From a virus, in the UHGV virus genome UHGV-0212524: a stretch of 64,000 bases of DNA; one strand, 5' to 3'. Of this stretch, positions 1-64,000 are shown piece by piece. The notes below the pieces were generated by a model. It had not been told where the DNA came from. It made no database searches and saw nothing but the letters and a program-made list of their open reading frames with translations. The position numbers and the translations under genes are program-made. Within the stretch, counting starts at the first letter, position 1, and each line of letters opens with the position of its first letter.

Positions 1-2
1 GA

Positions 3-230
3 TTGTTGTACGACCACTCGGATAGTTCAGAGTTAGCGTTTACCATTGAGACGCTCTCGGTACGTAAAGATTTGGATAACGTGGGTAAAGGGAAGTGGTC
101 TATTGAACGCGTAGAGGAGATTCTCGGCCACTTTAAAGCCAACAACAAATTTAAACGTTGGTGTACATTACCTGAGTTAGTAGAAGAGTTGAAAAAGCGG
201 GATTGCAAGCCGCTACCTTTTAACCCGTAG
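3..230 (+). CDS. hypothetical protein (5' end may lie outside the window)
   Basis: 75-aa ORF reaching the window edge; no recognisable motif. Confidence 0.35.
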   Translation: MLYDHSDSSELAFTIETLSVRKDLDNVGKGKWSIERVEEILGHFKANNKFKRWCTLPELVEELKKRDCKPLPFNP

Positions 231-276
231 TCTTTTTTACAACTGCGGCTATTTTAATGATTAGGAGAATATAGAG

Positions 277-672
277 ATGACCGCAATATTAGGTATAATG
301 TCAAGAAAAGCTGATGTCATTGAGACATTTATTGACCAATATAACAACTCACCGTATACGCGTCTTAGATTGCGTATACCCCAGAATAGCACAGAATGGG
401 TTCGTTGGTTTAGGATTTGGGATAAAACAATAAGTAAAATTGATCCGTTATTTAGAATTAGGGTTGAACCTGCTTATTGGATTGTAATGGAAATTTCGCT
501 ACTACGTATTATCGAAAAACGTCCTATTGACACCATGACGATGTTTGGGAAAGATACGTATAAAATGTTGACCAACGGTTTTGTAGGTAATGGAGAACAC
601 ACCTTGTATCAGGCAATGCTGGAAATGTGTTTGTTCGATTTAGTTACTTACGAATTGGGGATTTCAAAATGA
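277..672 (+). CDS. hypothetical protein
   Basis: 131-aa ORF; ATG preceded by AGGAG-type RBS; first of a tightly packed co-directional array. Confidence 0.55.
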   Translation: MTAILGIMSRKADVIETFIDQYNNSPYTRLRLRIPQNSTEWVRWFRIWDKTISKIDPLFRIRVEPAYWIVMEISLLRIIEKRPIDTMTMFGKDTYKMLTNGFVGNGEHTLYQAMLEMCLFDLVTYELGISK

Positions 673-1133
673 ATTGCTTCGAATCTAAAGAAATTGTTGA
701 GTTGTTTAAACAGCGTGAGAAAACCACTTTCCGTGACTTGTACGATTCCGATTACCGTCCTCTGTTTGCGGTATTGCTGAAACTGGATAAAGAACCCGAA
801 ATTGCATTAGCAGAAGTTCAACATCACCACATCAGTTTCGTATTAACTGAAAACAAGGAACGTTGGGTAGATGACATACTGGGTCGTATTGCGCTTTTGG
901 AAACACCACATCGTTGGGAAGTGGTTATTCAGAAATCGCTGTTCCCACGGGAAGATATTTTCAACAATTATCGTCCGAAACAGTATTACAACCACGACGG
1001 GTCGCCAAAACGTGCTTTCCTGGCACCGCAACACTTCGTAACCTACGTAACGTTGCGTTATAAAGACACCGTGGTGCCGTTTGACACCTACCTGGAAATG
1101 CGTGAGATAATTTTAGGGAAGAGTCCGTCATGA
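669..1133 (+). CDS. hypothetical protein
   Basis: ATG at 669 overlaps the upstream stop (ATGA) with GGGGA RBS; ORF track frame extends to 627. Confidence 0.5.
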   Translation: MNCFESKEIVELFKQREKTTFRDLYDSDYRPLFAVLLKLDKEPEIALAEVQHHHISFVLTENKERWVDDILGRIALLETPHRWEVVIQKSLFPREDIFNNYRPKQYYNHDGSPKRAFLAPQHFVTYVTLRYKDTVVPFDTYLEMREIILGKSPS

Positions 1134-1612
1134 TTCAATTTTCTGTTGGCGCAGAAAGACTGGCGTCGTTTAAAGAACGTGCTCAGTCTGCAATCAAAAA
1201 CGGTTACATTGAGAAAGGTGTTCGTGATACCTGTAAACTAATCAACGACCATCCGCACCTGGCGACAATGTGGAGCTGTGAAGGTCACGGTATGTATTCT
1301 AAGTCACCTGGAAATCTGCATATCGTTTTTGCAACAGACGCTATTGGAAGTCAGATTCCAATGCAGGTTATGACCGAACTTGCAAAATCAGATTTACCGA
1401 ATTTCTGGAATCTTAGTTTGTGTCGTCTTTATATACCAGACGCATACACGGATTTGGTATATCTTGAACCTGACTATGGATTAAATACCGATGACACGTC
1501 TTACTGGTCTTGGAAAATCGGATACATGTGCTTGATTAATCGGCCTGTATTAATTGAAGCACGTCAAGCTCTTTACAAAGCATTTCACACAGTATTAGTT
1601 GAGAATAAATAA
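1130..1612 (+). CDS. hypothetical protein
   Basis: 160-aa ORF; ATGA start/stop overlap with upstream gene. Confidence 0.55.
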   Translation: MIQFSVGAERLASFKERAQSAIKNGYIEKGVRDTCKLINDHPHLATMWSCEGHGMYSKSPGNLHIVFATDAIGSQIPMQVMTELAKSDLPNFWNLSLCRLYIPDAYTDLVYLEPDYGLNTDDTSYWSWKIGYMCLINRPVLIEARQALYKAFHTVLVENK

Positions 1613-2304
1613 TGGCTACCAAACAAAAGAAACCTCGTAACAAAAAGTATAACCCGAAAGCGGCTGCTAACCGTACTGCGCACACCATTGCTGAAAATGC
1701 GCTAAACCGTATTACTTTCGTCGGTAGCTCTATTCGTCCTATTGGTCCGTACGCAGGTCGTGGTTTCCAGTTCACAACGTCACCGCGTATGCGCATGGCA
1801 GCGACTGATATGTTAATCGGTGGTTTGTTTGACGAACCACGTAACTGGAAACTCTGGGTTGCGCATCTGTACGAAACAGATAATGGTGTACAAGCAGAAA
1901 CCGTCGTGGCCACGCTTGACGACTACACGTTAAGTGACTTCTGTCAGCACGGCGACAAAATCATCAAGTCGCTACGTGAGACAGAAGAAAACTACTTCGG
2001 CTATGCTTTCGTTGCTGCGCCTAATGAACGCTATGATTTCGACCAGGGAGAAGAACGCTTACTGGAAAACTTCATGCATTCTGGACTATTAGACAAATCC
2101 TTACACTTACCTGAAGAGGAACTGATGGTTTCGCGTAAGGATATGGTAACGTTGCTGTTAGCCGACCGTGGTCGTTTTGATATCACCGAGCCACATGTAC
2201 GTAAAGTACAGAAACTCGTGGATAAAGTAGACGAAACTGACCTGGACACTAATGAAGTCGCAACACGTATTCAAAGTGTAGTAAACCAGATTGAGGATTA
2301 CTAA
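1612..2304 (+). CDS. hypothetical protein with basic N-terminus
   Basis: 230-aa ORF; start coupled to upstream stop; N-terminal KQKKPRNKKYNPK. Confidence 0.55.
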   Translation: MATKQKKPRNKKYNPKAAANRTAHTIAENALNRITFVGSSIRPIGPYAGRGFQFTTSPRMRMAATDMLIGGLFDEPRNWKLWVAHLYETDNGVQAETVVATLDDYTLSDFCQHGDKIIKSLRETEENYFGYAFVAAPNERYDFDQGEERLLENFMHSGLLDKSLHLPEEELMVSRKDMVTLLLADRGRFDITEPHVRKVQKLVDKVDETDLDTNEVATRIQSVVNQIEDY

Positions 2305-2306
2305 AC

Positions 2307-2837
2307 GTGATAGCACGACTTGTGGGTTGGTTTAAGCAATGTCGTGCAAAGGCGGTCGAATGGCCGCCTATTACGCATGACGAGAAAGTGGCTCTTTTTT
2401 TGAGATATAACAAAGACTTGAAGAGATTAGGTGGATTAATGCGCTTAACGGAACGTCAGGTTTTTGCTAAGATTTCGAGCAGCGAGTTGCGTAAAGAAGT
2501 AATTCCACACCTATCCTTTTTAGGGCAGGTTTATGCAATGACGACAGAGGAATTTTTATCAACCCAAGGTAGCGAACGGCCACATATTCGGTTTTCCGTC
2601 GTAGGTGAACCTGATACGGTAGGTGAAATCGATTTTAAGATGCTGTATCGCAGAATAAAAGATGATGGGTTTATACATGTTAAACGATTATCAGAAACTT
2701 CTGTGGTGATTTATCATCGCACTGATCAGGATTTGTTAGGGTGTGTTATAAGGCTAACAAATTTACGTAGTTTTTACGTTGATTTACTTACAGACTTTTA
2801 TCCGGAACCTTGGTGTTTTATAGATGAAAATAAATGA
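2307..2837 (+). CDS. hypothetical protein
   Basis: 176-aa ORF; apparent GTG start 3 nt after upstream stop. Confidence 0.45.
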   Translation: MIARLVGWFKQCRAKAVEWPPITHDEKVALFLRYNKDLKRLGGLMRLTERQVFAKISSSELRKEVIPHLSFLGQVYAMTTEEFLSTQGSERPHIRFSVVGEPDTVGEIDFKMLYRRIKDDGFIHVKRLSETSVVIYHRTDQDLLGCVIRLTNLRSFYVDLLTDFYPEPWCFIDENK

Positions 2838-3036
2838 CGGATATATCATTTCAGCAATCGTTTCAACTGCGTTGATTGTAGCGATGTTGATGTTCTACGT
2901 TAAGACGTCTGACGAATCACGTAGAGACTCCCTTTATCGTGAATGTATGTCAGGCACTACTGTAGATAATCCACGCTACGCTGAATTAGTAATGGCGTGT
3001 ACGGAATACGCTAATCGAATGGGAGGAGGGAAATGA
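2824..3036 (+). CDS. small membrane protein
   Basis: 70 aa; single N-terminal hydrophobic helix; two spaced Cys; paralogous pattern with next ORF. Confidence 0.45.
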   Translation: MKINDGYIISAIVSTALIVAMLMFYVKTSDESRRDSLYRECMSGTTVDNPRYAELVMACTEYANRMGGGK

Positions 3037-3230
3037 AAATTTGGTTGCCGATTCTAGTTTTTATCGTTATTGCAGGGGCACTCGCAAGTGCTGAGTTAGA
3101 TAGCCGTACTTTAGAAACGAAACGTGAATTGTACCAGGACTGTATAAAGGATTATACACCGGGTACAGAGCTTCATGCACAAGCTGTAAAAAGTTGTGCG
3201 TTGATGGCTGAATCGCAGACTCGCTCCTAA
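3033..3230 (+). CDS. small secreted/membrane protein (paralog of 2824..3036)
   Basis: 65 aa; N-terminal signal-like hydrophobic segment; ATGA overlap with upstream gene. Confidence 0.45.
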   Translation: MKIWLPILVFIVIAGALASAELDSRTLETKRELYQDCIKDYTPGTELHAQAVKSCALMAESQTRS

Positions 3231-3604
3231 TGCGTATCTGGACGCTACAACTCGCTAAGTGGCGGTTAGCTAAGCAGAAAGGATTTCACGCGGTGGATAT
3301 CACCGTGAAGTCAGGTCGAAAGGAACTCGCCCCCGACTGGGATTTCCTAATGGCGTATAAATCTTCTGTCAAGGACGCTGCCGCTGAACGTGAGTACACG
3401 ATAAAGTATTTGTACAAACTCGAACGACTGTTAGATACTGATGCCGAAGTTTTAGTGTCGTTACTCAGACACGATGACTTGGTTTTGATGTGTTATTGTC
3501 CCGCAGGTAAGTTTTGTCATCGACACTTACTGGCGAACAAACTTCAAGAAGTGGGAATGATGTTTGGTATCGACGTTGTGTTGTGTGGAGAATTAACCGA
3601 ATAA
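3230..3604 (+). CDS. hypothetical protein with Cys/His cluster
   Basis: 124 aa; CYCPAGKFCHRH near C-terminus suggests metal binding; terminator follows. Confidence 0.5.
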   Translation: MRIWTLQLAKWRLAKQKGFHAVDITVKSGRKELAPDWDFLMAYKSSVKDAAAEREYTIKYLYKLERLLDTDAEVLVSLLRHDDLVLMCYCPAGKFCHRHLLANKLQEVGMMFGIDVVLCGELTE

Positions 3605-3670
3605 AAAATTCTATCGAAATCTTCCGGAAAAATCACTAATCATTCTTGATTTTTAACTACAGAATAGTCT

Positions 3671-3714
3671 CCTACCGCCCGATTCTATGGGCGGTAGGTG
3701 TTTTATTTTTTTTT
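3671..3714 (+). terminator. rho-independent terminator
   Basis: CCTACCGCCC..GGGCGGTAGG hairpin followed by a 14-nt T-rich run. Confidence 0.7.
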
Positions 3715-3730
3715 GATCTCGGAGGGTTAA

Positions 3731-4294
3731 GTGGCCACACCATACGTACCTGATTTGAGTCTGACCTCAGCAGAGCTAGTGGTCGCTTTAATCAATCACG
3801 ATAATGGGTTACAGCTTACGCTAAACGAAATACGTATTAGCGGGACCGTAACAAACTCATCTCCAACAACTTCGCGTCGTAACACCATTACCGAAATCAG
3901 TAAAATCAGAAAACCAGATGGTGCGTCTGTTGTGGTTTATTACGACAGACTCGACGCAGATGAAGTATTAACGTATGAACCCATTCTGATTTCGTTAGAC
4001 GGTACTGAAGACAACGTTCGTGACATTCTTAGTGTTGTAAATGAATTCTGCGGAACGAACTTACAACCCGAGGATTTACGTGCTTCAGATATCACTTTAG
4101 GTAACGATCCCATTTCCGTTAACGTTGCCGACGATTCTCCTGCGTGGATGAACGCGTTTATGGTGACGTTGTTTGATACAACCGAACGGGCATTAGCAAA
4201 CGAAGAAGATGCAATCTTCTGTATTGGTGACAATGCCGTTCTTACATTCGAGGTTACAGATGGCGACAGCACTGAAGAAGACGAGACTCCATGA
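3731..4294 (+). CDS. hypothetical protein, PDLSLTS paralog family (upstream flank of adhesin module)
   Basis: 187 aa; N-terminus ...PDLSLTSAELVVALINHD... and YYDRL / CGTNLQPEDL segments paralogous to 13858..14370. Confidence 0.6.
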   Translation: MATPYVPDLSLTSAELVVALINHDNGLQLTLNEIRISGTVTNSSPTTSRRNTITEISKIRKPDGASVVVYYDRLDADEVLTYEPILISLDGTEDNVRDILSVVNEFCGTNLQPEDLRASDITLGNDPISVNVADDSPAWMNAFMVTLFDTTERALANEEDAIFCIGDNAVLTFEVTDGDSTEEDETP

Positions 4295-4721
4295 GCTCGA
4301 AAGCTACGCAGGCACACCGCAGGGCGGGGTACTGCTGTATAGCAAAGACAATAAAGAATATAAAATTGATGTTGATAAGTTAGCCCCGGTTGCGACAGTC
4401 ACCACGGTTAACGGTTCGAATAATGCCGCCACGTTGGATTTCAATACCAGCACTGACATTATTCTGGTGTTAAACGATCCCACTACTACGGTGACGTTCG
4501 CAGCCCTTACTAACGTTGCGGAAAATACCCGTTTCGAAGTAATGCTAACGTTTAAGCAGGGAACAGGGGCGAATAAAGTAACCTGGCCTGAAAACGTTAA
4601 GTGGCCTCACGGTGCAAAACCGGTTTTATCCTACACGGCAAATGCGGAAGACACTCTGTCGCTTTATACCCTTGACGGGGGTGCCACTTGGAAAGGTTCT
4701 CTTCTTGCAGCGGGTTACTAA
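4260..4721 (+). CDS. short fibre-like protein sharing N-terminal anchor motif with the long tail fiber
   Basis: ATG at 4260 with GAGG RBS; N-terminal MATALKKTRLHELESYAGTPQGGVLLYSKDNKEYKI matches N-terminus of 7806..12272. Confidence 0.55.
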   Translation: MATALKKTRLHELESYAGTPQGGVLLYSKDNKEYKIDVDKLAPVATVTTVNGSNNAATLDFNTSTDIILVLNDPTTTVTFAALTNVAENTRFEVMLTFKQGTGANKVTWPENVKWPHGAKPVLSYTANAEDTLSLYTLDGGATWKGSLLAAGY

Positions 4722-7700
4722 ATGAGAAAACATTTTCAGCGTCACGCGATTAGCTACGCGTTATCGTTAGCTTACGGTCACCAATCCTTCGTTACCCGGA
4801 ATACGGGAACGACTAACGACGCACATATCGATCATTACATTCAAAACGAAGAAGGTGTTCTGTCGAATAACCGTCATTTCATCGCTGATACCATGGCGGA
4901 ATACCAACCGAACGGTGACGCAACGACCGAGGGTCAGTCGTTACACATTATCGGTTATTGCCACATGTATATCGCAACAAAAGACGAAAGATGGTTAGAT
5001 GCTGCGAAACACGCCTGGGATGCGTACAACACGTACTTCTACGCCGGACAGCCTATTCCGACAACACCCCAGCGTCGGATTTGTAACTGGTTAGTAAACG
5101 GGAAAGAACCGGTATTAGCACACTATCCTATTCACCCTACGGAACCTACCAACGGCGGGTATAAATGTGTTCCTGTAAGGTTTACAAATGGCCAATGTAA
5201 GATACCGCACGGTGCACCTTTCTGGGGAGAGTATTTGGATATCTGTACGTTTGCATATCGTGGCCACCCTGCCTGGGCCGCGATTAACGCAGATGTACAG
5301 ATTATCAAGGAAGACAAAGAAGGGTCGATTAATTGGGAAGACGTTTTAACTCACGTTATTACTAATCCTGATAAGCCTTACGAAAGCACAGCTTGGGTCG
5401 ATTGGCCAACACTGCTAAATAATACTACAGGTTACACCCCGCTTTGGGGCGGCTCTGCAACAAAAGCTCCTAAACACGACGTTGACTGGATAATTGCCTG
5501 GACGGGTAACAAAATCCAGGATGGTGAAATTATTGAGACGGGATTAGCAGACGCTGATAAAGGTACCGTACAGTTAAAAGACACACAGTTAAACGGTGTC
5601 TATTTAATTAACTACGCGGTAAAACTTCCTGTCGAACACGGCGGTTACGAATTTAAACGTAATGAGCCGTGGCACAACCGTCCGGTCCACACACCGTTCT
5701 TAGGGTCGAAAAACCAATACGGTAACGCCGCTGATGCTGAACTGTGGTTTATCGACGCCTGTTATTTGCTGTGGCGAATCACAGGTGAAGAGAAATACAA
5801 ACAAGCATTAGACTGTGCTTTCTACACCGCACATGAGTACACGTATATTGATGCGACAGATAAATTCTTCCGTCGTTCTACCGCTGCGGATACACCGTTT
5901 ACTGACGGTATTTCGTACGATTTCGATTACCCAGATACCGTAAGTGCCACCTACGGCCGTGATGAGAATGGAGACATTACCATCCACGTGCCTGAAGCGG
6001 CGCAGCACTTTATGGAGCAAAAAGCGGTTAGGTTCAGGATTAACAAAGACTCTAAACTACGTGTCACGTACGGTGGAGTTTGTAAGAATGGCGATCCTGT
6101 CTACTGTAAAGTGATGGTGAACATTAACCCTGCGAAAGCTGATACCGAGGAGGTAAACTGGTACGGTTTAACCTTACCTCGGTCTACGGTAAATACCGTT
6201 AAACAGTACGATGTTGACTTAGGCCAACTTTCCCGTATTACCACCCCAGAAGGGGGAGACTACCTGATAGCTGAAGCCCGTGCGTGTTCGGACTACGGTG
6301 GTTGTACGTGGGAAGAACGTTTTGAGGATAGCATTTACGATGGTCGCGCGGGTACCGTGGTAGAAGCGGAATTTCCTGATGACAGTGCCGGGTTTATTAT
6401 CGGGTTTTGGTTAACCGCTGAAGAGAAGGTAAAACCCGTTTCTATTGTTTACCGTGCAGACGCAGATTTTAACTTGCGTTTAGTCGACAGTGATAACTGG
6501 CTTTGGTGGTGGATGTTACCCAACACAAACAACGAATGGCGTCAGGTAACGTTGAATCCGGATGAAGCCACACTTTCCGGTTATCAGCCAGACCACACAG
6601 ACGCTGACCCTAAACCTTCAGCACCGAATTTCGATAAGGTGGATCAGGTCACGATTCTTCCTGACTCCACAGTTGACCATGCACACTTTGCTTACTATTG
6701 TGTTAACGATGTCCCACCGGTCTTTAATAAAGACGATGGTTATATTTTAACCTTCCGTATTGCCTTACGCGGTGGTGCAGAGTTTGATGCAAAGGTGGGT
6801 GATTGTACGATTGTAGATTACCGATTGGATTCGTTAGCGTACTGTCCGGGTACGATACCGTTCACGAACAGCTACTTAGAAGGTTCAGAACAGTTAGGTG
6901 CTTGGCACGGGATGCCTTATCCAGGTTATCAGTATCCGTTTATGTACAGTATCCACAAAGACGACCGGTATAAGTTGTGGTTAGATAACCAGATTCAATT
7001 CCTGCACGATTCGCAGTTGGCTTACCAACAGCAAATTGGGGAATTAGGACCTGGTTGCGCAGCTTATATCTGGAACCGTTGGGACAACTACAGCTACGGA
7101 GAAGCGGATACCTGGACGACGTTCCATTGGGGTGATGACCATCCTTGGGCAGGGTATCAGCCTCGCGCGTTTCATGCTGCGTGTCGGTGTTGGTACGAAC
7201 TGAAACTGCGAGGTAAAGACGTTCCCGAGGCGTTAACAACCTATATTGACAACTGGGTGAATTGGCTAGGTGGGTTTGTGGATCGGTTTAACGGCCACAC
7301 TCCTAACGAGTTCCCTACAGCACCGGATAAAGCTGTTTGGGTGGAAAACGACTTCACCGCACATATGTGTGGGTTGTGGTTAGCAGGGTGTTGCTGGGCA
7401 TTACTCGCCGGTGCAACGAATCCGAACTACGAAAAAGTGGTTAATGCGGCAATTAAGGAGTTAGGTGAAGGGTTTACGATTACCTCAATTCCGAATAAGC
7501 CGATTAATGGAGCGTGGTCTCCAGCCGCTCGAGAGTCTTCTGATAACGGAATGGCTTATGGGTTCTACACTGGAGAAGTGCTACGTGCGTTAGGTCTCTA
7601 CGTTACTTATAAAACCTACGGACCCAACGCTAATATTTATCGTGACTTAGCGATTACTGACCACAGTCAAGCGGTCTTAGACGTTACGTTAACGATAGAA

Positions 7701-7727
7701 GATGTTCCATTAAAACCGGAGCAATAA
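4722..7727 (+). CDS. large structural protein (1001 aa), function unknown
   Basis: ATG directly abuts upstream stop; Trp/Tyr-rich; sits between fibre-anchor gene and long tail fiber; terminator follows. Confidence 0.6.
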   Translation: MRKHFQRHAISYALSLAYGHQSFVTRNTGTTNDAHIDHYIQNEEGVLSNNRHFIADTMAEYQPNGDATTEGQSLHIIGYCHMYIATKDERWLDAAKHAWDAYNTYFYAGQPIPTTPQRRICNWLVNGKEPVLAHYPIHPTEPTNGGYKCVPVRFTNGQCKIPHGAPFWGEYLDICTFAYRGHPAWAAINADVQIIKEDKEGSINWEDVLTHVITNPDKPYESTAWVDWPTLLNNTTGYTPLWGGSATKAPKHDVDWIIAWTGNKIQDGEIIETGLADADKGTVQLKDTQLNGVYLINYAVKLPVEHGGYEFKRNEPWHNRPVHTPFLGSKNQYGNAADAELWFIDACYLLWRITGEEKYKQALDCAFYTAHEYTYIDATDKFFRRSTAADTPFTDGISYDFDYPDTVSATYGRDENGDITIHVPEAAQHFMEQKAVRFRINKDSKLRVTYGGVCKNGDPVYCKVMVNINPAKADTEEVNWYGLTLPRSTVNTVKQYDVDLGQLSRITTPEGGDYLIAEARACSDYGGCTWEERFEDSIYDGRAGTVVEAEFPDDSAGFIIGFWLTAEEKVKPVSIVYRADADFNLRLVDSDNWLWWWMLPNTNNEWRQVTLNPDEATLSGYQPDHTDADPKPSAPNFDKVDQVTILPDSTVDHAHFAYYCVNDVPPVFNKDDGYILTFRIALRGGAEFDAKVGDCTIVDYRLDSLAYCPGTIPFTNSYLEGSEQLGAWHGMPYPGYQYPFMYSIHKDDRYKLWLDNQIQFLHDSQLAYQQQIGELGPGCAAYIWNRWDNYSYGEADTWTTFHWGDDHPWAGYQPRAFHAACRCWYELKLRGKDVPEALTTYIDNWVNWLGGFVDRFNGHTPNEFPTAPDKAVWVENDFTAHMCGLWLAGCCWALLAGATNPNYEKVVNAAIKELGEGFTITSIPNKPINGAWSPAARESSDNGMAYGFYTGEVLRALGLYVTYKTYGPNANIYRDLAITDHSQAVLDVTLTIEDVPLKPEQ

Positions 7728-7748
7728 TAACCCGCTTATAAAAATGTT

Positions 7749-7780
7749 GGGGGAGGTGCTTTACCTCCCCCAGATCTTTT
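7749..7780 (+). terminator. hairpin terminator
   Basis: GGGGGAGGT..ACCTCCCCC hairpin after the 1001-aa gene; weak T tract. Confidence 0.55.
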
Positions 7781-7805
7781 AGCTCCCGATAGAGAATTAA
7801 ATATC

Positions 7806-10800
7806 ATGGCTAAAGCGGTAAAGAAAATTCGTTTACACGATTTACGTCCATACACCGGGGATATAGGTGAAGGTGTTTTACTTTTTTCCAAGGATGAGAA
7901 AGATTATAAGTTACCTGTCCGTGAGATCGTTGCAGATATTGACACCGTACGTAATGCGGTGTCTGATGCACAAACAGCAGCAACACAATCACAAGAAGCT
8001 GCAACTCAGGCTACACAAGCAAAGAATTTAGCAGAAACAGCAAAACAACAAACTGACACCGTTGCGGCTACAGTTGCTCAACAAGCGCAAACTGTAACCG
8101 AAAAAGCAACTGAAGTCGGTACAAAACACACTGAAGTGTTAGCCGCGAAAACGGCGGTAGATACCCAGGTTGTGTCCGTTAATGAGAAAGCGCAAGCGGT
8201 AGCGGCAAGCGAGGCCAACGTCACACAAGCGGTGACTACCGTTACGAAGAAAGCAGAAACTGTTGCCACACAAGCCGGTCAAGTCGAACAGTCGCTTACG
8301 GCAGTTAACGAAGCTGTCGCGTCGGTAGAGTCGTCAAAAGCCGCTGTAGAAGCTACAGCAACGCAAGTTACCACAGACAAAGAAACCGCAGAGAATGCGG
8401 CAACGCGTTCTGAGGCAGCGGCTAAGCGTGCAGAAGAAATCGCTGCAAAAGGTAACGTTGATGCAACAACGACCAGTAAAGGTATCGTTAGACTTAATAA
8501 TACCTTAAGCAGTGACTCTGTTACTGAAGCGGCTACGCCGTCAACGGTTAAGCAGTTAAATGAAGATTTGCAGTTAAAAGCAAACCGTCACAACCCAACT
8601 TTTACCGGTGTGGTAAAAGCACCAACACCTGCTTCGGATTCTAACGACACGAGCGTCTCAACGACCGCATGGGTACGGCAAGCGATTGCTGAATTAGTGG
8701 ACTCTTCACCCGAGACGTTAGATACGTTATCAGAAATTGCAGCTGCGTTAGGAAACGATCCTAACTTTGCGACAACGATGACGAACCAACTCGCGGGTAA
8801 ACAGCCGTTAAGTCCGTTACTGACAGCGATTGCCGCAGTCACCACCGCTGCAAACAAACTCCCTTACTTTACCGGTAGTAATCAGGTAGGGTTAGCGGAT
8901 TTCACCTCGACTGCGCGTGATTTGTTAGCGAAAGGGTCGACGGCAGATATCATTAACTTCCTGGGTTTGAAAACCACTGTTGATAAAGCTGCGGGTGCTA
9001 TGCAACGCAGTTCTAACGGTGCCGATATTCCAGATAAAGTCACCTTCGCGAAGAACATCGGGTTGTCAGCAGAGACGTATTTGAAGTTTAATGGGGAAAT
9101 GGCAGTAGATGCGGATATCAACACCTTCGGCCCAGTCGAAGCGTTTATGGGTGTCTGGTCTAAAGCCACGTCTACGAATGCAACAATTGCAAAGAACTTC
9201 CCGGAAGACGATGCAGTTGGTTACTTAGAGGTATTCAAAGCAGGTAACTACAGCGGAAGCCAACGTTTTACCATACGTAACGGTAACGTCTATACTCGTC
9301 GTTTAACAGGAACCTGGAACGGTACTAACGGCCCTTGGTCGCCCTGGAGAATGACAACTACCGCGAACCGTCCGCTCTCCACCACTATTGACCTTAACAC
9401 TTTAGGTGGTGTTGAACACATGGGTCAGTGGCGTAACTCCAGTTCTTCTCTTGCGACGTTCGATCGTCATTATCCCGAAGAAGGTGGTAATGCTCAAGGT
9501 GTATTAGAAGTAATGGAAGGTGGTCTCTACGGACGTATGCAACGTTACACCACTCGTCGTGGTACGATGTATGTCCGTGGGTTGACTGCGACTTGGGATG
9601 CGTCTAATCCACAGTGGGAAGATTGGATTCAAGTTGGGTATCAGGTAGACGGTGCCTACTATAAGGGTAGCTTTAATGACTTAACTAAACCTGGTCGTTT
9701 TAGTGTTACCGGTGAGGCTACTGACGGTCCGTTAACAGACTCTGCTGGCGCAACCTTGTTAGGTGTTTGCGAAGTTACCTTACGCTTAGACGGTTCAGGC
9801 GTTGAACAAAATTATACCACATACGGTACAGGCGCAACTACGAAAGGTCGCAAGTTCCAACGAATTCGTACAGGAAACGCCTGGAGCGAATGGCGAGAGA
9901 TTTTCACATCCTATTCACTCCCGTTGGCTTTAGGGATCGGTGGGGTTGCTGCCAAGGTCGATCCGTTAGACTGGCAAACCTTCGATTTCGTTCCTGGCCA
10001 GATGATAAGTACACCGTTGAATACCATGAAAAACATTCCTGCGGGAATGGATTGGGGTGTTATTGACGGTAACTTGGTCAGTATTCTCGTAGGGGCGTCA
10101 GAGGACACCGGTACTGGTCGGAGTATGTTGGTCTGGCGCGGTACAGTGTCTACTGCTAACTATCGCTTCTTTGCAGTACGTATCGCTGGCGAGAAGGGTA
10201 GCCGTACGATTACGCCACGACAGATGCCTGTGTTGAACGCAGCCCACACTTGGGCAGAGAAACAGACCTTTGCAAAAGGGTTAGCAGGTGAGTTAACCGG
10301 CAATGCTTCAACCGCCACTAAGCTCCAGACTGCGCGTAGAATTGGCGGGGTCGCTTTCGACGGCAGCGGCGACGTTAACCTCCCAGGTGTTAACCAACAA
10401 GGTAATCAAAACACCACAGGTAACGCCGCGACAGCCACTAAACTTCAAACCGCCAGAAATATTAACGGTGTGAAATTCGATGGCTCTGGAGACATCAATA
10501 TCAACACCTTGGTAGGTCGTGGACGGGTTACCGCTCTGACCGGGTCGAACAAGGGTACACCTGGTATCCAGATGTACGAAGTTTACAATAACGGTTATCC
10601 AACCGCCTATGGTAACTTGCTGCACTTAGGTGGTGCTAATGCGCTAGGCGAAGGTGAGTTGTTAATTGGTTGGTCGGGCACGAGTGGTGCACACGCACCC
10701 GTTTATATTCGTAGTCGACGCGATACGGCTGATGCGCCGTGGTCAGATTGGGCACAAGTTTATACTGCCCGTGACAGTATTCCTGGTGTAAATACCACCG

Positions 10801-12272
10801 GTAATCAGGATACTACTGGCAATGCCGCTACCGCGACGAAACTGAAAACCGCTCGCAGAATCGGCGGCGTTACCTTTGACGGTACTGGGGATATCAATTT
10901 ACCGGGGGTTAACCAGCAAGGCAACCAGAATACGACAGGTAATGCAGCGACCGCTACTAAGTTACAAACAGCACGTAAGATCGGCGGTGTTAACTTTGAC
11001 GGTTCGCAAGACATTAGTCTGCCCGGTGTAAACCAGACGGGTAATCAGTCGACTACCGGAAACGCAGCCACGGCAACAAAGTTGCAGACAGCGCGTACCA
11101 TTAACGGTATCGCATTTGACGGTACTAGAAATATATCGTTAGGGCCTGCCGATATAGGTTGTCCGGCTTCGCCCACTGGTTGGTTGGAGACTGGTAAAGA
11201 CGGCGGCGCAATAACTACAGCACAGCTAGTGACGTTATTGCAAAATAACGGCGCGTTTACCACAAAATCATGGGTTGCTCGCTGTGCATGGGCTTATGCT
11301 GCTAGTGCGTCCATACCGAACAGCGAGACGGGTTGTGGTGTTATTCCGTTAGCTGGGGCTGTTATAGAAGTGATTAGTAACAGCGCAAACAACTACACGA
11401 TCCGTATAACGACCCCCACAACGACGAGCGTCGGCGGCGCACTCACTAATGCGGAGTTTATCTACGTAAATAACGGTGATGCTTACTCACCAGGTTGGCG
11501 TCGCGCTTACAATACGAAAAACAAGCCAACTGCTGCGGATGTTGGGGCGTTGCCATTATCTGGCGGTCAATTGAATGGTGTGCTGACGCTGCAAAATGTG
11601 AGTCAGCCTCTCAAGACGCCGGGTGGCGGCATTCTGGCAAATGATGGAAATTTATACATCAATAAGTCAGGATTTGCAGGCTGGATTGATGCGCTGTTTT
11701 TGAAGAACAGCGGCGGTACTGTCACTGGCGATTTAACGGTTAACGGTAAACTGGTTACGAAGTATGCTGATTTCCGAATCGCTTACGGTAGCTGCGGTTT
11801 CATTTTACGTAATGATGGTGCCAATACCTATTTCTTAGTAACCGACTCCGGACAAGCCGCAACGGGTTCCTGGAACGGACTACGTCCGTTGTATTTTAAT
11901 AACTCTAACGGTCAAGTAACCTTTGGTCATAACATTTCTAGCAACGGTAACGGTTCGTTTAACGACGTACAGATTCGTTCTGACCGTCGCAACAAACGTA
12001 ATCTGGTGAAGCTGGATAAGGCTTTGGATCGGTTAGAAGCGCTTACCGGCTATCTGTACGAGGTTCAACATCCAGACGACGGTTGGAACACTTCGGTAGG
12101 TCTAATTGCTCAAGACGCATTAGAAGCGTTACCTGAACTTGTGTCTGAGGATGATGATGCCATTTCAGGCGAAAAACGTTTACGTCTAAACTACAATGGC
12201 GTTATTGCGCTGTTAGTAGAGGGTATGAAAGCGTTGCGTCAAGAGGTTAACGAAATTAAAGGAAGATCCTAA
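7806..12272 (+). CDS. long tail fiber protein with C-terminal intramolecular chaperone (peptidase S74-like) domain
   Basis: 1488 aa; A/T/Q-rich shaft; five tandem ~40-aa fibre repeats (TGNAATATKLQTAR.IGGV.FDGSGD); C-terminal SDRRNK (Ser-Lys dyad spacing) + LDKALDRLEAL. Confidence 0.85.
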   Translation: MAKAVKKIRLHDLRPYTGDIGEGVLLFSKDEKDYKLPVREIVADIDTVRNAVSDAQTAATQSQEAATQATQAKNLAETAKQQTDTVAATVAQQAQTVTEKATEVGTKHTEVLAAKTAVDTQVVSVNEKAQAVAASEANVTQAVTTVTKKAETVATQAGQVEQSLTAVNEAVASVESSKAAVEATATQVTTDKETAENAATRSEAAAKRAEEIAAKGNVDATTTSKGIVRLNNTLSSDSVTEAATPSTVKQLNEDLQLKANRHNPTFTGVVKAPTPASDSNDTSVSTTAWVRQAIAELVDSSPETLDTLSEIAAALGNDPNFATTMTNQLAGKQPLSPLLTAIAAVTTAANKLPYFTGSNQVGLADFTSTARDLLAKGSTADIINFLGLKTTVDKAAGAMQRSSNGADIPDKVTFAKNIGLSAETYLKFNGEMAVDADINTFGPVEAFMGVWSKATSTNATIAKNFPEDDAVGYLEVFKAGNYSGSQRFTIRNGNVYTRRLTGTWNGTNGPWSPWRMTTTANRPLSTTIDLNTLGGVEHMGQWRNSSSSLATFDRHYPEEGGNAQGVLEVMEGGLYGRMQRYTTRRGTMYVRGLTATWDASNPQWEDWIQVGYQVDGAYYKGSFNDLTKPGRFSVTGEATDGPLTDSAGATLLGVCEVTLRLDGSGVEQNYTTYGTGATTKGRKFQRIRTGNAWSEWREIFTSYSLPLALGIGGVAAKVDPLDWQTFDFVPGQMISTPLNTMKNIPAGMDWGVIDGNLVSILVGASEDTGTGRSMLVWRGTVSTANYRFFAVRIAGEKGSRTITPRQMPVLNAAHTWAEKQTFAKGLAGELTGNASTATKLQTARRIGGVAFDGSGDVNLPGVNQQGNQNTTGNAATATKLQTARNINGVKFDGSGDININTLVGRGRVTALTGSNKGTPGIQMYEVYNNGYPTAYGNLLHLGGANALGEGELLIGWSGTSGAHAPVYIRSRRDTADAPWSDWAQVYTARDSIPGVNTTGNQDTTGNAATATKLKTARRIGGVTFDGTGDINLPGVNQQGNQNTTGNAATATKLQTARKIGGVNFDGSQDISLPGVNQTGNQSTTGNAATATKLQTARTINGIAFDGTRNISLGPADIGCPASPTGWLETGKDGGAITTAQLVTLLQNNGAFTTKSWVARCAWAYAASASIPNSETGCGVIPLAGAVIEVISNSANNYTIRITTPTTTSVGGALTNAEFIYVNNGDAYSPGWRRAYNTKNKPTAADVGALPLSGGQLNGVLTLQNVSQPLKTPGGGILANDGNLYINKSGFAGWIDALFLKNSGGTVTGDLTVNGKLVTKYADFRIAYGSCGFILRNDGANTYFLVTDSGQAATGSWNGLRPLYFNNSNGQVTFGHNISSNGNGSFNDVQIRSDRRNKRNLVKLDKALDRLEALTGYLYEVQHPDDGWNTSVGLIAQDALEALPELVSEDDDAISGEKRLRLNYNGVIALLVEGMKALRQEVNEIKGRS
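10296..11160 (+). repeat. in-frame tandem coding repeats (phage tail-fibre repeat units) inside the long tail fiber gene
   Basis: Five degenerate ~120-nt units each encoding TGNAATATKL(Q/K)TAR.I(G/N)G(V/I).FDG(S/T)(G/Q/R)(D/N). Confidence 0.8.
11982..12269 (+). other. predicted autoproteolytic intramolecular chaperone domain (C-terminal 96 aa of tail fiber)
   Basis: Begins at D following Ser in IRS|DRRNK; Ser...Lys spacing of 5 as in S74 chaperone domains; location read from sequence. Confidence 0.6.
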
Positions 12273-13054
12273 TGGCAGTTGTCGGCGTAGGTGGTTGGAT
12301 TGGTTCTTCAGCAAAAGCTGAAACTGGTAACGATTGGATGTCTGGCGCGATGCGCACACTTGGTGTGCCGGTTCCAGGCTGGATGTCGCAATTGGCGGGA
12401 AAATCAAAAGAGGTTCAGTATTCGATCGGGGCTAATCACAATTACAATAAAGATACGCTTATTAACTATTTACGTTCTATAGGCTCTAATGCTGTCGTTG
12501 TGACCATTACAGGGGATTTAGTGTCTTATAGTAGCGGGGTTCCTTGTTTAGAATTCCCTAGCAATCTTCCAAATTCGTATATTACACTCATCATCAATCC
12601 TGGGGTTACAGTATACGGCAGAGGAGGCAACGGCGGTTCTAACTCACCAGGCGGTGCAGGTGGAACCGCAATACAGAACGGAATAGGAAACAGACTGCGT
12701 ATAACCAACCGTGGCGCTATTGCCGGAGGCGGTGGCGGCGGTGGCGGCGGTAACAGGGGTAGACTAATATTTGGTGGTGGCGGTGGTCGCCCATTCGGTG
12801 CTGGTGGGTCTTCCTCACATATGAGTTCCGGTGCAGCTGCTGGTACTATTTCCGCTCCTGGTAGAGGATCTGTTGGTGAGGGGTCTCTTAGTGCATATAC
12901 AGGCGGTTCGGGTGGTAATGTCGGTGCTGCTGGAGGAAGATGTAATACTCATGGTAACGGTACAGAATATAACGGCGGAGCCGCTGGTGCAGCCGTTAGA
13001 GGTAATGCGCCAAGATGGGACGCAGTAGGTGCAATATATGGTTCACGTGTTTAA
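12272..13054 (+). CDS. 38: tail fiber tip adhesin, gp38-like (T2/S16 type) with glycine-rich motifs
   Basis: 260 aa; N-terminus MAVVGVGGWIGSSAKAETGNDWMS and ITGDLVSYS as recalled for T2-type gp38; C-terminal half has multiple poly-Gly motifs. Confidence 0.7.
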   Translation: MAVVGVGGWIGSSAKAETGNDWMSGAMRTLGVPVPGWMSQLAGKSKEVQYSIGANHNYNKDTLINYLRSIGSNAVVVTITGDLVSYSSGVPCLEFPSNLPNSYITLIINPGVTVYGRGGNGGSNSPGGAGGTAIQNGIGNRLRITNRGAIAGGGGGGGGGNRGRLIFGGGGGRPFGAGGSSSHMSSGAAAGTISAPGRGSVGEGSLSAYTGGSGGNVGAAGGRCNTHGNGTEYNGGAAGAAVRGNAPRWDAVGAIYGSRV

Positions 13055-13114
13055 TTTGAAAAAGTATGGGGATACTCACTCCCCTCCTCACACCTTTCAA
13101 AAGGATAGGGTATA

Positions 13115-13618
13115 ATGGGGGTAGCATCTGGATGGGTCGGTTCTTCGGCCAAGAACGAAACGGGCGAACAATGGATGAGTGCTGCTGGTAGTAAATTAGG
13201 ATTGGGTAGACCTTTTATGATGAGTCAAATGGTGGGCCGATCTCTTGGCTGTAAAATCGCAACTGCTGCATATAGCGATTCAATGGCTAAATTTTGGGGT
13301 GCGGTGGGACCAAACTGGCCGTTAGCGCAGAAAAATAAAGGGACTATTCAGAATCCTGGTAGCTGCGGCGTAGGCACACTTATTGGTATCCAACTACTAT
13401 TGATCACATTGGCTGCTGATGCAAAACCAAGTTTAGCGGTCTATTTACAAGGTGGGAGAGCTTCTAACATCACCGTAAATCTAGGCGGCAACACTTGTAC
13501 GGTAGCCTATCAGCAGGTTATTAATGGTCAACATTATTACTGGACCTCTAACATTAGCACTGCTTTCCAAAACGTGATGAAATCAACCGGCACATTAAGA
13601 GATTTGAAGATTAGTTAA
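13115..13618 (+). CDS. gp38 N-domain paralog with unrelated, non-glycine-rich C-terminal domain
   Basis: 167 aa; N-terminus MGVASGWVGSSAKNETGEQWMSAAG parallels 12272..13054; C-terminal half lacks Gly-rich motifs. Confidence 0.6.
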   Translation: MGVASGWVGSSAKNETGEQWMSAAGSKLGLGRPFMMSQMVGRSLGCKIATAAYSDSMAKFWGAVGPNWPLAQKNKGTIQNPGSCGVGTLIGIQLLLITLAADAKPSLAVYLQGGRASNITVNLGGNTCTVAYQQVINGQHYYWTSNISTAFQNVMKSTGTLRDLKIS

Positions 13619-13639
13619 TAATTTTCAAGCGAATGTGCT

Positions 13640-13900
13640 TGAAAACGTAATCGGGGGGGGGGGTGAAATGTTTTTAGCCACCATTTTATGTCTCCCCAAG
13701 CATAGGAGGTAACCATACGTGGAACATTTCACGCCTGTTTGGGCGTTAACTTAAGTAAAAAACGATCACTCGAATCTGCTATAAAAAGCAATCGGGGGGT
13801 GGTGAAATGTTTATAGACAACTTTTTATGTCTCTCCAATCATAGGAGGTAACCATACGTGGAACAATTCACGCCTGATTTGTCGTTAACTTCACTTAACA
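13640..13900 (+). repeat. ~110-bp tandem duplication (two diverged copies) ahead of 13858..14370, with homopolymeric G tracts
   Basis: 13651..13757 and 13791..13897 align (ATCGGGGGG..GTGAAATGTTT..CATAGGAGGTAACCATACGTGGAAC..); first copy has G11 run and a start remnant that terminates after 11 codons. Confidence 0.8.
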
Positions 13901-14370
13901 TGGTTATTTCACTGGTTAACCATGACCTCCAGCTCGACCTGCAAGAGAACGAGGTTGAAGTCAGCGACGTAAAGACCAGTAACGAAATGGATCGTGACAC
14001 CACTGCTGTTGTAAAGATAAAACGTCCTGGTAACAGAACGTTACAAATCTATTACAACCGTTTAACCGCAGAGCGGTGGTTAAACCAGCAACCTATTCTG
14101 GTAAAGGTTTCCGGTAATGGTTTTACCGCACACGATCTAATCGACGGAATTAACGCGGCTTGCGGTTGTAATTTACAACCCGACGATCTTACCGACGAAT
14201 CATTTACCGTAGGGAAAGACGCTGTAACGTTACAGGTTTCACCCAACTCGTTAGGTTATAAAGGCCAATTCTCCGTTCTGGTTTTCGGTAACGACGAAGA
14301 AGCCGCTGTAGTAAAAGACAACGATTTAATCGTTACCGCAGATAATCGCGTCTTAACCTTTGGTGGTTAA
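13858..14370 (+). CDS. hypothetical protein, PDLSLTS paralog family (downstream flank of adhesin module)
   Basis: 170 aa; GTG start with AGGAGG RBS; N-terminus and YYNRL / CGCNLQPDDL paralogous to 3731..4294. Confidence 0.6.
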   Translation: MEQFTPDLSLTSLNMVISLVNHDLQLDLQENEVEVSDVKTSNEMDRDTTAVVKIKRPGNRTLQIYYNRLTAERWLNQQPILVKVSGNGFTAHDLIDGINAACGCNLQPDDLTDESFTVGKDAVTLQVSPNSLGYKGQFSVLVFGNDEEAAVVKDNDLIVTADNRVLTFGG

Positions 14371-14529
14371 TAGTGGCTGAACTGGTAGGAAAGGTACGCA
14401 TTCGCGAGCTACCGACACTTTCAGAAGACATCACTGGTGTGGTGGTGTTAGCGTCTATTGCCTGTTAAGATCGTTATTACGCATCTTACAGGGACAACGC
14501 TTTCTCAGAACGGAATGAAATAAATATTA

Positions 14530-14573
14530 GGTAGTAGGGGCTAAGCCCCTACTACCTTTCTTTTTTATTTTTT
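14530..14573 (+). terminator. rho-independent terminator
   Basis: GTAGTAGGGG-CTAA-GCCCCTACTAC hairpin + TTTCTTTTTTATTTTTT. Confidence 0.75.
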
Positions 14574-14574
14574 C

Positions 14575-14619
14575 TCAGATATATATTACCTAGGGGAGAG
14601 CGAAATTTACATTCGCTCT
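14575..14619 (+). promoter_or_regulatory. conserved promoter-like motif with stem-loop (copy 1 of 4)
   Basis: TCAGATATATATTACCTAGG followed by inverted repeat AGAGCGAA..TTCGCTCT; directly after a terminator. Confidence 0.5.
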
Positions 14620-14744
14620 ATTAGTTATAGCCGAAAGGAGGATTAGTTCTATCACCCGTATTATCTGTTCTGGTGAATTGGGTGAAGATAAAAAATCGTG
14701 TTTGATAAATTAGTTGAAGACTACGTTAAGAAAGAGGGACAATT

Positions 14745-15188
14745 ATGAAACCAAATACTACTAACGGCATTATGTTACTTTGTGATTCTGAAACGTTAGC
14801 AAATCGTATTCGTGGTTTGATGCAAGTACGTTGGCAGCAAAAGGTTTGCGTGGACTATGCTGCACCGTTTGTTCACGTTACCTGGCTACCAGAAGCTAAC
14901 GATTTTAAAGAGAGTATAACCACGAGAAGAATTAAAGATTGGTTAATGGCAATCATTAACAAACGGATTACCGTTATCAATTTCCAGTTGTTCGGTAGTA
15001 AAGAAGAACACGATACCTTAAAACGCTGTTTAAGGGGATTGGATCTTGCCTTTTCTGTTCGTGGAAACTGTTACACAGCGTTCTTCATCGGTTCTCTTGA
15101 GTTATTTCAGGGAACATTAAACATTCAACTAAAAGAAGATTACGGGATCGTAAATAAGATTGATTTCGAATTCCCAGCAATGATTTAA
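14745..15188 (+). CDS. hypothetical protein
   Basis: 147-aa ORF; AGAGGG RBS; first gene after terminator and promoter-like motif. Confidence 0.55.
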   Translation: MKPNTTNGIMLLCDSETLANRIRGLMQVRWQQKVCVDYAAPFVHVTWLPEANDFKESITTRRIKDWLMAIINKRITVINFQLFGSKEEHDTLKRCLRGLDLAFSVRGNCYTAFFIGSLELFQGTLNIQLKEDYGIVNKIDFEFPAMI

Positions 15189-15199
15189 GGAGGAGTAGC

Positions 15200-16042
15200 A
15201 TGTTTCAGTTCGAACTCACCGAAGAAGAAAAGGTTATCAACAAGTTTAAAATTTCCCCTATCCCTACTGAGGATCAAATTAAAGAAATCACTGAGCTACA
15301 AAACACGTACACGTTTTACTATAAAGTTAAATCAGAAGCGTTTAACATTTTCTGGGTAGAAGGCGAGGTCGATTTCCCTAACAAGCTCATTAGTGCGGTT
15401 ATGGATATTTTAGTACGGGCTGTTGAGACGCCTAAAGATCCAGAAATTCCGGATCAAATGACTTGTAGGCTAAAAGACAAGCCAACTGCGAAAGACGTCG
15501 CTTACTTCACAGACGAGATTCCACTTACCCCCAAACAGGCAGGTAAAATCGGTTCGATATTATACCTTTTTTACAACGACAAATTCACTTATCTGGTTGA
15601 AAACAACGTGCTTAAAGTGAACTATGAAGGTGCTACTTATCGCGCTTTTTTAAATAACCTATTGAATGACATAGAGAAAGAAAATATTCTGCTATTTACA
15701 GTTGAGGATATTAGCGAGGCCGATGCTGCCGAGTTTATTCGCGCAGTGAAAGATGAACACGAACACCATCTATTTATAATTTATCAAAGCAAATATCTTG
15801 AAGGTAACCTGAATCTCTTGATCCCAAACAAACCATGGGTTCTTAAAGTTCTGGAACCCCTTGCGCAGAAAATTAAGAGAGATGGTGAATATTTTAAACA
15901 CGTTCTCAAGAAATACGAAAAAGAAATCAGCGAACGACTTTCACGCCACTTTTTTGGACAGCTAGAAGCTCACGTTGGCGAATACGCCCAGCTGTTTGAT
16001 AGATTTTGTAACGAGATGAGAGAAGTTCGGAATCTTAAATAA
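15200..16042 (+). CDS. hypothetical protein (EAD..EF.R motif family)
   Basis: 280 aa; AGGAGG RBS; VEDISEADAAEFIRAVKDEHEH resembles repeats in 20001..21167. Confidence 0.55.
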   Translation: MFQFELTEEEKVINKFKISPIPTEDQIKEITELQNTYTFYYKVKSEAFNIFWVEGEVDFPNKLISAVMDILVRAVETPKDPEIPDQMTCRLKDKPTAKDVAYFTDEIPLTPKQAGKIGSILYLFYNDKFTYLVENNVLKVNYEGATYRAFLNNLLNDIEKENILLFTVEDISEADAAEFIRAVKDEHEHHLFIIYQSKYLEGNLNLLIPNKPWVLKVLEPLAQKIKRDGEYFKHVLKKYEKEISERLSRHFFGQLEAHVGEYAQLFDRFCNEMREVRNLK

Positions 16043-16084
16043 CGAAGGCTTAATTACCCCACTATTTACCTAAAGGAGCATTAA

Positions 16085-16600
16085 ATGTCTGTAACAATCA
16101 ACATGAATCTTTATACCAAACGTGAACGTCAAATCTTGGCTAATCAGCCAGGTGTTACTACGATTGACGGTAAACCTATCGACCCATTAAAAGTCGTTGT
16201 CGCACACAACTGTTTCGAGAAAGACTGGGACATCATGTATTTCCGTTGCCGTTCTGTCGCCAACGCACTTACCCAGCTCTCGAATTATCATCCTGGCCCA
16301 GTATTAAAAGACTGGGTTTGGTTAGTCCCTAAAACACCTTCAGCGATTGAGTATCCGTCGGGTATGGTCTATATTCGTCCTGTCGCTTATCCAGAACGTT
16401 TAAAAGAATATCTGGAGGTTATCTGGGACCGACCTCGTAAAGAGCTGGTGACGATTATCCGTTTACTTCAAATGTGCGATATCCCCAATGTTTCGAATCT
16501 GAAACTTACGTCTCGCGATATTAACCAGGCTTACTGGGAACTAGAGTGGACAGAACCGAAATTCGAAAACACTAACCGTATTTTCTTGCACCGGGGGTAA
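16085..16600 (+). CDS. hypothetical protein
   Basis: 171-aa ORF with AAGGAG RBS. Confidence 0.55.
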   Translation: MSVTINMNLYTKRERQILANQPGVTTIDGKPIDPLKVVVAHNCFEKDWDIMYFRCRSVANALTQLSNYHPGPVLKDWVWLVPKTPSAIEYPSGMVYIRPVAYPERLKEYLEVIWDRPRKELVTIIRLLQMCDIPNVSNLKLTSRDINQAYWELEWTEPKFENTNRIFLHRG

Positions 16601-16602
16601 AA

Positions 16603-16884
16603 ATGTTAGATTGGTTGTTGGGTTTAATTAACTCACGTCAACAGGAGCTTTATAAAGAAAACACGCGGTTACGGCAGCAGCTTAGTAACAATCGTCAAAC
16701 CAAACGACAGTTAATTCGGATGGTAAAACAACAGGCGCGCTGTATACGCGATATCGATTATCAGTATCACCGTCTGAATACCTTAGACCCAACAACAAAA
16801 GCTTTAGGCAGTACGATTGGACACGCACGGAAAGTCAGTCACGACGCGTTAGTTCGAATCGACACAATAGAAGAGAAGCTGTGA
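16603..16884 (+). CDS. small coiled-coil protein
   Basis: 93 aa; heptad-like Q/R/L-rich N-terminus; start 3 nt after upstream stop. Confidence 0.5.
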   Translation: MLDWLLGLINSRQQELYKENTRLRQQLSNNRQTKRQLIRMVKQQARCIRDIDYQYHRLNTLDPTTKALGSTIGHARKVSHDALVRIDTIEEKL

Positions 16885-16926
16885 TATAACCCCTCTCAGG
16901 AATTCCTGAGAGGGTGGAGTAACAAT

Positions 16927-17301
16927 ATGTCATTACTGTTATACAAATTCAGATGTTGGCTAGACACCTCGTTTAAAACCTGGGCTTGTGGTGAGAATGT
17001 CAGAACGATCGTTAAAGCAACAGACTGGTATACCGAAATTGTGGTACTCCCTGACGGTAAACTAATTAATGTTCAGGTACGCAATATCACCGTCAGGATA
17101 GGTCGTAAAGGCGGTGCTATTTTTCTTCCCGAACTCTATCTGGTTTCTGCATTGGAACTGAAAGCAGGACCGATGTTATTTGGTCGAACAGCGCAACACT
17201 ATTTCGATACGCTTATTAAACTTAGTAATAGTGTAAAGAAATTAGGTGAGTCGGTCCATAGATTTATTAAAGAAACTGAACGAACTACGGTGGAGATTTA
17301 A
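16927..17301 (+). CDS. hypothetical protein
   Basis: 124-aa ORF; GGAG RBS. Confidence 0.55.
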   Translation: MSLLLYKFRCWLDTSFKTWACGENVRTIVKATDWYTEIVVLPDGKLINVQVRNITVRIGRKGGAIFLPELYLVSALELKAGPMLFGRTAQHYFDTLIKLSNSVKKLGESVHRFIKETERTTVEI

Positions 17302-17304
17302 AAG

Positions 17305-17613
17305 ATGGAAAGTAAAATCACGAACACATCAGCACCTGAGAACATTGTCAACTATATTCTCAGTGGCGGATTGTTAGAAGACAATAAAGAAACGTGCGAT
17401 AAACTCGTTTCTCAACTACTGCCGATTCGTTCAGAATACTGCGAAGTCGTTATCTTGGGTTCTGAGTATTGCGTACGTTCTTACTGTCGTCGTTTCGAAG
17501 CCTTACGTGTTCCACGTACGTTAGGTGGCGTGATACTCTTAGTCTCTAACTTTCACAATGCACACGTTCGTGTTGCAACCTGGATTGCTAACGGTGGTAA
17601 CAATGGTTTTTAA
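17305..17613 (+). CDS. hypothetical Cys-containing small protein
   Basis: 102 aa; several Cys (CDK..CEVV..YCVRSYC). Confidence 0.5.
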   Translation: MESKITNTSAPENIVNYILSGGLLEDNKETCDKLVSQLLPIRSEYCEVVILGSEYCVRSYCRRFEALRVPRTLGGVILLVSNFHNAHVRVATWIANGGNNGF

Positions 17614-17911
17614 ATTGTTAGGTTTCGGAAAATGCAAAGAGTGTGCAAAGCACGAAGAATATATCAAGTTATTAGAAGAAACAGTTGAAACGCAAAAAGA
17701 ACTTATCTCTGAATACCGCGCGAAAACCGGTTCAGTGGAATATCTGACCATCCTTGTTTGTGCTATTGCTGAATTGGGTTGTGAGGGAAAATTACCTAAA
17801 GAAGAGATATTAAAATTATTAAAAGAAAAAACAGAGTTCTACCGTAAAGAAATTGATGATTATAAACGTGAAGTTATAAGAGCGAATTGGGAGGTTATTA
17901 ATGAAGCGTGA
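17603..17911 (+). CDS. hypothetical protein with N-terminal CxxC
   Basis: ATG at 17603 overlapping upstream gene end; KCKEC motif; Lys/Glu-rich. Confidence 0.45.
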   Translation: MVFKLLGFGKCKECAKHEEYIKLLEETVETQKELISEYRAKTGSVEYLTILVCAIAELGCEGKLPKEEILKLLKEKTEFYRKEIDDYKREVIRANWEVINEA

Positions 17912-18182
17912 AACGGTTGTATTTCGTAGTAATGGTGATGTGGTTTTGTATCGTGGTAAGAAACGTATTCGTACGTTAGAATACCGAGAAGCAAAACGTT
18001 TTGTTGAAGAGTGTGCATGGTTAATGCATTACGAAGGGAACTATCGTGCTATCTTAGAAGCACCGCGTTTAGAACGTGCGGTTGCACAGATGGCGATAGG
18101 TAATCCTAAGAACTGTTACCTGGCACGTAAGCCAAAATACCTACAGCGGCTTTCGTTAGGTAGCTTTATTGCGGGGTTTTAA
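17901..18182 (+). CDS. hypothetical protein
   Basis: 93-aa ORF; GGGAGG RBS. Confidence 0.5.
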   Translation: MKRETVVFRSNGDVVLYRGKKRIRTLEYREAKRFVEECAWLMHYEGNYRAILEAPRLERAVAQMAIGNPKNCYLARKPKYLQRLSLGSFIAGF

Positions 18183-18193
18183 TAAAAATAATT

Positions 18194-18255
18194 TCAGATA
18201 TATATTACCTAGGTGAGAGTTCAGCTACTCTCACTTAACTAAAACCATTTTAGGA
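18194..18255 (+). promoter_or_regulatory. conserved promoter-like motif + stem-loop + conserved 5'UTR/RBS (copy 2 of 4)
   Basis: TCAGATATATATTACCTAGG + GTGAGAGT..ACTCTCAC + CTTAACTAAAACCATTTTAGGAG immediately before ATG 18265. Confidence 0.55.
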
Positions 18256-18264
18256 GCATATACC

Positions 18265-18759
18265 ATGAACTTCACTAGACTTGATTACACTAACGAATTA
18301 GTTGACAAAGAAAAATACAAATTCACCGTTGACTTGGGTTACGGATTACTGGACGTAGAAAAAGATGTTCTGCACAAAGAATTCCGTGAGCAGTTCGGTG
18401 CTTTGTTCTGCGCAGGTTTCCGCAGAAACACTATTGATATCGGTTACAGCGCAACAGCGTATACCGATGAAGAAATGTTTAAGCTGGTAACACAGATTAT
18501 CGGAACGCGTGGAGCTAATCGTCTTAATTATTCCAACGAACTTGTTTCGAAAGAGCATTACAAGTTCACCGTTAGACTACCTGCACACCTCACAGAAGAA
18601 GATAAGAACATCCTCTACAAAGCCCTCCAAACCGAATTCGGTAAATCGCTCAAAGTAGGGTTCCGTAGTCGTAGTATCGATATCGGAATTAGTGTGGATG
18701 TGTGTAGTGACGATGACCTTTACGAATTAGTTTCGGAAGTTATCGGAAAACATCTCTAA
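18265..18759 (+). CDS. hypothetical protein made of two tandem ~80-aa repeats
   Basis: 164 aa; halves align (L.Y.NELV.KE.YKFTV.L...GFR.R.IDIG......D..L..LV...IG); preceded by conserved promoter-like motif. Confidence 0.6.
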   Translation: MNFTRLDYTNELVDKEKYKFTVDLGYGLLDVEKDVLHKEFREQFGALFCAGFRRNTIDIGYSATAYTDEEMFKLVTQIIGTRGANRLNYSNELVSKEHYKFTVRLPAHLTEEDKNILYKALQTEFGKSLKVGFRSRSIDIGISVDVCSDDDLYELVSEVIGKHL

Positions 18760-18805
18760 ACCTAAATTAACACTTCGACTTGTAAATCTAAAAGGAAAAA
18801 TAAAA

Positions 18806-19570
18806 ATGAAAACTATCGAATTCAAAAACAGCAACGTACGCGAGCAAGGACACATTATCACGAGCTTCCTGAAAAATTCTACACCGCATTTAGCTTATCA
18901 ATTCTACGGGAACGAACTTAAGATTGCCGGTTTTGATGAAGTTGAATTAAATAGGGCAAACGAATTCATTACCGACGTTATTGCCGACGAAGCTACCTGT
19001 TTAGTTCTGAACTTTGTTAAACCTGGAGAAGACATAAAGTCTGCCGAGAAGTTATTTATGGCAGTTTCTGAGAAACTATACGGTATCGTTGAGGTTGATA
19101 GCAATAACTATATTGTTTATTTTAAGCATTCTCCAAAGAAAAACCTCACTAAACTCAGAGAGTTTTTTGAACACAACCCTTCATACTGCGTAGATCTTTA
19201 CACCCTCGCTTACGACGGAAAAGTACATCCTAACAACCTTATTCGTTATGACTATATTCCGCATGTACCGGGAAGATTCGAGGCTACGGAATGGTTCTTA
19301 TTACACAAAGATCGGATTGCTTATTACAATTACGAAGAGATCAAAGGAATTGTAGACAAAATCAATGACGACTACTTACAAACTCGCGAAATGTTTTGCG
19401 TGACTGTAAGAGCTAACGGATTAACTTCGTTCACTTGTGACAACCGCGTCGGTCGTCGCGTCTACGATCTGCTAATAAAGGAACTCGACAAACTTACTCC
19501 GGTAAAAGTTGGTGTTAACTATTTAAATTGGATAAAGGCAGGATTAATTGATGAAAACCCTAAATTCTGA
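18806..19570 (+). CDS. hypothetical protein
   Basis: 254-aa ORF; AAGGAAA RBS. Confidence 0.55.
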   Translation: MKTIEFKNSNVREQGHIITSFLKNSTPHLAYQFYGNELKIAGFDEVELNRANEFITDVIADEATCLVLNFVKPGEDIKSAEKLFMAVSEKLYGIVEVDSNNYIVYFKHSPKKNLTKLREFFEHNPSYCVDLYTLAYDGKVHPNNLIRYDYIPHVPGRFEATEWFLLHKDRIAYYNYEEIKGIVDKINDDYLQTREMFCVTVRANGLTSFTCDNRVGRRVYDLLIKELDKLTPVKVGVNYLNWIKAGLIDENPKF

Positions 19571-19979
19571 TTTGCGTGATTACATTCGTAAATACCCAGC
19601 CAGTATTCCGGTACTGGCTTCACTCTCTTTATCGGGTATGGACCTTAATACCTTAACGGTAGAAAAATTCCACGAAGTGGTGAAGTCGTCGTATCAAATT
19701 GTTACCGATATGTCAGTGCGGAAACGTGCTGACTACCCAGACGGCGATTTCGGTACAGAGATGTTCACAGACTACGCAGTTGCGTATCTGATGGGACGTC
19801 ACTTTATCGATAAACTCAATACGGCTGTAGAAGGAGAAACAGTCACGGAAATTGTTAATGCTTGGCAGCAACGTATTGTGAGTGACGCTTACTGTCGTCA
19901 AGCCTTAAAGAAAATGTCGGCGGTAGCATTAACCAATGACCAACGTGCTTTAGAGTTCCTTAAGCACAACTACGAATAA
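19551..19979 (+). CDS. hypothetical protein (paralog of 21237..21668)
   Basis: ~142 aa; N-terminus L..D(L/I)R(D/N)YIR..P and overall length parallel 21237..21668. Confidence 0.55.
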   Translation: MKTLNSDLRDYIRKYPASIPVLASLSLSGMDLNTLTVEKFHEVVKSSYQIVTDMSVRKRADYPDGDFGTEMFTDYAVAYLMGRHFIDKLNTAVEGETVTEIVNAWQQRIVSDAYCRQALKKMSAVALTNDQRALEFLKHNYE

Positions 19980-20000
19980 TTTACCAAAAGGAAAAGTACC

Positions 20001-21167
20001 ATGTTTAATATTGAGATTACACCGCTCGTTAAAACTGAAATCCGTCCGGTTCCTGAAGCACAGTTACTCGATCAACTTTATCGTATATTCCTGGATAAAG
20101 GTGTGCATTTCCGTGTAGAACAAGTCAACGATGAAAGCATCGTGTTCTACTGGACTCACAGCAACGATTACCTTTGCGACACTATCGCGGTGGAAATCGG
20201 TGAGTTGCTCAACCCGGTAGAAACAACCGAGACAGAGCAACCGAAAGTCGAAGAGCAGCAGAAAGACGAACCGCACGTCCTCTGGTACGAAGGCGAAAAG
20301 ATTAAGGATATTAAAGAGGCGTTAGAGACCTTCTATCCCGATGATTTAGGCATTTACTGGGATAACAGCAAACTCGTCGTTCGATTGAAGAATGACGATC
20401 GTAACCTCATGGAAGAAGTACGTTCTGTCGCTGAGCTGATCGATAACGACACCGTTCGACTTATTTCGTTTCAAGGTATCGGAAAAGGTGAAGCGGACGA
20501 ATTCATGCGTATAGTTGTTCACGAACACAAGGAGAAAATTCGCCAGTCTAATTATGCTGGCGATACTCTAACTGTGCTTGTTGATAATGACCCTGTTGTT
20601 ATTAATCAACTGAACATCTGTATGCGTAAGTTAACAAAGAAAATTTTTCTTAACCAACTCGAAGAAGGGGAGCAACCGCGTGAAGAGTCCGATGTGTTGA
20701 AAGCCTTTACATACACTGGTCCAGATGCCGAAGCGATTAATGACACTTTGACAGCATTCTATTCTACCAAGGTAGAGACCAAACTCGAGGGCGAAAAACT
20801 CACCTTTAAATGGAAATGGTGGAACATTGCTTTTGAAGAAGAAATTCATAGTCTCATTAATGAGATTGTTGACAACCGTCTACGTCTTCTAACAATCACT
20901 ACTATTGGGAAAGAAGATGCCGATACGTTTATGCGTGATATCACTCGTTGGTTTCCTGAGAAAGTCCGTCAGTGGACTTACAAAAACGATACACTTACCA
21001 TTCTACTCAACTATGAACCCGGTATTATTGGAAAGTTAAAAACTCATCTGCGTGACTTGTGGTCAGTTCGTTTTCTTAATAATAACGAGCACTTACTCGA
21101 CGCGTACTTTAGAGAAATATCTTCTGGCGTAGGTTGCAACTGCCCTAACTGTCAGAAGCATCGCTAA
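20001..21167 (+). CDS. hypothetical protein with internal duplication and C-terminal CNCPNC
   Basis: 388 aa; two copies of ..IGKGEADEFMRIVVHEHKEKIRQ..DTLTVL.. / ..IGKEDADTFMRDITRWFPEKVRQ..DTLTIL..; ends GCNCPNCQKHR. Confidence 0.6.
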   Translation: MFNIEITPLVKTEIRPVPEAQLLDQLYRIFLDKGVHFRVEQVNDESIVFYWTHSNDYLCDTIAVEIGELLNPVETTETEQPKVEEQQKDEPHVLWYEGEKIKDIKEALETFYPDDLGIYWDNSKLVVRLKNDDRNLMEEVRSVAELIDNDTVRLISFQGIGKGEADEFMRIVVHEHKEKIRQSNYAGDTLTVLVDNDPVVINQLNICMRKLTKKIFLNQLEEGEQPREESDVLKAFTYTGPDAEAINDTLTAFYSTKVETKLEGEKLTFKWKWWNIAFEEEIHSLINEIVDNRLRLLTITTIGKEDADTFMRDITRWFPEKVRQWTYKNDTLTILLNYEPGIIGKLKTHLRDLWSVRFLNNNEHLLDAYFREISSGVGCNCPNCQKHR

Positions 21168-21184
21168 TTAACTAAAATCGTCCA

Positions 21185-21216
21185 AGGGGTGGTAAACCAC
21201 CCCTCTATTATTGTAT
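21185..21216 (+). terminator. hairpin terminator
   Basis: AGGGGTGG-TAAA-CCACCCCT followed by a T-rich stretch. Confidence 0.6.
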
Positions 21217-21236
21217 TTACCTAAAGGAGCATTAAA

Positions 21237-21668
21237 ATGTTTTTCGTATTAAAAGATGATATCCGTAACTACATTCGCAACAACCCGATTGCCCTGGGCG
21301 TTTTAGCAGGTTTCTGTCGTCCAAATACTGATTTCGATTTAGTTAAGTTAGAAGAATATCAGGAAATTGTGAATACTAACTACATGCACATCTGTAGCTG
21401 GGGTAAACGTCCTCGTGAAGAGTATCCCGCAGGTGAATTAGGCGACTCTATGCATCGTGACCAGAATCTGATGCACGAATTCGTTGAATACACACTGGAA
21501 AATCTTAACTATCCGCTTTTAGTCGACACTGTACCAGAAATGGTTGACGAGTGGTTAAGTCGTGTTTACAACGACCCTACTGCCAGCACTCTACTGAGTC
21601 AGATGTCGCAAACTTCTCGTGATATCGACACCCGGACCCTGATGTACCTAGCACACAACGTTCGCTAA
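21237..21668 (+). CDS. hypothetical protein (paralog of 19551..19979)
   Basis: 143 aa; AAGGAG RBS; terminator follows. Confidence 0.55.
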   Translation: MFFVLKDDIRNYIRNNPIALGVLAGFCRPNTDFDLVKLEEYQEIVNTNYMHICSWGKRPREEYPAGELGDSMHRDQNLMHEFVEYTLENLNYPLLVDTVPEMVDEWLSRVYNDPTASTLLSQMSQTSRDIDTRTLMYLAHNVR

Positions 21669-21675
21669 CCTCTCT

Positions 21676-21730
21676 CCGCTATAGGCTTCGGTCTATAGCG
21701 GAATTAATTTTCTTTCCCTTTTCTTTTTTG
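21676..21730 (+). terminator. rho-independent terminator
   Basis: CCGCTATAG..CTATAGCGG hairpin followed by a long T-rich tract. Confidence 0.65.
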
Positions 21731-21834
21731 TTATTTTGACGCTACTTTACTTACACCCTACCCGACTATTCCTATGCTGGCTGAGGGATGTAAAACGACC
21801 TCTTAAACCTTTTTACTTACTGTGAGTTAACGCG

Positions 21835-22683
21835 ATGTCTCTTACGTCAAAACAGAAACTGCTAAAACTCATCAACACTGAAAACAATATTAGTCCACCG
21901 TTGACTTTCAGTGATGTTGATATCGGAGAACCTACCGGTACTGGGGTTGATACCCAGGTGGTTCTGACCTCTAAACTCAAAGGCGATGAGTCTACTACTT
22001 TAACAGTGACTTACCACCGTCGTAATTTACCTGACTACTTAACCGGTGAGTTGGTATTCGGTAACGACAGTGTGGTAACCGCATCAGATTTGCTTAATGC
22101 GATCAACGCAAAATACAGCCTAAATATTTTACCCTCGGATATCGTTGACGCAAAAGTTGAAGGCGAAACCCATCAGCTTACCGCTAACGAGAAATCTTAC
22201 GAGTGGTGCGGTGTAGTAACGCTTACGCTGCATGATCCTATTGACCTGACTGAACTTTTACCAGTTACTCAATTAGAGAATCTGGTAGAGTATCCGTCCA
22301 CTAAGAAAGGTAACGCTGCGGTTTATTCACACCCGATTGATTTCACCGCAGAAAAAGATTACCTTGACCCGATTACTATCAACGACACCGTAGACTTGGT
22401 AGAGTTAGCCTCTAAACTGGATGGCGTCGTTGATGAGAAATGGGTAAGTGTACCTAAGAACGCGGCTAACAACCTGTACGGTGCTAAAGTTATTTACGAT
22501 GGTCCAACCGCAGGTTACGAAGGCGCAAATACGAAGTTCACTCGTGTGTTGGTGCTAACGCTCAGCCCGCTGTGTTCTAACCTGACCGGTAACCTGTTAA
22601 TTCACTTTAACGGTACCGATCGTCCGAAGTCGAAGATTGAATTAGCACAGACTAATCCGGTCTTACCGGGATTCTTAGATTAA
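21835..22683 (+). CDS. hypothetical protein, Y.(R/N)R family
   Basis: 282 aa; paralogous segments with 22697..23176 (DLL.(A/V)IN..YSL); weak RBS. Confidence 0.5.
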   Translation: MSLTSKQKLLKLINTENNISPPLTFSDVDIGEPTGTGVDTQVVLTSKLKGDESTTLTVTYHRRNLPDYLTGELVFGNDSVVTASDLLNAINAKYSLNILPSDIVDAKVEGETHQLTANEKSYEWCGVVTLTLHDPIDLTELLPVTQLENLVEYPSTKKGNAAVYSHPIDFTAEKDYLDPITINDTVDLVELASKLDGVVDEKWVSVPKNAANNLYGAKVIYDGPTAGYEGANTKFTRVLVLTLSPLCSNLTGNLLIHFNGTDRPKSKIELAQTNPVLPGFLD

Positions 22684-22696
22684 GAGGATTACAGTA

Positions 22697-23176
22697 ATGA
22701 CCAATCAAGAAACTATCTTCGACCTTATTAAAAAGGCTAACCCGGACGCTGAGTTCGACACCACCAAAGTCACGCTGGGCGATCCGGTTGTGACCACCGG
22801 TACTTACAATACCGAAATCACAGTTGCGTCAATTAAGAATCTCGGTTACACTAACGAACAAACGTTCCAGTATAACCGCATTGACGCAGGTTTGTATTTC
22901 CTGAACGTATTACCGAAACTGTTGGTAGAATCTGCAACGACTACCGCTGACTTACTGCCCGTCATTAACGAGCAGTACAGCCTAACCCTTACAGAAGACG
23001 ACGTGTGGGTAGAACAGGTTGGTGAGTTACCGTTGGACGGTAGCGCAATCGAACACGGTATTTTCTTCCGTCCTGAGTGTCTGACTTGGGTCGGCGGTTT
23101 TACGGTGCGTGTTGCACGTAAACCGGCTGTTGAAACACCGCCAGCTAAGCCATCACGCGCTAAGAAGAAAAAATAA
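22697..23176 (+). CDS. hypothetical protein, Y.(R/N)R family, Lys-rich C-terminus
   Basis: 159 aa; GAGG RBS; ends PAKPSRAKKKK; terminator follows. Confidence 0.55.
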   Translation: MTNQETIFDLIKKANPDAEFDTTKVTLGDPVVTTGTYNTEITVASIKNLGYTNEQTFQYNRIDAGLYFLNVLPKLLVESATTTADLLPVINEQYSLTLTEDDVWVEQVGELPLDGSAIEHGIFFRPECLTWVGGFTVRVARKPAVETPPAKPSRAKKKK

Positions 23177-23180
23177 TTAC

Positions 23181-23216
23181 AGGGTGGGGGTAATCCCCAC
23201 CCTCTTTTCTTTTTTG
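23181..23216 (+). terminator. rho-independent terminator
   Basis: AGGGTGGGG-GTAAT-CCCCACCCT + TCTTTTCTTTTTTG. Confidence 0.75.
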
Positions 23217-23239
23217 TGTAAAAGAGGAGTTAAACGAAA

Positions 23240-23830
23240 ATGGCTGAACGTTGGTCTAAAGAAGGTATCATTGAATCCAAAACCGATTTGGAAGGCGGGT
23301 ACGTCAACGACCCTGACGACTTAGGTGCAGAAACGAACCACGGTATCACGGTAACGACTGCACGTGAGTACGGTTACACAGGGAAGATGAAAGACCTTAC
23401 CCGTGCACAAGCATTCGATATCTACGATCGCGGTTGGTGGAAGAAGCTCAAACTTGATGAGATTTTCGCTATCTCACCGTTACTCGCGGACCGGATGTTT
23501 GATTTTGGTATTAACGCAGGTCGTGCCAACTGCGTGAAATCGCTACAGCGTATTCTCAACGTGTTGAACAACGAAGGTAAACTCTACGCGGACATCGATA
23601 CCGACGGCGGTATGGGGCCTAAAACGCTGGGCGCGTTGAACGCGTACCTGAAATATCGTAAAGATGAAGGGCTAAGCATTTTAATCTTTGCGTTAATCTC
23701 GCACCAAGTAACTTACTACACGGAAATCTCCGAAAAACGTAAGAGAAACGAGAAATACACCTACGGTTGGTACGGCCGCGTCTTCAGAGAAATGGCAGAT
23801 TATGCGGTAAAAGCGGGGTTAGTAAAATGA
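23240..23830 (+). CDS. endolysin candidate, GH108-type lysozyme domain with peptidoglycan-binding region
   Basis: 196 aa; EGGYVNDPDDLGAETNHGIT fits the GH108 N-terminal signature as recalled; AGAGGAG RBS. Confidence 0.65.
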   Translation: MAERWSKEGIIESKTDLEGGYVNDPDDLGAETNHGITVTTAREYGYTGKMKDLTRAQAFDIYDRGWWKKLKLDEIFAISPLLADRMFDFGINAGRANCVKSLQRILNVLNNEGKLYADIDTDGGMGPKTLGALNAYLKYRKDEGLSILIFALISHQVTYYTEISEKRKRNEKYTYGWYGRVFREMADYAVKAGLVK

Positions 23831-23931
23831 ACTGGTTTGCTAAACTCTTAGCGTTATTGTGGAAAGCGTTAACGTCTGGACGGAAACGTAAAGACGAAAA
23901 ACGTGGACAAGAGTTCTTCTGGTTTTTGTAA
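23827..23931 (+). CDS. small amphipathic peptide (34 aa), possible lysis-associated membrane peptide
   Basis: ATG overlaps endolysin stop; MNWFAKLLALLWKALTSGRKRKDEKRGQEFFWFL; below ORF-track length cut-off. Confidence 0.3.
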   Translation: MNWFAKLLALLWKALTSGRKRKDEKRGQEFFWFL

Positions 23932-23946
23932 GGAAAGGTGTGGGTA

Positions 23947-24612
23947 ATGGAAAAGCTTCAATATAAACGTTTAGATAATAAGTGGTTTGTATTAACGGAG
24001 GATTACCATTATCCGTTTACGTTACGTGAGATTTATCACGACCACGTACACTTAGACCGTGCGGTTTATTTAACCGGTGTATTACCTGACACGCAACTGT
24101 GGTTAACCGCTCCGAAAGGGTTCGTTACCGATTTAGCGTCAATTCCTGAACACTTACAGGGAATTTTCCATCCTGACGGACCGTGGGCACCTGCGGCCTG
24201 CATTCACGACTTACTCTATCAAAAATGTAACACGGAGCGTAGCTATCCCATGACACCGGGTGGTAACGTTTCGCGTATTATCGATAAAGAGTTCTCTGAC
24301 TTAACATTCCTGCGTATTATGCAGTCGTTGGAAATCTCGCCGTATATCTGCCAAACATTTTATAAAGCCGTGGCGGGGTTCGGTTGGGATGCTTACGTAG
24401 ACCCTAACGCGAAGCCGTCTTATACCACTAACGATTACCGTACGTTAGATTACAATCGAAACTATTTGTTCGTTCGTGAGTTTAAGGAGCCTGCTATTCC
24501 TGACCACGAACGTGTTGATATCACCACAGGTTGTCCCGTTAATGTCAAATACTTGAACATCAAACGGGCTTTTCTGTCTGGGAGGGAAGATGTTTCATCC
24601 AAATCCGAGTAA
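23947..24612 (+). CDS. hypothetical protein, possibly DUF1353-like
   Basis: ATG at 23947 with AGGAAAGG RBS; GFVTDLASIP resembles the DUF1353 signature as recalled. Confidence 0.45.
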   Translation: MEKLQYKRLDNKWFVLTEDYHYPFTLREIYHDHVHLDRAVYLTGVLPDTQLWLTAPKGFVTDLASIPEHLQGIFHPDGPWAPAACIHDLLYQKCNTERSYPMTPGGNVSRIIDKEFSDLTFLRIMQSLEISPYICQTFYKAVAGFGWDAYVDPNAKPSYTTNDYRTLDYNRNYLFVREFKEPAIPDHERVDITTGCPVNVKYLNIKRAFLSGREDVSSKSE

Positions 24613-25105
24613 CTTTAAACTCAAAGAGTTAGTACCACAATCGTACATCGCCAAATACGGTGATTCTGCAATTCGGTTTATGAACCCGTTGTTAATGATT
24701 TCGCTACAACAGATTCGTAACCGTTTCGGCAGAATGGTGATTAACTCGTCTGCTGCGCAACAGCGTGGCCTAAGAACCTTAGACTTTTTCATCAACCAAG
24801 AAAAGCCTAAGGGTGGTAACTATAAACAACGTGCGTTACAACTCTACTCTGATTCAGGGAGTCAGCACAAGTTCGGTAATGCATTTGACGCAACACTGTT
24901 AGACTCAACGGTAAAACAAGTCCACGACTATATCGCCGCTAATCCTGACGAATTTCCGTTCATTCACTTTATCGAATGCGACATCAGTTGGTTACATATC
25001 GACGTTCGTAACCAACCGAATATCACGTTCTGGTCACCGAATCGCGGTACTGTGAAAGTCGTGAAACAAAGCCCTATCGATTGGAGCGCCTTAGTTAAAA
25101 TCTAA
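24590..25105 (+). CDS. putative cell-wall peptidase (M15-like metallopeptidase)
   Basis: 171 aa; GGAGGG RBS; SQHKFGNAFD (H..G.A.D) and WLHIDVR resemble M15 Zn-ligand motifs. Confidence 0.45.
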   Translation: MFHPNPSNFKLKELVPQSYIAKYGDSAIRFMNPLLMISLQQIRNRFGRMVINSSAAQQRGLRTLDFFINQEKPKGGNYKQRALQLYSDSGSQHKFGNAFDATLLDSTVKQVHDYIAANPDEFPFIHFIECDISWLHIDVRNQPNITFWSPNRGTVKVVKQSPIDWSALVKI

Positions 25106-25195
25106 GCGCATAATCCTTAACTTAGGGTGATTGTACATTATTTTGTATAAACTGTCTTAGAACGCATTCTAGAGCGTTTTACGGACAAAATAAGC

Positions 25196-25222
25196 CTACC
25201 CTCCTGCTAAGCAGGAGGGTAT
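25196..25222. terminator. bidirectional hairpin between convergent genes
   Basis: TACCCTCCTGC..GCAGGAGGGTA inverted repeat between plus gene end (25105) and minus gene end (25226). Confidence 0.6.
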
Positions 25223-25225
25223 TTA

Positions 25226-25705
25226 TTATTCTACCGGGTGCAACATAGTGCCGGTATCCGGAATGCTGCCTTCGTGACATCTGAAGAACGTTACACCTTT
25301 ACCTTCACCCGTTTTGTAGTTGACGGTAGAATACGCAAACGTTGGGGTTTTCGACAGTAACCCGTTTACACGGTAATAGCGCTCACCGGTAACAACGTTT
25401 AAGTTACCGTCCACCTTGCCTAACAGGTCTTTATAAAGTTGCGGAGATTCAATTTTACCTTCGTCCCATGTAGCGACCCAATTCGCCCCTGTATCCATGA
25501 CTAACACCGAAAGGGGCATCAGTTTTAGGCTAGACGGTACCGGTTTAAAATCGTCGAATTCTTGAGAAGCAGCTGTACAGGTGTAAATGACCATATCGTG
25601 TTGGTCAACAGGTACGGTGGAGAACTGACCTTCTGCGTTCGGCTGAATAGCACAACTTGCCAATGTCATTACAAAAGCAACGACCACGAGAATGCGTTTT
25701 AGCAT
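25226..25705 (-). CDS. lipoprotein (signal peptide with lipobox LASC)
   Basis: Start at internal Met (MLKRILVVVAFVMTLASC) with AAGGGTGAG RBS; isolated on opposite strand between terminators. Confidence 0.6.
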   Translation of the reverse strand: MLKRILVVVAFVMTLASCAIQPNAEGQFSTVPVDQHDMVIYTCTAASQEFDDFKPVPSSLKLMPLSVLVMDTGANWVATWDEGKIESPQLYKDLLGKVDGNLNVVTGERYYRVNGLLSKTPTFAYSTVNYKTGEGKGVTFFRCHEGSIPDTGTMLHPVE

Positions 25706-25843
25706 AATCTCACCCTTATTAAAATTAAGAAAAATTAATTTTTTCAGGTTAGCGCCTACTGCCAACCGTCATATCTATATTTTAGGAAATGTCTAAAATA
25801 ACATTCTTATGCAATCCACCCCTACCACTTACGAGGTAAAAAG

Positions 25844-26380
25844 ATGGCTAAAACCTTCAAACTGCAGTTCGTCGAAGCTGTAATTGCTAAAAACCCAGGA
25901 ACCGCTTCTAATCTGACGGTTGATGATGTCGATTTTGGTGCTGTCGAAGCGCACAGCGGTACCGGTGGTCGTAACACCAAAATTACGCTGACCGCCAAGG
26001 CAGAAAGCCAGAACTTCAAAGGCGAGAAAGAATTCCACTACATTCGTCTGGCTTCTCAAGACCTGATCGGTGCCAAAGCTTACGAAAAAGCCGGTAGCCT
26101 CGATCTGGAAAACTCTGCCATTGTAACCAAACTGAACGAAGAAATGGTTACTAAAGGTTATGTCGATGACTATTTCGCTGAAAGCGAACTGACCATTGAG
26201 AAAACTGACGGGGATAGTGGTGCTAAAGTTTACACTGTCAAAGTAAACGATGCACACATTAAATTCCTGGCTGGTACTATTGCCACCTTCACTTATTCCA
26301 ACCCAGCTCCTGAGAAGGTAGCGCTGAGCGGTCTGGAAGGTGAACTTGATGGCTTCACTGCACCGGGTGTCGGTGGCTAA
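25844..26380 (+). CDS. hypothetical protein, LDGFTA paralog family
   Basis: 178 aa; NTKITLTA..NFKGEKEFHYIRL and C-terminal GELDGFTA shared with 26450..26980. Confidence 0.6.
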   Translation: MAKTFKLQFVEAVIAKNPGTASNLTVDDVDFGAVEAHSGTGGRNTKITLTAKAESQNFKGEKEFHYIRLASQDLIGAKAYEKAGSLDLENSAIVTKLNEEMVTKGYVDDYFAESELTIEKTDGDSGAKVYTVKVNDAHIKFLAGTIATFTYSNPAPEKVALSGLEGELDGFTAPGVGG

Positions 26381-26389
26381 GTAAGTTAA

Positions 26390-26422
26390 ATCGGGGGGGG
26401 TGACCTCCCCCGATATTTCTCT
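26390..26422 (+). terminator. hairpin terminator with G-run stem
   Basis: ATCGGGGGGGG-TGACC-TCCCCCGAT between the two LDGFTA paralogs. Confidence 0.55.
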
Positions 26423-26449
26423 AACTTGTTCTATTAAGGACCTAAGATA

Positions 26450-26980
26450 ATGGCCGCTACTAACCAGATGATGTTGGTCGCGCTTTATAATGCTGCTAAC
26501 GCTGAGCTACCGCATCAGATTACAGATAAAGAAGTGTCCTTTGGTCTCCCTACTGCGCTGGAAGGCGAAAGTAAGAATACCAAAGTTACCATGACCGCAC
26601 TACCGGGTTCTGAGAATTTCAAAGGCGAAATCGAACTGCATTACGATCGTCTGGAGCCGGGTGTTGTAGGACGGATTGAACTAACTGACGATCTGTCTCG
26701 TTGGGTTCAAGAAAATGAACTCCGCGCTTGGTTACAGCTATACATCAACAAAGTAAAACCTGACGACGCTATCGCGCCAGGTGACGTTGTGTACAGCACC
26801 GAAGACCAGAAAGACGAACATGAAAACGTCACTCTGCGTACCGTGACATGCACCGTTACTGAACAGAACCTCCGTTATAAACCGGGTGTAATGGCAACTT
26901 TCGTAATTACACCGAAGGTAGTCGATAATCGTATTGACCTGGCCACCACCGACGGTGAATTGGACGGTTTTACTGCTTAA
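26450..26980 (+). CDS. hypothetical protein, LDGFTA paralog family
   Basis: 176 aa; NTKVTMTA..NFKGEIELHYDRL and C-terminal DGELDGFTA. Confidence 0.6.
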   Translation: MAATNQMMLVALYNAANAELPHQITDKEVSFGLPTALEGESKNTKVTMTALPGSENFKGEIELHYDRLEPGVVGRIELTDDLSRWVQENELRAWLQLYINKVKPDDAIAPGDVVYSTEDQKDEHENVTLRTVTCTVTEQNLRYKPGVMATFVITPKVVDNRIDLATTDGELDGFTA

Positions 26981-27019
26981 CCGCTAAGTCAACTACTATA
27001 ACAAAAAATAATAAGTTTA

Positions 27020-27050
27020 CCTACCTCCTTTACGGAGGTAGGTATTTTTT
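27020..27050. terminator. bidirectional rho-independent terminator
   Basis: CCTACCTCC..GGAGGTAGG hairpin flanked by A-run and T-run; between convergent operons. Confidence 0.75.
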
Positions 27051-27723
27051 ATTCTAATCCCATTTCCAGCGCAAGTGCACGGATCGTGTCGTAGTCACGC
27101 TGTTCGGCGTACTGACGAATTTCACTTTTCTGGGCAGACATCGCGTTGTGTAGCTGTTGGTCACGTTTCACAATAGCCGCCATTAACGCTTTACATTGCT
27201 CCAGCGTAAACGGTTCTATACGTGTATTCGACGTGTCCAGCCAATAATCCGGTGCAGTTTCAGACTGGATATATTGACCCAGCATCTGACGAGAGGTTTC
27301 ATCCGCTTGGAAATGATGGCCGTCAACTTCGATATAACCGTGACGCTGGTCTTCGTATCGGTGTTCAATTTCCAACATGATTTTCTGGATATCTAAATAG
27401 ATATAGCGAGACGTCGAGCGCATATTCGAACGAATCTCGTCCAGGTTAATCTCCAGAACGTCAGTAATGAATTCTTTTGCTTTGTTCAGTGTAAACTTCG
27501 CCTCAATAGGAGACATTTCGTAAGTTTGCATCTGAGCTAAAGCTTCTTCATCACTCATCCCTTCAATCAACTTATAGTGCAGTAATGCACAGAACCCCGT
27601 ACGACCACGGTCTTCGTTACCTACACGTTCCATGTAGTTACCGTGGCGGTCAATTGGCAGATCGTGCGCGAAATAACGCGCCCGAATCTCTTCTTTCGTT
27701 AAGCTTTTGTTAGAAGCAGACAT
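27049..27723 (-). CDS. hypothetical protein, last gene of the radical-SAM/Cys-peptide operon
   Basis: 224 aa; overlaps upstream gene by 25 nt; bidirectional terminator follows. Confidence 0.6.
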   Translation of the reverse strand: MSASNKSLTKEEIRARYFAHDLPIDRHGNYMERVGNEDRGRTGFCALLHYKLIEGMSDEEALAQMQTYEMSPIEAKFTLNKAKEFITDVLEINLDEIRSNMRSTSRYIYLDIQKIMLEIEHRYEDQRHGYIEVDGHHFQADETSRQMLGQYIQSETAPDYWLDTSNTRIEPFTLEQCKALMAAIVKRDQQLHNAMSAQKSEIRQYAEQRDYDTIRALALEMGLE

Positions 27724-28265
27724 TCTTCTTCTCCAACCATACCTAATTCTTGCAGCAAGCCAAAATCAACCAACTGGAAGGTTTCAGAGAGATCGTTTGA
27801 CCACACCACGTTTGCAATGTCGCGTTCTTCATCCGTTAACTGTGGTAACACATTTTCGTTGAACGTCTGATGCTCTACGTAATAAGCATCGTAGATAGAC
27901 GTAGAACGCAAGCAACGGATTGGCAGACGCGGGAAAGACACCGCTAATGCAGCAATAGATGCGCTACTCGGATTCTCCGCAGAATAACGAAGCAATTCGA
28001 TCTTGTGGCGTGGGTAATCCAGTACGCGTTGTTCGAAACCCGGATTACGTTTTTCGATTTCCACAACGGACTCATGGCCTGTCTCTGTACAGTAAACGGG
28101 AATCATCACGTTTAGCCCGTACTTAATCAACAGAGGTTTAATCTCATCTGTAAAGTCTTCACCAGGGATAATGGCGTGAACGTTATAGAGTTTGTGTTTG
28201 CGCAGAAAACGCTCAACCAGGTGGAGTTTACGCTTCGTAAAATTGTGGATCAGAATTGATTTCAT
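27699..28265 (-). CDS. hypothetical protein
   Basis: Start at internal ATG 28265 (GAGG RBS); overlaps the radical SAM gene 3' end. Confidence 0.55.
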   Translation of the reverse strand: MKSILIHNFTKRKLHLVERFLRKHKLYNVHAIIPGEDFTDEIKPLLIKYGLNVMIPVYCTETGHESVVEIEKRNPGFEQRVLDYPRHKIELLRYSAENPSSASIAALAVSFPRLPIRCLRSTSIYDAYYVEHQTFNENVLPQLTDEERDIANVVWSNDLSETFQLVDFGLLQELGMVGEEECLLLTKA

Positions 28266-29562
28266 TATTTGCCTCAGTAGGTTGTGCATTTAACGCACGT
28301 TTAGCTTGCTCACGCTCACGCGTACATTTCGGACAGTAACAAACAGACGAATCGTGCAGTGACGATGCGTGGACGGTGCCTGTACGTTGACGCCAGTATT
28401 CTGCCGCCATCAGTTTTGCGGTCGTCCAACCACATTGACGTCGTTCAGCGTGGTACGCCTTACGGTCTTCCAGTGTCCCTTCACCGTTTTCGTAGGAAGC
28501 AGCTGCACAGCTCCCACAACCGTGTTTCATCGGACAACCTAAGCACGTTTCAGGATAGTTGGTGTATTGCGTCTGAATCTCTTCCAGCAGTTTCCCGCCG
28601 TCTAAGCTAACAAACTCACGACCGACTAACTCAAACACCGCAGAGCGTGACGTTACCGTTGACATGAATCGGTTACAACCATACACCTTACGGTCAAAAC
28701 CTAAACAAGTCATAAACGTCAACGTCCCACAGAACGGACGTAAACGTTCAGGGTTATAACGGTGCGTGTCGTCGTACAGCAGTTTATCACGCCAATCTGG
28801 GTCCCAAATCTGACGGAAATCCAGACCTTCAGGAATGATGTGGGACAACACGTTACGTGGATTGGTGTGCAGCCCTTTCTCAATCCAATAATCCATCACC
28901 TCGATCATCTGCAACGCAATATCCGTTGCCATGCTCCGTGGAAGGATATCTTCGTACGTCACGTTACCCGAAATCGTACCACCACCCGCAATATCGATTA
29001 ACGACTTCATACTCGCCGCGTAATGCGGGAGGGTTTCGGTTGTAAAGGTTGCCTTGATACCCAGTTCAGCAATACCCACTTCTTTTAAGTAGTTATAGCC
29101 ACGAACAGCGGCTTCGTAAGAACCCTGACGCGTCGTGGTAAAGATACGATAACGGTCATGGACTTCTGGCAGCCCGTCGATAGACACACCGATGGAGAGT
29201 TTGTCTTTCCAACGCTCGACGATCTCACGGTTTAACGGACGGTCTAACAACGTCCCGTTCGTGGAGATACTGAACATATACGGTCGATTATGCTCCTTAC
29301 ACAACTGTTCTGCGGTTTCAAACGCCGCTAACAGCAGTTTCGGTTGCATAAAAGGTTCGCCGCCGATGATATCAATAATGACGTCGATGTTCGGAATATC
29401 TTTATCACGCTCAAAACAGGCGTGTAAGAAATCCACGATATCCGCCGCTTTGTTATTACGCGGATACTTACGTTCGTAACAATACTCACAGTCTAAGTTA
29501 CAAGACAGGTTCGTTACCACCTGGTAAGTACGTTGTGAACGTGGTGCTTCATTATTGCTCAT
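28228..29562 (-). CDS. radical SAM enzyme with C-terminal SPASM-like Cys cluster
   Basis: 444 aa; CNLDCEYC (Cx3Cx2C) near N-terminus, GGEP motif, C-terminal CLGCPMKHGCGSC plus further Cys. Confidence 0.8.
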   Translation of the reverse strand: MSNNEAPRSQRTYQVVTNLSCNLDCEYCYERKYPRNNKAADIVDFLHACFERDKDIPNIDVIIDIIGGEPFMQPKLLLAAFETAEQLCKEHNRPYMFSISTNGTLLDRPLNREIVERWKDKLSIGVSIDGLPEVHDRYRIFTTTRQGSYEAAVRGYNYLKEVGIAELGIKATFTTETLPHYAASMKSLIDIAGGGTISGNVTYEDILPRSMATDIALQMIEVMDYWIEKGLHTNPRNVLSHIIPEGLDFRQIWDPDWRDKLLYDDTHRYNPERLRPFCGTLTFMTCLGFDRKVYGCNRFMSTVTSRSAVFELVGREFVSLDGGKLLEEIQTQYTNYPETCLGCPMKHGCGSCAAASYENGEGTLEDRKAYHAERRQCGWTTAKLMAAEYWRQRTGTVHASSLHDSSVCYCPKCTREREQAKRALNAQPTEANNEINSDPQFYEA

Positions 29563-30469
29563 CTTTGCTTATCCTTTTACGCTCTGCATAAATCACGCGT
29601 TTAATGTACTCGTAAGCACCTACCCCGATAGAGCAAGCAAGCTGATTGCACCCACCGTTTAAGATAGCCGGTGCATTCTGAAGCTGATGTTCTGTTCCAT
29701 CTGCGTTCAAATACAACTCTTCGCTACAGACATTACACTCGTTTTCGAAAATCTTGCTGACAGACACGCCGCACGATTCTCCGGTTTGGACGTTCAGCCG
29801 TTCCATATTCTCCTGAATCTTTAAATAACCATAAACGAAGTTCATGATGTGATCGGGAGACAACGGTTTTGGCATTTGGGCATCAAACATCAGAGAAAAC
29901 GCACGGGGACGATAGTGGTACATCGCACGATGTAAATCCACAATATCTTCATACCAGCGCTTATCGGCTAACTGGTCACGCGTAATCACAGCCCAGGTTT
30001 GGAAGTTATCGAGTTCGTATAACGCTTCCAGTGCTTCGTGGCTATCCTCTTCAATAAAGCGCATAAAAGGGCGCTCAGAACGTTTGTAGCCATCAATTGA
30101 TACAAACACATGCTCAAAGTCTTTTAGCAGCGTAAGATGCGATTTACGCAGTTTTAAGCCGTTGGTATACAAGTGATGCTCAAGGTGCGGATGAGACACT
30201 TTCAGTTCGTTAACGAAATCCTCAATCTTACGTTGGACGAGTAGCGGTTCACCACCCGTCCAATGTATTTCCTTAATAGCTGGATTCTCTTGTAGTAATT
30301 CCAGGATACGTTCGCGTTGAAAAGCACGAGACGAATCTTCACGATTCATGTAGTAGGCTCCACCGCAGAAACTACAGTCTAGGTTACACTTAGACGTCGT
30401 AACTACGGACAATATAGTGGGTTTATCGTACAACTTCGTCGAGATCCTGGATTCCACATTGTCTATCAT
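29552..30469 (-). CDS. radical SAM enzyme (second, shorter; possible twitch/partial SPASM)
   Basis: 305 aa; CNLDCSFC (Cx3Cx2C), TGGEPLL, C-terminal Cys (C..CNVC..GGCNQLAC); 11-nt overlap with next gene. Confidence 0.75.
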   Translation of the reverse strand: MIDNVESRISTKLYDKPTILSVVTTSKCNLDCSFCGGAYYMNREDSSRAFQRERILELLQENPAIKEIHWTGGEPLLVQRKIEDFVNELKVSHPHLEHHLYTNGLKLRKSHLTLLKDFEHVFVSIDGYKRSERPFMRFIEEDSHEALEALYELDNFQTWAVITRDQLADKRWYEDIVDLHRAMYHYRPRAFSLMFDAQMPKPLSPDHIMNFVYGYLKIQENMERLNVQTGESCGVSVSKIFENECNVCSEELYLNADGTEHQLQNAPAILNGGCNQLACSIGVGAYEYIKRVIYAERKRISKDEQ

Positions 30470-30489
30470 TGCAGGTTGCTCCAGTATTT

Positions 30490-31377
30490 TTAAATATAAT
30501 CGATGGCGAATAAAGGATCTTCGTCGAAGTTAACACCGGGTTTTAAAATCAGTGGCGAATTATACGCTTCCAGTAAACGGTTAAGTTCGTTGTAGCGGCT
30601 ATTCATCCGTTTGAGGTCTTCTAAGGTCACAACACGGTCAAGCATCGGCTTAACTGCTTCGGCTTCTTCGTCAGTCAGTTTAACTTTCGACAGCAAGAAG
30701 CTGACGAGTTTGGAAATGTCCGCTTCGGTAGCTGGGCTCTGACCAAAACGTACCTGAACCATATGCTGCATCCACGGTTTACGAATGCGTTTCGTAATCA
30801 CGTGTTCGTCAGTGATGGCTTTCCAAACCGAACGTTCACGAATCCATTCGAACTTATAGCTGTACGCCATTAAGTCGGCCAGATGCGTAATTCCGAGTTC
30901 TTGATAGCCTTCAATATCGATATACGGTTCCGTATCAAAATACTCTTTGGTATCTTTTTCAACCAACGCGTAATAGTTAGGGAACGCACCCAGGTAGTCT
31001 GGACTCCACCAACGACGGGCCATTGGTTTAGCATCGAGTTCTTCAAACGGTGTGAACATAAGTTCTAAGTCAACTGTATTATTTAACACACCGTCGCTAA
31101 AGAAATATTTACCGTCGATAAGTTTACCGCGTTGTGAGTTGTCACCGGTAAAGACAACGATGCTTTCGCCAACCATATCACGAATTTTGAACGTATTCTC
31201 AACCGTAAAGTTGTCACGATTAGCGATATGACGACCACGCACTTTCGGCCATTCCCCAGGAATCATGGCAATTAAGCGTACATCATCAGCAAGATGGTGA
31301 CGTACCGAATCAGGGGAAGAGATGTGAAGTGGATGATTGAACGTTGTCGTATATGCAAGATGTAGATCGTTCTTCAT
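30490..31377 (-). CDS. hypothetical protein between Cys-rich peptide genes and radical SAM enzymes
   Basis: 295 aa; GGAG RBS; no recognisable motif. Confidence 0.6.
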   Translation of the reverse strand: MKNDLHLAYTTTFNHPLHISSPDSVRHHLADDVRLIAMIPGEWPKVRGRHIANRDNFTVENTFKIRDMVGESIVVFTGDNSQRGKLIDGKYFFSDGVLNNTVDLELMFTPFEELDAKPMARRWWSPDYLGAFPNYYALVEKDTKEYFDTEPYIDIEGYQELGITHLADLMAYSYKFEWIRERSVWKAITDEHVITKRIRKPWMQHMVQVRFGQSPATEADISKLVSFLLSKVKLTDEEAEAVKPMLDRVVTLEDLKRMNSRYNELNRLLEAYNSPLILKPGVNFDEDPLFAIDYI

Positions 31378-31498
31378 TGATTACTCCAATTATTTCACGG
31401 GTAGTATCTTTAGCGTCTAGCTCAGACCCAACATAAACAGCAGCTTTGTTATCAAGGATGGTTTCGAAGGGCTTGGTATGGAACCACCACCAGAAGAC

Positions 31499-31708
31499 TT
31501 ACCTGCCTCCCCCTGCACCTTTACTACAGCTACCACTGCACGCCCAGCTACAACTCCCATTACAGTTATAGTGAGTTAACGGTAATCCTGCCAAGTTATT
31601 CGTTGAGGACACCGTACCCTGATTAGCAATATAGTTATTCGCATCTGTGGTTTTAATGTAGCCTTCAACCTGACCGATTCTGTCTCGAATATTTTTGAGG
31701 GAAATCAC
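31499..31708 (-). CDS. Cys-rich precursor-like peptide C (leader + short CxxxC core)
   Basis: 69 aa; GTG start with AGGAGGTGA RBS; leader MISLKNIRDRIGQVEG...; core YNCNGSCSWACSGSCSKGAGGGR. Confidence 0.7.
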   Translation of the reverse strand: MISLKNIRDRIGQVEGYIKTTDANNYIANQGTVSSTNNLAGLPLTHYNCNGSCSWACSGSCSKGAGGGR

Positions 31709-31718
31709 TTCTCACCTC

Positions 31719-32114
31719 CTATCGTCCTGTGCACGACGAGCAGCCACCGGTACAGCTACTGGAGCACGATGCTGTACAGCCGCCCGTACAAGTGCCCGAG
31801 CACGCATTAGCGCACCCACCCGAACAACTCCCCGAACACCCTGAACAGCTACTTGAACACCCTGACGTACAGTTTGCAGAGCATGAAGAACCGCAACCAC
31901 CAGACGCGTTCCCTGTACAGCCACCAGAGCAACTCGAGCAGGTAAAGGAACACGTGCCCGCACAGTCATAATGCGCACGATTCCGACCACCGAACAGGTC
32001 CGCGTTATTCGTGGCCTTATTGCGGATGTAGTTCTGTACACCTGTGGTGTTTTTCAGCGCGATACTATCGACGTTATTAAGACGTCTTACTAATTCAGCT
32101 AATCCAACCGCCAT
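31719..32114 (-). CDS. Cys-rich precursor-like peptide B (leader + long CxxxC-repeat core)
   Basis: 131 aa; AGGGGGA RBS; ~55-aa leader then ~75 aa of C/S/G/T/A/N with ~20 Cys mostly spaced Cx3C; ends GR. Confidence 0.7.
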   Translation of the reverse strand: MAVGLAELVRRLNNVDSIALKNTTGVQNYIRNKATNNADLFGGRNRAHYDCAGTCSFTCSSCSGGCTGNASGGCGSSCSANCTSGCSSSCSGCSGSCSGGCANACSGTCTGGCTASCSSSCTGGCSSCTGR

Positions 32115-32123
32115 TTCTTCCCC

Positions 32124-32516
32124 CTATCGACCAGAGCAACCGCCGGAGCAAGCACCCGAACAGTTATGCGAACAACGCCCAGTACAACTTCCAGTACAGG
32201 TACTTGTACAACTGCTAGAACAAGCCCCCGAGCAGCCAGAGCATCCCGAACAGTTGCCCCCACAGGACGAAGAGCAGCTACCCACGCACGACGCTGAACA
32301 GTTTCCTGAACAGCTCGAGCAACCGTGAGTACATCCGTTAGAACATGTCCACGAACACGCTCCTCCGCAGTCTAAACGCGAAGGCGTCCAACCGGAAAAC
32401 GAATCTGCCGCGTTATGCGCTTTCGATGCGACCTGCGCATTGACACGAGGGCCGGTAGCGACTGTATTTTCTACTGTGGTTAACCGATCGCGCATTTGTT
32501 TAACACTAATCGCCAT
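32124..32516 (-). CDS. Cys-rich precursor-like peptide A (leader + long CxxxC-repeat core)
   Basis: 130 aa; AAGGA RBS; leader MAISVKQMRDRLTTVEN...; core DCGGACSWTCSNGCTHGC...; ends GR. Confidence 0.7.
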   Translation of the reverse strand: MAISVKQMRDRLTTVENTVATGPRVNAQVASKAHNAADSFSGWTPSRLDCGGACSWTCSNGCTHGCSSCSGNCSASCVGSCSSSCGGNCSGCSGCSGACSSSCTSTCTGSCTGRCSHNCSGACSGGCSGR

Positions 32517-32540
32517 TACGCTTCCTTAAAATTAAAATAG

Positions 32541-32573
32541 AGGAGGAACCAGCCATAAGCATAGTTCCTCCTG
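32541..32573 (-). terminator. intra-operon hairpin (attenuator/terminator) between fibre gene and Cys-peptide genes
   Basis: AGGAGGAAC..GTTCCTCCT inverted repeat followed on the minus strand by a T-rich run, then RBS of peptide A. Confidence 0.5.
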
Positions 32574-32581
32574 TAATTAAA

Positions 32582-33787
32582 TTATTTCGTACCCGCTTCC
32601 GCCTGTACGTCATCACGAGACGTCAGGTTAGCGTTAACGTGTACTGGGGCCTGAACCACACCACCGTATCTCTTGTGGAGATAACCGGTGTGCGGGTTAT
32701 CTGCCGCGATGTGGTTTTGTAGGTTCTGGTTCGCTTGACTGATTGCGTTCGTGTTATTGTTAACTTGCTGTTTAAGCGCATCCAGGTTCTGTTGTACCTG
32801 ATCGATTTTCTGATCGGTTTCTTGACCCTGTTGCTCTAACGCGGCAACACGCTGAATAACCTGATTCAGTTTTGTGTTTAAATCGTTGATGCTCTTTTGC
32901 AGTTGTAACACTAACGAGTTCAGGTTCGCTAACGCTAAGGCCATTTTCTGGTAGTTTTGAGCAACCACGTTAAGTTGGTCGTTCCACGCTTCCAGAGAGT
33001 TGACAACAGCGTCAATACGCTTACCTAAAGCTTCGTCCGCTTTCTTCAGTGCATTGATTTCCGTAATCGTTGCGTCGATGGCAGACTGGACGTCACGAAT
33101 AAGCGCACGGATTTCAGTTTCTGTTAACCCGTTAACCTGATGAATATCAAGATGGTGAACGTTACCGGTTGCGTTGATGTGTGCATTTAAAGCGTCTAAG
33201 AAGTCATTTTTCAGGCTTTCTAAAATCGCTTTAATGTTCTCTAACTGTACCGCGTCACCGGAACTGATCGCATCTTTAATACCCGCCAATACGGTAATGA
33301 TATATTCAAAACCGTAGATGTCACCCACGTCTTTATACGTCGGTGCAGATGGGAATGTATCCGGTACGTTACGCAGGTCTTTAAACGCAATCGTACGGTT
33401 ATCGAGGTTTAATTCAGCAATCGCCTGTTCGATAGCCACAATGTTCGCAGACTGTGGACCACCAACGACCTGCGCAGATACCGTAATATCTGTTGGAATC
33501 GCTGTGTTAGTGACCACCACCGCCATAACAATCTCGCGGTTTTTAGTCAGCTTTTCATAAGTCGGGTGTGCAAAAATCAACTCATAATCGGTACCACGTT
33601 CGTAGGTTGCATCCGGTCGGTTAGCAACACGTAAACGGAACGTGTCCGCAAAGAACGGGCCGTCAGGAAAAGCAAAAGCACGGTTTACTTTACCTGTACC
33701 TAACGTAATCTGACGCTCTACAGCGTTAGACGTTAGCGAGCCCGTTAAATCTAAAGGATATTGATAAACAATGGAGGCCATGGCCAC
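32582..33787 (-). CDS. tail fibre-like protein with coiled-coil C-terminal half
   Basis: 401 aa; N-terminal FPDGPFF..RLRV....TDYEL module shared with three upstream giants; Q/N/L-rich coiled coil. Confidence 0.7.
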   Translation of the reverse strand: MAMASIVYQYPLDLTGSLTSNAVERQITLGTGKVNRAFAFPDGPFFADTFRLRVANRPDATYERGTDYELIFAHPTYEKLTKNREIVMAVVVTNTAIPTDITVSAQVVGGPQSANIVAIEQAIAELNLDNRTIAFKDLRNVPDTFPSAPTYKDVGDIYGFEYIITVLAGIKDAISSGDAVQLENIKAILESLKNDFLDALNAHINATGNVHHLDIHQVNGLTETEIRALIRDVQSAIDATITEINALKKADEALGKRIDAVVNSLEAWNDQLNVVAQNYQKMALALANLNSLVLQLQKSINDLNTKLNQVIQRVAALEQQGQETDQKIDQVQQNLDALKQQVNNNTNAISQANQNLQNHIAADNPHTGYLHKRYGGVVQAPVHVNANLTSRDDVQAEAGTK

Positions 33788-33821
33788 TCTCCTTTATTCG
33801 AGACGTCCTTGTCTCGAGTCA

Positions 33822-36800
33822 TTAAGATGTAAACATAAGATTGAACTGGAGTTTGTCGATATCGCGAGTTTCCGCCGGATTCACGGCATCGTACGCGGTC
33901 GCTACGTAAACGGTTAGCGTACCGTTAGCGTAAGACGATTTCACCGGTGGGTTAGTTCCGGTCTGACCATCTCGGACAATGAGCGTAGGTTCACTCGGGA
34001 GATTGTCAAACTGACCCTTGACCGCTTTATACACCAAACCAGATTGCGCAGCCAGTTCAGTGTCCGTAAAGACAAAGAACGGTGTGTCGATATCAGCCTG
34101 CTTGACGATGGTGTTCGATTCAACGTCAATCAACTGTACCGCCCCAAACTTCGTACGATAACTTTCATACTCGTTCTTCGGAATAACGAACGTGACATGA
34201 ACACGAACCTCCTCGGCAGGTTTAAACCCACTGTGCTCTTTTTCCAGGTACTGGTTGGCGGTTAACGTTACCGTTTGTTCAGTCATCGTACCACCGGCCT
34301 GGTTTAATGCATACCGAGCTTCAACAATACCGGTTGGTGCAGCAAGTCGTAGTTTCAGAGCACGATTCGCCGTTCCTGGATTACCTGGCACCTGAACACG
34401 CAAACTCAATGCTAAGTAAGCATTCGTTCCGGTAGTCGGTTTCGTATACGCACCAATCCATTTCATGTTCGCAGACGCTGCCTGCATGTTCTCAGAAGCA
34501 GTGGCTGTCGCAATGTTAGCAGCTACCGCTTTCTGCCAGAATTGGTCAGCGCAGTTCTCATACGCTACCCTGGCCACGCTCTTATAACCCGAATACGTTT
34601 CCTGAATTGGTAACTTAGGACGCGTCGTAATGCCGGACAGTGAACCCCATTTCTGACCGTCAACATACCCTTCACCTTTCGACGCAGACGCCGTAGGTGC
34701 TTTAACGGGCTTGTTAACCAGTGTTAATAGAGGACCCGTCTTTCTGTCAAACGCTGCTGCTACATCGTGTTGGTCGATAATTGCTGCGTGGTCTTCCAGT
34801 TCTTTCACACGACCCAAACGTTTTACTTTGTCGATACTGATACCAGTAATACGGCTGGAATCGGTGGTTACTGTCCCAACGAACAGTCTTGTTGAGGTAT
34901 CGGCTAACTGCTCCAAACCGATGCGGTATTGCGCGGTAGAACCCGACACCTCAGCGTGCACGTAGAACGTCTGGTTAGCGTGATTGGATGGGAACTCACT
35001 GCTTAAATCCACAGACCACGTTGGGAGTGTGTAACTGCTGCTACCGAAATCTAATTTGACTTCTTCTGTCAAATACAGAATCCAACCTTCCGCTGTTTCC
35101 ACACCGGCAATAATAACCGCCTGACCTCCGGTTGAGAACGTCGTGTCGTTAACGAACTCTGCGGCTGTATACGCGTTACCTGAACAGAAAACACGGTCAG
35201 CTTTAGAGTAAATCAACGCCATCTTGTCCCAATCACCGGCACCCATATAGCACCCAGATTCTGGTCTATGTTCAGGGGCCATCTGCCGTAACTGTGATTT
35301 ACCTGCAACGCGTGTCCAACCTGAACCAGGGTCGAAGGTATATTTAGCAGCGTAGCCCAGGGCGTTTAAGTCCCCGATATTTCGGGTAGTTAACGTATAA
35401 GGTAACCAGATACCGAAGTTAGTTCCATCCGCAGATGCAAAAATAGGCTGCCCCACGCGCCTCGTTTTACCTCCCGCTCCCCCATTTAGTGACTGATAAC
35501 TTAAACCATAATCGAGGTCTAAGAACCAGTCCACCAACTTAAAGGTGGCTGAGTTGAAACGTAAGTAGCCGTTCTCTTTAGATGGGCTCACCATGAAGTA
35601 ATAGATGTCAAGAATTCGACGTCCGTTACTTGAGGTTTTCATGCACGAAACTTGCAACAAGTCAAATTCGCACACGGTGTTGATACCCAACATCCAAAGA
35701 GCAAACAATGCATTACCGGTTTGATGTGCAGCACTAATACGTTCGTTCGCGTAACCATTTGCTTGACCAGATGGCGCACCGTCAACGATCATCCGAATCA
35801 TTTTCTGCCGATCGGCTTCTTCTAGCGTTAAGCGTTCGGAAGACAATGCGAAGTTACCGTAGATGTTACGATACGGGAACGTTTCTGCTTTGGTCAAATA
35901 CCAGCCGTTCAACTGTCCATGACGCTCCTCAGGGATCATGCACGCAGCCATACAGCTAAGCTGCTCGTAAAGCGTTGGATCGACTTCACGACGGTTGTTG
36001 TTCGGACCGTACCCACTATACCCAGAAACATCGTAAGGTTTGTTCGGATCAACTTCCACTTCGATCGTGTAACGGTTACGAGGGTTCGATAACCAGACCT
36101 TATTCGAACCACCAATCCCTACTGGATAAGACAAACCGATGGTGTAAATGGAGCCACGGCCTTTATCCCAGGTAAACGTTCCTTCGCCCGAGGTGTTGTT
36201 TGGGTTATCGTAACGCAGATAATCGAAAAGCTCTCTGCCTTGTGTACTCTTAATAGAAACATTAGGCATTTGGTCCGCATCGGCAATTTGCCAACAGGAA
36301 AGCATCATTCCTGTACCGTTGGGTTTAGCATACGTCGCGAAACAACGGTTGTTTGCCTGGCCACCACCCCACTTACGATTGGTTCCTACAGTTGAACCAT
36401 CTGCGAACGAGAGTGTAGTAGTAGCATCAGCCTTGATGGGGAAGCGTTCGCGGCCTTCTAACGTAACCTTGCCCGTCAACGTATCGATTGTAAAACTTGT
36501 TGCCCATTGAAGGAAATTAATCGTCGTACCGTCGGCCGCTGCAAACCACACGGTAGGCATATGGTTCACACGAATCACGCTATCGCGCACAGCACACGCG
36601 TGGTTACATTCTGGACCGTGAACAAAGTTACGCCCGATCGTCCATTTAGCACGACCCTCCGGTGTGAGATATGTAAAGAATTGACCCGTTTGCGACTCTT
36701 CGGTTTTCTGACCAATACGCAAGCAGAGGTTATCTCCGAATTGTCCCATCTCGCCGGTTAGAGTTACACGTTCAAATTCTAACGTAGTGTTAGTAGACAA

Positions 36801-39008
36801 ATCGGCCTTACGTAGACGCCAAGCTGCTACGGCGTAAGCGGAGTTATTTACCGTTGAACGGAGAAGATAAACGTAGTCCTCAACCAACACGACATCGTCA
36901 GCTTCCGGCCACGGGTTCCAGGTTTGTTCCACAGTACCACTGGGGTTGCCGTTACGGTACACGGGCATCGTAACGCGACATACCACCGTGTGCTTAGTGT
37001 GGTCCATCGAGCCATTAAACAGCACCAAATAACGGTTATTGTCAGAACCCAGGCAAATAATCGCTTCCTGGCCACCGATCAATATCGCTATTAGGGTCAC
37101 CCCAGGATATTTACTCATCCCGGCAGGGTGATATTTCACTGAGGTCTGCTGCGGATTTACAAACGCGTTTGACGTGTCAATGTCAGCATAGCCGTAATAA
37201 ATAGCTTCCGTACCCGGCACGCCGTTAGAACCGTTACGGAGCGAATAAACCTTACCCTGCTGATACCCAACAACCCCTTTCTGGTAGGACTGGTTTTTGG
37301 TATAGCCTGCGTAGTTACCTAACGCTGGGATAGGTAAGAAGTTCTTGTTACCGAATTTCGCTCCACCTACCGTCCACGCCGGTAAGATGGTATTCAGTTT
37401 ATCAGAGACCTTCTTAATCTCTTTTGCGAACAACCAGCCTTGACGCGACGTGACAGCTTTATCGTTAGTGGTGTCAATTGCATCCCAGAGCTGTAAGATA
37501 CCGTCAACCGTTGCACTACCAATCGGGACGTTATCCAAGTCAGCAGTGGTGTGGGTGTGCGTTTTCAAACTCTTGTTTTTCAACACGTTCGTTAACGCTT
37601 TTGTCACAGGCTTATCACTCGGTATGGTGTTATCCATCTTATCGATACCGAAATCGGTTTTCGTTAAGGTTAACACCATATTGTCGCCTGTTTTAACAAA
37701 CCCTTTACCGTTAACGGTATAGTCATCGTCAACGTACAAGTCCAAGCGGTCTTTTAATTCTGTTACAGCTTTCTGGGAGATAGCAGTACCTAACGCCGCA
37801 GACGTAGAGATATTCGTAATCGAGAACAACCCATAAACTGATTCGGACGCCGTGGGAATATTCGCGTTTAACGTAACCGGGTTAGTCTGTTTTGCGGTAC
37901 CGTACGGTTTTACAGTGTCTGACGCTTTGAAATACGCGTTTGCTTCAAGCAACGTTACTGACGTCAGATACATGTTCACCATTTCTGGTGTAACCAGGTA
38001 CACGGAGTTATAAACTGGCGCTAATACGTCCTGTTCCGACCCCGAGTGAACCCAAAGCGTATTCAGACCCGCACTGAATTCAACCGCTAAACCCGATTCG
38101 TTGTTGTCCTGGTCTGCTTTAATCACCAACGGTTGTGGCGAGGTAATTAACCACTTATCACCACGAATACTGATGATGTGGCCACCTGACGTTTTAAACG
38201 TTAATTCATTACCGTTCGTGGTACCCCATCGACCGTAAACGGTGCCGAGGGCTTCACCCATTAACTGGTCAACGTCCGATTGCTCAATACCCGCTGAACC
38301 CATCAGCGTAGCCAACTCGTCAATCGTCAACCCAAACGCTTTTGTAGCGTCAACAGCACGACCTAATACCGGGAGAGCAGCAATGTCATCAGTGGTATAA
38401 TGATGCGCGTTAGGGTTACGGTGATGCTGGTATAACTCTTCGTCGAAAACCTTTTTACCGTTCTCGTAAATCAAGTTAGTGACTTCACTGAACGCAGCAT
38501 CTAATTCCGTAGAACGTTTGATGATTTTCTTGCGAATGTCTTCTAACGCCTTAACAACCTCATCCCTCAGAATCGCTTCTTCTAAGTTAGCAGGCGGGTC
38601 GATAGGCTGAATAACCGGCGCATACGCCATTAGTTCAGACCAGTCCACGTTACGTGGGTCTTTCAGGTCAGTACGAACTAAGAACTTCCCGATTTCAGAT
38701 TGCGGTACACGGTATTGACGTGCTACCCCTAAAATCTCATATTCGATTTCTGTTGCAGTAAGCAACATAAACCCGCCGTAAATCTGATCTTGTTCAGCTT
38801 CTGCGAGTTCTTTAAAGTAATAGCCTAAATAGTAGTCCAACCCCTCAATCAGAGTACGACGTCCGTTAGGCGCGGTATCGTCGGCTACTGTGAGTTTTAA
38901 TCCGATACGATAAAAAGGTCCTTCAGGCGGAATGACCACGTTAAATCGGTTAGGGTACGTCGCTGTGCTTAGCGTACCGTTAAACTGCGCCGCGTCTTCT
39001 CTCGGCAT
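33822..39008 (-). CDS. giant tail fibre/spike-like structural protein (1728 aa)
   Basis: N-terminal IPPEGPFY..LKLTV....GLDYYL module; AGGAG RBS. Confidence 0.75.
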   Translation of the reverse strand: MPREDAAQFNGTLSTATYPNRFNVVIPPEGPFYRIGLKLTVADDTAPNGRRTLIEGLDYYLGYYFKELAEAEQDQIYGGFMLLTATEIEYEILGVARQYRVPQSEIGKFLVRTDLKDPRNVDWSELMAYAPVIQPIDPPANLEEAILRDEVVKALEDIRKKIIKRSTELDAAFSEVTNLIYENGKKVFDEELYQHHRNPNAHHYTTDDIAALPVLGRAVDATKAFGLTIDELATLMGSAGIEQSDVDQLMGEALGTVYGRWGTTNGNELTFKTSGGHIISIRGDKWLITSPQPLVIKADQDNNESGLAVEFSAGLNTLWVHSGSEQDVLAPVYNSVYLVTPEMVNMYLTSVTLLEANAYFKASDTVKPYGTAKQTNPVTLNANIPTASESVYGLFSITNISTSAALGTAISQKAVTELKDRLDLYVDDDYTVNGKGFVKTGDNMVLTLTKTDFGIDKMDNTIPSDKPVTKALTNVLKNKSLKTHTHTTADLDNVPIGSATVDGILQLWDAIDTTNDKAVTSRQGWLFAKEIKKVSDKLNTILPAWTVGGAKFGNKNFLPIPALGNYAGYTKNQSYQKGVVGYQQGKVYSLRNGSNGVPGTEAIYYGYADIDTSNAFVNPQQTSVKYHPAGMSKYPGVTLIAILIGGQEAIICLGSDNNRYLVLFNGSMDHTKHTVVCRVTMPVYRNGNPSGTVEQTWNPWPEADDVVLVEDYVYLLRSTVNNSAYAVAAWRLRKADLSTNTTLEFERVTLTGEMGQFGDNLCLRIGQKTEESQTGQFFTYLTPEGRAKWTIGRNFVHGPECNHACAVRDSVIRVNHMPTVWFAAADGTTINFLQWATSFTIDTLTGKVTLEGRERFPIKADATTTLSFADGSTVGTNRKWGGGQANNRCFATYAKPNGTGMMLSCWQIADADQMPNVSIKSTQGRELFDYLRYDNPNNTSGEGTFTWDKGRGSIYTIGLSYPVGIGGSNKVWLSNPRNRYTIEVEVDPNKPYDVSGYSGYGPNNNRREVDPTLYEQLSCMAACMIPEERHGQLNGWYLTKAETFPYRNIYGNFALSSERLTLEEADRQKMIRMIVDGAPSGQANGYANERISAAHQTGNALFALWMLGINTVCEFDLLQVSCMKTSSNGRRILDIYYFMVSPSKENGYLRFNSATFKLVDWFLDLDYGLSYQSLNGGAGGKTRRVGQPIFASADGTNFGIWLPYTLTTRNIGDLNALGYAAKYTFDPGSGWTRVAGKSQLRQMAPEHRPESGCYMGAGDWDKMALIYSKADRVFCSGNAYTAAEFVNDTTFSTGGQAVIIAGVETAEGWILYLTEEVKLDFGSSSYTLPTWSVDLSSEFPSNHANQTFYVHAEVSGSTAQYRIGLEQLADTSTRLFVGTVTTDSSRITGISIDKVKRLGRVKELEDHAAIIDQHDVAAAFDRKTGPLLTLVNKPVKAPTASASKGEGYVDGQKWGSLSGITTRPKLPIQETYSGYKSVARVAYENCADQFWQKAVAANIATATASENMQAASANMKWIGAYTKPTTGTNAYLALSLRVQVPGNPGTANRALKLRLAAPTGIVEARYALNQAGGTMTEQTVTLTANQYLEKEHSGFKPAEEVRVHVTFVIPKNEYESYRTKFGAVQLIDVESNTIVKQADIDTPFFVFTDTELAAQSGLVYKAVKGQFDNLPSEPTLIVRDGQTGTNPPVKSSYANGTLTVYVATAYDAVNPAETRDIDKLQFNLMFTS

Positions 39009-39042
39009 CGTAAAGACTCCTACTTTTAAATAAAATGGATAC

Positions 39043-39064
39043 CCCTCCCCATTACAGGGAGGGG
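39043..39064 (-). terminator. intra-operon hairpin between two giant structural genes
   Basis: CCCCTCCC..GGGAGGGG inverted repeat; T-rich tract follows on the minus strand before the next RBS. Confidence 0.5.
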
Positions 39065-39102
39065 TTACCTACGGACACACAACTGCCCGCAGGCAGCCTG
39101 TC

Positions 39103-42100
39103 CTAAGTACGATCCCCTAACTGCTTCCCGTTAAGTTCACGTTTCAGTACAGAAAGTATCCATTTCCACGCTTTACTCGTGATATGGTACGGATTGCGTT
39201 TCTCCATTAAGAACTGCTTTTCACCGCTACGCAGTTCGAAGCTCTGCGCATTAAGCTGATCCTGACGAGTGCTTTGCTCATCAGTCACGTCTAACGAACA
39301 GGTAAAGTTAAGCTCGTAACCTTCGGGATTATCACCCGGCGGGTCTAAGACAATATAGATGTCCTGACCTACACGTAAGTCGGTGGCCGTGATACTAATC
39401 GCTTTACCTACGTCAGCACTGGTTGACAGAGCAAACTCTGCGCTATCAGTAGACGCTAAGAATGGGTCTTTCCCTGCGTCGCCGATAATCACCTTACCTG
39501 GCCAGTTACTTTTTATCGTTCCTGACACTTTTGCAATTCGGTACTGTTGTTTATCGGCACCTTGTGCAAAACGGAGAATGAGTTTGTGACGATAACGACT
39601 TGCAGCAGCCTTAGTCGTACTCCACTCGTTGTTCCAGGAAGTATGCAGTTCGTTTTTCTTCGCCATCAGCGCACCGCGAGACAGCTTACGATCAAAGAAC
39701 TGCGCAGGTAACTGCCCATCGTGAGAAACCGCAACGTTTCCCTGACCAGTTGGCAAGGCAATGCTCTCCGTGGCACGGTATTTTTGACTAATCTCATAAG
39801 TCGCAGGGTCAATCACAGACTGACTATAATCAGCGTCTTTGTTATCAGCCAAATACCCAACGGATGAATCCAAATACGACTCAAACAACGAACGTAAGTA
39901 ATGATACTTATCAATGTCGATGTTGTTCGTAACCGGATCAATCAGTGCGTGGCTAATTGTTACTCGGCATTTCGCGCTCAGTTCTTTAAACGACAACCCT
40001 ATTCCGTCACCGGTGAAATAATCCACCAAGTCAAACGGGAATTGAATCTCCAATTGACGTTGTTTAACTGTCGTCGTCCCAAACTGCGAGAACGACAACG
40101 CTAAACGTAACACACGCGTACTTACGTTATAACGGTAACGAATCATCCCACGAGGTGCATGGTTTGCAGAGATTTTATCTCGGGTGGCACCCCAGCCAAT
40201 CAAATCGAGAATCGCGGGGTTGGTTTCTTCACCGTTGAACAACACGTCCTTAAACGTTGCATTCACCGCTGTTTCCCCAGACTCTTCCATTACCAACGGA
40301 ATGTCAGTAACGTCTGAAACTGAACGGGAACCAATCCCCAACTTACACGCTTTGTCCGTCAGGTCAATACGTACATAACGACGTTTAACACTCGCCCCTT
40401 GCGTTGACGTACATAGCACCAAATCTGGTGCGGCAGTAAGTGCTTGTGTTCCACCGACGTCGTCAACATCGAATGCAAACGAACCTTCGAACGTCGGTGC
40501 GTTGTTTTCTTTCGGGTTAAACGGTGTAAACCAGCAATACGGTGTAGCACCTTCAGGCATCACAACGTACTGAAGACTGGACTTCACGTTTTGGTTGTGT
40601 GCGTAAGTATAAAGACCGCGACTGACAAGATGGAAAACATCACCTGTTCCGGCTGTTAACGCTTTCCTAAAGATACACGCTCTTGGTTCGGCAATAGCAC
40701 GGTTTAATAACGGCAAACGTGGGTTATCCGTTAACGCCCAGTCCACAGAACTGAGTCCGTGTGCTTTACGCGTGTCGATGTGTTCACTAACCTCGGCACT
40801 TTTCCCGAAATCAAACGTGGTTTCGAACCCTACCGTTTTATTCGCGTAATTCTCACCAGCAACAATATCAACGTAACCGATATAACCACGTTCAGGATCA
40901 ACTGCGATGCTCTGAATCGGTTCAGCACGCGAATACAGAGAGCCTGTGAGCATGTTAACGTACAGATAGTGACGAATCCCTACGTGCGTGGTAACAAACT
41001 CCTGGAGAAGCTCTACGCGCGTTTCAGGGCCACTGAAGTAAACAGGGTAATCCCCATCGTAAACTTCAAACTGTACCGCTGCGGACTTAGCCGTGTCACT
41101 ACATTCAGCTTTAACCGCAATCGTGTAGTTTTCAACGTCTGCTGACGTTTCATACACTGCAACGAGTGGAGATTCGCCTGAAGCTGCTAGGTTACCGTTG
41201 ATATAAACGGTTACCGGTCCGCCCCCTGCGGCATAAACCCAGAGCTTCGATTGGTACGCCCTTACACGCGTTTTTGCCAGAACCGTAACGACTGACTGGT
41301 CACCCATCTGTGTAGCAGTTTTACCTACCGGGACAGACTGGAACCCCATCAACGGCGGTTCTTCAATACCCGTCCAGTTGATTCCCGTACCGTTACTCAC
41401 CTTACCCGTAGGCCAGGTCAGTTCAAGCTGGTTATTCGGTGAGAACCAGTTAAACATCGGGGTGGTTTGCAGGTCAATCGCACCAGTAACGGTGCTGTCG
41501 CCTTTCGTCCCGTCCAGCAAATAGAAATATTTCAAATCCTGAACGGAGATTGACGTACCCTGGCTATTAAAGCGCCAGTCTGCACCTTTCACAGCAGCAA
41601 AATCAGTTACCGTGCCTTCTTTCGCGTTTGCAATTGCAGCAGCCACCACATCTAAACGGGCTGAAAGCTCTTTTAAGATGTTCGGTACCACCGCACGGTT
41701 TTCAACTAAGCCGTTCTGGTTAGTTGCGTAACGACCGATGCCGTAAATCGACTGCGAGGCTTTATAAATGCCTAACTCTGACCAGTCGTGATGGTGTCCG
41801 ACGTCTGCTAAACCACTAACCGAAGCATTCAGTGCGGTTGACAACGGTTTGTCGAGGTCTGCGGTGTTATCCGCTTGCCCTAATCCCAGGTCAGCTTTTG
41901 TGATTGTCCTGGAACCGTCGTTCATCGGTTTACCGTTAATCATGGTCGTTTTAGTCACGTACCCTGATAAGTCGGTTGAATACGGCGTTAATGACGCAGG
42001 GGTTGCAGCAACCCCAACCGTTTCTGTGCCTTTACCGGTTTTAAGTTTAACAACACCTTTTTCAGCGGTGGTCGCTTTCGTCGGGTCGATAGTCCCCACG

Positions 42101-43287
42101 ATAGGATCGGCACGAGAACCTTTACCGGTAAAACTAATCCCGTTACGGCCTTCGATATACACTTTGGAGTCATCAGGATCGCTACCGCCACTCCCGCCAG
42201 CATCAGGGTCTTGCTGATACTCCATCAGCGCTGTGGTGGTCAACAACGGGTTACCGTTCAGAGTGAGTTTGTTCATCCCTAAAGCGTCACCGGTTGACTC
42301 GATACGTAAGGTGTTTTTACCCGCACGCCAGTTAATGTAACGTCCCGCACCTGTGCCTTCCAGATGCCCTACCGCCAATACCACAGAACCGTTGGATTTT
42401 AACGTAAAGCCATCATTCGCAAAAATGATTTCGGACTCACCATTTTTCGAACGGAACTGTGCGCGGTTTCCAGACACCGTACAGTTAAACACGCCCCGTA
42501 CTTCCGAAGAAATCCAGTGGGAGATATACGTGTCAATAACTGACTGTGGTAAACGAAACGCTTTCAGTTCTTCCGTTAACGCTTTTAATTTTAACCCGTA
42601 CGCCATAAAGGTGTCAGGTGTTTTCAGGTTAACGGGATGGGCATTAATTTGTGCGCTCGTGGTTTCGTGCGGGTTCGTCGCGGCGATATGTGCTGGGTAG
42701 TTAAACGCTTCGATTTCTTTCCCCAACGCAGCCACTAGCGCTTTAACTTCGGCTAATTTATCTTTAATTAGCTGGTTAGCATCATCGGTTTTCAGCTCGA
42801 TATCGTGAATCGCTGACGCTAAATATTTTTTGTTCAGCAAGTCCGCCCAGGACGTTGCCGCTGGCGTAGCCGGGTATAACGACGGTCTACCGTCTAACAA
42901 CAGCCAGTCTGCACTGACCGGGTTATTCAAATATTTCACCAGCTCGTCGAGCATGTCAACGAACGGGTCGTAGAACGTACCGCCGAGCATTTGCCCTTCA
43001 AAGGTTACAATGCCTTTGATGGATGGGTTGATAAGGTGTACCCCACAATACACGTTGGCTGCTACCGAGTCATCCAGTTCCGTCAGCTGATATTGCAGTT
43101 CGTAATCCACCCCACGGCTCAGTGGGGTGGTTGAACCTGGTTGTCTGACGACTAAGTCTTCAAAGAACGGGCGATGGTCTAAAATCACCACCCGGTCGTT
43201 GTTGTTTTCTGACCCGATGATACGCTCCTCTAAGAAGTGATTCTCGGTTTTCGTCCCCCGAGGATCGTAAGGATACGCTTTCATCAA
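39103..43287 (-). CDS. giant tail fibre/spike-like structural protein (1394 aa)
   Basis: N-terminal DHRPFFEDLVV......GVDYEL module. Confidence 0.75.
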   Translation of the reverse strand: MMKAYPYDPRGTKTENHFLEERIIGSENNNDRVVILDHRPFFEDLVVRQPGSTTPLSRGVDYELQYQLTELDDSVAANVYCGVHLINPSIKGIVTFEGQMLGGTFYDPFVDMLDELVKYLNNPVSADWLLLDGRPSLYPATPAATSWADLLNKKYLASAIHDIELKTDDANQLIKDKLAEVKALVAALGKEIEAFNYPAHIAATNPHETTSAQINAHPVNLKTPDTFMAYGLKLKALTEELKAFRLPQSVIDTYISHWISSEVRGVFNCTVSGNRAQFRSKNGESEIIFANDGFTLKSNGSVVLAVGHLEGTGAGRYINWRAGKNTLRIESTGDALGMNKLTLNGNPLLTTTALMEYQQDPDAGGSGGSDPDDSKVYIEGRNGISFTGKGSRADPIVGTIDPTKATTAEKGVVKLKTGKGTETVGVAATPASLTPYSTDLSGYVTKTTMINGKPMNDGSRTITKADLGLGQADNTADLDKPLSTALNASVSGLADVGHHHDWSELGIYKASQSIYGIGRYATNQNGLVENRAVVPNILKELSARLDVVAAAIANAKEGTVTDFAAVKGADWRFNSQGTSISVQDLKYFYLLDGTKGDSTVTGAIDLQTTPMFNWFSPNNQLELTWPTGKVSNGTGINWTGIEEPPLMGFQSVPVGKTATQMGDQSVVTVLAKTRVRAYQSKLWVYAAGGGPVTVYINGNLAASGESPLVAVYETSADVENYTIAVKAECSDTAKSAAVQFEVYDGDYPVYFSGPETRVELLQEFVTTHVGIRHYLYVNMLTGSLYSRAEPIQSIAVDPERGYIGYVDIVAGENYANKTVGFETTFDFGKSAEVSEHIDTRKAHGLSSVDWALTDNPRLPLLNRAIAEPRACIFRKALTAGTGDVFHLVSRGLYTYAHNQNVKSSLQYVVMPEGATPYCWFTPFNPKENNAPTFEGSFAFDVDDVGGTQALTAAPDLVLCTSTQGASVKRRYVRIDLTDKACKLGIGSRSVSDVTDIPLVMEESGETAVNATFKDVLFNGEETNPAILDLIGWGATRDKISANHAPRGMIRYRYNVSTRVLRLALSFSQFGTTTVKQRQLEIQFPFDLVDYFTGDGIGLSFKELSAKCRVTISHALIDPVTNNIDIDKYHYLRSLFESYLDSSVGYLADNKDADYSQSVIDPATYEISQKYRATESIALPTGQGNVAVSHDGQLPAQFFDRKLSRGALMAKKNELHTSWNNEWSTTKAAASRYRHKLILRFAQGADKQQYRIAKVSGTIKSNWPGKVIIGDAGKDPFLASTDSAEFALSTSADVGKAISITATDLRVGQDIYIVLDPPGDNPEGYELNFTCSLDVTDEQSTRQDQLNAQSFELRSGEKQFLMEKRNPYHITSKAWKWILSVLKRELNGKQLGDRT

Positions 43288-43297
43288 AAAATTCTCC

Positions 43298-46200
43298 TTA
43301 ATCGCGAATGATTACCGCCTGCACTTTATTGTTGGTGTCGATAAACGACATTACGCGCTCCTTGTTAAGATAAGGAGGTATCGGTAACGCAGCGTAATCC
43401 GCCAGGCTGTTATTAAACTCGGTTGCCACTAGCGCATTAAGCGTTTCAGGGTCTGAGCTTGTCCCGGCCAATTCCATGACGCGTACACGATTTAACGAGG
43501 AGTAGTTGCTGATATAATCCAACAGCGTACCGTAGAGTTTGTTCCCGGTTATGCTGTCTGTCGTAGAACGGATATTAGCACGCACTTCGTCCTCATAAAG
43601 TCCCCCTAAACCGTAGTAAATAGGGGTGTACGGATCGTTAACGATAGGCGCGAGGTTGAACCCAGTTAAACGGTCGGTCAGCGAGATTTTCTGCGTAGTA
43701 CCACCTGCCGCCGTACAGCTTACGTATTTATCTGCCGCAGACAAATACACCACAATAGTGTAAACAGTACCTGCTAAGGTCAGCGTTGCGTTAAACGTTA
43801 ATTCGTTATTCGCACCACGCGTGTGGGTAAATGATACGTCAGGATGTAACGTACTCCACGGTGCTGGGGTAACGCGTTTGGTCGGCGTGAAACCTAACAC
43901 CACGGATTTCCCGTTACCGAAGTTTAAACCAAACCCGGCGTAACAATACTCACCGTTACTGTCGGTTAAACGATAACCACGGGTGATAAGTAACGACAAC
44001 CGCATAAACTCGTCTTCGGTATTTTTCCAGCAAGCCAGGATGGTTTCTAGCACCGTTCCGGTTTTTGCGTTGCTTTCGGTTTCCCAACTGACTCGCATCC
44101 CCGCATTGTTAAATACCGGGAACAGGTTGTGGATAAACCCGTGAACGTTATCACTTACCCCTTTTGCATCAAACACCCACTTCGACGCAAGCTGGTCGTA
44201 TTTCACACCATCGAGTGCTTTATATCCACCGCCAACCACATAACGCCAGTCTGCTTCGCCACGCACAACCGCTTGAAGTCCAGAAGCCCAGCAGGGCGCA
44301 CCTACTGTTAAATTGCTTAACCCCAGCACTGCACGTGAAGCAGAACGCTGAATGTGTGCGTTATCATTGGCGACGTGGTCTTTCAGCTCACGGAAATCGC
44401 CTAACCGTGTCACGTTACGTAGTTCAGTAACGAACACTTCAGAAAGGTCGTTAATACCGATTAGACCCACGCGCGTCATGGTATCCGTTTCAGCCTGACT
44501 GTAGCTGTCGTGAATAATGTACTTCGCTTTGTTATCGACAATGTCAACAAAAATCCCTGCGTAAATTTCCTTATTCAGATTCGGGAAACGTTCAGTGACG
44601 TTAACCGACATCAACGGCACGTCGTACGTTTCGCCGCCAACGAAATACGTGGAAGCAGGAAGTGTCACTAGGATTTTGTCTTTAACCGTAACGTCAATTA
44701 GGTCGTTACCGGACTTACCAAAGCGAATAATGTCAACGCGCGCACCCGAGTCAACCCCGCCGACGGTATTCTCCAAATCTTCAATCTGGGAAGTCTGCGC
44801 CATCACCACACTACCGTCGAGCGCTAAAGTGGCATCATCCACTTCCAGACCGAATTTAATCAGGCCCCGTTTCGTGGTGTCTGCGTTCGCAACACCGAAT
44901 ACGGAAGACGGGTGTTGGTGAACCTTCGGTGAGTATTTGTCCAGCTCGGTCTGCTGTGCAACAGAAATCGGTAAGTCAACGTCCGGGGTATTCGCAACGT
45001 TACCTAAACCAAAGGTAATTTTGTCGATAGTAACCGAACTGGTAAGCTGCATGTCGTTGATGTACGACTTGGCGGCAACTAACTTACCGGTAAACTCTGC
45101 GTCCAGTTTTTCAATTAACGCAGGGGTTGCTGCGAGGTTTTCAGCCGTACCGAATTCGTCCGTTAACTGCCAACACGCTAACGTAGTAACGTCTTCGGCA
45201 ACCGGAAGAATAAACGTTGCGACAAACGGCGACGCTTTAATCCCGCTACCCGTAAGTTCCACTGTAGCTGTAGTTGCACCGTAGAATAATCCCGTACCGC
45301 CTGCGGTATTGCCCGGCAAATACGGCGCTACCGTAGTGGGGTCTAAGAGTTTCTTACCGCGCCACAGTAATCCACGGTCATCAGGATATAGCACAAGCTG
45401 GTTATCTCCCGCTTGCAACGTTACCGGGTTGTTACCCACGTTAACGTCAGTAGAACCTTGACCGATGAACTTAATGGATTTCGGATCAACGACAAACTGA
45501 GCACCTAAACGTCTCTCGTCAACAACGCCAGGTGCTTTCTTAATGGTAACCGTGTTACCTTTGTTTTGCGAACTAATATTGACGCCGTCAGCAACATTAT
45601 TGATCAGCGATTTAAAGTGGTGCTGATTCTCTAATGCTTCTAACGCAGCGTCCATGTTATTGAAGTTAATCCGACCGCTATACGTTTTACTGTTTACGGT
45701 AATAACGACGTCAAACACATTCCCTGTACGCTTCAGTTGAAAACGTAGCGTAAAATCCCCATCCGGTATTGCCGGATTAGGAGCTTGCGAAATATACCGA
45801 ACTGCCGGTACAGGACTACCGTAACCGTGCAACGCCAGTTCGATAGTAAGAGTACCGGACCAGACTTCACCGGTAATCTCTACGTACTTACCGGAGTTAC
45901 TACCGGGATTTTCGTAGAAACGAAAACCAACCCTACCGACCGCTTCATTACCAGACGCTGTTTTACGTCCGGTAACAATAAAGTCAATATCTTGCAGGTT
46001 GGCAGGTACCGCATTAAAGTTAGCACTGAAACCGCTTTTCGTTCCTGTATAACGAAGCGCACCGTGATATCTGTGGCCACTACTAACATAGCTTTCACTA
46101 AAATAAGGACTCACGTACTTCGACATCGACACTGGGTCGACTTCAGTAGTAAATGACGTAAAGCCGGGGAGCGTTGTAATCGTGCCGTTAACGTTCTTGC

Positions 46201-47620
46201 TCGCTGATTCACGAAGCAGTTTTTTCTGGGCGGTTAACGTTGCCTGCGTTGGGTACTTAGCGTTTACGTAATCGGTTAATTGCTCCTTAGTTTTCCCGTA
46301 GGCTAATGCTGCGTCGGATGCAATGCCGTTTAATTCTAACGCACGAATCGGACCCCAGGTGTCAGCGTGTGGGTTATCCTTACGGGTGACGTGTTCGTGC
46401 GCAGGCGCGTTGCGATAGAGCTGTTCTACTAACTGATGGTACTTAACGATTAACTGATAAACGTCGTTACTTACGTCTGCTTCTGGCGCACCAGGTAACG
46501 CAAGGAATTGAGCATAATCGTTCTCAGCCGCCCACCAGTTTAAGTTAACGTTGGTTTTGTACTTCAGCCACTTCGCAACATCCGTTTTGGTGTAACCTGC
46601 TGAGAATTCGTCTGGCGGTGTGTCAACGTTAAAGGTGTAGTCCATGGACTGTTTGTTAGTCGTCACCTCGATAACGTATACACCGTTACCCGGTTGACGA
46701 ACAACGCTAAACGTTAATTCGCCTTTTAATTCATCGTCGGTCAAACCGTTGATTAACGTATAATCATAATCGGTCGAACCACTGCCTAACGCAACTGTCA
46801 GTCGTAGGCTGATTTTACGTTGTTTTAATTGGAGACGAAGGATACTTGCGCCACCGTTCGCGTAGCACAACATCCAATCGATTTGTTCGTTCGGATTAAT
46901 ACTCCCCATATTCGGAAAAATAGCCGGAATACGGTATTTCATCGACAGGGAATATTCATTTAACGTGGTGGTTTTGTACGTAACGGAGAAACGGCGTTTA
47001 GCGGTATTGTAAGTATACCCACCTTTGTTGTCGTACGTTGCGTACTGTTCAGACGTGATAACCGTACCATTAGCACGATGCTCGATATCTAACGTGTTAC
47101 GTGCAATCGGGTCTACCCGATTCACCACGTTACCTAACGAATCACCTAAGCCTGCAATGGCCTGCATTAATTCCAGTTCACCTTTCCAGTTTTCCCAGTC
47201 GAACTGAATATCGACCGGTGGAAAGTAAACTTCGCCGATAACGGTATCCCATTGACACGCAGACGGGTATTTATCTTTATTGAGTTCGCGTTCTGCGGTA
47301 ATCTGTTCTTGGGTCGCTTCACCACAACCTACGGCGTGGTAATCTACCGTGAAATTCGATTTGTATTTGTCATTAACAATCCAAATCATCCCGTGCACGA
47401 GATAGGCTGTGCGCAACATACCGGTCTCGTACGGGTGTGTAATAACGTAATCGTCGCCTAAGGTCAGTATTTTGCCGCCGCTCTTGACCACCAGGGATGT
47501 GGTGAAAAAAGGGGCGTGGGCAGGTACCAACATTCGGTACTTCGTACCAATGACGGCGACCGCTTCACCGGTTATTTTATTCCCCGGTTCTTTGAAGTGT
47601 GGGTCTAGGACGACAGCCAT
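43298..47620 (-). CDS. giant tail fibre/baseplate-like structural protein (1440 aa), first gene of minus-strand operon
   Basis: N-terminal PAHAPFFTTSLVV......GDDYVI module; 10-nt gap to next gene. Confidence 0.75.
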   Translation of the reverse strand: MAVVLDPHFKEPGNKITGEAVAVIGTKYRMLVPAHAPFFTTSLVVKSGGKILTLGDDYVITHPYETGMLRTAYLVHGMIWIVNDKYKSNFTVDYHAVGCGEATQEQITAERELNKDKYPSACQWDTVIGEVYFPPVDIQFDWENWKGELELMQAIAGLGDSLGNVVNRVDPIARNTLDIEHRANGTVITSEQYATYDNKGGYTYNTAKRRFSVTYKTTTLNEYSLSMKYRIPAIFPNMGSINPNEQIDWMLCYANGGASILRLQLKQRKISLRLTVALGSGSTDYDYTLINGLTDDELKGELTFSVVRQPGNGVYVIEVTTNKQSMDYTFNVDTPPDEFSAGYTKTDVAKWLKYKTNVNLNWWAAENDYAQFLALPGAPEADVSNDVYQLIVKYHQLVEQLYRNAPAHEHVTRKDNPHADTWGPIRALELNGIASDAALAYGKTKEQLTDYVNAKYPTQATLTAQKKLLRESASKNVNGTITTLPGFTSFTTEVDPVSMSKYVSPYFSESYVSSGHRYHGALRYTGTKSGFSANFNAVPANLQDIDFIVTGRKTASGNEAVGRVGFRFYENPGSNSGKYVEITGEVWSGTLTIELALHGYGSPVPAVRYISQAPNPAIPDGDFTLRFQLKRTGNVFDVVITVNSKTYSGRINFNNMDAALEALENQHHFKSLINNVADGVNISSQNKGNTVTIKKAPGVVDERRLGAQFVVDPKSIKFIGQGSTDVNVGNNPVTLQAGDNQLVLYPDDRGLLWRGKKLLDPTTVAPYLPGNTAGGTGLFYGATTATVELTGSGIKASPFVATFILPVAEDVTTLACWQLTDEFGTAENLAATPALIEKLDAEFTGKLVAAKSYINDMQLTSSVTIDKITFGLGNVANTPDVDLPISVAQQTELDKYSPKVHQHPSSVFGVANADTTKRGLIKFGLEVDDATLALDGSVVMAQTSQIEDLENTVGGVDSGARVDIIRFGKSGNDLIDVTVKDKILVTLPASTYFVGGETYDVPLMSVNVTERFPNLNKEIYAGIFVDIVDNKAKYIIHDSYSQAETDTMTRVGLIGINDLSEVFVTELRNVTRLGDFRELKDHVANDNAHIQRSASRAVLGLSNLTVGAPCWASGLQAVVRGEADWRYVVGGGYKALDGVKYDQLASKWVFDAKGVSDNVHGFIHNLFPVFNNAGMRVSWETESNAKTGTVLETILACWKNTEDEFMRLSLLITRGYRLTDSNGEYCYAGFGLNFGNGKSVVLGFTPTKRVTPAPWSTLHPDVSFTHTRGANNELTFNATLTLAGTVYTIVVYLSAADKYVSCTAAGGTTQKISLTDRLTGFNLAPIVNDPYTPIYYGLGGLYEDEVRANIRSTTDSITGNKLYGTLLDYISNYSSLNRVRVMELAGTSSDPETLNALVATEFNNSLADYAALPIPPYLNKERVMSFIDTNNKVQAVIIRD

Positions 47621-47687
47621 TATCTACTCCTATAGTCCGTGGGCGTCGAGTTCATACTATGACTTGAATCTATTGAGGAAAAGAGCT

Positions 47688-48950
47688 GTGACTACTGCTT
47701 ATCAAGTGCGGCCTGACAGCGCTTTTGGCTTCTCTCGAGAGACCCGTACCTGGGGAGCCATCGACGTCACGCAACCCTTAGAAACCTTGTGTTCTGATTA
47801 CCATATTTTCGAAGTCGGTCTGAGTGCGCTTGGTAAAGACTATACGTTAATTAGCCAATATCACCTCGCTGACTTACAAAACCGTACCGATACGTTACAA
47901 GACTGGCTGAATGAAAAAGCCGGTGTGGTTATCTCTGCGTTGAAAGACGGTTTACCGACGTTAGAGTTTGATTGGGCACACTACCAATCGATTAATGCCG
48001 ATGTTCCAGTAGAAACCTACCTGTGTCCTCCCGGTTACCATTACAGTCAAGATTTCAGTATAGACGATGCTGACGACGTTGTGATTGTTTGCGAAGATAA
48101 ATGGAAAGACAAATACCGTAACGGGGTGTTGTACAACATCAACGGTCAATGGGTACCACATCAGTCGGATACAGTTGGTGTACGTTTACCGGGCGCGGGT
48201 AAGATAGTACGTCGTGCAGGGACACCGGATATCGGCTGCATGGTCTTTAGTAAATTGGGGAATGTTAAAACGTACCCCATTGCTAACTTGACCCTAAACA
48301 AACTCGACACCACCCGTGACTATTATTCCACGTTAATGATTTCTTTACCGGAATCTATTACGGGTAAAACCGTGGGGTTTGTTATCGGGGGTCTGATACA
48401 CTGGTTACCGGTTACTGGGTACTTCTCCGACAAAGCCATTATGGTCTCGTTACCGAACTTTGACGTTGCGCGTACTGTGTTAGAAACCCGACGTTATTAC
48501 GACTGGGATAGCATCGGTGTTGGCGATCTGTCATCCCCGACCAGCGTACAGCGTATCCGCAACCCAGAAACATTAAAGGCGCTTTTAACCCACGAGTCGT
48601 CGTTTATCTTTACGGTGGATAATCCGTATCTGGAAGAAGAAGTTGTGGGGGTTTCTCACAACGCTATCTGGGGACGTTTATACCTTAAAGATCCTAATGA
48701 CCCTGATGGGGAAAAACAGCTGGGCTATCTGTTAAACCGCTTCGGTAAAACCGTTGCTTATTGGCCGACGTGGGAAGAAGGGGAATGGGTATTTAACACC
48801 ACGGAATTCGACAGTCAAAACTACGTGTTCCGTGAGGCCCGTTGGTATAACCAGAAGAAAATTAACGATGCACAGGCAATCGTAGGACCTTTCGGTCCCT
48901 GGGAAAAAGTCTATTTGGAAATGCATCGTTTCCGTGCAAGAAAAAAATAA
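47688..48950 (+). CDS. hypothetical protein (421 aa), divergent from structural operon
   Basis: GTG at 47688 with GAGGA RBS preferred over 47472, which would overlap the minus gene by ~150 nt. Confidence 0.55.
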   Translation: MTTAYQVRPDSAFGFSRETRTWGAIDVTQPLETLCSDYHIFEVGLSALGKDYTLISQYHLADLQNRTDTLQDWLNEKAGVVISALKDGLPTLEFDWAHYQSINADVPVETYLCPPGYHYSQDFSIDDADDVVIVCEDKWKDKYRNGVLYNINGQWVPHQSDTVGVRLPGAGKIVRRAGTPDIGCMVFSKLGNVKTYPIANLTLNKLDTTRDYYSTLMISLPESITGKTVGFVIGGLIHWLPVTGYFSDKAIMVSLPNFDVARTVLETRRYYDWDSIGVGDLSSPTSVQRIRNPETLKALLTHESSFIFTVDNPYLEEEVVGVSHNAIWGRLYLKDPNDPDGEKQLGYLLNRFGKTVAYWPTWEEGEWVFNTTEFDSQNYVFREARWYNQKKINDAQAIVGPFGPWEKVYLEMHRFRARKK

Positions 48951-48955
48951 GTAAC

Positions 48956-48995
48956 CTCCTACCCTCTAAGAGGGTAGGAGTAGCACGTTTTTTTC
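48956..48995. terminator. bidirectional rho-independent terminator
   Basis: CTCCTACCCTC..GAGGGTAGGAG hairpin with flanking A and T runs between convergent genes. Confidence 0.65.
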
Positions 48996-48997
48996 AC

Positions 48998-49207
48998 TTA
49001 GTCTTTTTTGTAGACAATCGCGTTACCGTGCAGTTTGTTGTTACCGGAAATACCGATAACTTTAAACGCTTCACCGCCGATCTTTTCAGCTTCGACAGCC
49101 AGCTTAGCAGTAACGTCGTCTACGGTATCACCGAAAGCGCTTACGTTACCAATTTTCTTGAACTCTTCAGGAATGTGTTCAGCAGAAGAGAATTCTTTAA
49201 TAGCCAT
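48998..49207 (-). CDS. small DUF1471-like (YhcN/BhsA-like) protein lacking a signal peptide
   Basis: 69 aa; AFKVIGISGNNKLHGNAIVYKK resembles the conserved core of enterobacterial DUF1471 proteins as recalled. Confidence 0.45.
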   Translation of the reverse strand: MAIKEFSSAEHIPEEFKKIGNVSAFGDTVDDVTAKLAVEAEKIGGEAFKVIGISGNNKLHGNAIVYKKD

Positions 49208-49267
49208 AGCTACTCTCCAGTTAAAGAAAGGAAGGACTGTATCGTGTTACAACCAAAGCATAAGATA

Positions 49268-49289
49268 GCTCCTCCCCGAAGGGAGGAGT
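49268..49289. terminator. intergenic hairpin
   Basis: GCTCCTCCC-CGAA-GGGAGGAG stem-loop between two minus-strand genes. Confidence 0.4.
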
Positions 49290-49406
49290 GAGTGCGCGAA
49301 AAAAGTGGCCTGCTTAACTAAACGATGAGGTTTAAGAAAAGTGTTGATAAGAAGCTTACCAACGTCAGGTCACAATATATAATACCAGCGTAAGAAAAAG
49401 GGGAAA

Positions 49407-50372
49407 TCAGCGTGGGCCTGAAGTTGGGCCATGGACGCCGTCGTGGATGTGTACGCTGAAGGTAATACCGGAAATCACCGCATCCTTAACCGTAAAGATA
49501 CCCACGCCTTCGCCCGTACCACCGTATTTGAAGTTCTTAGCAACTTCCAAATTACCGGTGAACATCGCTTCGTTACCTTCTTGCTTAAAGTTCGGCGTTT
49601 TATACGTTGTTGAACCAGAAGCTTCAGTTAGCCAGGTTTCTGTTTTAAAGGTAACCGATTTCGACGCTTCGGTATTCCGAACTTCGCATTTCTCATTAAT
49701 CGTTTTCGTTTCCAGGTTAATCGAACGTTTTGCGTAAATGAACGCATCTTCTTTGTTGATGTTCACTTTCGAGAGCATCGCGTTCTCAAAACCTAAATCG
49801 TCTTCCACCGAGTTAATGTAATACTTATTCCCTTTATGGTCAACGCACTGCCACGACCCGTTAGCGTTATCGAATTGGAATAACCACGCCGCTTTCTCCC
49901 CATTCACCATACTTGTTCTTAGGGTAACGTGTTTGTCAATCGTTGAGACGTTTAACACATACGCGTTCGACAAGTCATCCGCCATCTGGTTTTCCGGGTC
50001 AGCCGACCACGCGTAAACCGCATCCTCTAATCGCTTAACGTTAGCGAAATTCAAATCAATCCAAAAATAAATATCAGTTTGCCCTAGACGTAGCAAGATA
50101 ACGTAATCTTCTCGCTTAACGTCTGGGGAATTAATTCGGTTGGAATTAAATTTCCACCACTTTGCAGTAATCGTGTTACCGGTTTTAATCGTTAGGTTGT
50201 CGATAGCACCCCCAGTATCGTGTACCTTTTCAGCGGTTGAGGAAACTGATTGTACAACGGTAGGGTTCGCAAAGTTGGTTTCAATTGGTATCACTTTTAC
50301 CCGATCTGTACCACGGGGTTTGTCTTCCGCGACGATACCAATCGAGAAAAAGTCAACGCTGGATTTCTCCAT
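49407..50372 (-). CDS. hypothetical structural protein with C-terminal HxH motif (possible central spike)
   Basis: 321 aa; C-terminus FSVHIHDGVHGPTSGP; assignment speculative. Confidence 0.5.
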   Translation of the reverse strand: MEKSSVDFFSIGIVAEDKPRGTDRVKVIPIETNFANPTVVQSVSSTAEKVHDTGGAIDNLTIKTGNTITAKWWKFNSNRINSPDVKREDYVILLRLGQTDIYFWIDLNFANVKRLEDAVYAWSADPENQMADDLSNAYVLNVSTIDKHVTLRTSMVNGEKAAWLFQFDNANGSWQCVDHKGNKYYINSVEDDLGFENAMLSKVNINKEDAFIYAKRSINLETKTINEKCEVRNTEASKSVTFKTETWLTEASGSTTYKTPNFKQEGNEAMFTGNLEVAKNFKYGGTGEGVGIFTVKDAVISGITFSVHIHDGVHGPTSGPR

Positions 50373-50400
50373 TAGGTCGTTCCTTAGATCGGAAATGAAT

Positions 50401-50453
50401 TCAGATATATTTTACTTAAGTGAATAGGGGCTGAACTCGCACTTCAGCCCCTA
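50401..50453 (+). promoter_or_regulatory. conserved promoter-like motif with downstream stem-loop (copy 3 of 4, diverged)
   Basis: TCAGATATATTTTACTTAAG + hairpin TAGGGGCTGAA..TTCAGCCCCTA; ~50 nt upstream of small ORF 50505..50582. Confidence 0.45.
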
Positions 50454-50504
50454 TGGGCACGTTTCTTTCGAAACGGAGTTACCATGTGATTAGGAGACAG
50501 ACCA

Positions 50505-50582
50505 ATGTCTACTGAGAAGAAAAGCGGATTGGACGAAGTCATCGTACTGTTCAAACGCTACAACCCGGCTATTCCTCGGTAA
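50505..50582 (+). CDS. small ORF (25 aa)
   Basis: ATG with AGGAGA RBS downstream of promoter-like motif; MSTEKKSGLDEVIVLFKRYNPAIPR. Confidence 0.25.
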   Translation: MSTEKKSGLDEVIVLFKRYNPAIPR

Positions 50583-50758
50583 TCATAGTATTACTTAAAA
50601 TTTACAGATTGTCCCTTTATTCTGCTACTCGGGATACCGGTAGGGGGTAGGGGGCAATATGTATACGGATATAAATAGCGGAGGTATACGTAGTATACCG
50701 ACATACTCTTCCCAGAGGAACGTAGTGACTCCCTTATTCCATTTTAGGAGAATATATC
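50583..50758. promoter_or_regulatory. non-coding region with direct repeat GGTAGGG x2 and palindrome GGTATAC-gta-GTATACC
   Basis: 176-bp gene-free stretch ahead of the 50759 paralog cluster; tandem GGTAGGG (50639..50652); perfect 7-bp inverted repeat (50683..50699); extra GTATAC at 50662. Confidence 0.35.
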
Positions 50759-51316
50759 ATGATTACTATCGAAATGAAACAACAAGCTATTGAGTTTGTT
50801 AAGCTGGGTGCAGGTAAACACCAACTTGATTATCCTTGCGTTATACAGTCTAACGTTATCCGGCCAGGTACAATGATTACCGGTCTTCAAGTTGAAGAAT
50901 TTGATGGAGATGCTGTGGTTTGGGAACGCCGTTTCTCACGACTTAATTATCATAGTGTCGGAGATAGTTTTACCGAAATATTCCGTCATCTGTTTTCCGG
51001 TACCGGATGGAAAGTAACGAGTGCGTTCTACGGTGGCAATGTTATTACCCTTCTAGACAGAGGAGATGCACGTTATCTCGTGAACTTTACTTTCGCAAGA
51101 CGCTACGCATATTTCCCTAACCCACTTACGTGTACGTTAAGTAACCCAGGAATACTACTAACAGATAAAGAAGCAGAGGCACTACTTACAGAACTGAAAA
51201 AGGACGGTTGTGATATTGATGACTGGGAAACATTGGTAGGGACAGCAAAAGCACACGGTTGGCATACAGTGCGCAAACTCGGTCAGCAACTGTTGTTCTT
51301 AGCTTATAACGTTTAA
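50759..51316 (+). CDS. hypothetical protein, GW..V...G.QLLF C-terminal module family
   Basis: 185 aa; AGGAG RBS; C-terminus GWHTVRKLGQQLLFLAYNV. Confidence 0.6.
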   Translation: MITIEMKQQAIEFVKLGAGKHQLDYPCVIQSNVIRPGTMITGLQVEEFDGDAVVWERRFSRLNYHSVGDSFTEIFRHLFSGTGWKVTSAFYGGNVITLLDRGDARYLVNFTFARRYAYFPNPLTCTLSNPGILLTDKEAEALLTELKKDGCDIDDWETLVGTAKAHGWHTVRKLGQQLLFLAYNV

Positions 51317-51345
51317 GTAACGAACAACCCTAAAGGAGAGTAAAA

Positions 51346-52497
51346 ATGCGAAATATTATTTCTAAACCAGGACATGTCAAGATCCTAAAAGAACTGATGG
51401 ACAGATGCTATAATCAGACTTGGCCTCTGCCAAGCTTAACCATCGAGTCTTCATTACAACGCGAGTTGTTTGGTTATAACTTGGGCTGCTGTGTACTGAG
51501 TGAATACGATGAGATTATCGCGCCTGTCGATGTCTGTACTTACGATGAAGAAATTGAAGGTTACCAGTTCGAGGTTTACACAAATTCTGGACTAAATTAC
51601 CGTAAACTCGTTGTTAGAGAAAAGAGTAGCGGCCGGAAGATTATGTTTAAGGTCTTCCCAAGCGGTAAAGTCAGTAGTTTATGTTTTCAGCTTGAGCAAG
51701 TGTCCTTTCACGGTGCAGCTATTTTAACTAAACCAGAACTCGCGTTATTAAGTGGGTTAATTGGTTTTGAAGCAAAAACCATCAAAGTTGAGCAGGAACT
51801 CACACGAAACGATTTCGGCTCGACCTGGTACGAAAGTTTCTTCCGCTACGAAATGTTAAGTGATAAAGCTATCAAGCTCACTTACCGTTCTACCGACGAT
51901 CTCGTTTACCACATTTTAATTAGCGGCGAACCCCACCTGATTATTGAAGACAAAGGAGAAAATCAAATGTCTGCCTTAAGAGACGAATTAGCCCAATTCA
52001 TTCGTGACGTCGAAGAGAAAAGCAAGAGCGAACACATTTTCTCACAACGCTATCCTGAACTTATTGACGAGACCACCGATAGTGTCGTCGACGGTATACG
52101 CATTTTCCCAAGTGGTCTTGCAATCTACCGACTGCCCAGCGTTAACCAGCTTAAAGTCATGGAAATGCTAAAAGACGTTTTAGCAGAAGCGGGTTGGGAA
52201 TATCGTTTCGATTGCAATTTCGAAGGGATGGCGTTATTCGTTACAAAGAAAAATTATACGTTGTCAATCGATCTGCCCAAAAGTCAATATTACAGTTTCT
52301 TCCCGAAAGCGGATGACCGCACTGAAAAAGAACCTGCGTTGTTACTCGATGCGGCAGAATCCAATACGCTAATGATGCGTCTGCGGATGGTTGACAAAAA
52401 GTTAAATACCGGCCATTTAACGACGATCGGTAAAGATTACGGTTGGAAATCTGTCGAACCGTACGGCAGTCAGCTGCTGTTTGTTGCTGACCTTTAA
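51346..52497 (+). CDS. hypothetical protein, GW..V...G.QLLF C-terminal module family
   Basis: 383 aa; AGGAG RBS; C-terminus GWKSVEPYGSQLLFVADL. Confidence 0.6.
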   Translation: MRNIISKPGHVKILKELMDRCYNQTWPLPSLTIESSLQRELFGYNLGCCVLSEYDEIIAPVDVCTYDEEIEGYQFEVYTNSGLNYRKLVVREKSSGRKIMFKVFPSGKVSSLCFQLEQVSFHGAAILTKPELALLSGLIGFEAKTIKVEQELTRNDFGSTWYESFFRYEMLSDKAIKLTYRSTDDLVYHILISGEPHLIIEDKGENQMSALRDELAQFIRDVEEKSKSEHIFSQRYPELIDETTDSVVDGIRIFPSGLAIYRLPSVNQLKVMEMLKDVLAEAGWEYRFDCNFEGMALFVTKKNYTLSIDLPKSQYYSFFPKADDRTEKEPALLLDAAESNTLMMRLRMVDKKLNTGHLTTIGKDYGWKSVEPYGSQLLFVADL

Positions 52498-52523
52498 TAA
52501 GTGAAAATACACTTTCTCTAACT

Positions 52524-52547
52524 GCCGCGCTTTAGTCGCGGCTTTTG
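52524..52547 (+). terminator. rho-independent terminator
   Basis: GCCGCG-CTTTAGT-CGCGGC + TTTTG. Confidence 0.6.
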
Positions 52548-52564
52548 TTAAGAAGGAAATAGAA

Positions 52565-53338
52565 ATGAAAGTCCATTTAGACGATATCTTTAAAACCGAA
52601 CCGTATATGATCGAAGGCCCGCTAACGTCGCTACTATTTGCCGATAGACTAGATCGAACGTTGCAATTACAATCGGTCGAATCTGCACCGATTAACGATG
52701 TAGAGCGCTACGAGCGCATCAACCATACGCGGGGTGAGTATCGTCGCTATAAGCCAAACTCACTAACCATCAAGCTTTGGAAAGTGAGCACAGGTAAAGT
52801 ATTAACTTATCGCGCTGTTGGTAGTTATTACATTCAACAGGCCAAAGAGTGGTTAGAAAAAGTTAAAGAACTGAACTTCGATCTACTGAGCAAAAAACTG
52901 CGCGATCATAACGCCAGTTTGCCGATACGTAATTATTTCTCCACGATTGAAAATAGTCGTTGCTTCGTTTCCAGCAAGTCTATGATATCGCCTGGGGCTG
53001 ATGTTCAAACAACACTGAAAGATGTGATTGTGAAGAAAATCTTTCATGAATCTGAACACGTTGGATTTCGTATCTATTTAACGCACAAGAGGCCATTTAC
53101 CGTGATTCATGTTGTTACCGCACCCGAAGGCTCGGCAGTCGTACGTGAACTTCCTGACGCACGTGACCGTAGCCCTAATGAGCCACTTTACTTAATGTCA
53201 GGAACAAAATCAGAATCTTTGATGTCCCGTTACAGCATGGTTGATGTTGTTGATACTGCTATGAAGTTAGGTTGGAAAGAAGTACAGCAGCACGGCAAAC
53301 AATTGCTGTTTATCGCAGATGTAAATCTCAATAACTAA
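52565..53338 (+). CDS. hypothetical protein, GW..V...G.QLLF C-terminal module family
   Basis: 257 aa; C-terminus GWKEVQQHGKQLLFIADV. Confidence 0.6.
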   Translation: MKVHLDDIFKTEPYMIEGPLTSLLFADRLDRTLQLQSVESAPINDVERYERINHTRGEYRRYKPNSLTIKLWKVSTGKVLTYRAVGSYYIQQAKEWLEKVKELNFDLLSKKLRDHNASLPIRNYFSTIENSRCFVSSKSMISPGADVQTTLKDVIVKKIFHESEHVGFRIYLTHKRPFTVIHVVTAPEGSAVVRELPDARDRSPNEPLYLMSGTKSESLMSRYSMVDVVDTAMKLGWKEVQQHGKQLLFIADVNLNN

Positions 53339-53350
53339 AGAGGTGGTACC

Positions 53351-53929
53351 GTGTACCGATTAATAGAAATGAGAAAAGACGTTTGGTTGGAAAACCTCGT
53401 CGATGGGGAGCTTGAGGGAATAGAGCTTTCCTTACCAGAGAGAGCGGACACGGTATTGGCCTTTCTGGTAAAACAGGCAGACCGTGAGCCGGTAGGAATT
53501 TTCACTGTGGACTATAAAGATCCGCGAGGAATTCATTTACGGAACATTTGCAGTGGTTTGGAAAACTTACCGGCTAATCCGTTCTTAAACTACGCAAAAC
53601 GTAAACTCCAACCGGGACAACACCTCTGGGTAACGTTATCGCCTGACGTTAGGATCATACGTGACGATTACTCGGCGTTTGTACAGGCAACGAAAGTCAG
53701 TCTGTATAACCCGAACGCAGAGCGTACCGATATGCCGTTTATAATTACCTTAGAAGACGATGGAACGCAAGAAGGTATCGAGGCAATTACGGAATTAGTA
53801 AACTCTTATCCGGTTGCCACTATCGAGATAGAAAACCCAAGCCGTTTACAATTGGGTGACCTGCTCGAATGGATCGAACTGAATACAGAATTCTTAATCA
53901 ATTCTCGTCAGTATCGATTCGACGTTTAA
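53351..53929 (+). CDS. hypothetical protein
   Basis: 192 aa; GTG start with AGAGGTGG RBS; terminator follows. Confidence 0.5.
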   Translation: MYRLIEMRKDVWLENLVDGELEGIELSLPERADTVLAFLVKQADREPVGIFTVDYKDPRGIHLRNICSGLENLPANPFLNYAKRKLQPGQHLWVTLSPDVRIIRDDYSAFVQATKVSLYNPNAERTDMPFIITLEDDGTQEGIEAITELVNSYPVATIEIENPSRLQLGDLLEWIELNTEFLINSRQYRFDV

Positions 53930-53933
53930 CAAC

Positions 53934-53962
53934 GGTGGGGTGTAAACCCCACCTTTTTTTTG
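53934..53962 (+). terminator. rho-independent terminator
   Basis: GGTGGGG-TGTAAA-CCCCACC + TTTTTTTT. Confidence 0.8.
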
Positions 53963-53984
53963 TTCTCTAACATTAAAAATAATC

Positions 53985-54046
53985 TCAGATATATATTACT
54001 TAGGTGAGAGTACAAAAGCTCTCACTTAACTAAAACCATTTTAGGA
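53985..54046 (+). promoter_or_regulatory. conserved promoter-like motif + stem-loop + conserved 5'UTR/RBS (copy 4 of 4)
   Basis: TCAGATATATATTACTTAGG + GTGAGAG..CTCTCAC + CTTAACTAAAACCATTTTAGGAG before ATG 54056; near-identical to copy 2. Confidence 0.55.
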
Positions 54047-54055
54047 GTATTAACG

Positions 54056-54427
54056 ATGAAAAGCGAATTGTTCAAAGACCCGTTTGTTGTATTACTGATC
54101 GTTACTCGCGCTGCCACTAACCCAGAAGACCTGAAACGTTTACTTGCCAACGAAGCATACCTTATCGAACAGCGTGACGCGCAGTTAGCCAAACCACACG
54201 CTGAAGGCCAGGTGAAAGACCTTATCTCTATTTTCCGTAACGAAGAATGGCGTAAAAACAACCAGCTGTCCGACAACCTGACGGTTGCAATTGCAAAACT
54301 CTTGACACTGTTCAATCTTGACAAAGACATTAACCAAAGCCTTTCTACAGAAGAACGTCTGGAGATGATAAGAGGTATCGGAGATAGCTATACGCAGATT
54401 AAAGCATTCCCCAACACAGTTATTTAA
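54056..54427 (+). CDS. hypothetical protein
   Basis: 123 aa; TAGGAG RBS within conserved promoter/5'UTR unit. Confidence 0.55.
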   Translation: MKSELFKDPFVVLLIVTRAATNPEDLKRLLANEAYLIEQRDAQLAKPHAEGQVKDLISIFRNEEWRKNNQLSDNLTVAIAKLLTLFNLDKDINQSLSTEERLEMIRGIGDSYTQIKAFPNTVI

Positions 54428-54473
54428 TTTCATGTTTTGTGGGAACTTCCCCATAACCCGAAGGAGCATTTCA

Positions 54474-54935
54474 ATGAAAACCTTTACCACATTCTTAATA
54501 ACCATTTTAACTTTCGGCCTCAATAGCGCACACGCCGCTATCAATAGCTGGGAACAAATACAAAACCCTGGCCAGGTAGTTTACGAAATCGAAGACACCG
54601 CCGGAAACGGACTGTCTATCAACTGTGACACTGAAACTGCGAATCGCAAATTTTACGGTCGGATGGTTTGGTATTACGGGGAACCCGTAGGTGCAACTAA
54701 CGCTGAAGATAACACGATGGATATTGTCGTAAACGGCAAAACCTATAACATCCCTACCGTGGACGGTAGTGACAAAGCAGAACTCGCTTGGGTTGCTTTC
54801 GTTAATGCTATCGGTAATGCCAAAACTTTCAGTGTGAGTATCAATGGTAACGATGCCGCTAACTTTACCGTAGAAGGCGATCGTTTATCTGAAACTTTCT
54901 TCCAGAACTGTGGACACACCCGTCCTAACAAATAA
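54474..54935 (+). CDS. secreted small protein (signal peptide), first of five
   Basis: Start at internal ATG with AAGGAG RBS; MKTFTTFLITILTFGLNSAHA signal-like N-terminus. Confidence 0.55.
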   Translation: MKTFTTFLITILTFGLNSAHAAINSWEQIQNPGQVVYEIEDTAGNGLSINCDTETANRKFYGRMVWYYGEPVGATNAEDNTMDIVVNGKTYNIPTVDGSDKAELAWVAFVNAIGNAKTFSVSINGNDAANFTVEGDRLSETFFQNCGHTRPNK

Positions 54936-54963
54936 CTAATAATCTTTTTTAGAGTGCGTGAAA

Positions 54964-55350
54964 ATGAATATCAGAACTATACTTTATACCATCATTATTT
55001 TCTGTGCAATCGGTATTACTGGCACTTATGCTTTCGGCGATTCGGACGTCCGCCATTACGAACCGGCTCCTGACTCACCCATTATCAACCCGGACGAGTC
55101 ACCTACGTTAATGCGCAGTTTCGGTAAACTGCAAGTTTATCGCTTAGTACGCGGTGAAACGTGTACCGGATTACTCATTGCCGACACCCGTGCACAAGTC
55201 TACCAACGTCTGACGGATATCGCCTGCGAACAACCAAAAGTCATGTCGGTCAGTATTCATCCGTTAGAGGTCGGAAACTATACTGCTGTGGACTTCTTCC
55301 ATAATGCAGAACTGATTGGCCGTATTACTTTAAATCGTAGCGCTGAATAA
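54964..55350 (+). CDS. secreted small protein (signal peptide)
   Basis: MNIRTILYTIIIFCAIGITGTYAFG hydrophobic N-terminus; 2 Cys in mature part; start uncertain (54958 GTG or 54964 ATG). Confidence 0.5.
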   Translation: MNIRTILYTIIIFCAIGITGTYAFGDSDVRHYEPAPDSPIINPDESPTLMRSFGKLQVYRLVRGETCTGLLIADTRAQVYQRLTDIACEQPKVMSVSIHPLEVGNYTAVDFFHNAELIGRITLNRSAE

Positions 55351-55368
55351 TTTAATGGAGAATTTACA

Positions 55369-55851
55369 ATGAAACGTTTACATACCCTGATGTTCTTCGT
55401 GGCTATTCTGTTCACAGGCTTTACCTTTAACGCAGAAGCGGCTACCGTAAAACAAGCACTTAGCTGTAACCCGGAAGCCTGGGCTGAACAACCTGGAGCG
55501 TGTCCTGATATCAACACACTCTATACTGACGATGCGACTTATAAAGCCGCAATCGATAAAGCGTTGAAACCGGTCGGACTAGACGGATTATTCGGTAAAG
55601 ATGGTGTAATGAATGGTCCTGGCGGCGATGTTATTCCCGTGCAAATCAACGGCAAAGTCTGGCTTGAGTCTACCGCTTGCAAAAGCAATGCTTGTGGTTG
55701 GGAATACATCACGACGCTTTATAACCCTCAGACCCATGTCGTAGTAGGTTACTATTACAACGTCGACCCAGGTTATCTGGTTTGGTTTGGCGATATCGGC
55801 GTTAATGAATTCGCCTATCTGGTTAAGAAATACGTAGCTGCGGTTAACTAA
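55369..55851 (+). CDS. secreted small protein (signal peptide)
   Basis: MKRLHTLMFFVAILFTGFTFNAEA signal peptide with AxA-like site; 4 Cys in mature part. Confidence 0.55.
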   Translation: MKRLHTLMFFVAILFTGFTFNAEAATVKQALSCNPEAWAEQPGACPDINTLYTDDATYKAAIDKALKPVGLDGLFGKDGVMNGPGGDVIPVQINGKVWLESTACKSNACGWEYITTLYNPQTHVVVGYYYNVDPGYLVWFGDIGVNEFAYLVKKYVAAVN

Positions 55852-55866
55852 TTTAAGGAGTCTGTC

Positions 55867-56277
55867 ATGAAAACGTTTATCAAAACTTTACTCGTTGCTG
55901 TAACTGTTCTGTTCTCTCTTAACGTAGCAGCAAAAACAGTAAAACTACCGGCGGGTATCAAATACGTCAACAGTACCGACGAATTCTACTGCACAGAAAT
56001 TGACGGTCTGTATTGCCAGACAAAGAATTTGTTTGAATACAAAGGTAACAGGTATGTTTTCGTTGTTGAGCAAGGCGGTGCCTGGTGCTACGACAGCCCT
56101 ATGTCGGTGCTCAATCTGGAAACTTGGAAAGCACAGAAAATTGAATACAAAGACAACCAACTGTGTTCAGGCGAAAACAAACCGTTCTTCAAAATCAAAA
56201 ATGGTGTGCCGACTGTAGGTGTTATCGACACCTCTGGAGCACCCATCGTTGTCGCTCAGGACAAACTTAAAATCTAA
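55867..56277 (+). CDS. secreted small protein (signal peptide)
   Basis: MKTFIKTLLVAVTVLFSLNVAA signal peptide; 4 Cys; AAGGAG RBS. Confidence 0.55.
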   Translation: MKTFIKTLLVAVTVLFSLNVAAKTVKLPAGIKYVNSTDEFYCTEIDGLYCQTKNLFEYKGNRYVFVVEQGGAWCYDSPMSVLNLETWKAQKIEYKDNQLCSGENKPFFKIKNGVPTVGVIDTSGAPIVVAQDKLKI

Positions 56278-56287
56278 GGAGTAAACC

Positions 56288-56677
56288 ATGCGTCTTATCT
56301 GCGCTTTGTTGGCGTTTTTCTCAATCGGAGTTATGGCTTCTACACACATCGACGATTTATTACTTACCCCGGCAACGAACACAGACTATCACTACAACCC
56401 ACCGGGTTTTGAAGTCTGCGAAGGCGATGCAGGCGAGTGCCAAGAAGTTGGCGCAGATGGACGCTATATACTCGTAAAAGCAGACGGCGGAACAACCTGC
56501 CCTGCGGGTTATTATTTCGTACTTGACGCTGTAGCAAAAGAGGTGCTTCCTGTAACGACCAAAACGTGTGACCCCACAGTTGTACTAACGCTTGCGAAAA
56601 GCAAATCACGTGACCGTCATCTTATCGTCATCGAAGAACGCGGTGAGATGCTAGGCGCTATCGAATTAGATTACTGA
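56288..56677 (+). CDS. secreted small protein (signal peptide)
   Basis: MRLICALLAFFSIGVMAS signal-like N-terminus; 4 Cys; AAGGAG RBS; terminator follows. Confidence 0.55.
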   Translation: MRLICALLAFFSIGVMASTHIDDLLLTPATNTDYHYNPPGFEVCEGDAGECQEVGADGRYILVKADGGTTCPAGYYFVLDAVAKEVLPVTTKTCDPTVVLTLAKSKSRDRHLIVIEERGEMLGAIELDY

Positions 56678-56688
56678 TGTGTAGTCTT

Positions 56689-56726
56689 GACCCCGGTTCG
56701 TTCCGATTCGTCCGGGGTCCTTTTTA
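56689..56726 (+). terminator. rho-independent terminator
   Basis: GACCCCGG..CCGGGGTC hairpin + CTTTTTAC after the secreted-protein cluster. Confidence 0.7.
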
Positions 56727-56756
56727 CGACCTGTTTTACCTAAAGGAGAATTAAAA

Positions 56757-57233
56757 ATGCGTTTATCTAATGTTTATCAAGCGGCCCAATTCCATCACGA
56801 ACTGACGGCTAAGCCTGAGTATATTCGCCACAACTTAACGGTGGCTTGGAAACTGTTATTGATTGCTGATGCAGCACGACACAACGACCAGGAAACTATT
56901 ATCAAAACCGTGCGTACTTTACGCCCTATTGATCTGGAAACAATTTGGTCGTTTGACTTAACTCGAATTTATCATCGTCGCTTTAATGCGGCGGTGGATG
57001 CGATACGTCCTTATTTCCACTATTTGCAAGCAACATCAGACTGTGGTCCATCCTTAGAGTGGGTCTTGGTACAAAGCGTATGGAGCGATTACATTTATCT
57101 CCTATCTTTAGAGACGGGTGAATGCATTATCGCTAACGAGGTATTCTCAACCAACGCTGAAATGTATCGTTCCCACGCTACTATCCAGGGTGTCTCACAG
57201 CCTATCTTATCACTCACGCACTTAGGGCTGTGA
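56757..57233 (+). CDS. hypothetical protein
   Basis: 158 aa; AAGGAG RBS; flanked by terminators. Confidence 0.55.
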   Translation: MRLSNVYQAAQFHHELTAKPEYIRHNLTVAWKLLLIADAARHNDQETIIKTVRTLRPIDLETIWSFDLTRIYHRRFNAAVDAIRPYFHYLQATSDCGPSLEWVLVQSVWSDYIYLLSLETGECIIANEVFSTNAEMYRSHATIQGVSQPILSLTHLGL

Positions 57234-57241
57234 TTAGCCCG

Positions 57242-57270
57242 GCCCCGCTGTGTACGGGGCTTCTTTTTTG
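57242..57270 (+). terminator. rho-independent terminator
   Basis: GCCCCG-CTGTGTA-CGGGGC + TTCTTTTTTG. Confidence 0.75.
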
Positions 57271-57287
57271 CCCAAGGAAACTGAAAC

Positions 57288-57896
57288 ATGAACGAAATTA
57301 CTTTGGTTCGTTTTATTGAAGCGATGCGTCAAAACGAAGCTAATCCACACTCTCCGTTATTTATTGATTTGATGGAAGAAGAAGTAGAAGGGTTCTTAGC
57401 GTACCCGCGTTTGAAAGCATATTTTGAACGTAAAACACCAACCGCTTACGAAAAGCTAATGTACGCGTTAGATAACCGTACTACGTTGAACACCACACCG
57501 TTTAAAGCGCTGGAAGCAATAGACCCTACCGGGGGTGCAGGTATCCCACAACGTGTTGTGTTCTACTACATCGACAACGGGCGTATTAAGGCCGACGTTG
57601 TAAATTGGATCTCTGAAGGGGAAATCCCAGAAACGCGTACCTTTAACCTCTGCCCAGTGGAAGAAGGTTGGGTTGCAGGAACACATTATTCCTATCCGTA
57701 CCAAAGCATCAAATCGCCATATCTGTATCCGGTGTATTTGGATGACGTTACACCAGGGAAATGTGTTCCCGTTACCAATCTGATTTGTTTACTGACGATG
57801 GAAGTTGTTGCGTCAGATGCAGGCCAGGCTTGGGTTGAGCAATCGAAAAATATCCAAAACTGGCAGGAGATGGGTTACAAACTCTACCAGCCGTAA
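57288..57896 (+). CDS. hypothetical protein
   Basis: 202 aa; AAGGAAA RBS; terminator follows. Confidence 0.55.
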   Translation: MNEITLVRFIEAMRQNEANPHSPLFIDLMEEEVEGFLAYPRLKAYFERKTPTAYEKLMYALDNRTTLNTTPFKALEAIDPTGGAGIPQRVVFYYIDNGRIKADVVNWISEGEIPETRTFNLCPVEEGWVAGTHYSYPYQSIKSPYLYPVYLDDVTPGKCVPVTNLICLLTMEVVASDAGQAWVEQSKNIQNWQEMGYKLYQP

Positions 57897-57902
57897 TACC
57901 GC

Positions 57903-57950
57903 GAGAGAACCTTCGGGTTCTCTCCCTTCTCTTTTATTTTTTTTCTTTTT
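57903..57950 (+). terminator. rho-independent terminator
   Basis: GAGAGAACC-TTCG-GGTTCTCTC + long T-rich tract. Confidence 0.8.
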
Positions 57951-57980
57951 ACACCACGCTCCGTGAATATGGAGGTGGAC

Positions 57981-60485
57981 ATGTTAAAAGTTGAACGTAT
58001 TGTACTTAAAGGATTTACCGGAATGGGGTTACACGAAATCGAAACCTTCGATTTTACTATCCATTCCCCAACCACCATTATCCTCGGTGGTAACGGCTGC
58101 GGTAAGACCAGCTTACTGTCCGTGTTTCTACCTATCGCACCTTCGAAATCCGAATTCCGTGACGGGGGTTCTTACACCAATATCTGTTTGGTTAACGACC
58201 ATCGTTACAAATTTAAGGTTGCACGTAAAGGCAACTCATTGGTTTGCGATATCGAGAACCTGACGACGGGTACCAAAATCGTCGAGCAAGGTAATGCGAA
58301 AGTGTATAACTCTCGCGTAGAAGAAATCACGGGCATTACAAAAGAGATTAAAGAGTTACTGAACGGGGAAGTGCTTTTAACGGATGCAGGAACGGAACTG
58401 CGCCGTAAGTGGTTCTACCGTTTAAGTACGTCAGACTTAACTTACGCGTTAGGTTTTTATCAACGTTTACGAAAAAACCTGACGATGCTAAACGGTGGTA
58501 TTGAAATCACCAGCCGCAAGATTGCAGAGTTGCGTACCCGCGTAATTGATAACGAAGAGGAACGTCAGCAATTAGCAACGCGGTTAAAAGCGTTAGAAGC
58601 GGATTTACGTGAACTCAACAAACAGATTGAACAACTGCCTGGTCTGAATCGTGACGTTACGGTGGCAACGATTCAATCGCTATTGCTTAAAATCGAAGCA
58701 CCGATTAATGCTATCTTGGAACACCGTGGCGGATTACCTACGGAAGAACAAGTAGAGGAAGCACGACGGATTGAAGCCACTGCCCGTGAAGCGGTGGTCT
58801 CTGCTGAAACAGAACTATCCATGCTAAACAAAGATTTGTCTTTGTTGATGGACGAGTCCACTCGCCAAGATTACCTGATGCGGAATCACGAGGGGTTAAA
58901 AAACACGGTTGCGAAACTACGCGAGTTAATAAAGCAGTGGGACACTGAGCACCTTTTCCCTGAACTGTTTGCAGAGACCGTTAACATCGACCAGCTTAAA
59001 GCAGCAACCGATGCGCGTGTCTGGGGACAACGTTTAGGAACAACACTGGATGCTATTAAGTCAACGGAGCGGTTGAACGTACTGGAAGAGAAACTGTTGA
59101 CCTTAGACCAAAACTCATCTGGGTTGCGTGACAGGTTACAGCGTGTTGAAAATGTATTGCAGAATCTCAACCACGAACGGAATCACTATTTGGAAACCGC
59201 CGAGGTTGATTGTCCGCAGTGTCAATTTAAATTCCGTCCGGGTGTCCGTCGTTCTTTGCCTGAATTGGAAGAAGCCATTCGTGGACAAATGGAGCAACGT
59301 AATACGTTACAGACTCAACTTGATTCCGTATTGCGAGACCGTACGGAATTAGAGTCGGACGTTAATTACATGCGTCAAGTACGGGAAATCGTTTTAACAT
59401 ACTCGAAAGACCCGGTATTGAGTTTGTTCTTTAAACGTCTCCAGGAGCGGAATGTCTTTACGGATAACCGCAGTCAGTTTGGCAGTCTGTGCGCAGAGTT
59501 CGATCGTGAACTTTATTCCGCAATTGAGTACCACGAAACGAAACAGCGTTTTGCTAAAGCGGAAAAAGAGTGGGAAAATGCGGTTGCAGCGGTAGGTAAC
59601 GTTGACGGTGCACTACAGCAGAAAATTGCCTTCCAGCAGGAACGTTTGGGTAAGGCAACAGAAACGCTCTCAGAGCGCCGTAGAGAGCACGCAGTTGCTA
59701 ATGATACCTTTTGTTATCTAAACGAACTTAAAGTCACTGTAGACAATTTTAATGCGGTTTTTGAGCGTTTAGAGAACGACGTTAAGGTAACATTAACCAA
59801 CACGGTGGTCGAAACGTTATTAAACGCCCGAGAAAACAAGTTGGATGCGTTCACCACAGCACGGGAAAGGTACCGTCAGATGGAAAACGAACTCAACCAA
59901 CTTACTGCGTTAGAAAAGGAGTTATCGGATTTACAAGCGCAGCAATTTAATAACAAGCTGATGATTCAAGCGTTCTCGCCCGAGAAAGGGGTATTACGCA
60001 AATACTTCTACAACGCTATCGTGAGAATCACAGAATTAATGACGCGATATATCGAACAAGTCTGGACCTACCCTATGCGGGTCATGCCGTGTGACTTAAC
60101 CGACGGTGACTTAGACTACACGTTCCCAGTGCAGTTGAAAACTCATCCTGAACCGGTACCTGACGTGCGGAAAGGGTCGAAAGCGCAGCGGGCCATCTTT
60201 AATTTGATGTTTCGTTTAACCGCTTACAAAGCCCTGAAACTTCATCAGTATCCGCTACTGTTGGATGAACCGTCAGAAGGGATGGATGAGGAACACCGAA
60301 ATAATCTTGTCGGGTTTATTAAAACCCTGGCGAATTCCGGTGAGTTCTCTCAGTTACTGGTGGTATCTCACGAAGCAGAAATTCATTCAAAACTTAACGA
60401 AGCCGCATACTGTGTTATTGAACCTGAAGGCGTAACACTGCCTGCGGTTTACAACGAAGGAGTAAAAATTGTCTACGCAAACTGA
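57981..60485 (+). CDS. Rad50/SbcC-like ATPase (Walker A/B, coiled coil, central CxxC zinc hook)
   Basis: Start at ATG 57981 (GGAGGTG RBS); GGNGCGKTS Walker A; long coiled coil; central CPQC; LLLDEPSEGMD Walker B; VVSHEAE. Confidence 0.6.
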   Translation: MLKVERIVLKGFTGMGLHEIETFDFTIHSPTTIILGGNGCGKTSLLSVFLPIAPSKSEFRDGGSYTNICLVNDHRYKFKVARKGNSLVCDIENLTTGTKIVEQGNAKVYNSRVEEITGITKEIKELLNGEVLLTDAGTELRRKWFYRLSTSDLTYALGFYQRLRKNLTMLNGGIEITSRKIAELRTRVIDNEEERQQLATRLKALEADLRELNKQIEQLPGLNRDVTVATIQSLLLKIEAPINAILEHRGGLPTEEQVEEARRIEATAREAVVSAETELSMLNKDLSLLMDESTRQDYLMRNHEGLKNTVAKLRELIKQWDTEHLFPELFAETVNIDQLKAATDARVWGQRLGTTLDAIKSTERLNVLEEKLLTLDQNSSGLRDRLQRVENVLQNLNHERNHYLETAEVDCPQCQFKFRPGVRRSLPELEEAIRGQMEQRNTLQTQLDSVLRDRTELESDVNYMRQVREIVLTYSKDPVLSLFFKRLQERNVFTDNRSQFGSLCAEFDRELYSAIEYHETKQRFAKAEKEWENAVAAVGNVDGALQQKIAFQQERLGKATETLSERRREHAVANDTFCYLNELKVTVDNFNAVFERLENDVKVTLTNTVVETLLNARENKLDAFTTARERYRQMENELNQLTALEKELSDLQAQQFNNKLMIQAFSPEKGVLRKYFYNAIVRITELMTRYIEQVWTYPMRVMPCDLTDGDLDYTFPVQLKTHPEPVPDVRKGSKAQRAIFNLMFRLTAYKALKLHQYPLLLDEPSEGMDEEHRNNLVGFIKTLANSGEFSQLLVVSHEAEIHSKLNEAAYCVIEPEGVTLPAVYNEGVKIVYAN

Positions 60486-60669
60486 TTGGTGGCGTCAGTT
60501 ACTAAGCGTTTTAGGGTTTAGCGTCATGGTGCTGGTTGCCATTCTGTACGTGCTATTTTGTATAACGGCGATTTTATGGGTGGTCTTAGCGTACGCGATT
60601 AGACTCGCCTGGGGTTCAATTTGGCACCAACGCGAATGTGAGTGGCGGTGTGTTGGAGGGAAGTCATGA
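60469..60669 (+). CDS. small membrane protein (two hydrophobic helices)
   Basis: 66 aa; TTG start with GAAGGAG RBS; overlaps ATPase gene end. Confidence 0.4.
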   Translation: MSTQTDWWRQLLSVLGFSVMVLVAILYVLFCITAILWVVLAYAIRLAWGSIWHQRECEWRCVGGKS

Positions 60670-60776
60670 TTGAGGGTATTCTGTTAACACTTGGGTCGTT
60701 GTGGGTTATTGGGAAATCTCTCAACTGGCTGATTAATAAGTACGGATGGGCTTTCAAAGGCTCTACGCACAGTTAA
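60666..60776 (+). CDS. small hydrophobic peptide (36 aa)
   Basis: ATGA overlap with upstream stop; MIEGILLTLGSLWVIGKSLNWLINKYGWAFKGSTHS. Confidence 0.3.
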   Translation: MIEGILLTLGSLWVIGKSLNWLINKYGWAFKGSTHS

Positions 60777-60784
60777 GTTAGAAC

Positions 60785-60814
60785 CCCCTCCTGGGTAACT
60801 GGGAGGGCGTTTTA
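60785..60814 (+). terminator. hairpin terminator
   Basis: CCCTCC..GGAGGG stem + GCGTTTTAC. Confidence 0.5.
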
Positions 60815-60826
60815 CGAGGGAAAACC

Positions 60827-60955
60827 ATGACTGTTGTCAATACTACCAATGCTGCAATCGGCGCTTTATATAACGCGGAACTAACATGGGGTGCGGGTTT
60901 TATTACCGTACTGCTTCTCGCCGCAGCCGCTTTTATCATTGGACGTTGGTTTTAA
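60827..60955 (+). CDS. small hydrophobic peptide (42 aa)
   Basis: ATG after hairpin; MTVVNTTNAAIGALYNAELTWGAGFITVLLLAAAAFIIGRWF. Confidence 0.3.
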   Translation: MTVVNTTNAAIGALYNAELTWGAGFITVLLLAAAAFIIGRWF

Positions 60956-60987
60956 TTTCATCTTTTTGCGTCTGTAAGGTCTGATAA

Positions 60988-61431
60988 ATGGAAATTTATT
61001 TGTTGAACGCACTTTCTAAAATCGGTGAAGAACAAGCGAAAGATTTACTCGCACTCCATTACCGTTACTTAGATCACCAAGCAACGATGCTGAAAATCAA
61101 AACCGCTGTACCGAAATTAAACGTGCGTCAACTGATCGAAGGCAACTGTGTTGTTCTGATTTATATCGACGATGTTGCGGTAGGTTATTGCAGTTACCGT
61201 AATCGCAACGGGGTACTCAAAATTCGTTCGTTATACGTGCTGCCTGATTACCGTCAGCGCGGGGTAATGAAAGAAATCTTCAAAGCGATAGCCGCTGATG
61301 AAGCATTCGGTGAAATTGCCATTGGGATGTACACGAAGTGCAAAGAAGCGAAAGAGTATTTCATTCGTCGTGGCTACAAAGCAACCTATTCTCACGATAA
61401 AGAATGGGTGGATTTCAGCAAAACTTTCTAA
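60988..61431 (+). CDS. GNAT-family acetyltransferase-like protein
   Basis: 147 aa; VLPDYRQRGVMKEIFKAI resembles the GNAT acetyl-CoA-binding motif. Confidence 0.45.
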   Translation: MEIYLLNALSKIGEEQAKDLLALHYRYLDHQATMLKIKTAVPKLNVRQLIEGNCVVLIYIDDVAVGYCSYRNRNGVLKIRSLYVLPDYRQRGVMKEIFKAIAADEAFGEIAIGMYTKCKEAKEYFIRRGYKATYSHDKEWVDFSKTF

Positions 61432-61497
61432 AACAATAAAGGCTCTCTTGACGTTCCTCACTATGAGTGTGAGATTTTTACGTCAGGAGAGCTACTT

Positions 61498-61734
61498 ATG
61501 TTAAACAGTTTCGGTGTAGGTGGAATGGATACAAGCATTTGCTGGAAAGAATACGAACGCGCAAAAGCATTTCTCCAGCATCCCAACGTGGGCAAGATCG
61601 GTCAGGTGTGTTTTGGTAAACCTGAACTGACGGCCTGTATTCAAGGCGCGTTAGGAACGCTGCCACCTGAATCACCTTTCGAGCCTAAGGAGAATCCAGA
61701 TGTTACCAGGAACCCAAACCCCGTACCTATTTAG
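61498..61734 (+). CDS. hypothetical protein
   Basis: 78 aa; AGGAGAG RBS. Confidence 0.45.
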   Translation: MLNSFGVGGMDTSICWKEYERAKAFLQHPNVGKIGQVCFGKPELTACIQGALGTLPPESPFEPKENPDVTRNPNPVPI

Positions 61735-62074
61735 TGAACCACTGGATAACAGCGACATCTTACAAATCTGTTATCAGTGTCACGAAATCGGTGGCAGTGA
61801 ACTTACGCGGGTTAATAAACTACTGTGGCTGATTCCAGAAATCGAATTACCGTTCGTTAAACCGAGTTTGTGGCGTCGTGGTGCGTGTCGTGAAGCGTAT
61901 ATGCTGTCAAGATTTAACATTAATCTGGAGAAGGTCTGGGAGAAGATGAACGACGCCCAAACCCGAGAACAGATTACGCACACGCTGGAATTGCACCTTG
62001 CCATGAAACGCCTCGGTCTCGAGCATGAAGGGCTAGAGTCCGTTATCAGTCAATGGGTGAAAAGGAATCGTTAA
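61700..62074 (+). CDS. hypothetical protein
   Basis: 124 aa; AAGGAG RBS; overlaps upstream ORF end. Confidence 0.5.
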   Translation: MLPGTQTPYLFSEPLDNSDILQICYQCHEIGGSELTRVNKLLWLIPEIELPFVKPSLWRRGACREAYMLSRFNINLEKVWEKMNDAQTREQITHTLELHLAMKRLGLEHEGLESVISQWVKRNR

Positions 62075-62147
62075 TGTCTAAAACGTATATAGCGATTTTG
62101 GTTGAGTTAGCGATTGGCGGAACGCGGTTTATCCCTGTGCATCAATT

Positions 62148-62672
62148 ATGCTTACCTCACTCGGTAAGACCGTTATGCTAACGATACTTCCAGAATCGGT
62201 TATTGACAACGACCTGTTTAACGCCCCTGAGCGCTTCAAGGTCGTTACGATAAATTGCGTAGGGGCAATGGGTCGGGGTATCGCTTTAGCGTGCAGAGAA
62301 CGCTATCCTGAGCTTTATCAGGACTACCGAGAACGTTGCTTCGCTAACGAAATACGAATAGGGAATGTGTACGTTTATCCCGAGGAAAACTGCATTCTCT
62401 TACCAACAAAAACACATTGGAAACTGAAATCCCAGGTTTCTTATGTTATCGCGGGTATCACCGCGTTGGCAGATGCCGCAGAAAACTTAGAGGGTGGGGT
62501 GGCTTTACCGCCGTTAGGGATGGCTAACGGTTGGTTGACAAAAGCTGAACGTCAACAAATCTTTTTGTTTATCGAAAAGAAACTCGTACCAAGGAGACAA
62601 CAATACTGTTTCTATTTACCCGATACGCTTTACCAAGAAGCAAAACCTTTAATTCCAAACCTTTTTAAATAG
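62148..62672 (+). CDS. macro-domain-like protein (putative ADP-ribose binding/hydrolase)
   Basis: 174 aa; VVTINCVGAMGRGIALA and GVALPPLGMANGWL resemble the two glycine-rich macro-domain loops; start uncertain. Confidence 0.45.
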   Translation: MLTSLGKTVMLTILPESVIDNDLFNAPERFKVVTINCVGAMGRGIALACRERYPELYQDYRERCFANEIRIGNVYVYPEENCILLPTKTHWKLKSQVSYVIAGITALADAAENLEGGVALPPLGMANGWLTKAERQQIFLFIEKKLVPRRQQYCFYLPDTLYQEAKPLIPNLFK

Positions 62673-62772
62673 ATATTATCATTAGGGCACACAACAAAGG
62701 AGTTCCAGCTGTCCGCGCCGTGATTTCGTTCTACGGAACACGGAAATGTATAAATCCAACTGGAGAACTAGT

Positions 62773-63459
62773 ATGTTTCGTATTTTCTTTCTTTTACTGG
62801 TAACACTTTTCGCGTTTAACGCATACGCATCCAAATCCGCGCCCAATGCCAAACACCATCGTGAATTCGAAATGATTCAAGACCGTTTCGAACGGGTAAA
62901 ACCGTTGATTGTGGAAATCTCTCGAAAGCAGGGTGTCGATCCTAATTTGATGACCACGCTAATCTATCGAGAGTCACGGTTTAATCCGAAGGCGTATAAT
63001 CGAACGTCTAAAGCGCACAGTCTGGTTCAGATGCTACCGAGCACAAAGCGCAATTTGCTAAAACTCTACGGTGCCGAAATCGGACTTAGTCGCAATGCGG
63101 ATTTGTACAATCCTCGTAATGCGGTGCTATTGGCTTCCGTCTACGTTAAACATTTAGAAAAGGGGTTGACTAAACGACTCAAACGCAAGCCCACTATTGC
63201 AGAAATTGCATTGGCTTATCACTGGGGTGAAAGTGGTGCACACGCCAGGATTAAAAGCAAGTCTCGGGCAGCACAACGAGAAATGGCGAGCTTTATGAAA
63301 GATGCAACGTTCTACAGTGCGAAAATCGACAAGCCTGTAGCATCTCGTCAGCTTGCGTTTGCGAAGAAACCAGAACGCCAGATTCAGTTAGCGGAAGTTA
63401 ACCGAATTTGGGATACGATAAACACCAGTTTTCCATTTAAACAAGGAGTCACCCTTTGA
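62773..63459 (+). CDS. secreted lytic transglycosylase (SLT domain)
   Basis: Start at internal ATG (GGAGAA RBS); signal peptide MFRIFFLLLVTLFAFNAYA; YRESRFNPKAYN...LVQMLPST fits SLT ES..NP..Q motif. Confidence 0.6.
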   Translation: MFRIFFLLLVTLFAFNAYASKSAPNAKHHREFEMIQDRFERVKPLIVEISRKQGVDPNLMTTLIYRESRFNPKAYNRTSKAHSLVQMLPSTKRNLLKLYGAEIGLSRNADLYNPRNAVLLASVYVKHLEKGLTKRLKRKPTIAEIALAYHWGESGAHARIKSKSRAAQREMASFMKDATFYSAKIDKPVASRQLAFAKKPERQIQLAEVNRIWDTINTSFPFKQGVTL

Positions 63460-63965
63460 GCATCGTTGTAACCGATTGGTATAAAGGTATCACTAAGGCT
63501 ACCCAACTTACTGCCCAGGACGTATATAGCATCGTTCGTAGCAGTAGCGAAGACCAGATAAAGTCCGACGAAGACTTTGCAACGCGTCATGAGTTTTACG
63601 ATGCCCTTAAAACGGCTTTCGGTGATGACGAAGAAGAAGGTTTAGAGTTTGACTGGAACGTCAACCTTGCCTTGTTGTGGATTTGCGGATTACGTCCGAG
63701 TGTGAAAGACACGGAGCAAGGGAAAGTTCTGTTGTGGCACTACACCGGTAAATACAATCCAAACCAGGTCTTTAAAGAAGCGTATATGGAAGCCACTGTA
63801 GAGTTACAGAATCTGCTGTTGGGTGAGAACACCTACTGCCAGCGTAGCTTCCTGACGATTCTGGAGAAACTGGCGACTACGCACAAAATCTGGCGTCAGG
63901 CAGATGCCCCTGAACACATCTTCGTTCTGGAATTTGCCGTGATTCCAAACCAGCCGTTCTTTTAA
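63456..63965 (+). CDS. hypothetical acidic protein
   Basis: 169 aa; TTG start with AAGGAG RBS overlapping upstream stop; hairpin follows. Confidence 0.45.
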   Translation: MSIVVTDWYKGITKATQLTAQDVYSIVRSSSEDQIKSDEDFATRHEFYDALKTAFGDDEEEGLEFDWNVNLALLWICGLRPSVKDTEQGKVLLWHYTGKYNPNQVFKEAYMEATVELQNLLLGENTYCQRSFLTILEKLATTHKIWRQADAPEHIFVLEFAVIPNQPFF

Positions 63966-63970
63966 TACTT

Positions 63971-63996
63971 GCCCCTAATCCGATTGGATTAGGGGT
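63971..63996 (+). terminator. hairpin at window end
   Basis: CCCCTAATCC-GATT-GGATTAGGGG perfect hairpin after last CDS. Confidence 0.5.
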
Positions 63997-64000
63997 ACTT

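What the first reader, a model, noticed from the sequence alone, without database searches (positions are those of the whole stretch)
11982..13054. Long tail fiber combines a self-cleaving S74-type chaperone domain with a separately encoded gp38-like adhesin
The fibre ends with a 96-aa domain beginning at a Ser-Asp junction with Lys five residues downstream (SDRRNK), as in autoproteolytic intramolecular chaperone domains. The next gene starts at the fibre stop codon and encodes the gp38-like tip. Cleavage would expose the tip for adhesin docking.
Basis: partly seen in the sequence, partly recalled or inferred. Interest (0 to 1): 0.45.

Follow-up and report, generated by a model that had tools for sequence, protein, structure and literature searches.

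The report
Self-cleaving tail fibre with two caps

Summary
The 1488-aa fibre (7806..12272) ends in a Peptidase_S74 intramolecular chaperone (Pfam 1.6e-10) with the motif IR^SDRRNK. The next gene overlaps the fibre stop (TAATG) and is a full gp38 adhesin (PF05268 3e-69; S16 gp38, 6F45_D, 3e-50).

The mechanism is supported by homology, but it is not a new combination. Chaperone cleavage followed by gp38 capping is documented for S16, T2, T6 and RB49. In about 60 loci I fetched, every Gp38_N gene lies 3-90 nt after such a chaperone.

Three things are new:
- The host genome is an undescribed jumbo phage, a distant SPN3US/phiEaH2 relative found in Salmonella assemblies.
- A second adhesin gene (13115..13618, 167 aa) has the same Gp38_N docking domain but a different head with no solved structural relative.
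- In nine related loci the small adhesin is always present and gp38 is optional. It is absent in four and carries an in-frame deletion in one.

Both genes are under purifying selection. Most likely one fibre takes either of two caps; this is inferred, not shown.

The parts
7747..7773 (.). Strong terminator-like hairpin (12 bp, matches on both strands) between the upstream 1001-aa tail protein gene and the fibre gene. It marks the start of the fibre-adhesin unit.
   Evidence: No comparably strong + strand terminator-like site lies between the fibre, gp38 and second adhesin genes; only weak 5-7-pair consensus matches inside the coding sequences.
7806..12272 (+). Tail fibre gene, 1488 aa (157 kDa precursor, 146 kDa after predicted cleavage). 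It is a mosaic of P1/P2/Mu S-like and Goslar-like shaft segments.
11709..11894 (+). Gp34_trimer-like trimerisation domain (fibre residues 1302-1363), just before the tip.
   Evidence: Pfam PF21446, E 2e-16. PDB matches to T4 gp34 and Mu protein S.
11946..11978 (+). Pre-cleavage tip motif GNGSFNDVQIR (residues 1381-1391). This is the predicted new C-terminus and adhesin docking end.
   Evidence: Conserved in Gp38_N-coupled fibres of T4-like, Stx, SSU5-like and jumbo phages. The motif is associated with a downstream Gp38_N gene: 8/9 against 1/71, Fisher p 2.8e-9.
11979..12269 (+). Peptidase_S74 intramolecular chaperone domain, 97 aa, 10.9 kDa. Catalytic Ser1392 is at codon 11979-11981 and Lys1397 at codon 11994-11996. 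Predicted cut is R1391^S1392.
   Evidence: Cleavage position by analogy with S16 (PMC7917993).
12272..13054 (+). gp38-type adhesin, 260 aa, 25% Gly. It has a Gp38_N docking domain (residues 1-42; W9, W22, W37) and a glycine-rich head (residues 47-260). Its ATG overlaps the fibre stop codon (TAATG).
   Evidence: About 80% nucleotide identity to RB49/JSE gp38. dN/dS 0.17-0.40.
13115..13618 (+). Second adhesin, 167 aa, not in the finding. It has a Gp38_N docking domain (residues 1-40; W7, W20) and a confidently modelled beta-sandwich head (residues ~46-167) with no solved relative. It has its own RBS 60 nt after gp38.
   Evidence: Present in all nine related loci, and directly after the fibre stop in four of them. 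dN/dS 0.07-0.28.

Best explanation
This is a T2/S16-type 'capped' tail fibre carried by a jumbo phage.

Proposed steps, all inferred from homology:
1. Three copies of the 1488-aa fibre protein trimerise from the C-terminal end, guided by the S74 intramolecular chaperone.
2. The Ser1392/Lys1397 dyad then cuts each chain between R1391 and S1392, releasing a 10.9-kDa fragment.
3. The new end (…GNGSFNDVQIR) is capped by one monomeric adhesin, which plugs in through its about 40-residue Gp38_N domain. The adhesin's head binds the host receptor.

Shown by sequence: the phage encodes two such caps behind the fibre gene. One is a glycine-rich gp38 (12272..13054), translationally coupled to the fibre. 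The other is a smaller beta-sandwich adhesin (13115..13618).

Inferred from comparative genomics: the small adhesin is the resident partner of this fibre, and gp38 is a recently acquired, optional cassette. Both are kept by selection. The likely outcome is that each fibre tip carries one or the other, giving the virion two receptor specificities.

The confidence of 0.6 is for the whole statement. The chaperone-cleavage-then-cap architecture alone I rate at about 0.85, and the two-caps-on-one-fibre part at about 0.45-0.5.
For: Chaperone:
- Pfam S74 at 1.6e-10, above the cutoff.
- Alignment to S16 gp37 6F45_A through the cleavage motif and the whole domain.
- S, D and K(+5) invariant in 11 diverse homologues. 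The profile also reaches the GA-1 (3GUD) and MYRF (7DC3) chaperones.

gp38:
- PF05268 3e-69 plus Gp38_N and 6F45_D 3e-50 over residues 7-258.
- TAATG overlap with the fibre stop.

Coupling rule:
- In all of about 60 fetched loci that hold a Gp38_N ORF, a chaperone ends 3-90 nt upstream.
- Among 80 independently sampled chaperone-bearing fibres, the tip motif N[DN]VxI[RT]^SD goes with a downstream Gp38_N gene in 8/9 cases, against 1/71 without the motif (p 2.8e-9).

Second adhesin docks on this fibre:
- It has a Gp38_N domain (3.8e-20).
- In L006, L038, L039 and L040 it starts 3-4 nt after the stop of a near-identical fibre, with no gp38 present.
- In Stx phages a chaperone 79% identical to this one is followed only by its 58%-identical homologue.
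- Two records deposited under the same name (Escherichia phage CMS-2020a, SSU5-like) carry either gp38 or the small adhesin after their chaperone-ended fibre.

Both genes functional: dN/dS is 0.17-0.40 for gp38 and 0.07-0.28 for the small adhesin.

gp38 recent and optional:
- dS between the window and L004 is 0.10 for gp38 against 1.08 for the small adhesin.
- gp38 is absent in 4 of 9 related loci and carries an in-frame deletion of about 47 aa in L005.
- The last ~10 codons of the chaperone differ between loci with and without gp38, consistent with a recombination joint.

Literature: chaperone cleavage then gp38 capping in S16, T2, T6 and RB49 (PMC7917993; PMC9569957; PMC3157838; bioRxiv 10.64898/2026.05.12.724579).
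Against: - Nothing here shows cleavage or binding; all of it is homology and gene context.
- No multimer model could be run, so the fit of either Gp38_N domain to this tip is untested. The tip is a Gp34_trimer-like domain, not the S16 beta-helix sequence.
- The small adhesin has Met where the third Trp prong sits (PFMMSQM against PGWMSQL).
- Only 64 kb of a roughly 220-kb genome is visible. A second chaperone-bearing fibre elsewhere could be the partner of one adhesin. In RB49, gp38 works although it is encoded 55 kb from gp37.
- Simultaneous use of two caps has no experimental precedent that I could find.
Confidence: 0.6

Rival explanations
The small adhesin is the real tip. gp38 would be a recently acquired passenger that is poorly used or on its way out, or the reverse: gp38 has taken over and the small adhesin is a relic.
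For: gp38 is missing in 4 of 9 related loci and has an in-frame deletion in L005. Its low dS suggests recent arrival. Most known phages with this design have a single Gp38_N gene.
Against: Both genes are intact in the window and in four related loci (L004, L007, L008, L041). Both show purifying selection (dN/dS 0.07-0.40). gp38 is translationally coupled to the fibre. The small adhesin is never lost and keeps its own RBS. Its head has diverged into two alleles about 62% identical while the N-terminal 45 aa stay constant, as expected of an adhesin in use.
Confidence: 0.2
2. The two adhesins serve two different fibres. One caps this fibre. The other caps a second chaperone-bearing fibre encoded outside the 64-kb window.
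For: Only about a quarter of the genome is visible. Jumbo phages often carry several receptor-binding proteins. A gp38 gene need not sit next to its fibre, as in RB49.
Against: tblastn finds no second chaperone and no third Gp38_N anywhere in the window. The other large ORFs have no S74 hit. Both adhesins sit directly behind the same fibre in six loci (the window, L004, L005, L007, L008, L041). Each type is the sole partner of equivalent fibres in other phages. Both tip types (A and B) in this clade are followed by both adhesins.
Confidence: 0.15
3. The C-terminal domain is not removed, and the downstream gene acts as a folding helper like T4 gp38 or Mu Tfa rather than as a retained adhesin.
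For: Phage tail fibre genes are often followed by assembly chaperones. The related Goslar fibre is followed by a Caudo_TAP assembly protein.
Against: The downstream proteins match the adhesin families (PF05268, PF21721), and the Pfam and PHROGs scans returned no match to Caudo_TAP or any assembly-chaperone family. The Ser/Lys dyad and the whole S74 domain are intact and conserved. The homologous S16 complex is solved with gp38 bound to cleaved gp37 (6F45).
Confidence: 0.03

Closest known systems
Salmonella phage S16 gp37-gp38 long tail fibre tip (PDB 6F45; Dunne et al. 2018)
   Same: A C-terminal chaperone cut before an SDRRxK motif, followed by a separately encoded gp38 with a Gp38_N Trp-prong domain and a glycine-rich head. 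Both proteins match at sequence level (6F45_A 4e-14, profile 6.5e-27; 6F45_D 3e-50).
   Different: S16 is a T4-like phage with a four-protein fibre (gp34-37). Here the fibre is one 1488-aa mosaic protein in a jumbo phage. The segment before the cut is Gp34_trimer/Mu S-like rather than S16-like, and the tip motif is FNDVQIR rather than RDLNVS. A second adhesin gene follows.
T2/T6 and RB49-like (Krischvirus) gp37 + gp38
   Same: Proteolytic removal of the gp37 C-terminus, then gp38 capping (PMC3157838, PMC9569957). RB49 gp37 ends GRNGSFNDVYIR^SDARLK, the same tip motif as here. The window's gp38 is about 80% identical in DNA to RB49/JSE gp38.
   Different: RB49 encodes gp38 about 55 kb from gp37. 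The small ORF after its gp37 is not a Gp38_N protein. One adhesin only.
Short-tailed Stx phages (P13374 ORF65/ORF66, phi191, 75/02 Stx) and SSU5-like phage-plasmids (SSU5, CMS-2020a)
   Same: A fibre ending in a chaperone (79% identical to this one in the Stx phages), followed by a small Gp38_N adhesin 58-62% identical to the window's second adhesin.
   Different: One adhesin per genome. The two CMS-2020a records fetched carry gp38 in one and the small type in the other, never both. I found no experimental work on the small adhesin.
Edwardsiella phage PEi20/PEi26 (Kanagawavirus) tandem 'gene 38' pair
   Same: Two Gp38_N genes in tandem directly after a chaperone-ending gp37. An IMG/VR relative, L077, has the same layout.
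   Different: Both copies are of the small type, in a T4-like phage. They are annotated only as 'assembly catalyst'; I found no functional study.
Endosialidase K1F C-terminal intramolecular chaperone (MEROPS S74) and phage T5 pb1
   Same: The same self-cleaving chaperone family with a Ser-Lys dyad (Pfam PF13884). T5 and K1F are cited as chaperone examples in PMC7289586.
   Different: In those proteins the mature fibre or spike itself binds the receptor. No separate cap is added.
Jumbo phage Goslar tail fibre (Goslar_00090) with Tfa
   Same: Homologous shaft (about 50% identity over fibre residues 248-1112) in the same gene neighbourhood of a jumbo phage.
   Different: The Goslar fibre has a P1 S-like end and a Caudo_TAP assembly protein, not a chaperone plus Gp38_N caps. 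The distal module has been swapped.

Membership tests
Peptidase S74 / C-terminal intramolecular chaperone domain (PF13884) | Significant match to the family model above the curated threshold | tested here: met
   41.5 bits against a cutoff of 22, E 1.6e-10, residues 1392-1446. A profile of 11 homologues hits the solved chaperones 6F45_A, 8JOV, 7DC3 and 3GUD.
Peptidase S74 / C-terminal intramolecular chaperone domain (PF13884) | Catalytic Ser with Lys five residues downstream (S-D-x-R-x-K) | tested here: met
   S1392-D-R-R-N-K1397. S, D and K are invariant in alignment A2 and align with the same residues of the solved chaperones.
Peptidase S74 / C-terminal intramolecular chaperone domain (PF13884) | Located at the extreme C-terminus of a trimeric fibre or spike, directly after a trimerisation element | tested here: met
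   It forms the last 97 of 1488 residues and is preceded by Gp34_trimer (1302-1363).
Peptidase S74 / C-terminal intramolecular chaperone domain (PF13884) | Autocatalytic release after trimerisation | not testable with these tools
   Needs expression with SDS-PAGE or mass spectrometry. Predicted products are 146.3 kDa and 10.9 kDa.
gp38 adhesin of T2/S16 type (PF05268 + PF21721) | Full-length match to the GP38 head and the Gp38_N docking domain | tested here: met
   PF05268 3.1e-69 (profile positions 1-218 of 218) and PF21721 1.5e-15. 6F45_D 3.3e-50 and PP01 gp38 9V85 2.8e-38.
gp38 adhesin of T2/S16 type (PF05268 + PF21721) | N-terminal Trp 'prongs' and glycine-rich motifs separated by variable segments | tested here: met
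   W9, W22 and W37 align with the S16 Trp residues. Gly makes up 25% of residues, and the GGGGGGG and GGGGGRP runs are conserved. Among relatives the variation is concentrated between the Gly runs (L041).
gp38 adhesin of T2/S16 type (PF05268 + PF21721) | Encoded directly after a chaperone-ending fibre | tested here: met
   TAATG overlap. The same layout holds in about 60 loci.
gp38 adhesin of T2/S16 type (PF05268 + PF21721) | Binds the cleaved fibre tip as a monomer and binds a host outer-membrane receptor | not testable with these tools
   No multimer modelling or experiment was available. Inferred from 6F45 and the literature.
Small Gp38_N adhesins (phrog_1121; Stx-phage 'tail fibre adhesin') | Gp38_N domain plus a non-glycine-rich head of about 120 aa, encoded directly after a chaperone-ending fibre | tested here: met
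   PF21721 3.8e-20 and phrog_1121 7.7e-46 over the full length. The head models as a beta-sandwich with pLDDT 85-95. In relatives it starts 3-4 nt after the fibre stop.
Small Gp38_N adhesins (phrog_1121; Stx-phage 'tail fibre adhesin') | Demonstrated receptor binding | not testable with these tools
   I found no experimental report for any member and no solved relative.
Tail fibre assembly chaperones (T4 gp38 / Mu Tfa, Caudo_TAP PF02413) | Match to Caudo_TAP or a T4 gp38-type chaperone | tested here: not met
   Neither downstream protein has such a hit. The Goslar homologue does have one.

The most novel reading that the evidence does not exclude
One fibre, two interchangeable caps. After the chaperone is cut off, each trimeric tip of this jumbo phage's fibre accepts either the glycine-rich gp38 or the small beta-sandwich adhesin through their shared Gp38_N plug. 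A single virion would then carry a mixture of two receptor specificities. The gp38 cassette would be a mobile add-on that has recently spread among related jumbo phages by recombination inside the conserved chaperone coding region. This would be a simple, portable way to widen host range, and I found no paper describing it.
Probability: 0.45. Interest if true: 0.55.

Novelty: new member of a known kind. Interest (0 to 1): 0.3.

Why it matters
As written, the finding re-discovers the standard T2/S16-type fibre tip, so it adds no new mechanism.

Two points have modest value:
- The chaperone-plus-Gp38_N module is not confined to T4-like phages. It has been grafted onto the single-protein fibre of an SPN3US-like jumbo phage, where the relative Goslar uses a Tfa-type end instead. 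It also occurs on Stx podophages and SSU5-like phage-plasmids. This supports treating it as a portable host-range cassette, with a recognisable tip signature (…FNDV[YQ]IR^SD) that predicts an external adhesin.
- The natural presence/absence polymorphism of gp38 next to an always-present small adhesin gives a ready-made test of whether one fibre can carry alternative caps. That question is relevant to engineering phage host range against Salmonella.

The small adhesin's head domain is a structurally uncharacterised receptor-binding fold.

Tried and rejected
- Is this a known phage? Megablast of the locus and of two other 16-20-kb stretches found no close isolate. The only matches were about 74% identity over 6-20% of the query to SPN3US/phiEaH2-like jumbo phages, plus gp38 alone at about 80% to RB49-like phages.
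- Exact-sequence look-up of the second adhesin: not on record. A 99% relative led to Salmonella assemblies.
- Does RB49 also have a hidden second Gp38_N gene, the 'small ORF' after gp37 noted by Trojet et al.? I fetched and translated it, and it is unrelated.
- A second chaperone-bearing fibre or a third Gp38_N gene in the window: none by tblastn. No S74 hit in the other large ORFs.
I reused those 80 loci for the tip-motif association test instead.
- Literature on two gp38-type adhesins on one fibre, on jumbo-phage gp38, or on Stx/SSU5 small adhesins: nothing relevant.
- A complex model (3 fibre tips + 1 adhesin) could not be run, because the structure tool takes single chains from the window only.
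- Promoter and terminator scans gave no signal above background inside the fibre-gp38-adhesin unit.
Full report
**1. What is in the sequence**

The interval lies at the end of a 1488-aa ORF (7806..12272, + strand). PHROGs and tblastn identify this ORF as a mosaic tail fibre. Its shaft segments resemble P1 and P2 fibres, Mu protein S and the fibre of jumbo phage Goslar.

Pfam places a Gp34_trimer domain at residues 1302-1363 (2e-16). It places Peptidase_S74 at residues 1392-1446 (1.6e-10, 41.5 bits against a cutoff of 22).

The motif is …GNGSFNDVQIR-SDRRNK…. The Ser is residue 1392 (codon 11979-11981) and the Lys is residue 1397. Counted from the Ser, the domain is 97 aa and 10.9 kDa, and the mature fibre would be 146 kDa.

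The fibre stop TAA (12270-12272) shares its last base with the ATG of the next ORF, with a Shine-Dalgarno-like AAAGGAAG upstream.

That next ORF (12272..13054, 260 aa, 25% Gly) is a complete gp38 adhesin:
- PF05268, 3.1e-69, over the whole model.
- PF21721 Gp38_N, 1.5e-15.
- S16 gp38 (6F45_D), 3.3e-50, and PP01 gp38 (9V85), 2.8e-38.

**2.

The last 145 residues of the fibre align with S16 gp37 (6F45_A). The alignment runs through the cleavage motif (S16 …DLNVS^SDRRIKK) and the whole chaperone (phmmer 4e-14; profile 6.5e-27).

A profile of 11 diverse homologues also reaches three other solved chaperones: a phage fibre (8JOV), human MYRF (7DC3) and the GA-1 appendage (3GUD). In each, the S-D-x-R-x-K residues align. 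S, D and K(+5) are invariant in that alignment.

The literature describes the mechanism directly:
[quoted passage not shown] The cut falls before the Ser (PMC7917993).
- T2/T6 processing is summarised in PMC3157838 and in a 2026 preprint.

My own survey agrees. In every one of about 60 fetched loci that hold a Gp38_N ORF, a chaperone ends 3-90 nt upstream. These loci come from T4-like phages, Stx podophages, SSU5-like phage-plasmids and jumbo phages.

The 'combination' is therefore the rule, not an exception.

**3. A tip signature that supports docking here**

The residues just before the cut, (G)NG(S/N)FN(D/N)V(Y/Q)IR, are shared by several fibres whose upstream sequence otherwise differs completely. 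These are this fibre, RB49 gp37, the Stx-phage and SSU5-like fibres, and both fibre-tip types of this phage's relatives.

I tested the association in 80 chaperone-bearing fibre loci sampled from IMG/VR. The motif N[DN]VxI[RT]^SD goes with a downstream Gp38_N gene in 8 of 9 cases. Without the motif the figure is 1 of 71, and that one case is the near-variant NDTYIR (Fisher p 2.8e-9).

One of the two search patterns was motif-based. That enriches the motif class but does not create the association with the downstream gene. The window's fibre carries the signature, which independently supports the idea that its cleaved end is an adhesin docking site.

**4.

Sixty bases after gp38, with its own RBS, lies a 167-aa ORF (13115..13618).
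- Its first 40 residues are a Gp38_N domain (3.8e-20), including W7 and W20. Met replaces the third Trp.
- The full-length protein belongs to phrog_1121, 'tail fiber adhesin' (7.7e-46).
- Its head domain has no sequence match in the PDB.
- An AlphaFold2 model is confident for residues ~46-167 (block pLDDT 75-95, mostly above 85) and shows a beta-sandwich. The docking domain is low-confidence, as expected for a domain that folds onto a partner.

**5. Comparative genomics**

No close isolate exists in the phage collection. The window is a distant relative (about 74% over short stretches) of SPN3US/phiEaH2-type jumbo phages. It carries their paralogous giant virion proteins and radical-SAM gene pair.

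Nine related loci were recovered:
- Five from IMG/VR (L004-L008), four of them on contigs of 151-225 kb and one (L006) on a 5.9-kb fragment.
- Four from sequencing runs and assemblies. Source names on the matching proteins are Salmonella Chester and Typhimurium.

All share the gene order 1001-aa tail protein (where the locus reaches that far upstream), fibre(S74), [gp38], small adhesin, DUF7941 protein.

| Locus content | Loci |
|---|---|
| Small adhesin present | All nine, plus the window |
| gp38 intact | Window, L004, L007, L008, L041 |
| gp38 with an in-frame deletion of about 47 aa | L005 |
| gp38 absent; small adhesin starts 3-4 nt after the fibre stop | L006, L038, L039, L040 |

Further observations:
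- Two unrelated tip-plus-chaperone types occur in the clade: …FNDVQIR^SDRRNKRNL… and …FNDVYIR^SDARLKSNF…. Both are followed by both adhesins.
- Outside the clade, Stx phages have a chaperone 79% identical to this one, followed only by the small adhesin (58% identical).
- Two records of the SSU5-like phage-plasmid CMS-2020a carry gp38 in one and the small adhesin in the other, in each case directly after a chaperone-ended fibre.
- The homologous fibre of jumbo phage Goslar ends with a Tfa-type assembly protein instead.

Selection:
- Both genes are under purifying selection: dN/dS 0.17-0.40 for gp38 and 0.07-0.28 for the small adhesin.
- The small adhesin keeps an almost invariant N-terminal 45 aa, while its head has split into two alleles about 62% identical.
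- gp38 is far less diverged at synonymous sites than its neighbour. For the window against L004, dS is 0.10 against 1.08.
- The last ~10 codons of the chaperone differ between loci with and without gp38 (…ALRQEVNEIKGRS against …LRRELKELKEK).
- Together these indicate that the gp38 cassette spread recently by recombination within the chaperone coding region.

**6. Most likely mechanism**

Inferred from homology: trimerisation is guided by the chaperone. Self-cleavage follows at R1391^S1392, releasing a 10.9-kDa piece. The new end is then capped by one adhesin monomer through Gp38_N.

Inferred from gene context: the small adhesin is the resident cap of this fibre and gp38 is an optional second cap. 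Each tip would therefore carry one or the other.

Nothing here demonstrates cleavage, binding or co-occurrence in virions.

Rivals:
- Only one cap is really used (0.2).
- The two caps serve two fibres, the second encoded outside the window (0.15).
- A non-cleaving domain with a chaperone-like downstream gene (0.03). The family assignments contradict this.

**7. Comparison with what is known, and novelty**

The element is a member of Peptidase S74 by every sequence-testable feature, and the next gene is a gp38 adhesin. Autocleavage and binding cannot be tested with these tools.

Tandem Gp38_N genes already exist in public genomes of PEi20-like T4-type phages, where both copies are of the small type and are annotated as 'assembly catalyst'. 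I found no paper on two Gp38_N adhesins sharing a fibre, on gp38 in jumbo phages, or on the small adhesin's function.

**Verdict**

The finding is a new member of a well-known kind. The dual-cap reading is a plausible, testable variant (probability about 0.45).

Interest is 0.3. It is not negligible, because of the jumbo-phage context, the portable tip signature and the natural gp38 presence/absence series.

Noticed in passing
window 13613-13898: A tandem duplication of about 140 nt (13655-13759 and 13794-13898, 87% identical, plus a weaker 49-nt flank) covers the 5' leader, RBS and first codons of the DUF7941 gene (13858..14370). The first copy leaves an 11-codon remnant ORF. It may be a scar of cassette exchange at the right edge of the fibre-adhesin module.
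   Followed up: partly
window 4209-4721 versus 7806-7980: The 170-aa 'tail fiber protein' ORF probably starts at its Met18, about 4260. It shares an N-terminal domain of about 55 aa (49% identity, E 2e-12) with the 1488-aa fibre. This suggests a short and a long fibre that use the same attachment site.
   Followed up: partly
window 3731-4294 and 13858-14370: Two DUF7941 'virion structural protein' paralogues (about 35% identical) bracket the tail-protein/fibre/adhesin block.
   Followed up: no
window 4722-7727: A 1001-aa tail protein (phrog_2871, E 0) sits directly upstream of the fibre. It has a weak sub-threshold GH76-like hit (18 bits against a cutoff of 25.9). It is conserved in relatives and in Goslar, and may be a second, enzymatic receptor-binding protein.
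   Followed up: no
window 33822-47620 (- strand): Three adjacent, mutually related giant virion structural proteins (1727, 1393 and 1439 aa) and a fourth related 400-aa protein at 32582..33787. None has a Pfam domain. This is typical of SPN3US-like jumbo phages.
   Followed up: no
window 28228-30469 (- strand): A pair of radical-SAM proteins. This is the stretch best conserved with SPN3US-like phages, at about 74% DNA identity.
   Followed up: no
L005 5340-5978: In this 225-kb relative the gp38 gene has an in-frame deletion of about 47 aa between two GGAGG-encoding repeats. It removes the central glycine-rich part of the head. The protein may be defective, or it may be a shortened adhesin.
   Followed up: partly
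L004 4770-4826, L008 5145-5202, L041 7141-7198: In relatives with the second tip type, the fibre and gp38 are separated by about 55 nt holding a perfect GC-rich hairpin (TCAGTGAGGGG…CCCCTCACTGA). There gp38 starts with TTG and has a different first 8 residues. This is a different expression arrangement from the TAATG overlap in the window.
   Followed up: no
L074 2816-3295: A fibre on a 222-kb IMG/VR contig has the same …NGSFNDVQIR^SD tip motif but is followed by a 160-aa ORF that my Gp38_N model does not recognise. It may be a further, divergent cap family.
   Followed up: no

Follow-up and report, generated by a model that had tools for sequence, protein, structure and literature searches.

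The DNA analysed here, a window of 64,000 nt (the whole stretch examined) from virus genome UHGV-0212524, derives from a jumbo phage of ~222 kb that belongs to the phiKZ/SPN3US-like group. Its baseplate protein shares 73% identity with the counterpart in Erwinia phage phiEaH2 and 64% with those of SPN3US-type phages, and at the DNA level the sequence is closest to circular "plasmids" of 222 kb from E. coli and Enterobacter. The locus lies in a host-recognition module in which the genes for a tail fibre, a gp38 adhesin and a second gp38-N protein are followed by a tandem repeat and then by a gene of the DUF7941 family:

7806-12272: gene for a 1488-aa tail fibre, host-recognition module
12272-13054: gp38 adhesin gene, host-recognition module
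13115-13618, plus strand: second gp38-type adhesin gene (Pfam PF21721 Gp38_N, 72 bits), with a different C-terminus
13858-14370, plus strand: DUF7941 virion structural protein gene (170 aa, GTG start; Pfam PF25613, 61.7 bits)
14373-14468, plus strand: 31-aa N-terminal stub of a tailspike (50% identity over 28 aa to the tailspike N-terminus of relative L033)
14529-14557, plus strand: canonical intrinsic terminator (13-bp stem and T run) that closes the module

The second adhesin also matches phrog_1121, tail fiber adhesin (E 7.7e-46), and the DUF7941 product matches phrog_2935/1037, "virion structural protein". Forty-eight homologues of the latter protein are encoded on contigs of ~220-226 kb; it had no match among Pseudomonas phages at E <= 1e-3, and a search of solved structures with the DUF7941 profile returned a weak match only (PHIKZ127, E 0.26). 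Many relatives carry a gene for a tailspike of 706-731 aa directly 3' of the DUF7941 gene. Judging from the similarity that is left, the rest of this tailspike gene has been deleted in the present genome and the 31-aa stub is what remains of it.

Anatomy of the tandem duplication

The junction between the second adhesin gene and the DUF7941 gene contains a genuine tandem duplication. A direct-repeat search of the window returned a 105-nt direct repeat (13655-13759 against 13794-13898; 87% identity, spacing 139 nt) together with a weaker 49-nt upstream extension (13613-13661 against 13754-13802; 73% identity, spacing 141 nt), and the two units aligned by MAFFT gave a mean column identity of 89%. 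The duplicated unit is ~140 bp long with a period of 139-141 bp, and the copies abut head to tail; the size of ~110 bp proposed in the initial annotation suits the well-conserved core of 105 nt and falls short of the unit as a whole. The probability that a repeat of such length and identity arose by chance is far too low, and we estimate the chance of finding any G11 or C11 in 64 kb at 46% G+C at ~0.01. The two copies comprise the following features:

13613-13753, plus strand: repeat copy 1, with the adhesin stop codon, intergenic leader, RBS, GTG and 11-codon remnant
13622-13645, plus strand: hairpin H1, TTTTCAAGC / GAATGT / GCTTGAAAA, just past the adhesin stop codon
13649-13652, plus strand: AATC motif, directly 5' of the G run
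13653-13663, plus strand: G11 tract, the 5' arm at the base of the copy-1 stem-loop
13655-13697, plus strand: copy-1 stem-loop, G run and UGAAAUG / CAUUUUA and UGUCUCCCC, -18.8 kcal/mol
13705-13709, plus strand: copy-1 RBS, sequence GGAGG
13719-13754, plus strand: copy-1 remnant ORF, GTG, 10 codons and TAA (13752-13754), MEHFTPVWALT*
13754-13897, plus strand: repeat copy 2, with a degenerate leader, intact RBS, GTG and the first ~12-13 codons of the DUF7941 gene
13794-13836, plus strand: copy-2 stem-loop, weakened, G6TGG..., -11.3 kcal/mol
13844-13848, plus strand: copy-2 RBS, sequence GGAGG

As the initial annotation had described, it is the second copy that supplies the RBS and the GTG (13858) opening the 170-aa ORF, while the first carries the same RBS and start and ends after 11 codons (GTG GAA CAT TTC ACG CCT GTT TGG GCG TTA ACT, then TAA); the G11 run and the G6 run of copy 2 (13794-13799, followed by TGG) were likewise found as annotated. 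The remnant peptide MEHFTPVWALT parallels MEQFTPDLSLT at the N-terminus of the 13858-14370 product, and by this resemblance the remnant ORF is a truncated 5' end of the DUF7941 gene. Since the copies differ at ~13% of positions, collapse or expansion of an identical repeat is ruled out as the origin of the duplication. The message made here would probably have a leader ~140 nt longer, carrying an 11-codon upstream ORF.

Comparison with related loci

About 40 related loci of ~222-kb phiKZ-like phages, taken from RefSeq plasmids, IMG/VR, metagenomes and SRA assemblies were compared, including contigs that encode the identical 170-aa protein. Every one of these loci holds a single copy of the unit, which makes the duplication private to this genome among the relatives examined, and an exact search of the viral contig collection for the duplication junction gave no match. 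A search for near-identical DNA in the phage, plasmid and E. coli collections matched two "plasmid" records of 222 kb, from copy 2 onward only, and both contain one copy of the unit. The surrounding junction is mosaic: segment identities among the relatives are strongly mosaic, similarity to the relatives stops exactly at AATCGG, and chimeric hairpins occur in which a B-type 5' arm is joined to an A-type 3' arm (L024) or the reverse (L028). It is likely that the duplication arose by illegitimate or unequal recombination at this junction, which is heavily mosaic throughout the clade, and it is probably a neutral recombination scar.

The motif AATC precedes the G run at this site (site 1) in all relatives except L031. 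Hairpin H1 is retained in the class-1 relatives, with a two-sided change from CAAGC/GCTTG to CAAAC/GTTTG in L016. In L007 the whole arrangement of H1, AATC and a G6 hairpin stands before a different, longer gene, and in L014, where the DUF7941 gene lies behind another gene, the leader element is absent. An AATWATTTTY block, found 25-27 nt upstream of the G run, is common to three unrelated intergenic classes; it is not enriched in the window (3 matches vs 1.5 expected).

A leader stem-loop built on the G tract

In the plus-strand RNA the G tract provides the 5' side of a conserved leader stem-loop of ~19-20 bp. In single-copy leaders, a UUUAGCC loop is closed by a stem of G(n)-UGAAAUGUU and AACAUUUUA-YGUCUCCCC, and a conserved spacing of 7-8 nt separates the end of this stem from the RBS GGAGG in all variants. 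This pairing was overlooked in the initial annotation, and it changes what variation in tract length can do. The hairpin is predicted in all 31 distinct leader variants, with energies of -21.6 to -23.1 kcal/mol in class-A single-copy leaders; for the leader of L002 the z-score is -3.9, and 0/200 shuffled sequences fold as well. The predicted class-A fold reaches about -22 kcal/mol on the plus strand vs about -11 on the reverse strand, where the G.U pairs become C.A and the structure is weakened for that reason. So large a strand difference suggests that the element most probably works as an RNA with the polarity of the genes.

Across the alignment 91.7% of cells are paired, vs 59-64% with slid partners, and pair 18-46 is seen as G.U, G-C and A-U. 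A strict covariation analysis of these closely related sequences, from which the structure itself was derived, found no two-sided change relative to the commonest pair, and column shuffles scored equally. The case for the stem-loop therefore rests on energy, on strand asymmetry and on persistence across divergent stems, not on statistical covariation. Stems of different sequence keep the same design (GGGGGAUAAAAU / AUUUUAUCCCCC, a perfect 12 bp; GGAGGGGGU.../...ACCCCCU), and recombinant leaders that combine arms of two classes still pair. Compared with a near-continuous duplex of ~20 bp of the RNase III type, class A has 17 pairs and one internal mismatch, and classes B and C are shorter (12-15 pairs).

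A covariance model of the element (R1), run over the window and eight further loci, yielded no other convincing copies (next best 17 bits) and had no match in the SPN3US or Asesino loci. An Rfam scan of 13000-14600 at E <= 10 gave chance-level matches only, the best overlapping one being to a snoRNA model (18.6 bits, against a threshold of 45 bits).

Length variation of the G tract

In class-A relatives the run at site 1 is 8-13 G long or is interrupted by a single base. Three pairs of contigs without any mismatch differ only in this run, namely L023/L025 (2573 nt; G11 vs G10), L039/L040 (1444 nt; G9 vs G11) and L032/L035 (1911 nt; G8 vs G9), all of these lengths being read from assemblies, in which homopolymer lengths are error-prone. 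With such pairs, extending over 1.4-2.6 kb, the earlier proposal that long G tracts are slippage-prone was upheld, and to judge from these sequences the run is either slippage-prone or hard to sequence. The further proposal that it might be a sequencing artefact does not apply to the tract as such, which is present in every class-A relative, complete RefSeq records included; it may apply to the exact assembled count of 11.

A different picture was obtained for the idea that tract length modulates downstream expression. The predicted fold becomes more stable with every added G until the run reaches 9 and then stays level as far as 14 G, and the predicted accessibility of the RBS is the same between 9 and 11 G. 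The energy thus saturates at 9 G, the length of the pyrimidine arm YGUCUCCCC. Since C and U are both acceptable partners of G, the run can shift along this arm, so that the helix tolerates slippage. Changes in length that leave 9 G or more would be structurally silent, which would explain a free drift in length. About one third of lineages have a stable G5 or an interrupted run (GGAGGGGG, GGGGGA) and retain the hairpin, indicating that what is conserved is the structure and not hypermutability. A role of tract length as a switch is thus neither shown nor predicted by the folding models.

A second G-run hairpin

The same design recurs once more in the window:

26390-26414, plus strand: second G-run hairpin (site 2), AUC-G8-UGAC-CUCCCCC-GAU, with G8 at 26393-26400
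26450-26980, plus strand: DUF7941 paralogue gene, downstream of the hairpin

This hairpin is situated between two tandem DUF7941 paralogue genes (25844-26380 and 26450-26980), whose products match Pfam PF25613 with 35.8 and 31.5 bits and phrog_4862; BLASTP detected no similarity between the paralogues downstream of sites 1 and 2. In a complete relative of 221,873 bp there are only two G/C runs of at least 7, one in the site-1 leader and the other in the site-2 orthologue. Both have the form AATC-Gn-TRA...CUCCCC, and each stands before a DUF7941 paralogue. At site 2, five genomes have runs of 8, 9, 10, 11 and 10, and a sixth lacks the element; four of the five genomes with the hairpin have AATC, and the fifth, L055, has GAACC. 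Recurrence at a second site speaks for a specific signal and against a hairpin formed by chance. Behind the site-2 hairpin comes the U-rich AUAUUUCUCU, and in appearance this site is closer to a terminator.

Unequal decay of the two copies

Both copies in the present genome are still recognized by R1 (copy 1 at 13649-13721, 88 bits; copy 2 at 13790-13860, 84.6 bits), and the differences that have accumulated in them are unevenly distributed. Copy 1 retains H1, AATC and the G run, with 1-2 private substitutions, one of which enlarges the loop; its hairpin is somewhat weakened (-18.8 kcal/mol, z = -1.9). Copy 2 has five substitutions that are absent from 27 relatives, all of them within the hairpin; its H1 is destroyed, and it has CAATC in place of TAATC. 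In the block from the RBS to the start codon, the copies differ at 1 of 28 positions. By sequence comparison, only the upstream copy keeps an intact upstream half (AT block, H1, AATC and hairpin), and copy 2 retains what translation needs, RBS and GTG, and appears otherwise to be decaying.

The duplication can be regarded as a natural experiment in which the upstream half of the leader has been retained only in the copy distal to the gene. Local control of the RBS predicts that conservation should favour the copy next to the gene, and the opposite is seen. This pattern, only suggestive as it comes from one genome with small counts, argues against a local RBS switch and for a role of the stem-loop at the level of the transcript, in its start, its end or its stability.

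Discussion

In this study, we show that a duplicated junction in the host-recognition module of a jumbo phage contains a conserved RNA stem with a hypervariable G-homopolymer arm, and it is this leader element, more than the duplication, that merits interest, because a 222-kb genome has it at two sites only, each preceding a paralogue of a single virion-protein family, and because the receptor-binding genes of this module contain frame-switching poly-G tracts in relatives. We tentatively favour, with a confidence that stays somewhat below even, the reading that the element is a promoter-proximal 5' leader stem-loop of the DUF7941 message which acts in cis at a transcript boundary. Such a stem-loop would protect or insulate the DUF7941 mRNA (and that of the tailspike). 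There are precedents for a promoter followed by a hairpin in the same genome, which favour this reading by analogy: early-promoter-like motifs (TCAGATATATATTACYTAGG) in the window are directly followed by 5' hairpins, and a phiKZ-type TATG at 13065 is followed by a GGGA...UCCCC hairpin. That the element tracks position, standing before a different gene in L007 and being absent in L014, also supports a leader or boundary function, as does the second G-run hairpin, which again precedes a DUF7941 paralogue.

Phages of the phiKZ type use polymerases of their own and do not need host RNA polymerase for transcription, and their late promoters are known only as a TATG that overlaps the start site (PMC7598289). 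The AATC before the G run is not this late motif, which weighs against the leader reading, as do the weakness of the strict covariation and of copy 1's own hairpin, the U-rich tail at site 2, the lack of AATC in L031 and the GAACC of L055.

Several more specific candidates were considered and rejected. A sigma-70 promoter with the G run as spacer was not found at the tract by a promoter scan; among candidates drawn by hand, TTGAAA-17-TGAAAT in L005 is attractive, but spacers range from 14 to 20 across relatives, compared with the 16-18 bp expected of such a promoter, and the type of phage, independent of host polymerase, also speaks against it (PMC7598289). A phiKZ-type late promoter at the site is opposed by the absence of TATG directly upstream, where AATC is found instead, and the TATG inside the 3' arm is not conserved (TACG, TGCG). 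Sequestration of the RBS by the CUCCCC arm is disfavoured energetically, as the long stem dominates, and by the decay pattern of the copies. In none of the variants does the structure pair with the RBS or the start codon as expected of a riboswitch or thermometer leader, and an ACGUA/UACGU helix closing around the start codon, which appears in some folds, is not conserved.

A possible but rather unlikely alternative to the 5' leader is that the stem-loop belongs to the 3' end of the upstream transcripts, ending or protecting the tail-fibre and adhesin messages, whether by terminating them fully or in part, by blocking exonucleases or by terminating a short 5'-UTR-derived RNA. Most intergenic hairpins in the complete relative are G+C-rich terminators, site 2 has its U-rich tail, the element stays with a gp38N-type gene when the downstream gene changes (L007), and the intact copy is the one that adjoins the upstream gene. 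In 201phi2-1, moreover, canonical intrinsic terminators account for only 52 of 132 mapped termination sites, and 5'-UTR-derived short RNAs occur, one of them upstream of a tail gene (PMC11512511), so that non-canonical terminations and short leader RNAs both have a precedent. However, the site-1 hairpin, a stable G+C hairpin as an intrinsic terminator requires, is followed by no U tract in any variant (AAUCAUAGGAGG, AACCGUAGGAGG, UACCGUAGGGAG; AAGCAUAGGAGG after the copy-1 stem), is not listed by the terminator scan and keeps its conserved 7-8 nt distance from the RBS, and the strong canonical terminator at 14529-14557 already serves the module. The closest described counterpart of such an RNA is the structured 5'-UTR-derived small RNA upstream of a tail gene, gp182 in phiKZ and gp277 in 201phi2-1 (PMC11512511). 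The present element resembles it in being conserved, structured and placed ahead of a tail or virion gene of a phiKZ-type jumbo phage; premature termination was what defined the RNAs of phiKZ and 201phi2-1 (PMC11512511).

Distinctly unlikely, in our judgment, is that the G tract is a contingency locus, that is, a selected and reversible switch of the DUF7941 gene (and in relatives of the tailspike) that diversifies host recognition. Contingency loci are documented in phages, for example in coliphages T2/T4 (PMC12633550), and the tract has both the slip-prone length of such loci (at least ~7-8 nt) and a length polymorphism between near-identical genomes, its length being the only difference between otherwise identical contigs. 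The range of 8-13 at site 1 and 8-11 at site 2, the restriction of long G/C runs to these two sites in the 222-kb relative, the SASA tailspike of relatives, whose frame is kept by G7/G10 and lost with G9/G11, and an adhesin start of the form ATG+Gn that is out of frame in L010 point the same way. Against it, the tract is non-coding, its predicted fold and the accessibility of the RBS are the same at 9-11 G with an energy flat to 14 G, the hairpin is retained although roughly one lineage in three has a stable G5 or an interrupted run, no consistent promoter spacing is seen across relatives, and the lengths themselves come from error-prone homopolymer calls. A little more doubtful still is the broader proposition that the two AATC-Gn-TRA...CUCCCC hairpins form, together with the coding poly-G tracts of relatives, a contingency system of the clade with a dedicated hypermutable control signal, a system which would diversify the accessory receptor-binding proteins that the virion mounts.

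It is improbable that the conserved block serves merely at the DNA level, as a homology patch for the exchange of adhesin cassettes, with hairpin and duplication as by-products that have no RNA function. The break in similarity at AATCGG, the chimeric hairpins and mosaic identities, and the duplication, itself a recombination product, would all fit such a linker, but pairing is retained in the chimeras and in stems of different sequence, the G.U pairs give the fold its strand specificity, and the same design is found at an unrelated site before a very divergent paralogue. An assembly or sequencing error as the source of the duplication or of G11 is highly improbable. Several platforms do miscall long G homopolymers, and the duplication is known from this sequence alone; but mis-assembly of an identical repeat does not yield copies that diverge at ~13% of positions and lie in different flanks, and class-A relatives of many independent origins all have the tract at the orthologous position.

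The locus is a modest variation on leader hairpins and on homopolymer hypervariability in phage host-recognition modules. If tract length matters, contingency loci would extend to phiKZ-like jumbo phages of Enterobacteriaceae and to non-coding control regions, and the element would give a handle on the starts and ends of late transcripts in these phages, which are poorly understood.

Receptor-binding genes of Campylobacter phages contain hypermutable homopolymers that act as contingency loci. As in phage poly-G loci of this kind, a long homopolymer is present here in a host-recognition module and differs in length between near-identical genomes, and coding poly-G tracts of relatives shift the frame of the tailspike; unlike them, the present tract is intergenic and forms a helix arm whose fold is insensitive to length at 9 G or more. 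Phase variation through poly-G/C in promoter spacers is well known from Neisseria porA/opc and Bordetella fim, with which the locus shares an intergenic G run upstream of a surface or structural gene but not a consistent -35/-10 pair, given the spacers of 14-20 across relatives. 5'-terminal stem-loops stabilize mRNAs in the E. coli ompA leader and the phage T7 phi10 leader (GGGAGACC...GGUUUCCC). The G-started stem, the C-rich arm a few nucleotides before a strong RBS and the strand-specific fold are all reminiscent of these leaders; in contrast to them, the stem is longer here (~19 bp), its G arm is homopolymeric, its placement in a leader is inferred, and the polymerase would be the multisubunit enzyme of the phage. 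Lastly, in the attenuation of Bacillus subtilis pyrG, CTP-responsive reiterative transcription adds 5' Gs that pair with the C/U-rich arm of a terminator. Unlike in pyrG, the Gs at this locus are encoded in the genome and no terminator/antiterminator alternative is evident, while the pairing of a G run with a C/U-rich strand and the tolerance of G.U pairs are features that both have in common.

Poly-G tracts in receptor-binding genes

In related phages, outside the window, the SASA-esterase tailspike gene lying 3' of the DUF7941 virion-protein gene carries a coding poly-G tract near its 5' end (L032-L035, ~1650-1672; L017, ~3455-3476; locus coordinates). With G7 or G10 the ~708-aa frame is intact, and with G9 or G11 it shifts and soon meets a stop codon; only 0-4 substitutions in 1.9 kb separate these genomes. 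The pattern resembles classic phase variation, here acting on a receptor-binding protein in a jumbo phage. In the window, a 31-aa ORF (14373-14468) shares 50% identity over 28 aa with the N-terminus of the relatives' tailspike, and it is the N-terminal stub of the gene that follows DUF7941 in those phages. The window's lineage has lost the tailspike by deletion, and ~370 nt of non-coding DNA remain in its place (14371-14744).

Additional G runs are found in relatives at the start codon, or just 5' of the start, of the gp38N-type adhesin gene. The window has two such adhesin genes in tandem, with the gp38 N-terminal domain in common.

Tandem adhesin genes of the window
12272-13054, first adhesin: gp38 N-terminal (fibre-binding) domain and glycine-rich gp38 receptor loops
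13115-13618, second adhesin: gp38 N-terminal (fibre-binding) domain, with a C-terminal domain unlike that of the first

The second gene occurs as 167- and 170-aa alleles that are exchanged between relatives.

G runs at the adhesin start in related phages (locus coordinates) and in the window
L005, 2398: ATG followed by G8, in frame
L044, 95: ATG followed by G11, in frame
L010, 1896: ATG followed by G9, out of frame
L016, 1883: G10 immediately 5' of the start
Window, 13115-13121: ATG followed by G4 only

A second G-run site and DUF7941 paralogues

Beyond the leader G run upstream of DUF7941, the sole long G run within the window is at 26390-26414, in a hairpin (AUC-G8-UGAC-CUCCCCC-GAU) between two tandem members of a set of four DUF7941 paralogues. 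The run is 8-11 G long among relatives, one of which is missing the element.

DUF7941 paralogues in the window
3731-4294: in the position of SPN3US gp144, ahead of a 'tail fiber protein' and a 1001-aa tail protein
13858-14370: 3' of the duplicated G-run leader
25844-26380: 5' of the hairpin
26450-26980: 3' of the hairpin

In the related locus L007, a 644-aa protein carries the domain as its C-terminal 170 aa.

Upstream motifs

Three intergenic classes that have nothing else in common (window, 13617-13626; L001/L002, ~5975; L031, ~610) share the AT-rich block AATWATTTTY, placed 25-27 nt 5' of the G run. The block has degenerated to AAGTAAAAAAC in copy 2, the downstream repeat, and showed no enrichment elsewhere in the window.

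The motif TCAGATATAT(A/T)TTACYTAGG occurs at ~14572-14592, 18195-18215, 50400-50420 and 53995-54015, with a short hairpin and an RBS directly 3' of each copy. It is similar to the AT-rich motifs of early promoters in phiKZ-type phages, and the genes from 14745 on would therefore form an early block. At 13065-13085, 5' of the second adhesin gene, TATG followed by GGGAUACUCACUCCCC fits the phiKZ late-promoter rule (TATG, start at G; PMC7598289) together with a G-started hairpin; this site is kept in L001 and missing from L002.

Phage genomes deposited as plasmids

NZ_CP173450.1 and NZ_CP134650.1 (L001, L002, L047-L051), which entered the databases as circular 'plasmids' of 222 kb from E. coli and Enterobacter ludwigii, are phiKZ/SPN3US-like phage genomes of the same type as the window, in which almost every gene is annotated as 'hypothetical'.

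Follow-up and report, generated by a model that had tools for sequence, protein, structure and literature searches.

Four repeats in the 64-kb stretch of viral DNA that was analysed here (the window) very probably represent early promoters of a phiKZ-related jumbo phage, each followed by a hairpin that is selected as a structure of the sense strand. This estimate refers to promoter identity together with selection on the hairpin and leaves the function of the hairpin aside. The promoter class itself is known, and the hairpin at +1 is a clade-specific addition to it; the window promoters are assigned to the class on homology of sequence and context.

Four co-oriented copies in the window

We scanned the whole 64-kb window for TCAGATATATATTACYTAGG, allowing up to 3 mismatches. 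This revealed 4 matches, all on the + strand, against a chance expectation of 0.01 derived from shuffles. Three of them agree with the pattern at every position (14575-14594, 18194-18213 and 53985-54004), and copy 3 (50401-50420) differs from it at two. The scan thus confirms the sequence-only reading, which had listed the motif four times, at 14575, 18194, 50401 (diverged) and 53985, and had proposed a search for further copies. In the window this search ended at the same four sites: a PWM built from 38 related copies gave no extra site above the shuffle maximum, and a covariance model of promoter plus hairpin returned these four and nothing else. Each site combines three elements: an A/T-rich tract at about -35 to -22, a near-invariant TCAGATATATATTAC at about -21 to -7, and the six bases CTAGGT. 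The features are as follows.

14529-14557, + strand: intrinsic terminator 5' of copy 1, with a 13-bp stem and a T run, ending the upstream tail/tail-fibre block (scan and sequence)
14560-14596, + strand: putative early promoter copy 1, with a T-rich upstream tract, core TCAGATATATATTACCTAGG at 14575-14594 and predicted start G 14596
14597-14619, + strand: predicted 5'-terminal hairpin of transcript 1, with an 8-9 bp stem and a 7-nt loop (-10.6 kcal/mol, z = -3.2)
14745-18182, + strand: operon 1, 3' of copy 1, with eight small ORFs without assigned function
18181-18215, + strand: putative early promoter copy 2, with A/T tract AATAAAAATAATT, core at 18194-18213 and predicted start G 18215
18215-18232, + strand: predicted 5'-terminal hairpin of transcript 2, GAGAGT/ACUCUC with a 6-nt loop (z = -3.9)
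18265-26980, + strand: gene block 3' of copy 2, ORFs mostly without assigned function, virion-structural paralogue at 21835-22683
50388-50422, + strand: putative early promoter copy 3, with variant core TCAGATATATTTTACTTAAG at 50401-50420 and predicted start G 50422
50424-50454, + strand: predicted hairpin of transcript 3, at +3, with a 12-bp G+C-rich stem (-20.1 kcal/mol, z = -5.0)
50505-53929, + strand: genes 3' of copy 3, namely a 25-aa ORF and ORFs at 50759-51316, 51346-52497, 52565-53338 and 53351-53929
53934-53953, + strand: intrinsic terminator GGTGGGGT..ACCCCACC plus T8, immediately 5' of copy 4
53972-54006, + strand: putative early promoter copy 4, with an A/T tract, core at 53985-54004 and predicted start G 54006
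54006-54023, + strand: predicted 5'-terminal hairpin of transcript 4, GAGAGU/GCUCUC with a 6-nt loop (z = -3.9)
54056-63965, + strand: gene block 3' of copy 4, small ORFs without assigned function, SbcC-like gene at 57963-60485

The surroundings of the copies are less uniform than the earlier description of a motif placed just after a terminator and before a gene start. Terminators precede copies 1 and 4, but not copies 2 and 3. At copy 2 the stop codon of the ORF at 17901-18182 adjoins the promoter directly, and copy 3 sits between divergent genes, adjacent to the start (50372) of a minus-strand baseplate gene (49407-50372). Proximity to a gene start does not apply to copy 1, where a leader of 150 nt runs up to the ATG at 14745. 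Copies 2 and 4, described earlier as near-identical through stem-loop, 5'UTR and RBS, show 86% identity across 84 nt, a span that opens 13 nt 5' of the motif and ends immediately ahead of the ATG. They differ mainly in the hairpin loop, and past the ATG their identity falls to 38%. Transcript 2 has a Shine-Dalgarno sequence near 18251-18256 and its ATG at 18265; copy 4 shares this leader type, with its ATG at 54056.

All four copies direct into + strand blocks of mostly small genes without assigned function, and the window scan found no copy in the 23-kb minus-strand structural block. The idea of one promoter class driving dispersed accessory genes is supported as regards the class, whereas ‘accessory’ is too narrow, as the fourth operon contains the SbcC-like gene; SbcC is counted among the essential genes identified in SPN3US. 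The virion-structural paralogue after copy 2 is not a typical early gene and counts against an early-promoter reading.

Correspondence with early promoters of phiKZ-related phages

The motif can be aligned base for base with the published early consensi of N1M2, OBP, 201phi2-1 and phiKZ (WWWWWTTTCARRYAKATATTATYWAAGTG; ..TATATTACDWHDGTG; TATATTAC). In the window, the A/T tract is followed by TATATTAC, six bases with a final T and the predicted G(+1). The early promoters of phiKZ, 201phi2-1, OBP, EL, N1M2, phiR1-37 and AR9 share this arrangement, with TATATTAC/ATATTAT near -10. The AR9 early consensus is AAATATATATTAT-(6N)-G(+1), and starts in phiKZ and phiR1-37 are likewise located 6 nt past the element. 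Seven phiKZ sites show TATATTAC, six bases and then G, the sixth base being T in six of them. Consensus match and geometry together support the earlier suggestion of one phage-specific promoter class with a -10-like A/T-rich core. They also agree with its placement of the hairpin at the transcript 5' end, since the geometry of the mapped starts sets the predicted +1 on the first G of GAGAG, where the hairpin begins. The +1 of copy 1 (14596) is transferred from AR9 and phiKZ in this way.

According to reviews, in every case with profiled transcripts such motifs denote early promoters of the vRNAP, and in phiKZ, AR9 and phiR1-37 a virion-packaged multisubunit RNA polymerase transcribes the early class. 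Early timing and +1 of the window promoters would be carried over from these three phages. For the AR9 virion polymerase, a single promoter deviation can abolish activity. As copy 3 has two, it may be a weak or inactive promoter; three related contigs have the identical variant at the corresponding position.

Judged by its proteins, the window belongs to a jumbo phage that has Salmonella phage SPN3US and Erwinia jumbo phages as relatives, at about 50% amino acid identity. Its large minus-strand ORFs match virion-protein families, and a 1394-aa ORF has its best matches in Asesino and SPN3US (about 47-52% aa). At the DNA level, the sole matches among 50,697 phage records were the 40-55 nt of the motif (89-97% identity); they came from jumbo phages, about 197-250 kb in size, that infect Salmonella, Erwinia, Escherichia and Proteus. 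The exact 20-mer occurs at 37 IMG/VR loci, all on contigs of 107-246 kb except for one on a 7.4-kb fragment. SPN3US carries 12 copies (28-32 are reported for phiKZ), every one on the + strand and intergenic, and one of them is situated about 2 kb 5' of the gene for an RNAP subunit outside the five virion subunits.

No RNA polymerase gene was found within the 64-kb window; such a gene was found in close relatives only. Contigs 82-96% identical to the window encode a protein with 76-77% identity to gp241 of SPN3US, which mass spectrometry has identified as an RNAP subunit of the virion. The polymerase reading the window promoters is thus most likely a virion-packaged multisubunit RNAP, which is why we regard the sites as early promoters. 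By analogy with relatives studied by experiment, the phage's own enzyme would be packaged in the virion, injected with the DNA and read the sites within minutes of infection, without host RNA polymerase. It would start at the next G and proceed rightward into the + strand blocks of mostly small genes. The transcript would begin with GAGAG, and its first 18-31 nt would fold into a hairpin, with 0-2 nt left unpaired ahead of the stem.

The similarity to phiKZ-related phages extends to the dispersed, co-oriented copies before operons of mostly small uncharacterised genes, outside structural blocks, and to the virion-packaged split beta/beta' polymerase of the window's lineage. In contrast to their promoters, the conserved block in the window clade, TCAGATATATATTACYTAGGTGAGAG, is longer and stricter, with about 26 near-invariant bases across several phage genera. 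The clade also has a hairpin from +1, which is inconsistent in phiKZ.

The hairpin at the predicted transcript start

The stem-loop described directly 3' of each copy was recovered at all four sites (RNA folding z from -3.2 to -5.0). Among 41 distinct copies, the mean hairpin z against dinucleotide shuffles is -2.27, and the hairpin begins at the predicted +1 to +3 in 33, compared with 27% of random 30-mers. In 32 of the 41, folding is better on the sense than on the antisense strand (p = 1e-4), with 25 G·U pairs. Stem sequences differ between copies yet remain paired, with stems of 5-12 bp and loops of 3-11 nt. In an alignment fitted to the structure, 87.6% of cells pair compared to 73% in shuffles (0 of 500 reaching this value), and on the same structure-fitted alignment double changes occur in five of eight stem pairs. 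At the terminal position of the stem, 28 copies pair G(+1) with U and 15 have G-C.

Orthologous sites show the same tendency. In two orthologues of copy 1 (contigs L019 and L029), GCGAA/TTCGC has become GTGAA/TTCAC, a compensatory change in the stem. For copy 3, four orthologues contain three independent compensatory GC-to-AU changes, and the orthologue stems are 97.9% paired, compared to 21-46% in slid registers. A conserved 25-codon ORF (50505-50582) follows this hairpin. Pairing despite variable stems, common G·U pairs and compensatory changes in orthologues demonstrate, from comparative sequence, that the hairpin is under selection as a sense-strand structure; GC-to-AU changes fit RNA and DNA alike, and the G·U excess alone discriminates. 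A hairpin is present at only two of the seven phiKZ sites and is therefore not required by the promoter class overall. The literature that we found on phiKZ-type jumbo-phage promoters does not mention a +1 hairpin.

Within the explanation favoured here, it is plausible, though somewhat short of probable, that the hairpin shields the triphosphate end of early mRNA from 5'-end-dependent decay by RppH/RNase E. It may also help the virion polymerase in promoter escape or RNA displacement, or mark early transcripts for recognition or export. In E. coli, stem-loops at the 5' terminus are well established as stabilisers of mRNA (Emory 1992; Bouvet & Belasco 1992, both as cited in PMC3997798). The window hairpins resemble the ompA and papA leaders in having no more than about 2 unpaired 5' bases and a variable sequence at a conserved position, and the hosts are likewise enterobacteria with RNase E and RppH. 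They differ in that they accompany a single phage promoter type throughout the class, and in their semi-conserved GAGAG/CUCUY stem base.

T7-group late promoters have a conserved initially transcribed GGGAGA and 5' stem-loops in their leaders; the T7 RNA polymerase has a single subunit and is synthesised after infection. Similarly, a polymerase-specific block runs in the window through +1 into a purine-rich start (GAGAG) with a stem-loop behind it. Here, however, the polymerase would be multisubunit and virion-packaged, and the two promoter types are without sequence similarity.

Alternative readings of the repeats

The motif core contains TATATT, and the copies could be strong host sigma-70 promoters, with TATATT as -10 and the A/T tract as UP element, used before phage enzymes are available. 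We consider this very unlikely, even though RSL2 and RSF1, jumbo phages encoding RNAPs, fail to multiply in rifampicin. A consensus scan flags copy 2 (TTAATA-16-TATATT, 9/12), but it is the only one of the four to reach this score; the copies lack a conserved -35 element, and the scanned regions are not enriched in sigma-70-like sites (6 vs 11.6 expected, 7 vs 9.3 expected). Near-invariance includes bases that sigma-70 does not read, namely TCAGA upstream and CTAGGTGAGAG at -6 to +5. Furthermore, the 20-mer has zero occurrences in 185,579 bacterial and archaeal genomes, yet is 89-97% kept in phages that infect four host genera and share only ~50% protein identity. The geometry is common to promoters of Pseudomonas and Bacillus jumbo phages, whose early transcription is independent of host RNAP. 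Similarly improbable is a promoter or operator for another phage factor (the nvRNAP at middle or late times, or a regulator), with the hairpin region as a palindromic protein-binding site. The position of the virion-structural paralogue 3' of copy 2 would suit such a factor, and some 201phi2-1 promoter classes drive unexpected genes. Against it, the motif agrees with the early consensus position by position, the minus-strand structural block is without any copy, and known nvRNAP promoters differ (phiKZ late, TATG at the start; phiKZ middle, a weak AT-rich motif at -24; AR9 late, AACA-N6-TA/G). Hairpin arms that vary in sequence, length and loop (3-11 nt), stay paired and use G·U indicate a nucleic-acid structure rather than a fixed protein-binding palindrome.

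It is unlikely, too, that the hairpin acts as a promoter part in DNA instead of in the RNA. In that reading, supercoiled or single-stranded non-template DNA would extrude it for the injected polymerase to recognise, in the manner of phage N4. The N4 vRNAP, another virion-packaged polymerase, generally uses hairpin promoters, and a small hairpin combined with an injected virion polymerase (presumed here) is common to both systems. The compensatory changes suit either nucleic acid, DNA hairpins tolerate G·T pairs, and sense strand and non-template DNA strand are one and the same. In N4 early promoters, however, a T7-like enzyme of one subunit reads a DNA hairpin upstream of the start, which has its centre near -11, a stem of 5-7 bp and a loop of 3 nt, whereas the window-type hairpin is wholly downstream of the predicted +1 and bears the marks of RNA structure. 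The predominance of G(+1)·U over G-C at the terminal pair also speaks against a DNA element, and phiKZ promoters of the same class function without a hairpin. Stem onset exactly at the predicted first transcribed base is expected of an RNA 5'-end structure and has no obvious reason in DNA. We give the least credence to the repeats being primarily recombination or mobility joints that bound exchangeable gene cassettes, with promoter activity secondary. Copy 4 is indeed a mosaic: its flank and its promoter correspond to the orthologous site of contigs L002 and L021, its leader to the copy-2 type of L006 and L016, and the first gene matches the gene behind another promoter copy in L031. This is no argument against a promoter, because homologous recombination would use repeats of 40-70 nt whatever their function. 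No recombinase or endonuclease gene adjoins the copies. Strict orientation towards genes, a fixed Shine-Dalgarno/ATG distance and agreement with experimentally mapped promoters favour the promoter reading.

Four copies of a probable phiKZ-type early promoter

The pattern TCAGATATATATTACYTAGG, searched with up to three mismatches, matched exactly four times in the 64 kb and on the plus strand only, against a chance expectation of 0.01 from dinucleotide shuffles. This bears out the four copies of a promoter-like motif proposed in the sequence-only reading. The genome-wide search for further copies suggested there was run within the window and returned the same four sites: they alone exceeded the shuffled-sequence maximum when scored with a position weight matrix derived from 38 related copies, and a covariance model combining promoter and hairpin again found only these four.

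Motif copies, predicted starts and neighbouring structural genes
4722-7727: tail protein (family match)
14575, plus strand: copy 1, exact pattern match with 0 mismatches; predicted start G at 14596
18194, plus strand: copy 2, exact pattern match with 0 mismatches; predicted start G at 18215
49407-50372, minus strand: baseplate assembly protein (family match)
50401, plus strand: copy 3, variant with 2 mismatches (TTTTAC, TAAG); predicted start G at 50422
53985, plus strand: copy 4, exact pattern match with 0 mismatches; predicted start G at 54006
Starts are predicted by homology to the AR9/phiKZ geometry.

The A/T-rich element of about 10 nt reads ATATATATTAC in three copies and ATATATTTTAC in copy 3. 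It is of the TATATTAC/ATATTAT type and is centred near -10. Upstream of the core, the weight-matrix consensus is GATTAAAAATAATT, which makes the region 5' of about -19 A/T- or T-rich, copy 1 having a T-rich version; a T-rich motif upstream of -19 has also been reported for phiKZ. Over the 84 nt that run from 13 nt 5' of the motif up to, but not including, the ATG, copies 2 and 4 share 86% identity, and beyond the ATG this falls to 38%. The sequence-only reading had further placed a terminator before each copy. Terminators were found before copies 1 (14529-14557) and 4 (53934-53953), and this part of the claim did not hold for copies 2 and 3: the stop codon of the upstream ORF abuts copy 2, and copy 3 lies in the intergenic region between divergent genes, next to where the minus-strand baseplate gene starts.

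Predicted early promoters of phiKZ-related phages have been tabulated in the paper on the Klebsiella jumbo phage N1M2, and the window consensus agrees position by position with those of N1M2, OBP, 201phi2-1 and phiKZ.

Early-promoter consensi (phage consensi from the N1M2 paper)
N1M2: TBYAWWWWWTTTCARRYAKATATTATYWAAGTGWA
OBP: BSHAWWWWWTTTYARRYAKATATTATYWWADTG
201phi2-1: TTAWTAVAA_HYWTTTRARR_BTATATTACDWHDGTG
phiKZ: TATATTAC
Window: AAAAATAATTTCAGATATATATTACCTAGGTGAGAG

In the Bacillus phage AR9, starts mapped by dRNA-seq and primer extension define AAATATATATTAT-(6N)-G(+1), and the starts of phiKZ and phiR1-37 likewise lie 6 nt past the element (AR9 paper). Seven phiKZ sites, sampled from the first 50 kb of that genome, all consist of TATATTAC, six bases and a G, the sixth base being T in six of them. 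The geometry in the window is the same, TATATTAC-CTAGGT-G, and as a matter of sequence geometry N5-T-G follows the element in all four window copies and in all 41 distinct relatives. According to a review, a conserved motif lies upstream of presumed early operons in every jumbo phage that encodes an RNA polymerase, and where transcripts have been profiled this motif is the early promoter, centred near -10. Two patterns with 14 specified A/T-rich bases, CAGATATATATTAC and ATTTAARNNNTATATTAC, returned mostly unrelated contigs among the matches listed, and the phiKZ comparison therefore draws on the seven sites above. Literature searches for the extended motif found no phage report. The promoter class is known; new are its instance, in an SPN3US-related phage that is uncultured, and the consensus now made explicit for the clade.

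Phage lineage, polymerase and gene context

The large minus-strand ORFs at 33822-47620 encode paralogous virion proteins. One of them, of 1394 aa, has its best matches over the full length (47-52% amino acid identity) in Erwinia phage Asesino and Salmonella phage SPN3US, which are phiKZ-related jumbo phages of about 240 kb. When a 5-kb query spanning copies 1 and 2 was compared with 50,697 phage records, only 40-55 nt of the copy-2 motif matched, and counterparts of this stretch with 89-97% identity were present in 44 records of jumbo phages that infect Salmonella, Erwinia, Escherichia and Proteus. Because the nucleotide matches are confined to these 40-55 nt, the motif is much more strongly conserved than its surrounding genes. 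The exact 20-mer was present at 37 IMG/VR loci, on contigs of 107-246 kb save for one 7.4-kb fragment, and was found in none of 185,579 bacterial and archaeal species, each represented by one genome.

Five of the IMG/VR contigs with the 20-mer match the window over long stretches at 82-96% identity, and contigs of this identity encode a homologue (76-77% identical) of SPN3US gp241. This protein was identified by mass spectrometry as one of the five subunits of the SPN3US virion RNA polymerase, an enzyme ejected together with the DNA (SPN3US virion paper). No RNA polymerase gene is encoded within the 64-kb window; we infer that the window's own genome encodes a split beta/beta' virion-packaged RNA polymerase.

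All four copies face rightward into plus-strand blocks of mostly small genes without family match, the fourth of which contains an SbcC-like gene, and the 23-kb minus-strand structural block carries no motif copy. The copies precede co-oriented operons of presumed early or unknown function and not late structural blocks, with the caveat that a virion-structural paralogue lies 3.6 kb downstream of copy 2. The complete SPN3US genome contains 12 copies at up to six mismatches to a 24-mer consensus, compared to 0-3 in shuffles, and all 12 are on the plus strand, intergenic and ahead of plus-strand genes. Two sub-types occur among them, one being that of the window (...ATATATTACYTAGGTGAG) and the other resembling OBP and N1M2 (...ATAGATATTATCTAnGTGA). 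Judged by gene order, the SPN3US copies at 109891, 113984 and 165685 are positioned as window copies 1, 2 and 4: the first follows the tail protein, the second lies about 4 kb beyond the first, and the third comes behind the baseplate-proximal plus-strand block. One SPN3US copy lies about 2 kb upstream of an 'RNA polymerase beta subunit' gene; since its product is none of the five virion subunits, it presumably belongs to the non-virion polymerase.

The motif provides a high-confidence map of predicted early transcription units, four in the window and 12 in SPN3US, which picks out genes of unknown function that would be expressed first as candidates for host take-over and anti-defence. A promoter this long and strictly conserved across phages with proteins of about 50% identity would also be a clean substrate for the biochemistry and structural analysis of the virion polymerase.

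Several other features of the region were recorded. The minus-strand block at 33822-47620 consists of three consecutive giant virion paralogues (1728, 1394 and 1440 aa) with common N-terminal and central domains, which correspond by size and position to SPN3US gp168-170, described as baseplate or tail-fibre candidates of paralogue family C (SPN3US virion paper). Adjoining the structural block, a radical-SAM gene (28228-29562) is part of a run of minus-strand ORFs (27049-31377) in a region syntenic with SPN3US, where two radical-SAM genes are found at 140024-142139. A 1488-aa tail-fibre gene (7806-13054), 50-58% identical over about half the length to tail fibres of P1, P2-like phages and the jumbo phage Goslar, sits between the conserved tail protein (4722-7727) and copy 1; SPN3US has no counterpart at this place, and the gene looks like a horizontally acquired host-range module.

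A hairpin at the predicted transcript start

The stem-loop that the sequence-only reading saw after every copy was confirmed, with folding energies 3.2 to 5.0 SD below shuffles. In all four copies the stem begins within +1 to +3 of the predicted start, so that it would lie within a few nucleotides of the transcript 5' end as given by the inferred +1. In a set of 41 distinct copies that combines the window with its relatives, RNA spanning predicted +1 to +30 has a mean z of -2.27 against dinucleotide shuffles, and 33 copies form a hairpin of -3 kcal/mol or lower starting at +1 to +3; among random 30-mers drawn from these genomes the share is 27%. At its base the stem is semi-conserved (GAGAG/CUCUY). 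Further in, 27 different hexamers occur at +4 to +9, and the loops range from 3 to 11 nt. The sense strand folds more stably than its complement in 32 of the 41 copies (Wilcoxon p = 1e-4), and 22 of the 25 G·U pairs have the G in the 5' arm.

No consensus structure emerged from a gapless MAFFT/RNAalifold alignment of the 41 copies, because their stems and loops differ in length; per-sequence folding against shuffles and covariance-model alignment were used instead. The covariance-model alignment of 46 distinct copies is fitted to the structure, which favours it, and has 87.6% of cells paired compared to 73% in shuffles (reached by 0 of 500) and 33-73% in slid registers. Changes on both sides occur in five of its eight pairs, and at the terminal position 28 copies pair G(+1)·U and 15 pair G-C. 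An independent check is offered by the four copy-3 orthologues, which were aligned without fitting: their 12-bp stem shows three separate compensatory changes from GC to AU, with 97.9% of cells paired versus 21-46% in slid registers and a freely varying loop. The hairpin is therefore selected as a structure, and the G·U excess assigns it to the sense strand, as RNA or, less likely, as the non-template DNA strand.

Only two of the seven sampled phiKZ early promoters have such a hairpin, so it is a feature of the enterobacterial clade and not of the promoter class. The jumbo-phage early-promoter papers that were searchable do not mention a hairpin (the primary phiKZ transcription paper, PMC4178840, lay outside the search), and as far as searched this clade-specific 5' hairpin is unreported so far. 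Rfam yielded no match in the window and none around copy 3 at relaxed thresholds. A second small hairpin over the Shine-Dalgarno sequence of leaders 2 and 4 (CUAAAACCAUUUUAG) was dropped as a candidate, as the orthologous leaders of two related phages (loci L006 and L019) differ there.

Bacterial sigma-70 promoters are an unlikely explanation of the repeats. In a consensus scan copy 2 reaches 9 of 12 consensus bases, but copies 1, 3 and 4 were not flagged, a conserved TTGACA-like -35 element 16-18 nt upstream of a TATAAT-like -10 is lacking, and sigma-70-like sites are not enriched around the repeats. Moreover, conservation extends to bases outside those read by sigma-70, and bacterial genomes lack the motif. 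Promoters of the non-virion polymerase are unlikely as well, since the known ones carry other signatures. The hairpin promoters of N4 are DNA structures with a stem of 5-7 bp and a 3-nt loop, centred about 11 nt upstream of the start, whereas the hairpins here lie downstream of the predicted start, at +1 to +31, with loops of 3-11 nt, and this reading was rejected because of the different geometry. A protein-binding palindrome was likewise considered and rejected, because the arms remain paired, in part through G·U, although their sequence, their length and the size of the loop vary. Attenuators or intrinsic terminators are also a poor match: the hairpins have A/U-rich stems without a proper U tract and are too near to +1. 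A terminator scan flagged the hairpin of copy 1, with a weak tail (ATTAGTTATA), and not those of copies 2, 3 and 4; in addition, a hairpin at +1 to +20 would form only once the short T run had been transcribed. Pure recombination joints would leave the orientation, the spacing and the match to mapped promoters unexplained.

We propose that the injected multisubunit polymerase would initiate at the G six bases past the core and that the first 18-31 nt of the transcript would fold immediately, so that the 5' end has no single-stranded tail. Protection of early mRNA from the 5'-end-dependent decay pathway of RppH and RNase E would be the most likely consequence. 5'-terminal stem-loops are an established means of protection in E. 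coli (Emory et al. 1992; Bouvet & Belasco 1992, as cited in PMC3997798). Such protection would matter most for early mRNAs, because they are made before any phage countermeasure exists. Alternatively, the hairpin may aid promoter escape or RNA displacement, or it may be a tag that routes early mRNAs out of the early-infection vesicle, from which mRNA exit is an open question (2026 jumbo-phage review). More than a generic stabiliser, the +1 hairpin could also, though we consider this rather improbable, be an obligatory signal of the enterobacterial SPN3US/Erwinia jumbo-phage clade that marks virion-polymerase transcripts. Promoter escape or RNA release might then depend on it, or it might be a tag by which a phage or host factor exports or routes early mRNAs from the vesicle in which transcription of the injected DNA takes place. 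The hairpin offers a handle on the survival, and possibly the routing, of early phage mRNA in the first minutes of infection, and it could serve as a portable 5' stabiliser in enterobacterial expression cassettes.

Mosaicism, leaders and neighbouring elements

The region of copy 4 (53925-54454) is a mosaic. Up to GGTGAGAGT, its terminator and promoter agree with the orthologous site of two related phages (loci L002 and L021), and its leader (54007-54046) is of the copy-2 type, with the hairpin allele found at the copy-2 orthologue of two others (L006 and L016). The first gene (54056-54427) is identical in about half of its residues over 101 aa to a gene behind a different copy in a further phage (L031). 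In L002 and L021 an unrelated gene (MKIFTSFLIG...) takes its place, and from 54454 onwards the sequences are homologous again. The repeats of promoter, leader and Shine-Dalgarno sequence look like joints for the exchange of early-gene cassettes from site to site and from phage to phage.

Directly after copy 3, a 25-codon ORF (50505-50582; MSTEKKSGLDEVIVLFKRYNPAIPR) follows a good Shine-Dalgarno sequence. Its length and the pattern ...EV..LF.RY.P..PR are kept despite many substitutions in two related loci, L159 (MFAEQKDGIEEVVRLFRHYSPYLPR) and L161, and it is absent in a third, L160. It probably encodes a real early micro-protein. Further downstream, a non-coding element (50641-50712; GGTAGGGGGTAGGGGG...GGAGGTATACGTAGTATACCGACAT) upstream of the gene at 50759 is conserved in SPN3US at about 161480-161550 (GGGGGTAAGGGGG...GGAGGTATCCGTAGGATACCGACAT), in the syntenic place beside the baseplate gene. 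A compensatory change separates the palindromes GGTATAC-GTA-GTATACC and GGTATCC-GTA-GGATACC. The element occurs once in the window, has no Rfam match and could be another promoter type or a regulatory RNA.

In the leader of copy 1 (14630-14745), the ATG that opens a small ORF (MYHPYYL...) after AAAGGAGGATTAG in the related locus L019 is replaced by TTC in the window; with this start codon lost, a leader of 150 nt precedes the ATG at 14745. In SPN3US, the promoter at 165685-165785 (about 15985-16085 in locus L156) has the +1 hairpin followed by a second hairpin that resembles a terminator and carries a T run (GGCTACCTTCGGGTAGCC TATTCTTTTTT); it sits inside the leader, ahead of the gene. By analogy, this second hairpin could be an attenuator or a source of short RNAs; short RNAs from 5'UTRs have been described for phiKZ.

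Many leaders of SPN3US- and Erwinia-phage copies also share a second motif immediately before the start codon, (A)ATCGAC(C/T)AT(C/T)AAGGAG or ...CGACCATTTAACCTAAAGGA, which was found in loci L003, L005, L008, L011, L012, L014, L015, L022, L023, L030, L032, L034, L036, L037 and L038. Window leaders 2 and 4 carry the related sequence ACCATTTTAGGAG. This motif may be an extended ribosome-binding or enhancer sequence specific to the first genes of early operons.
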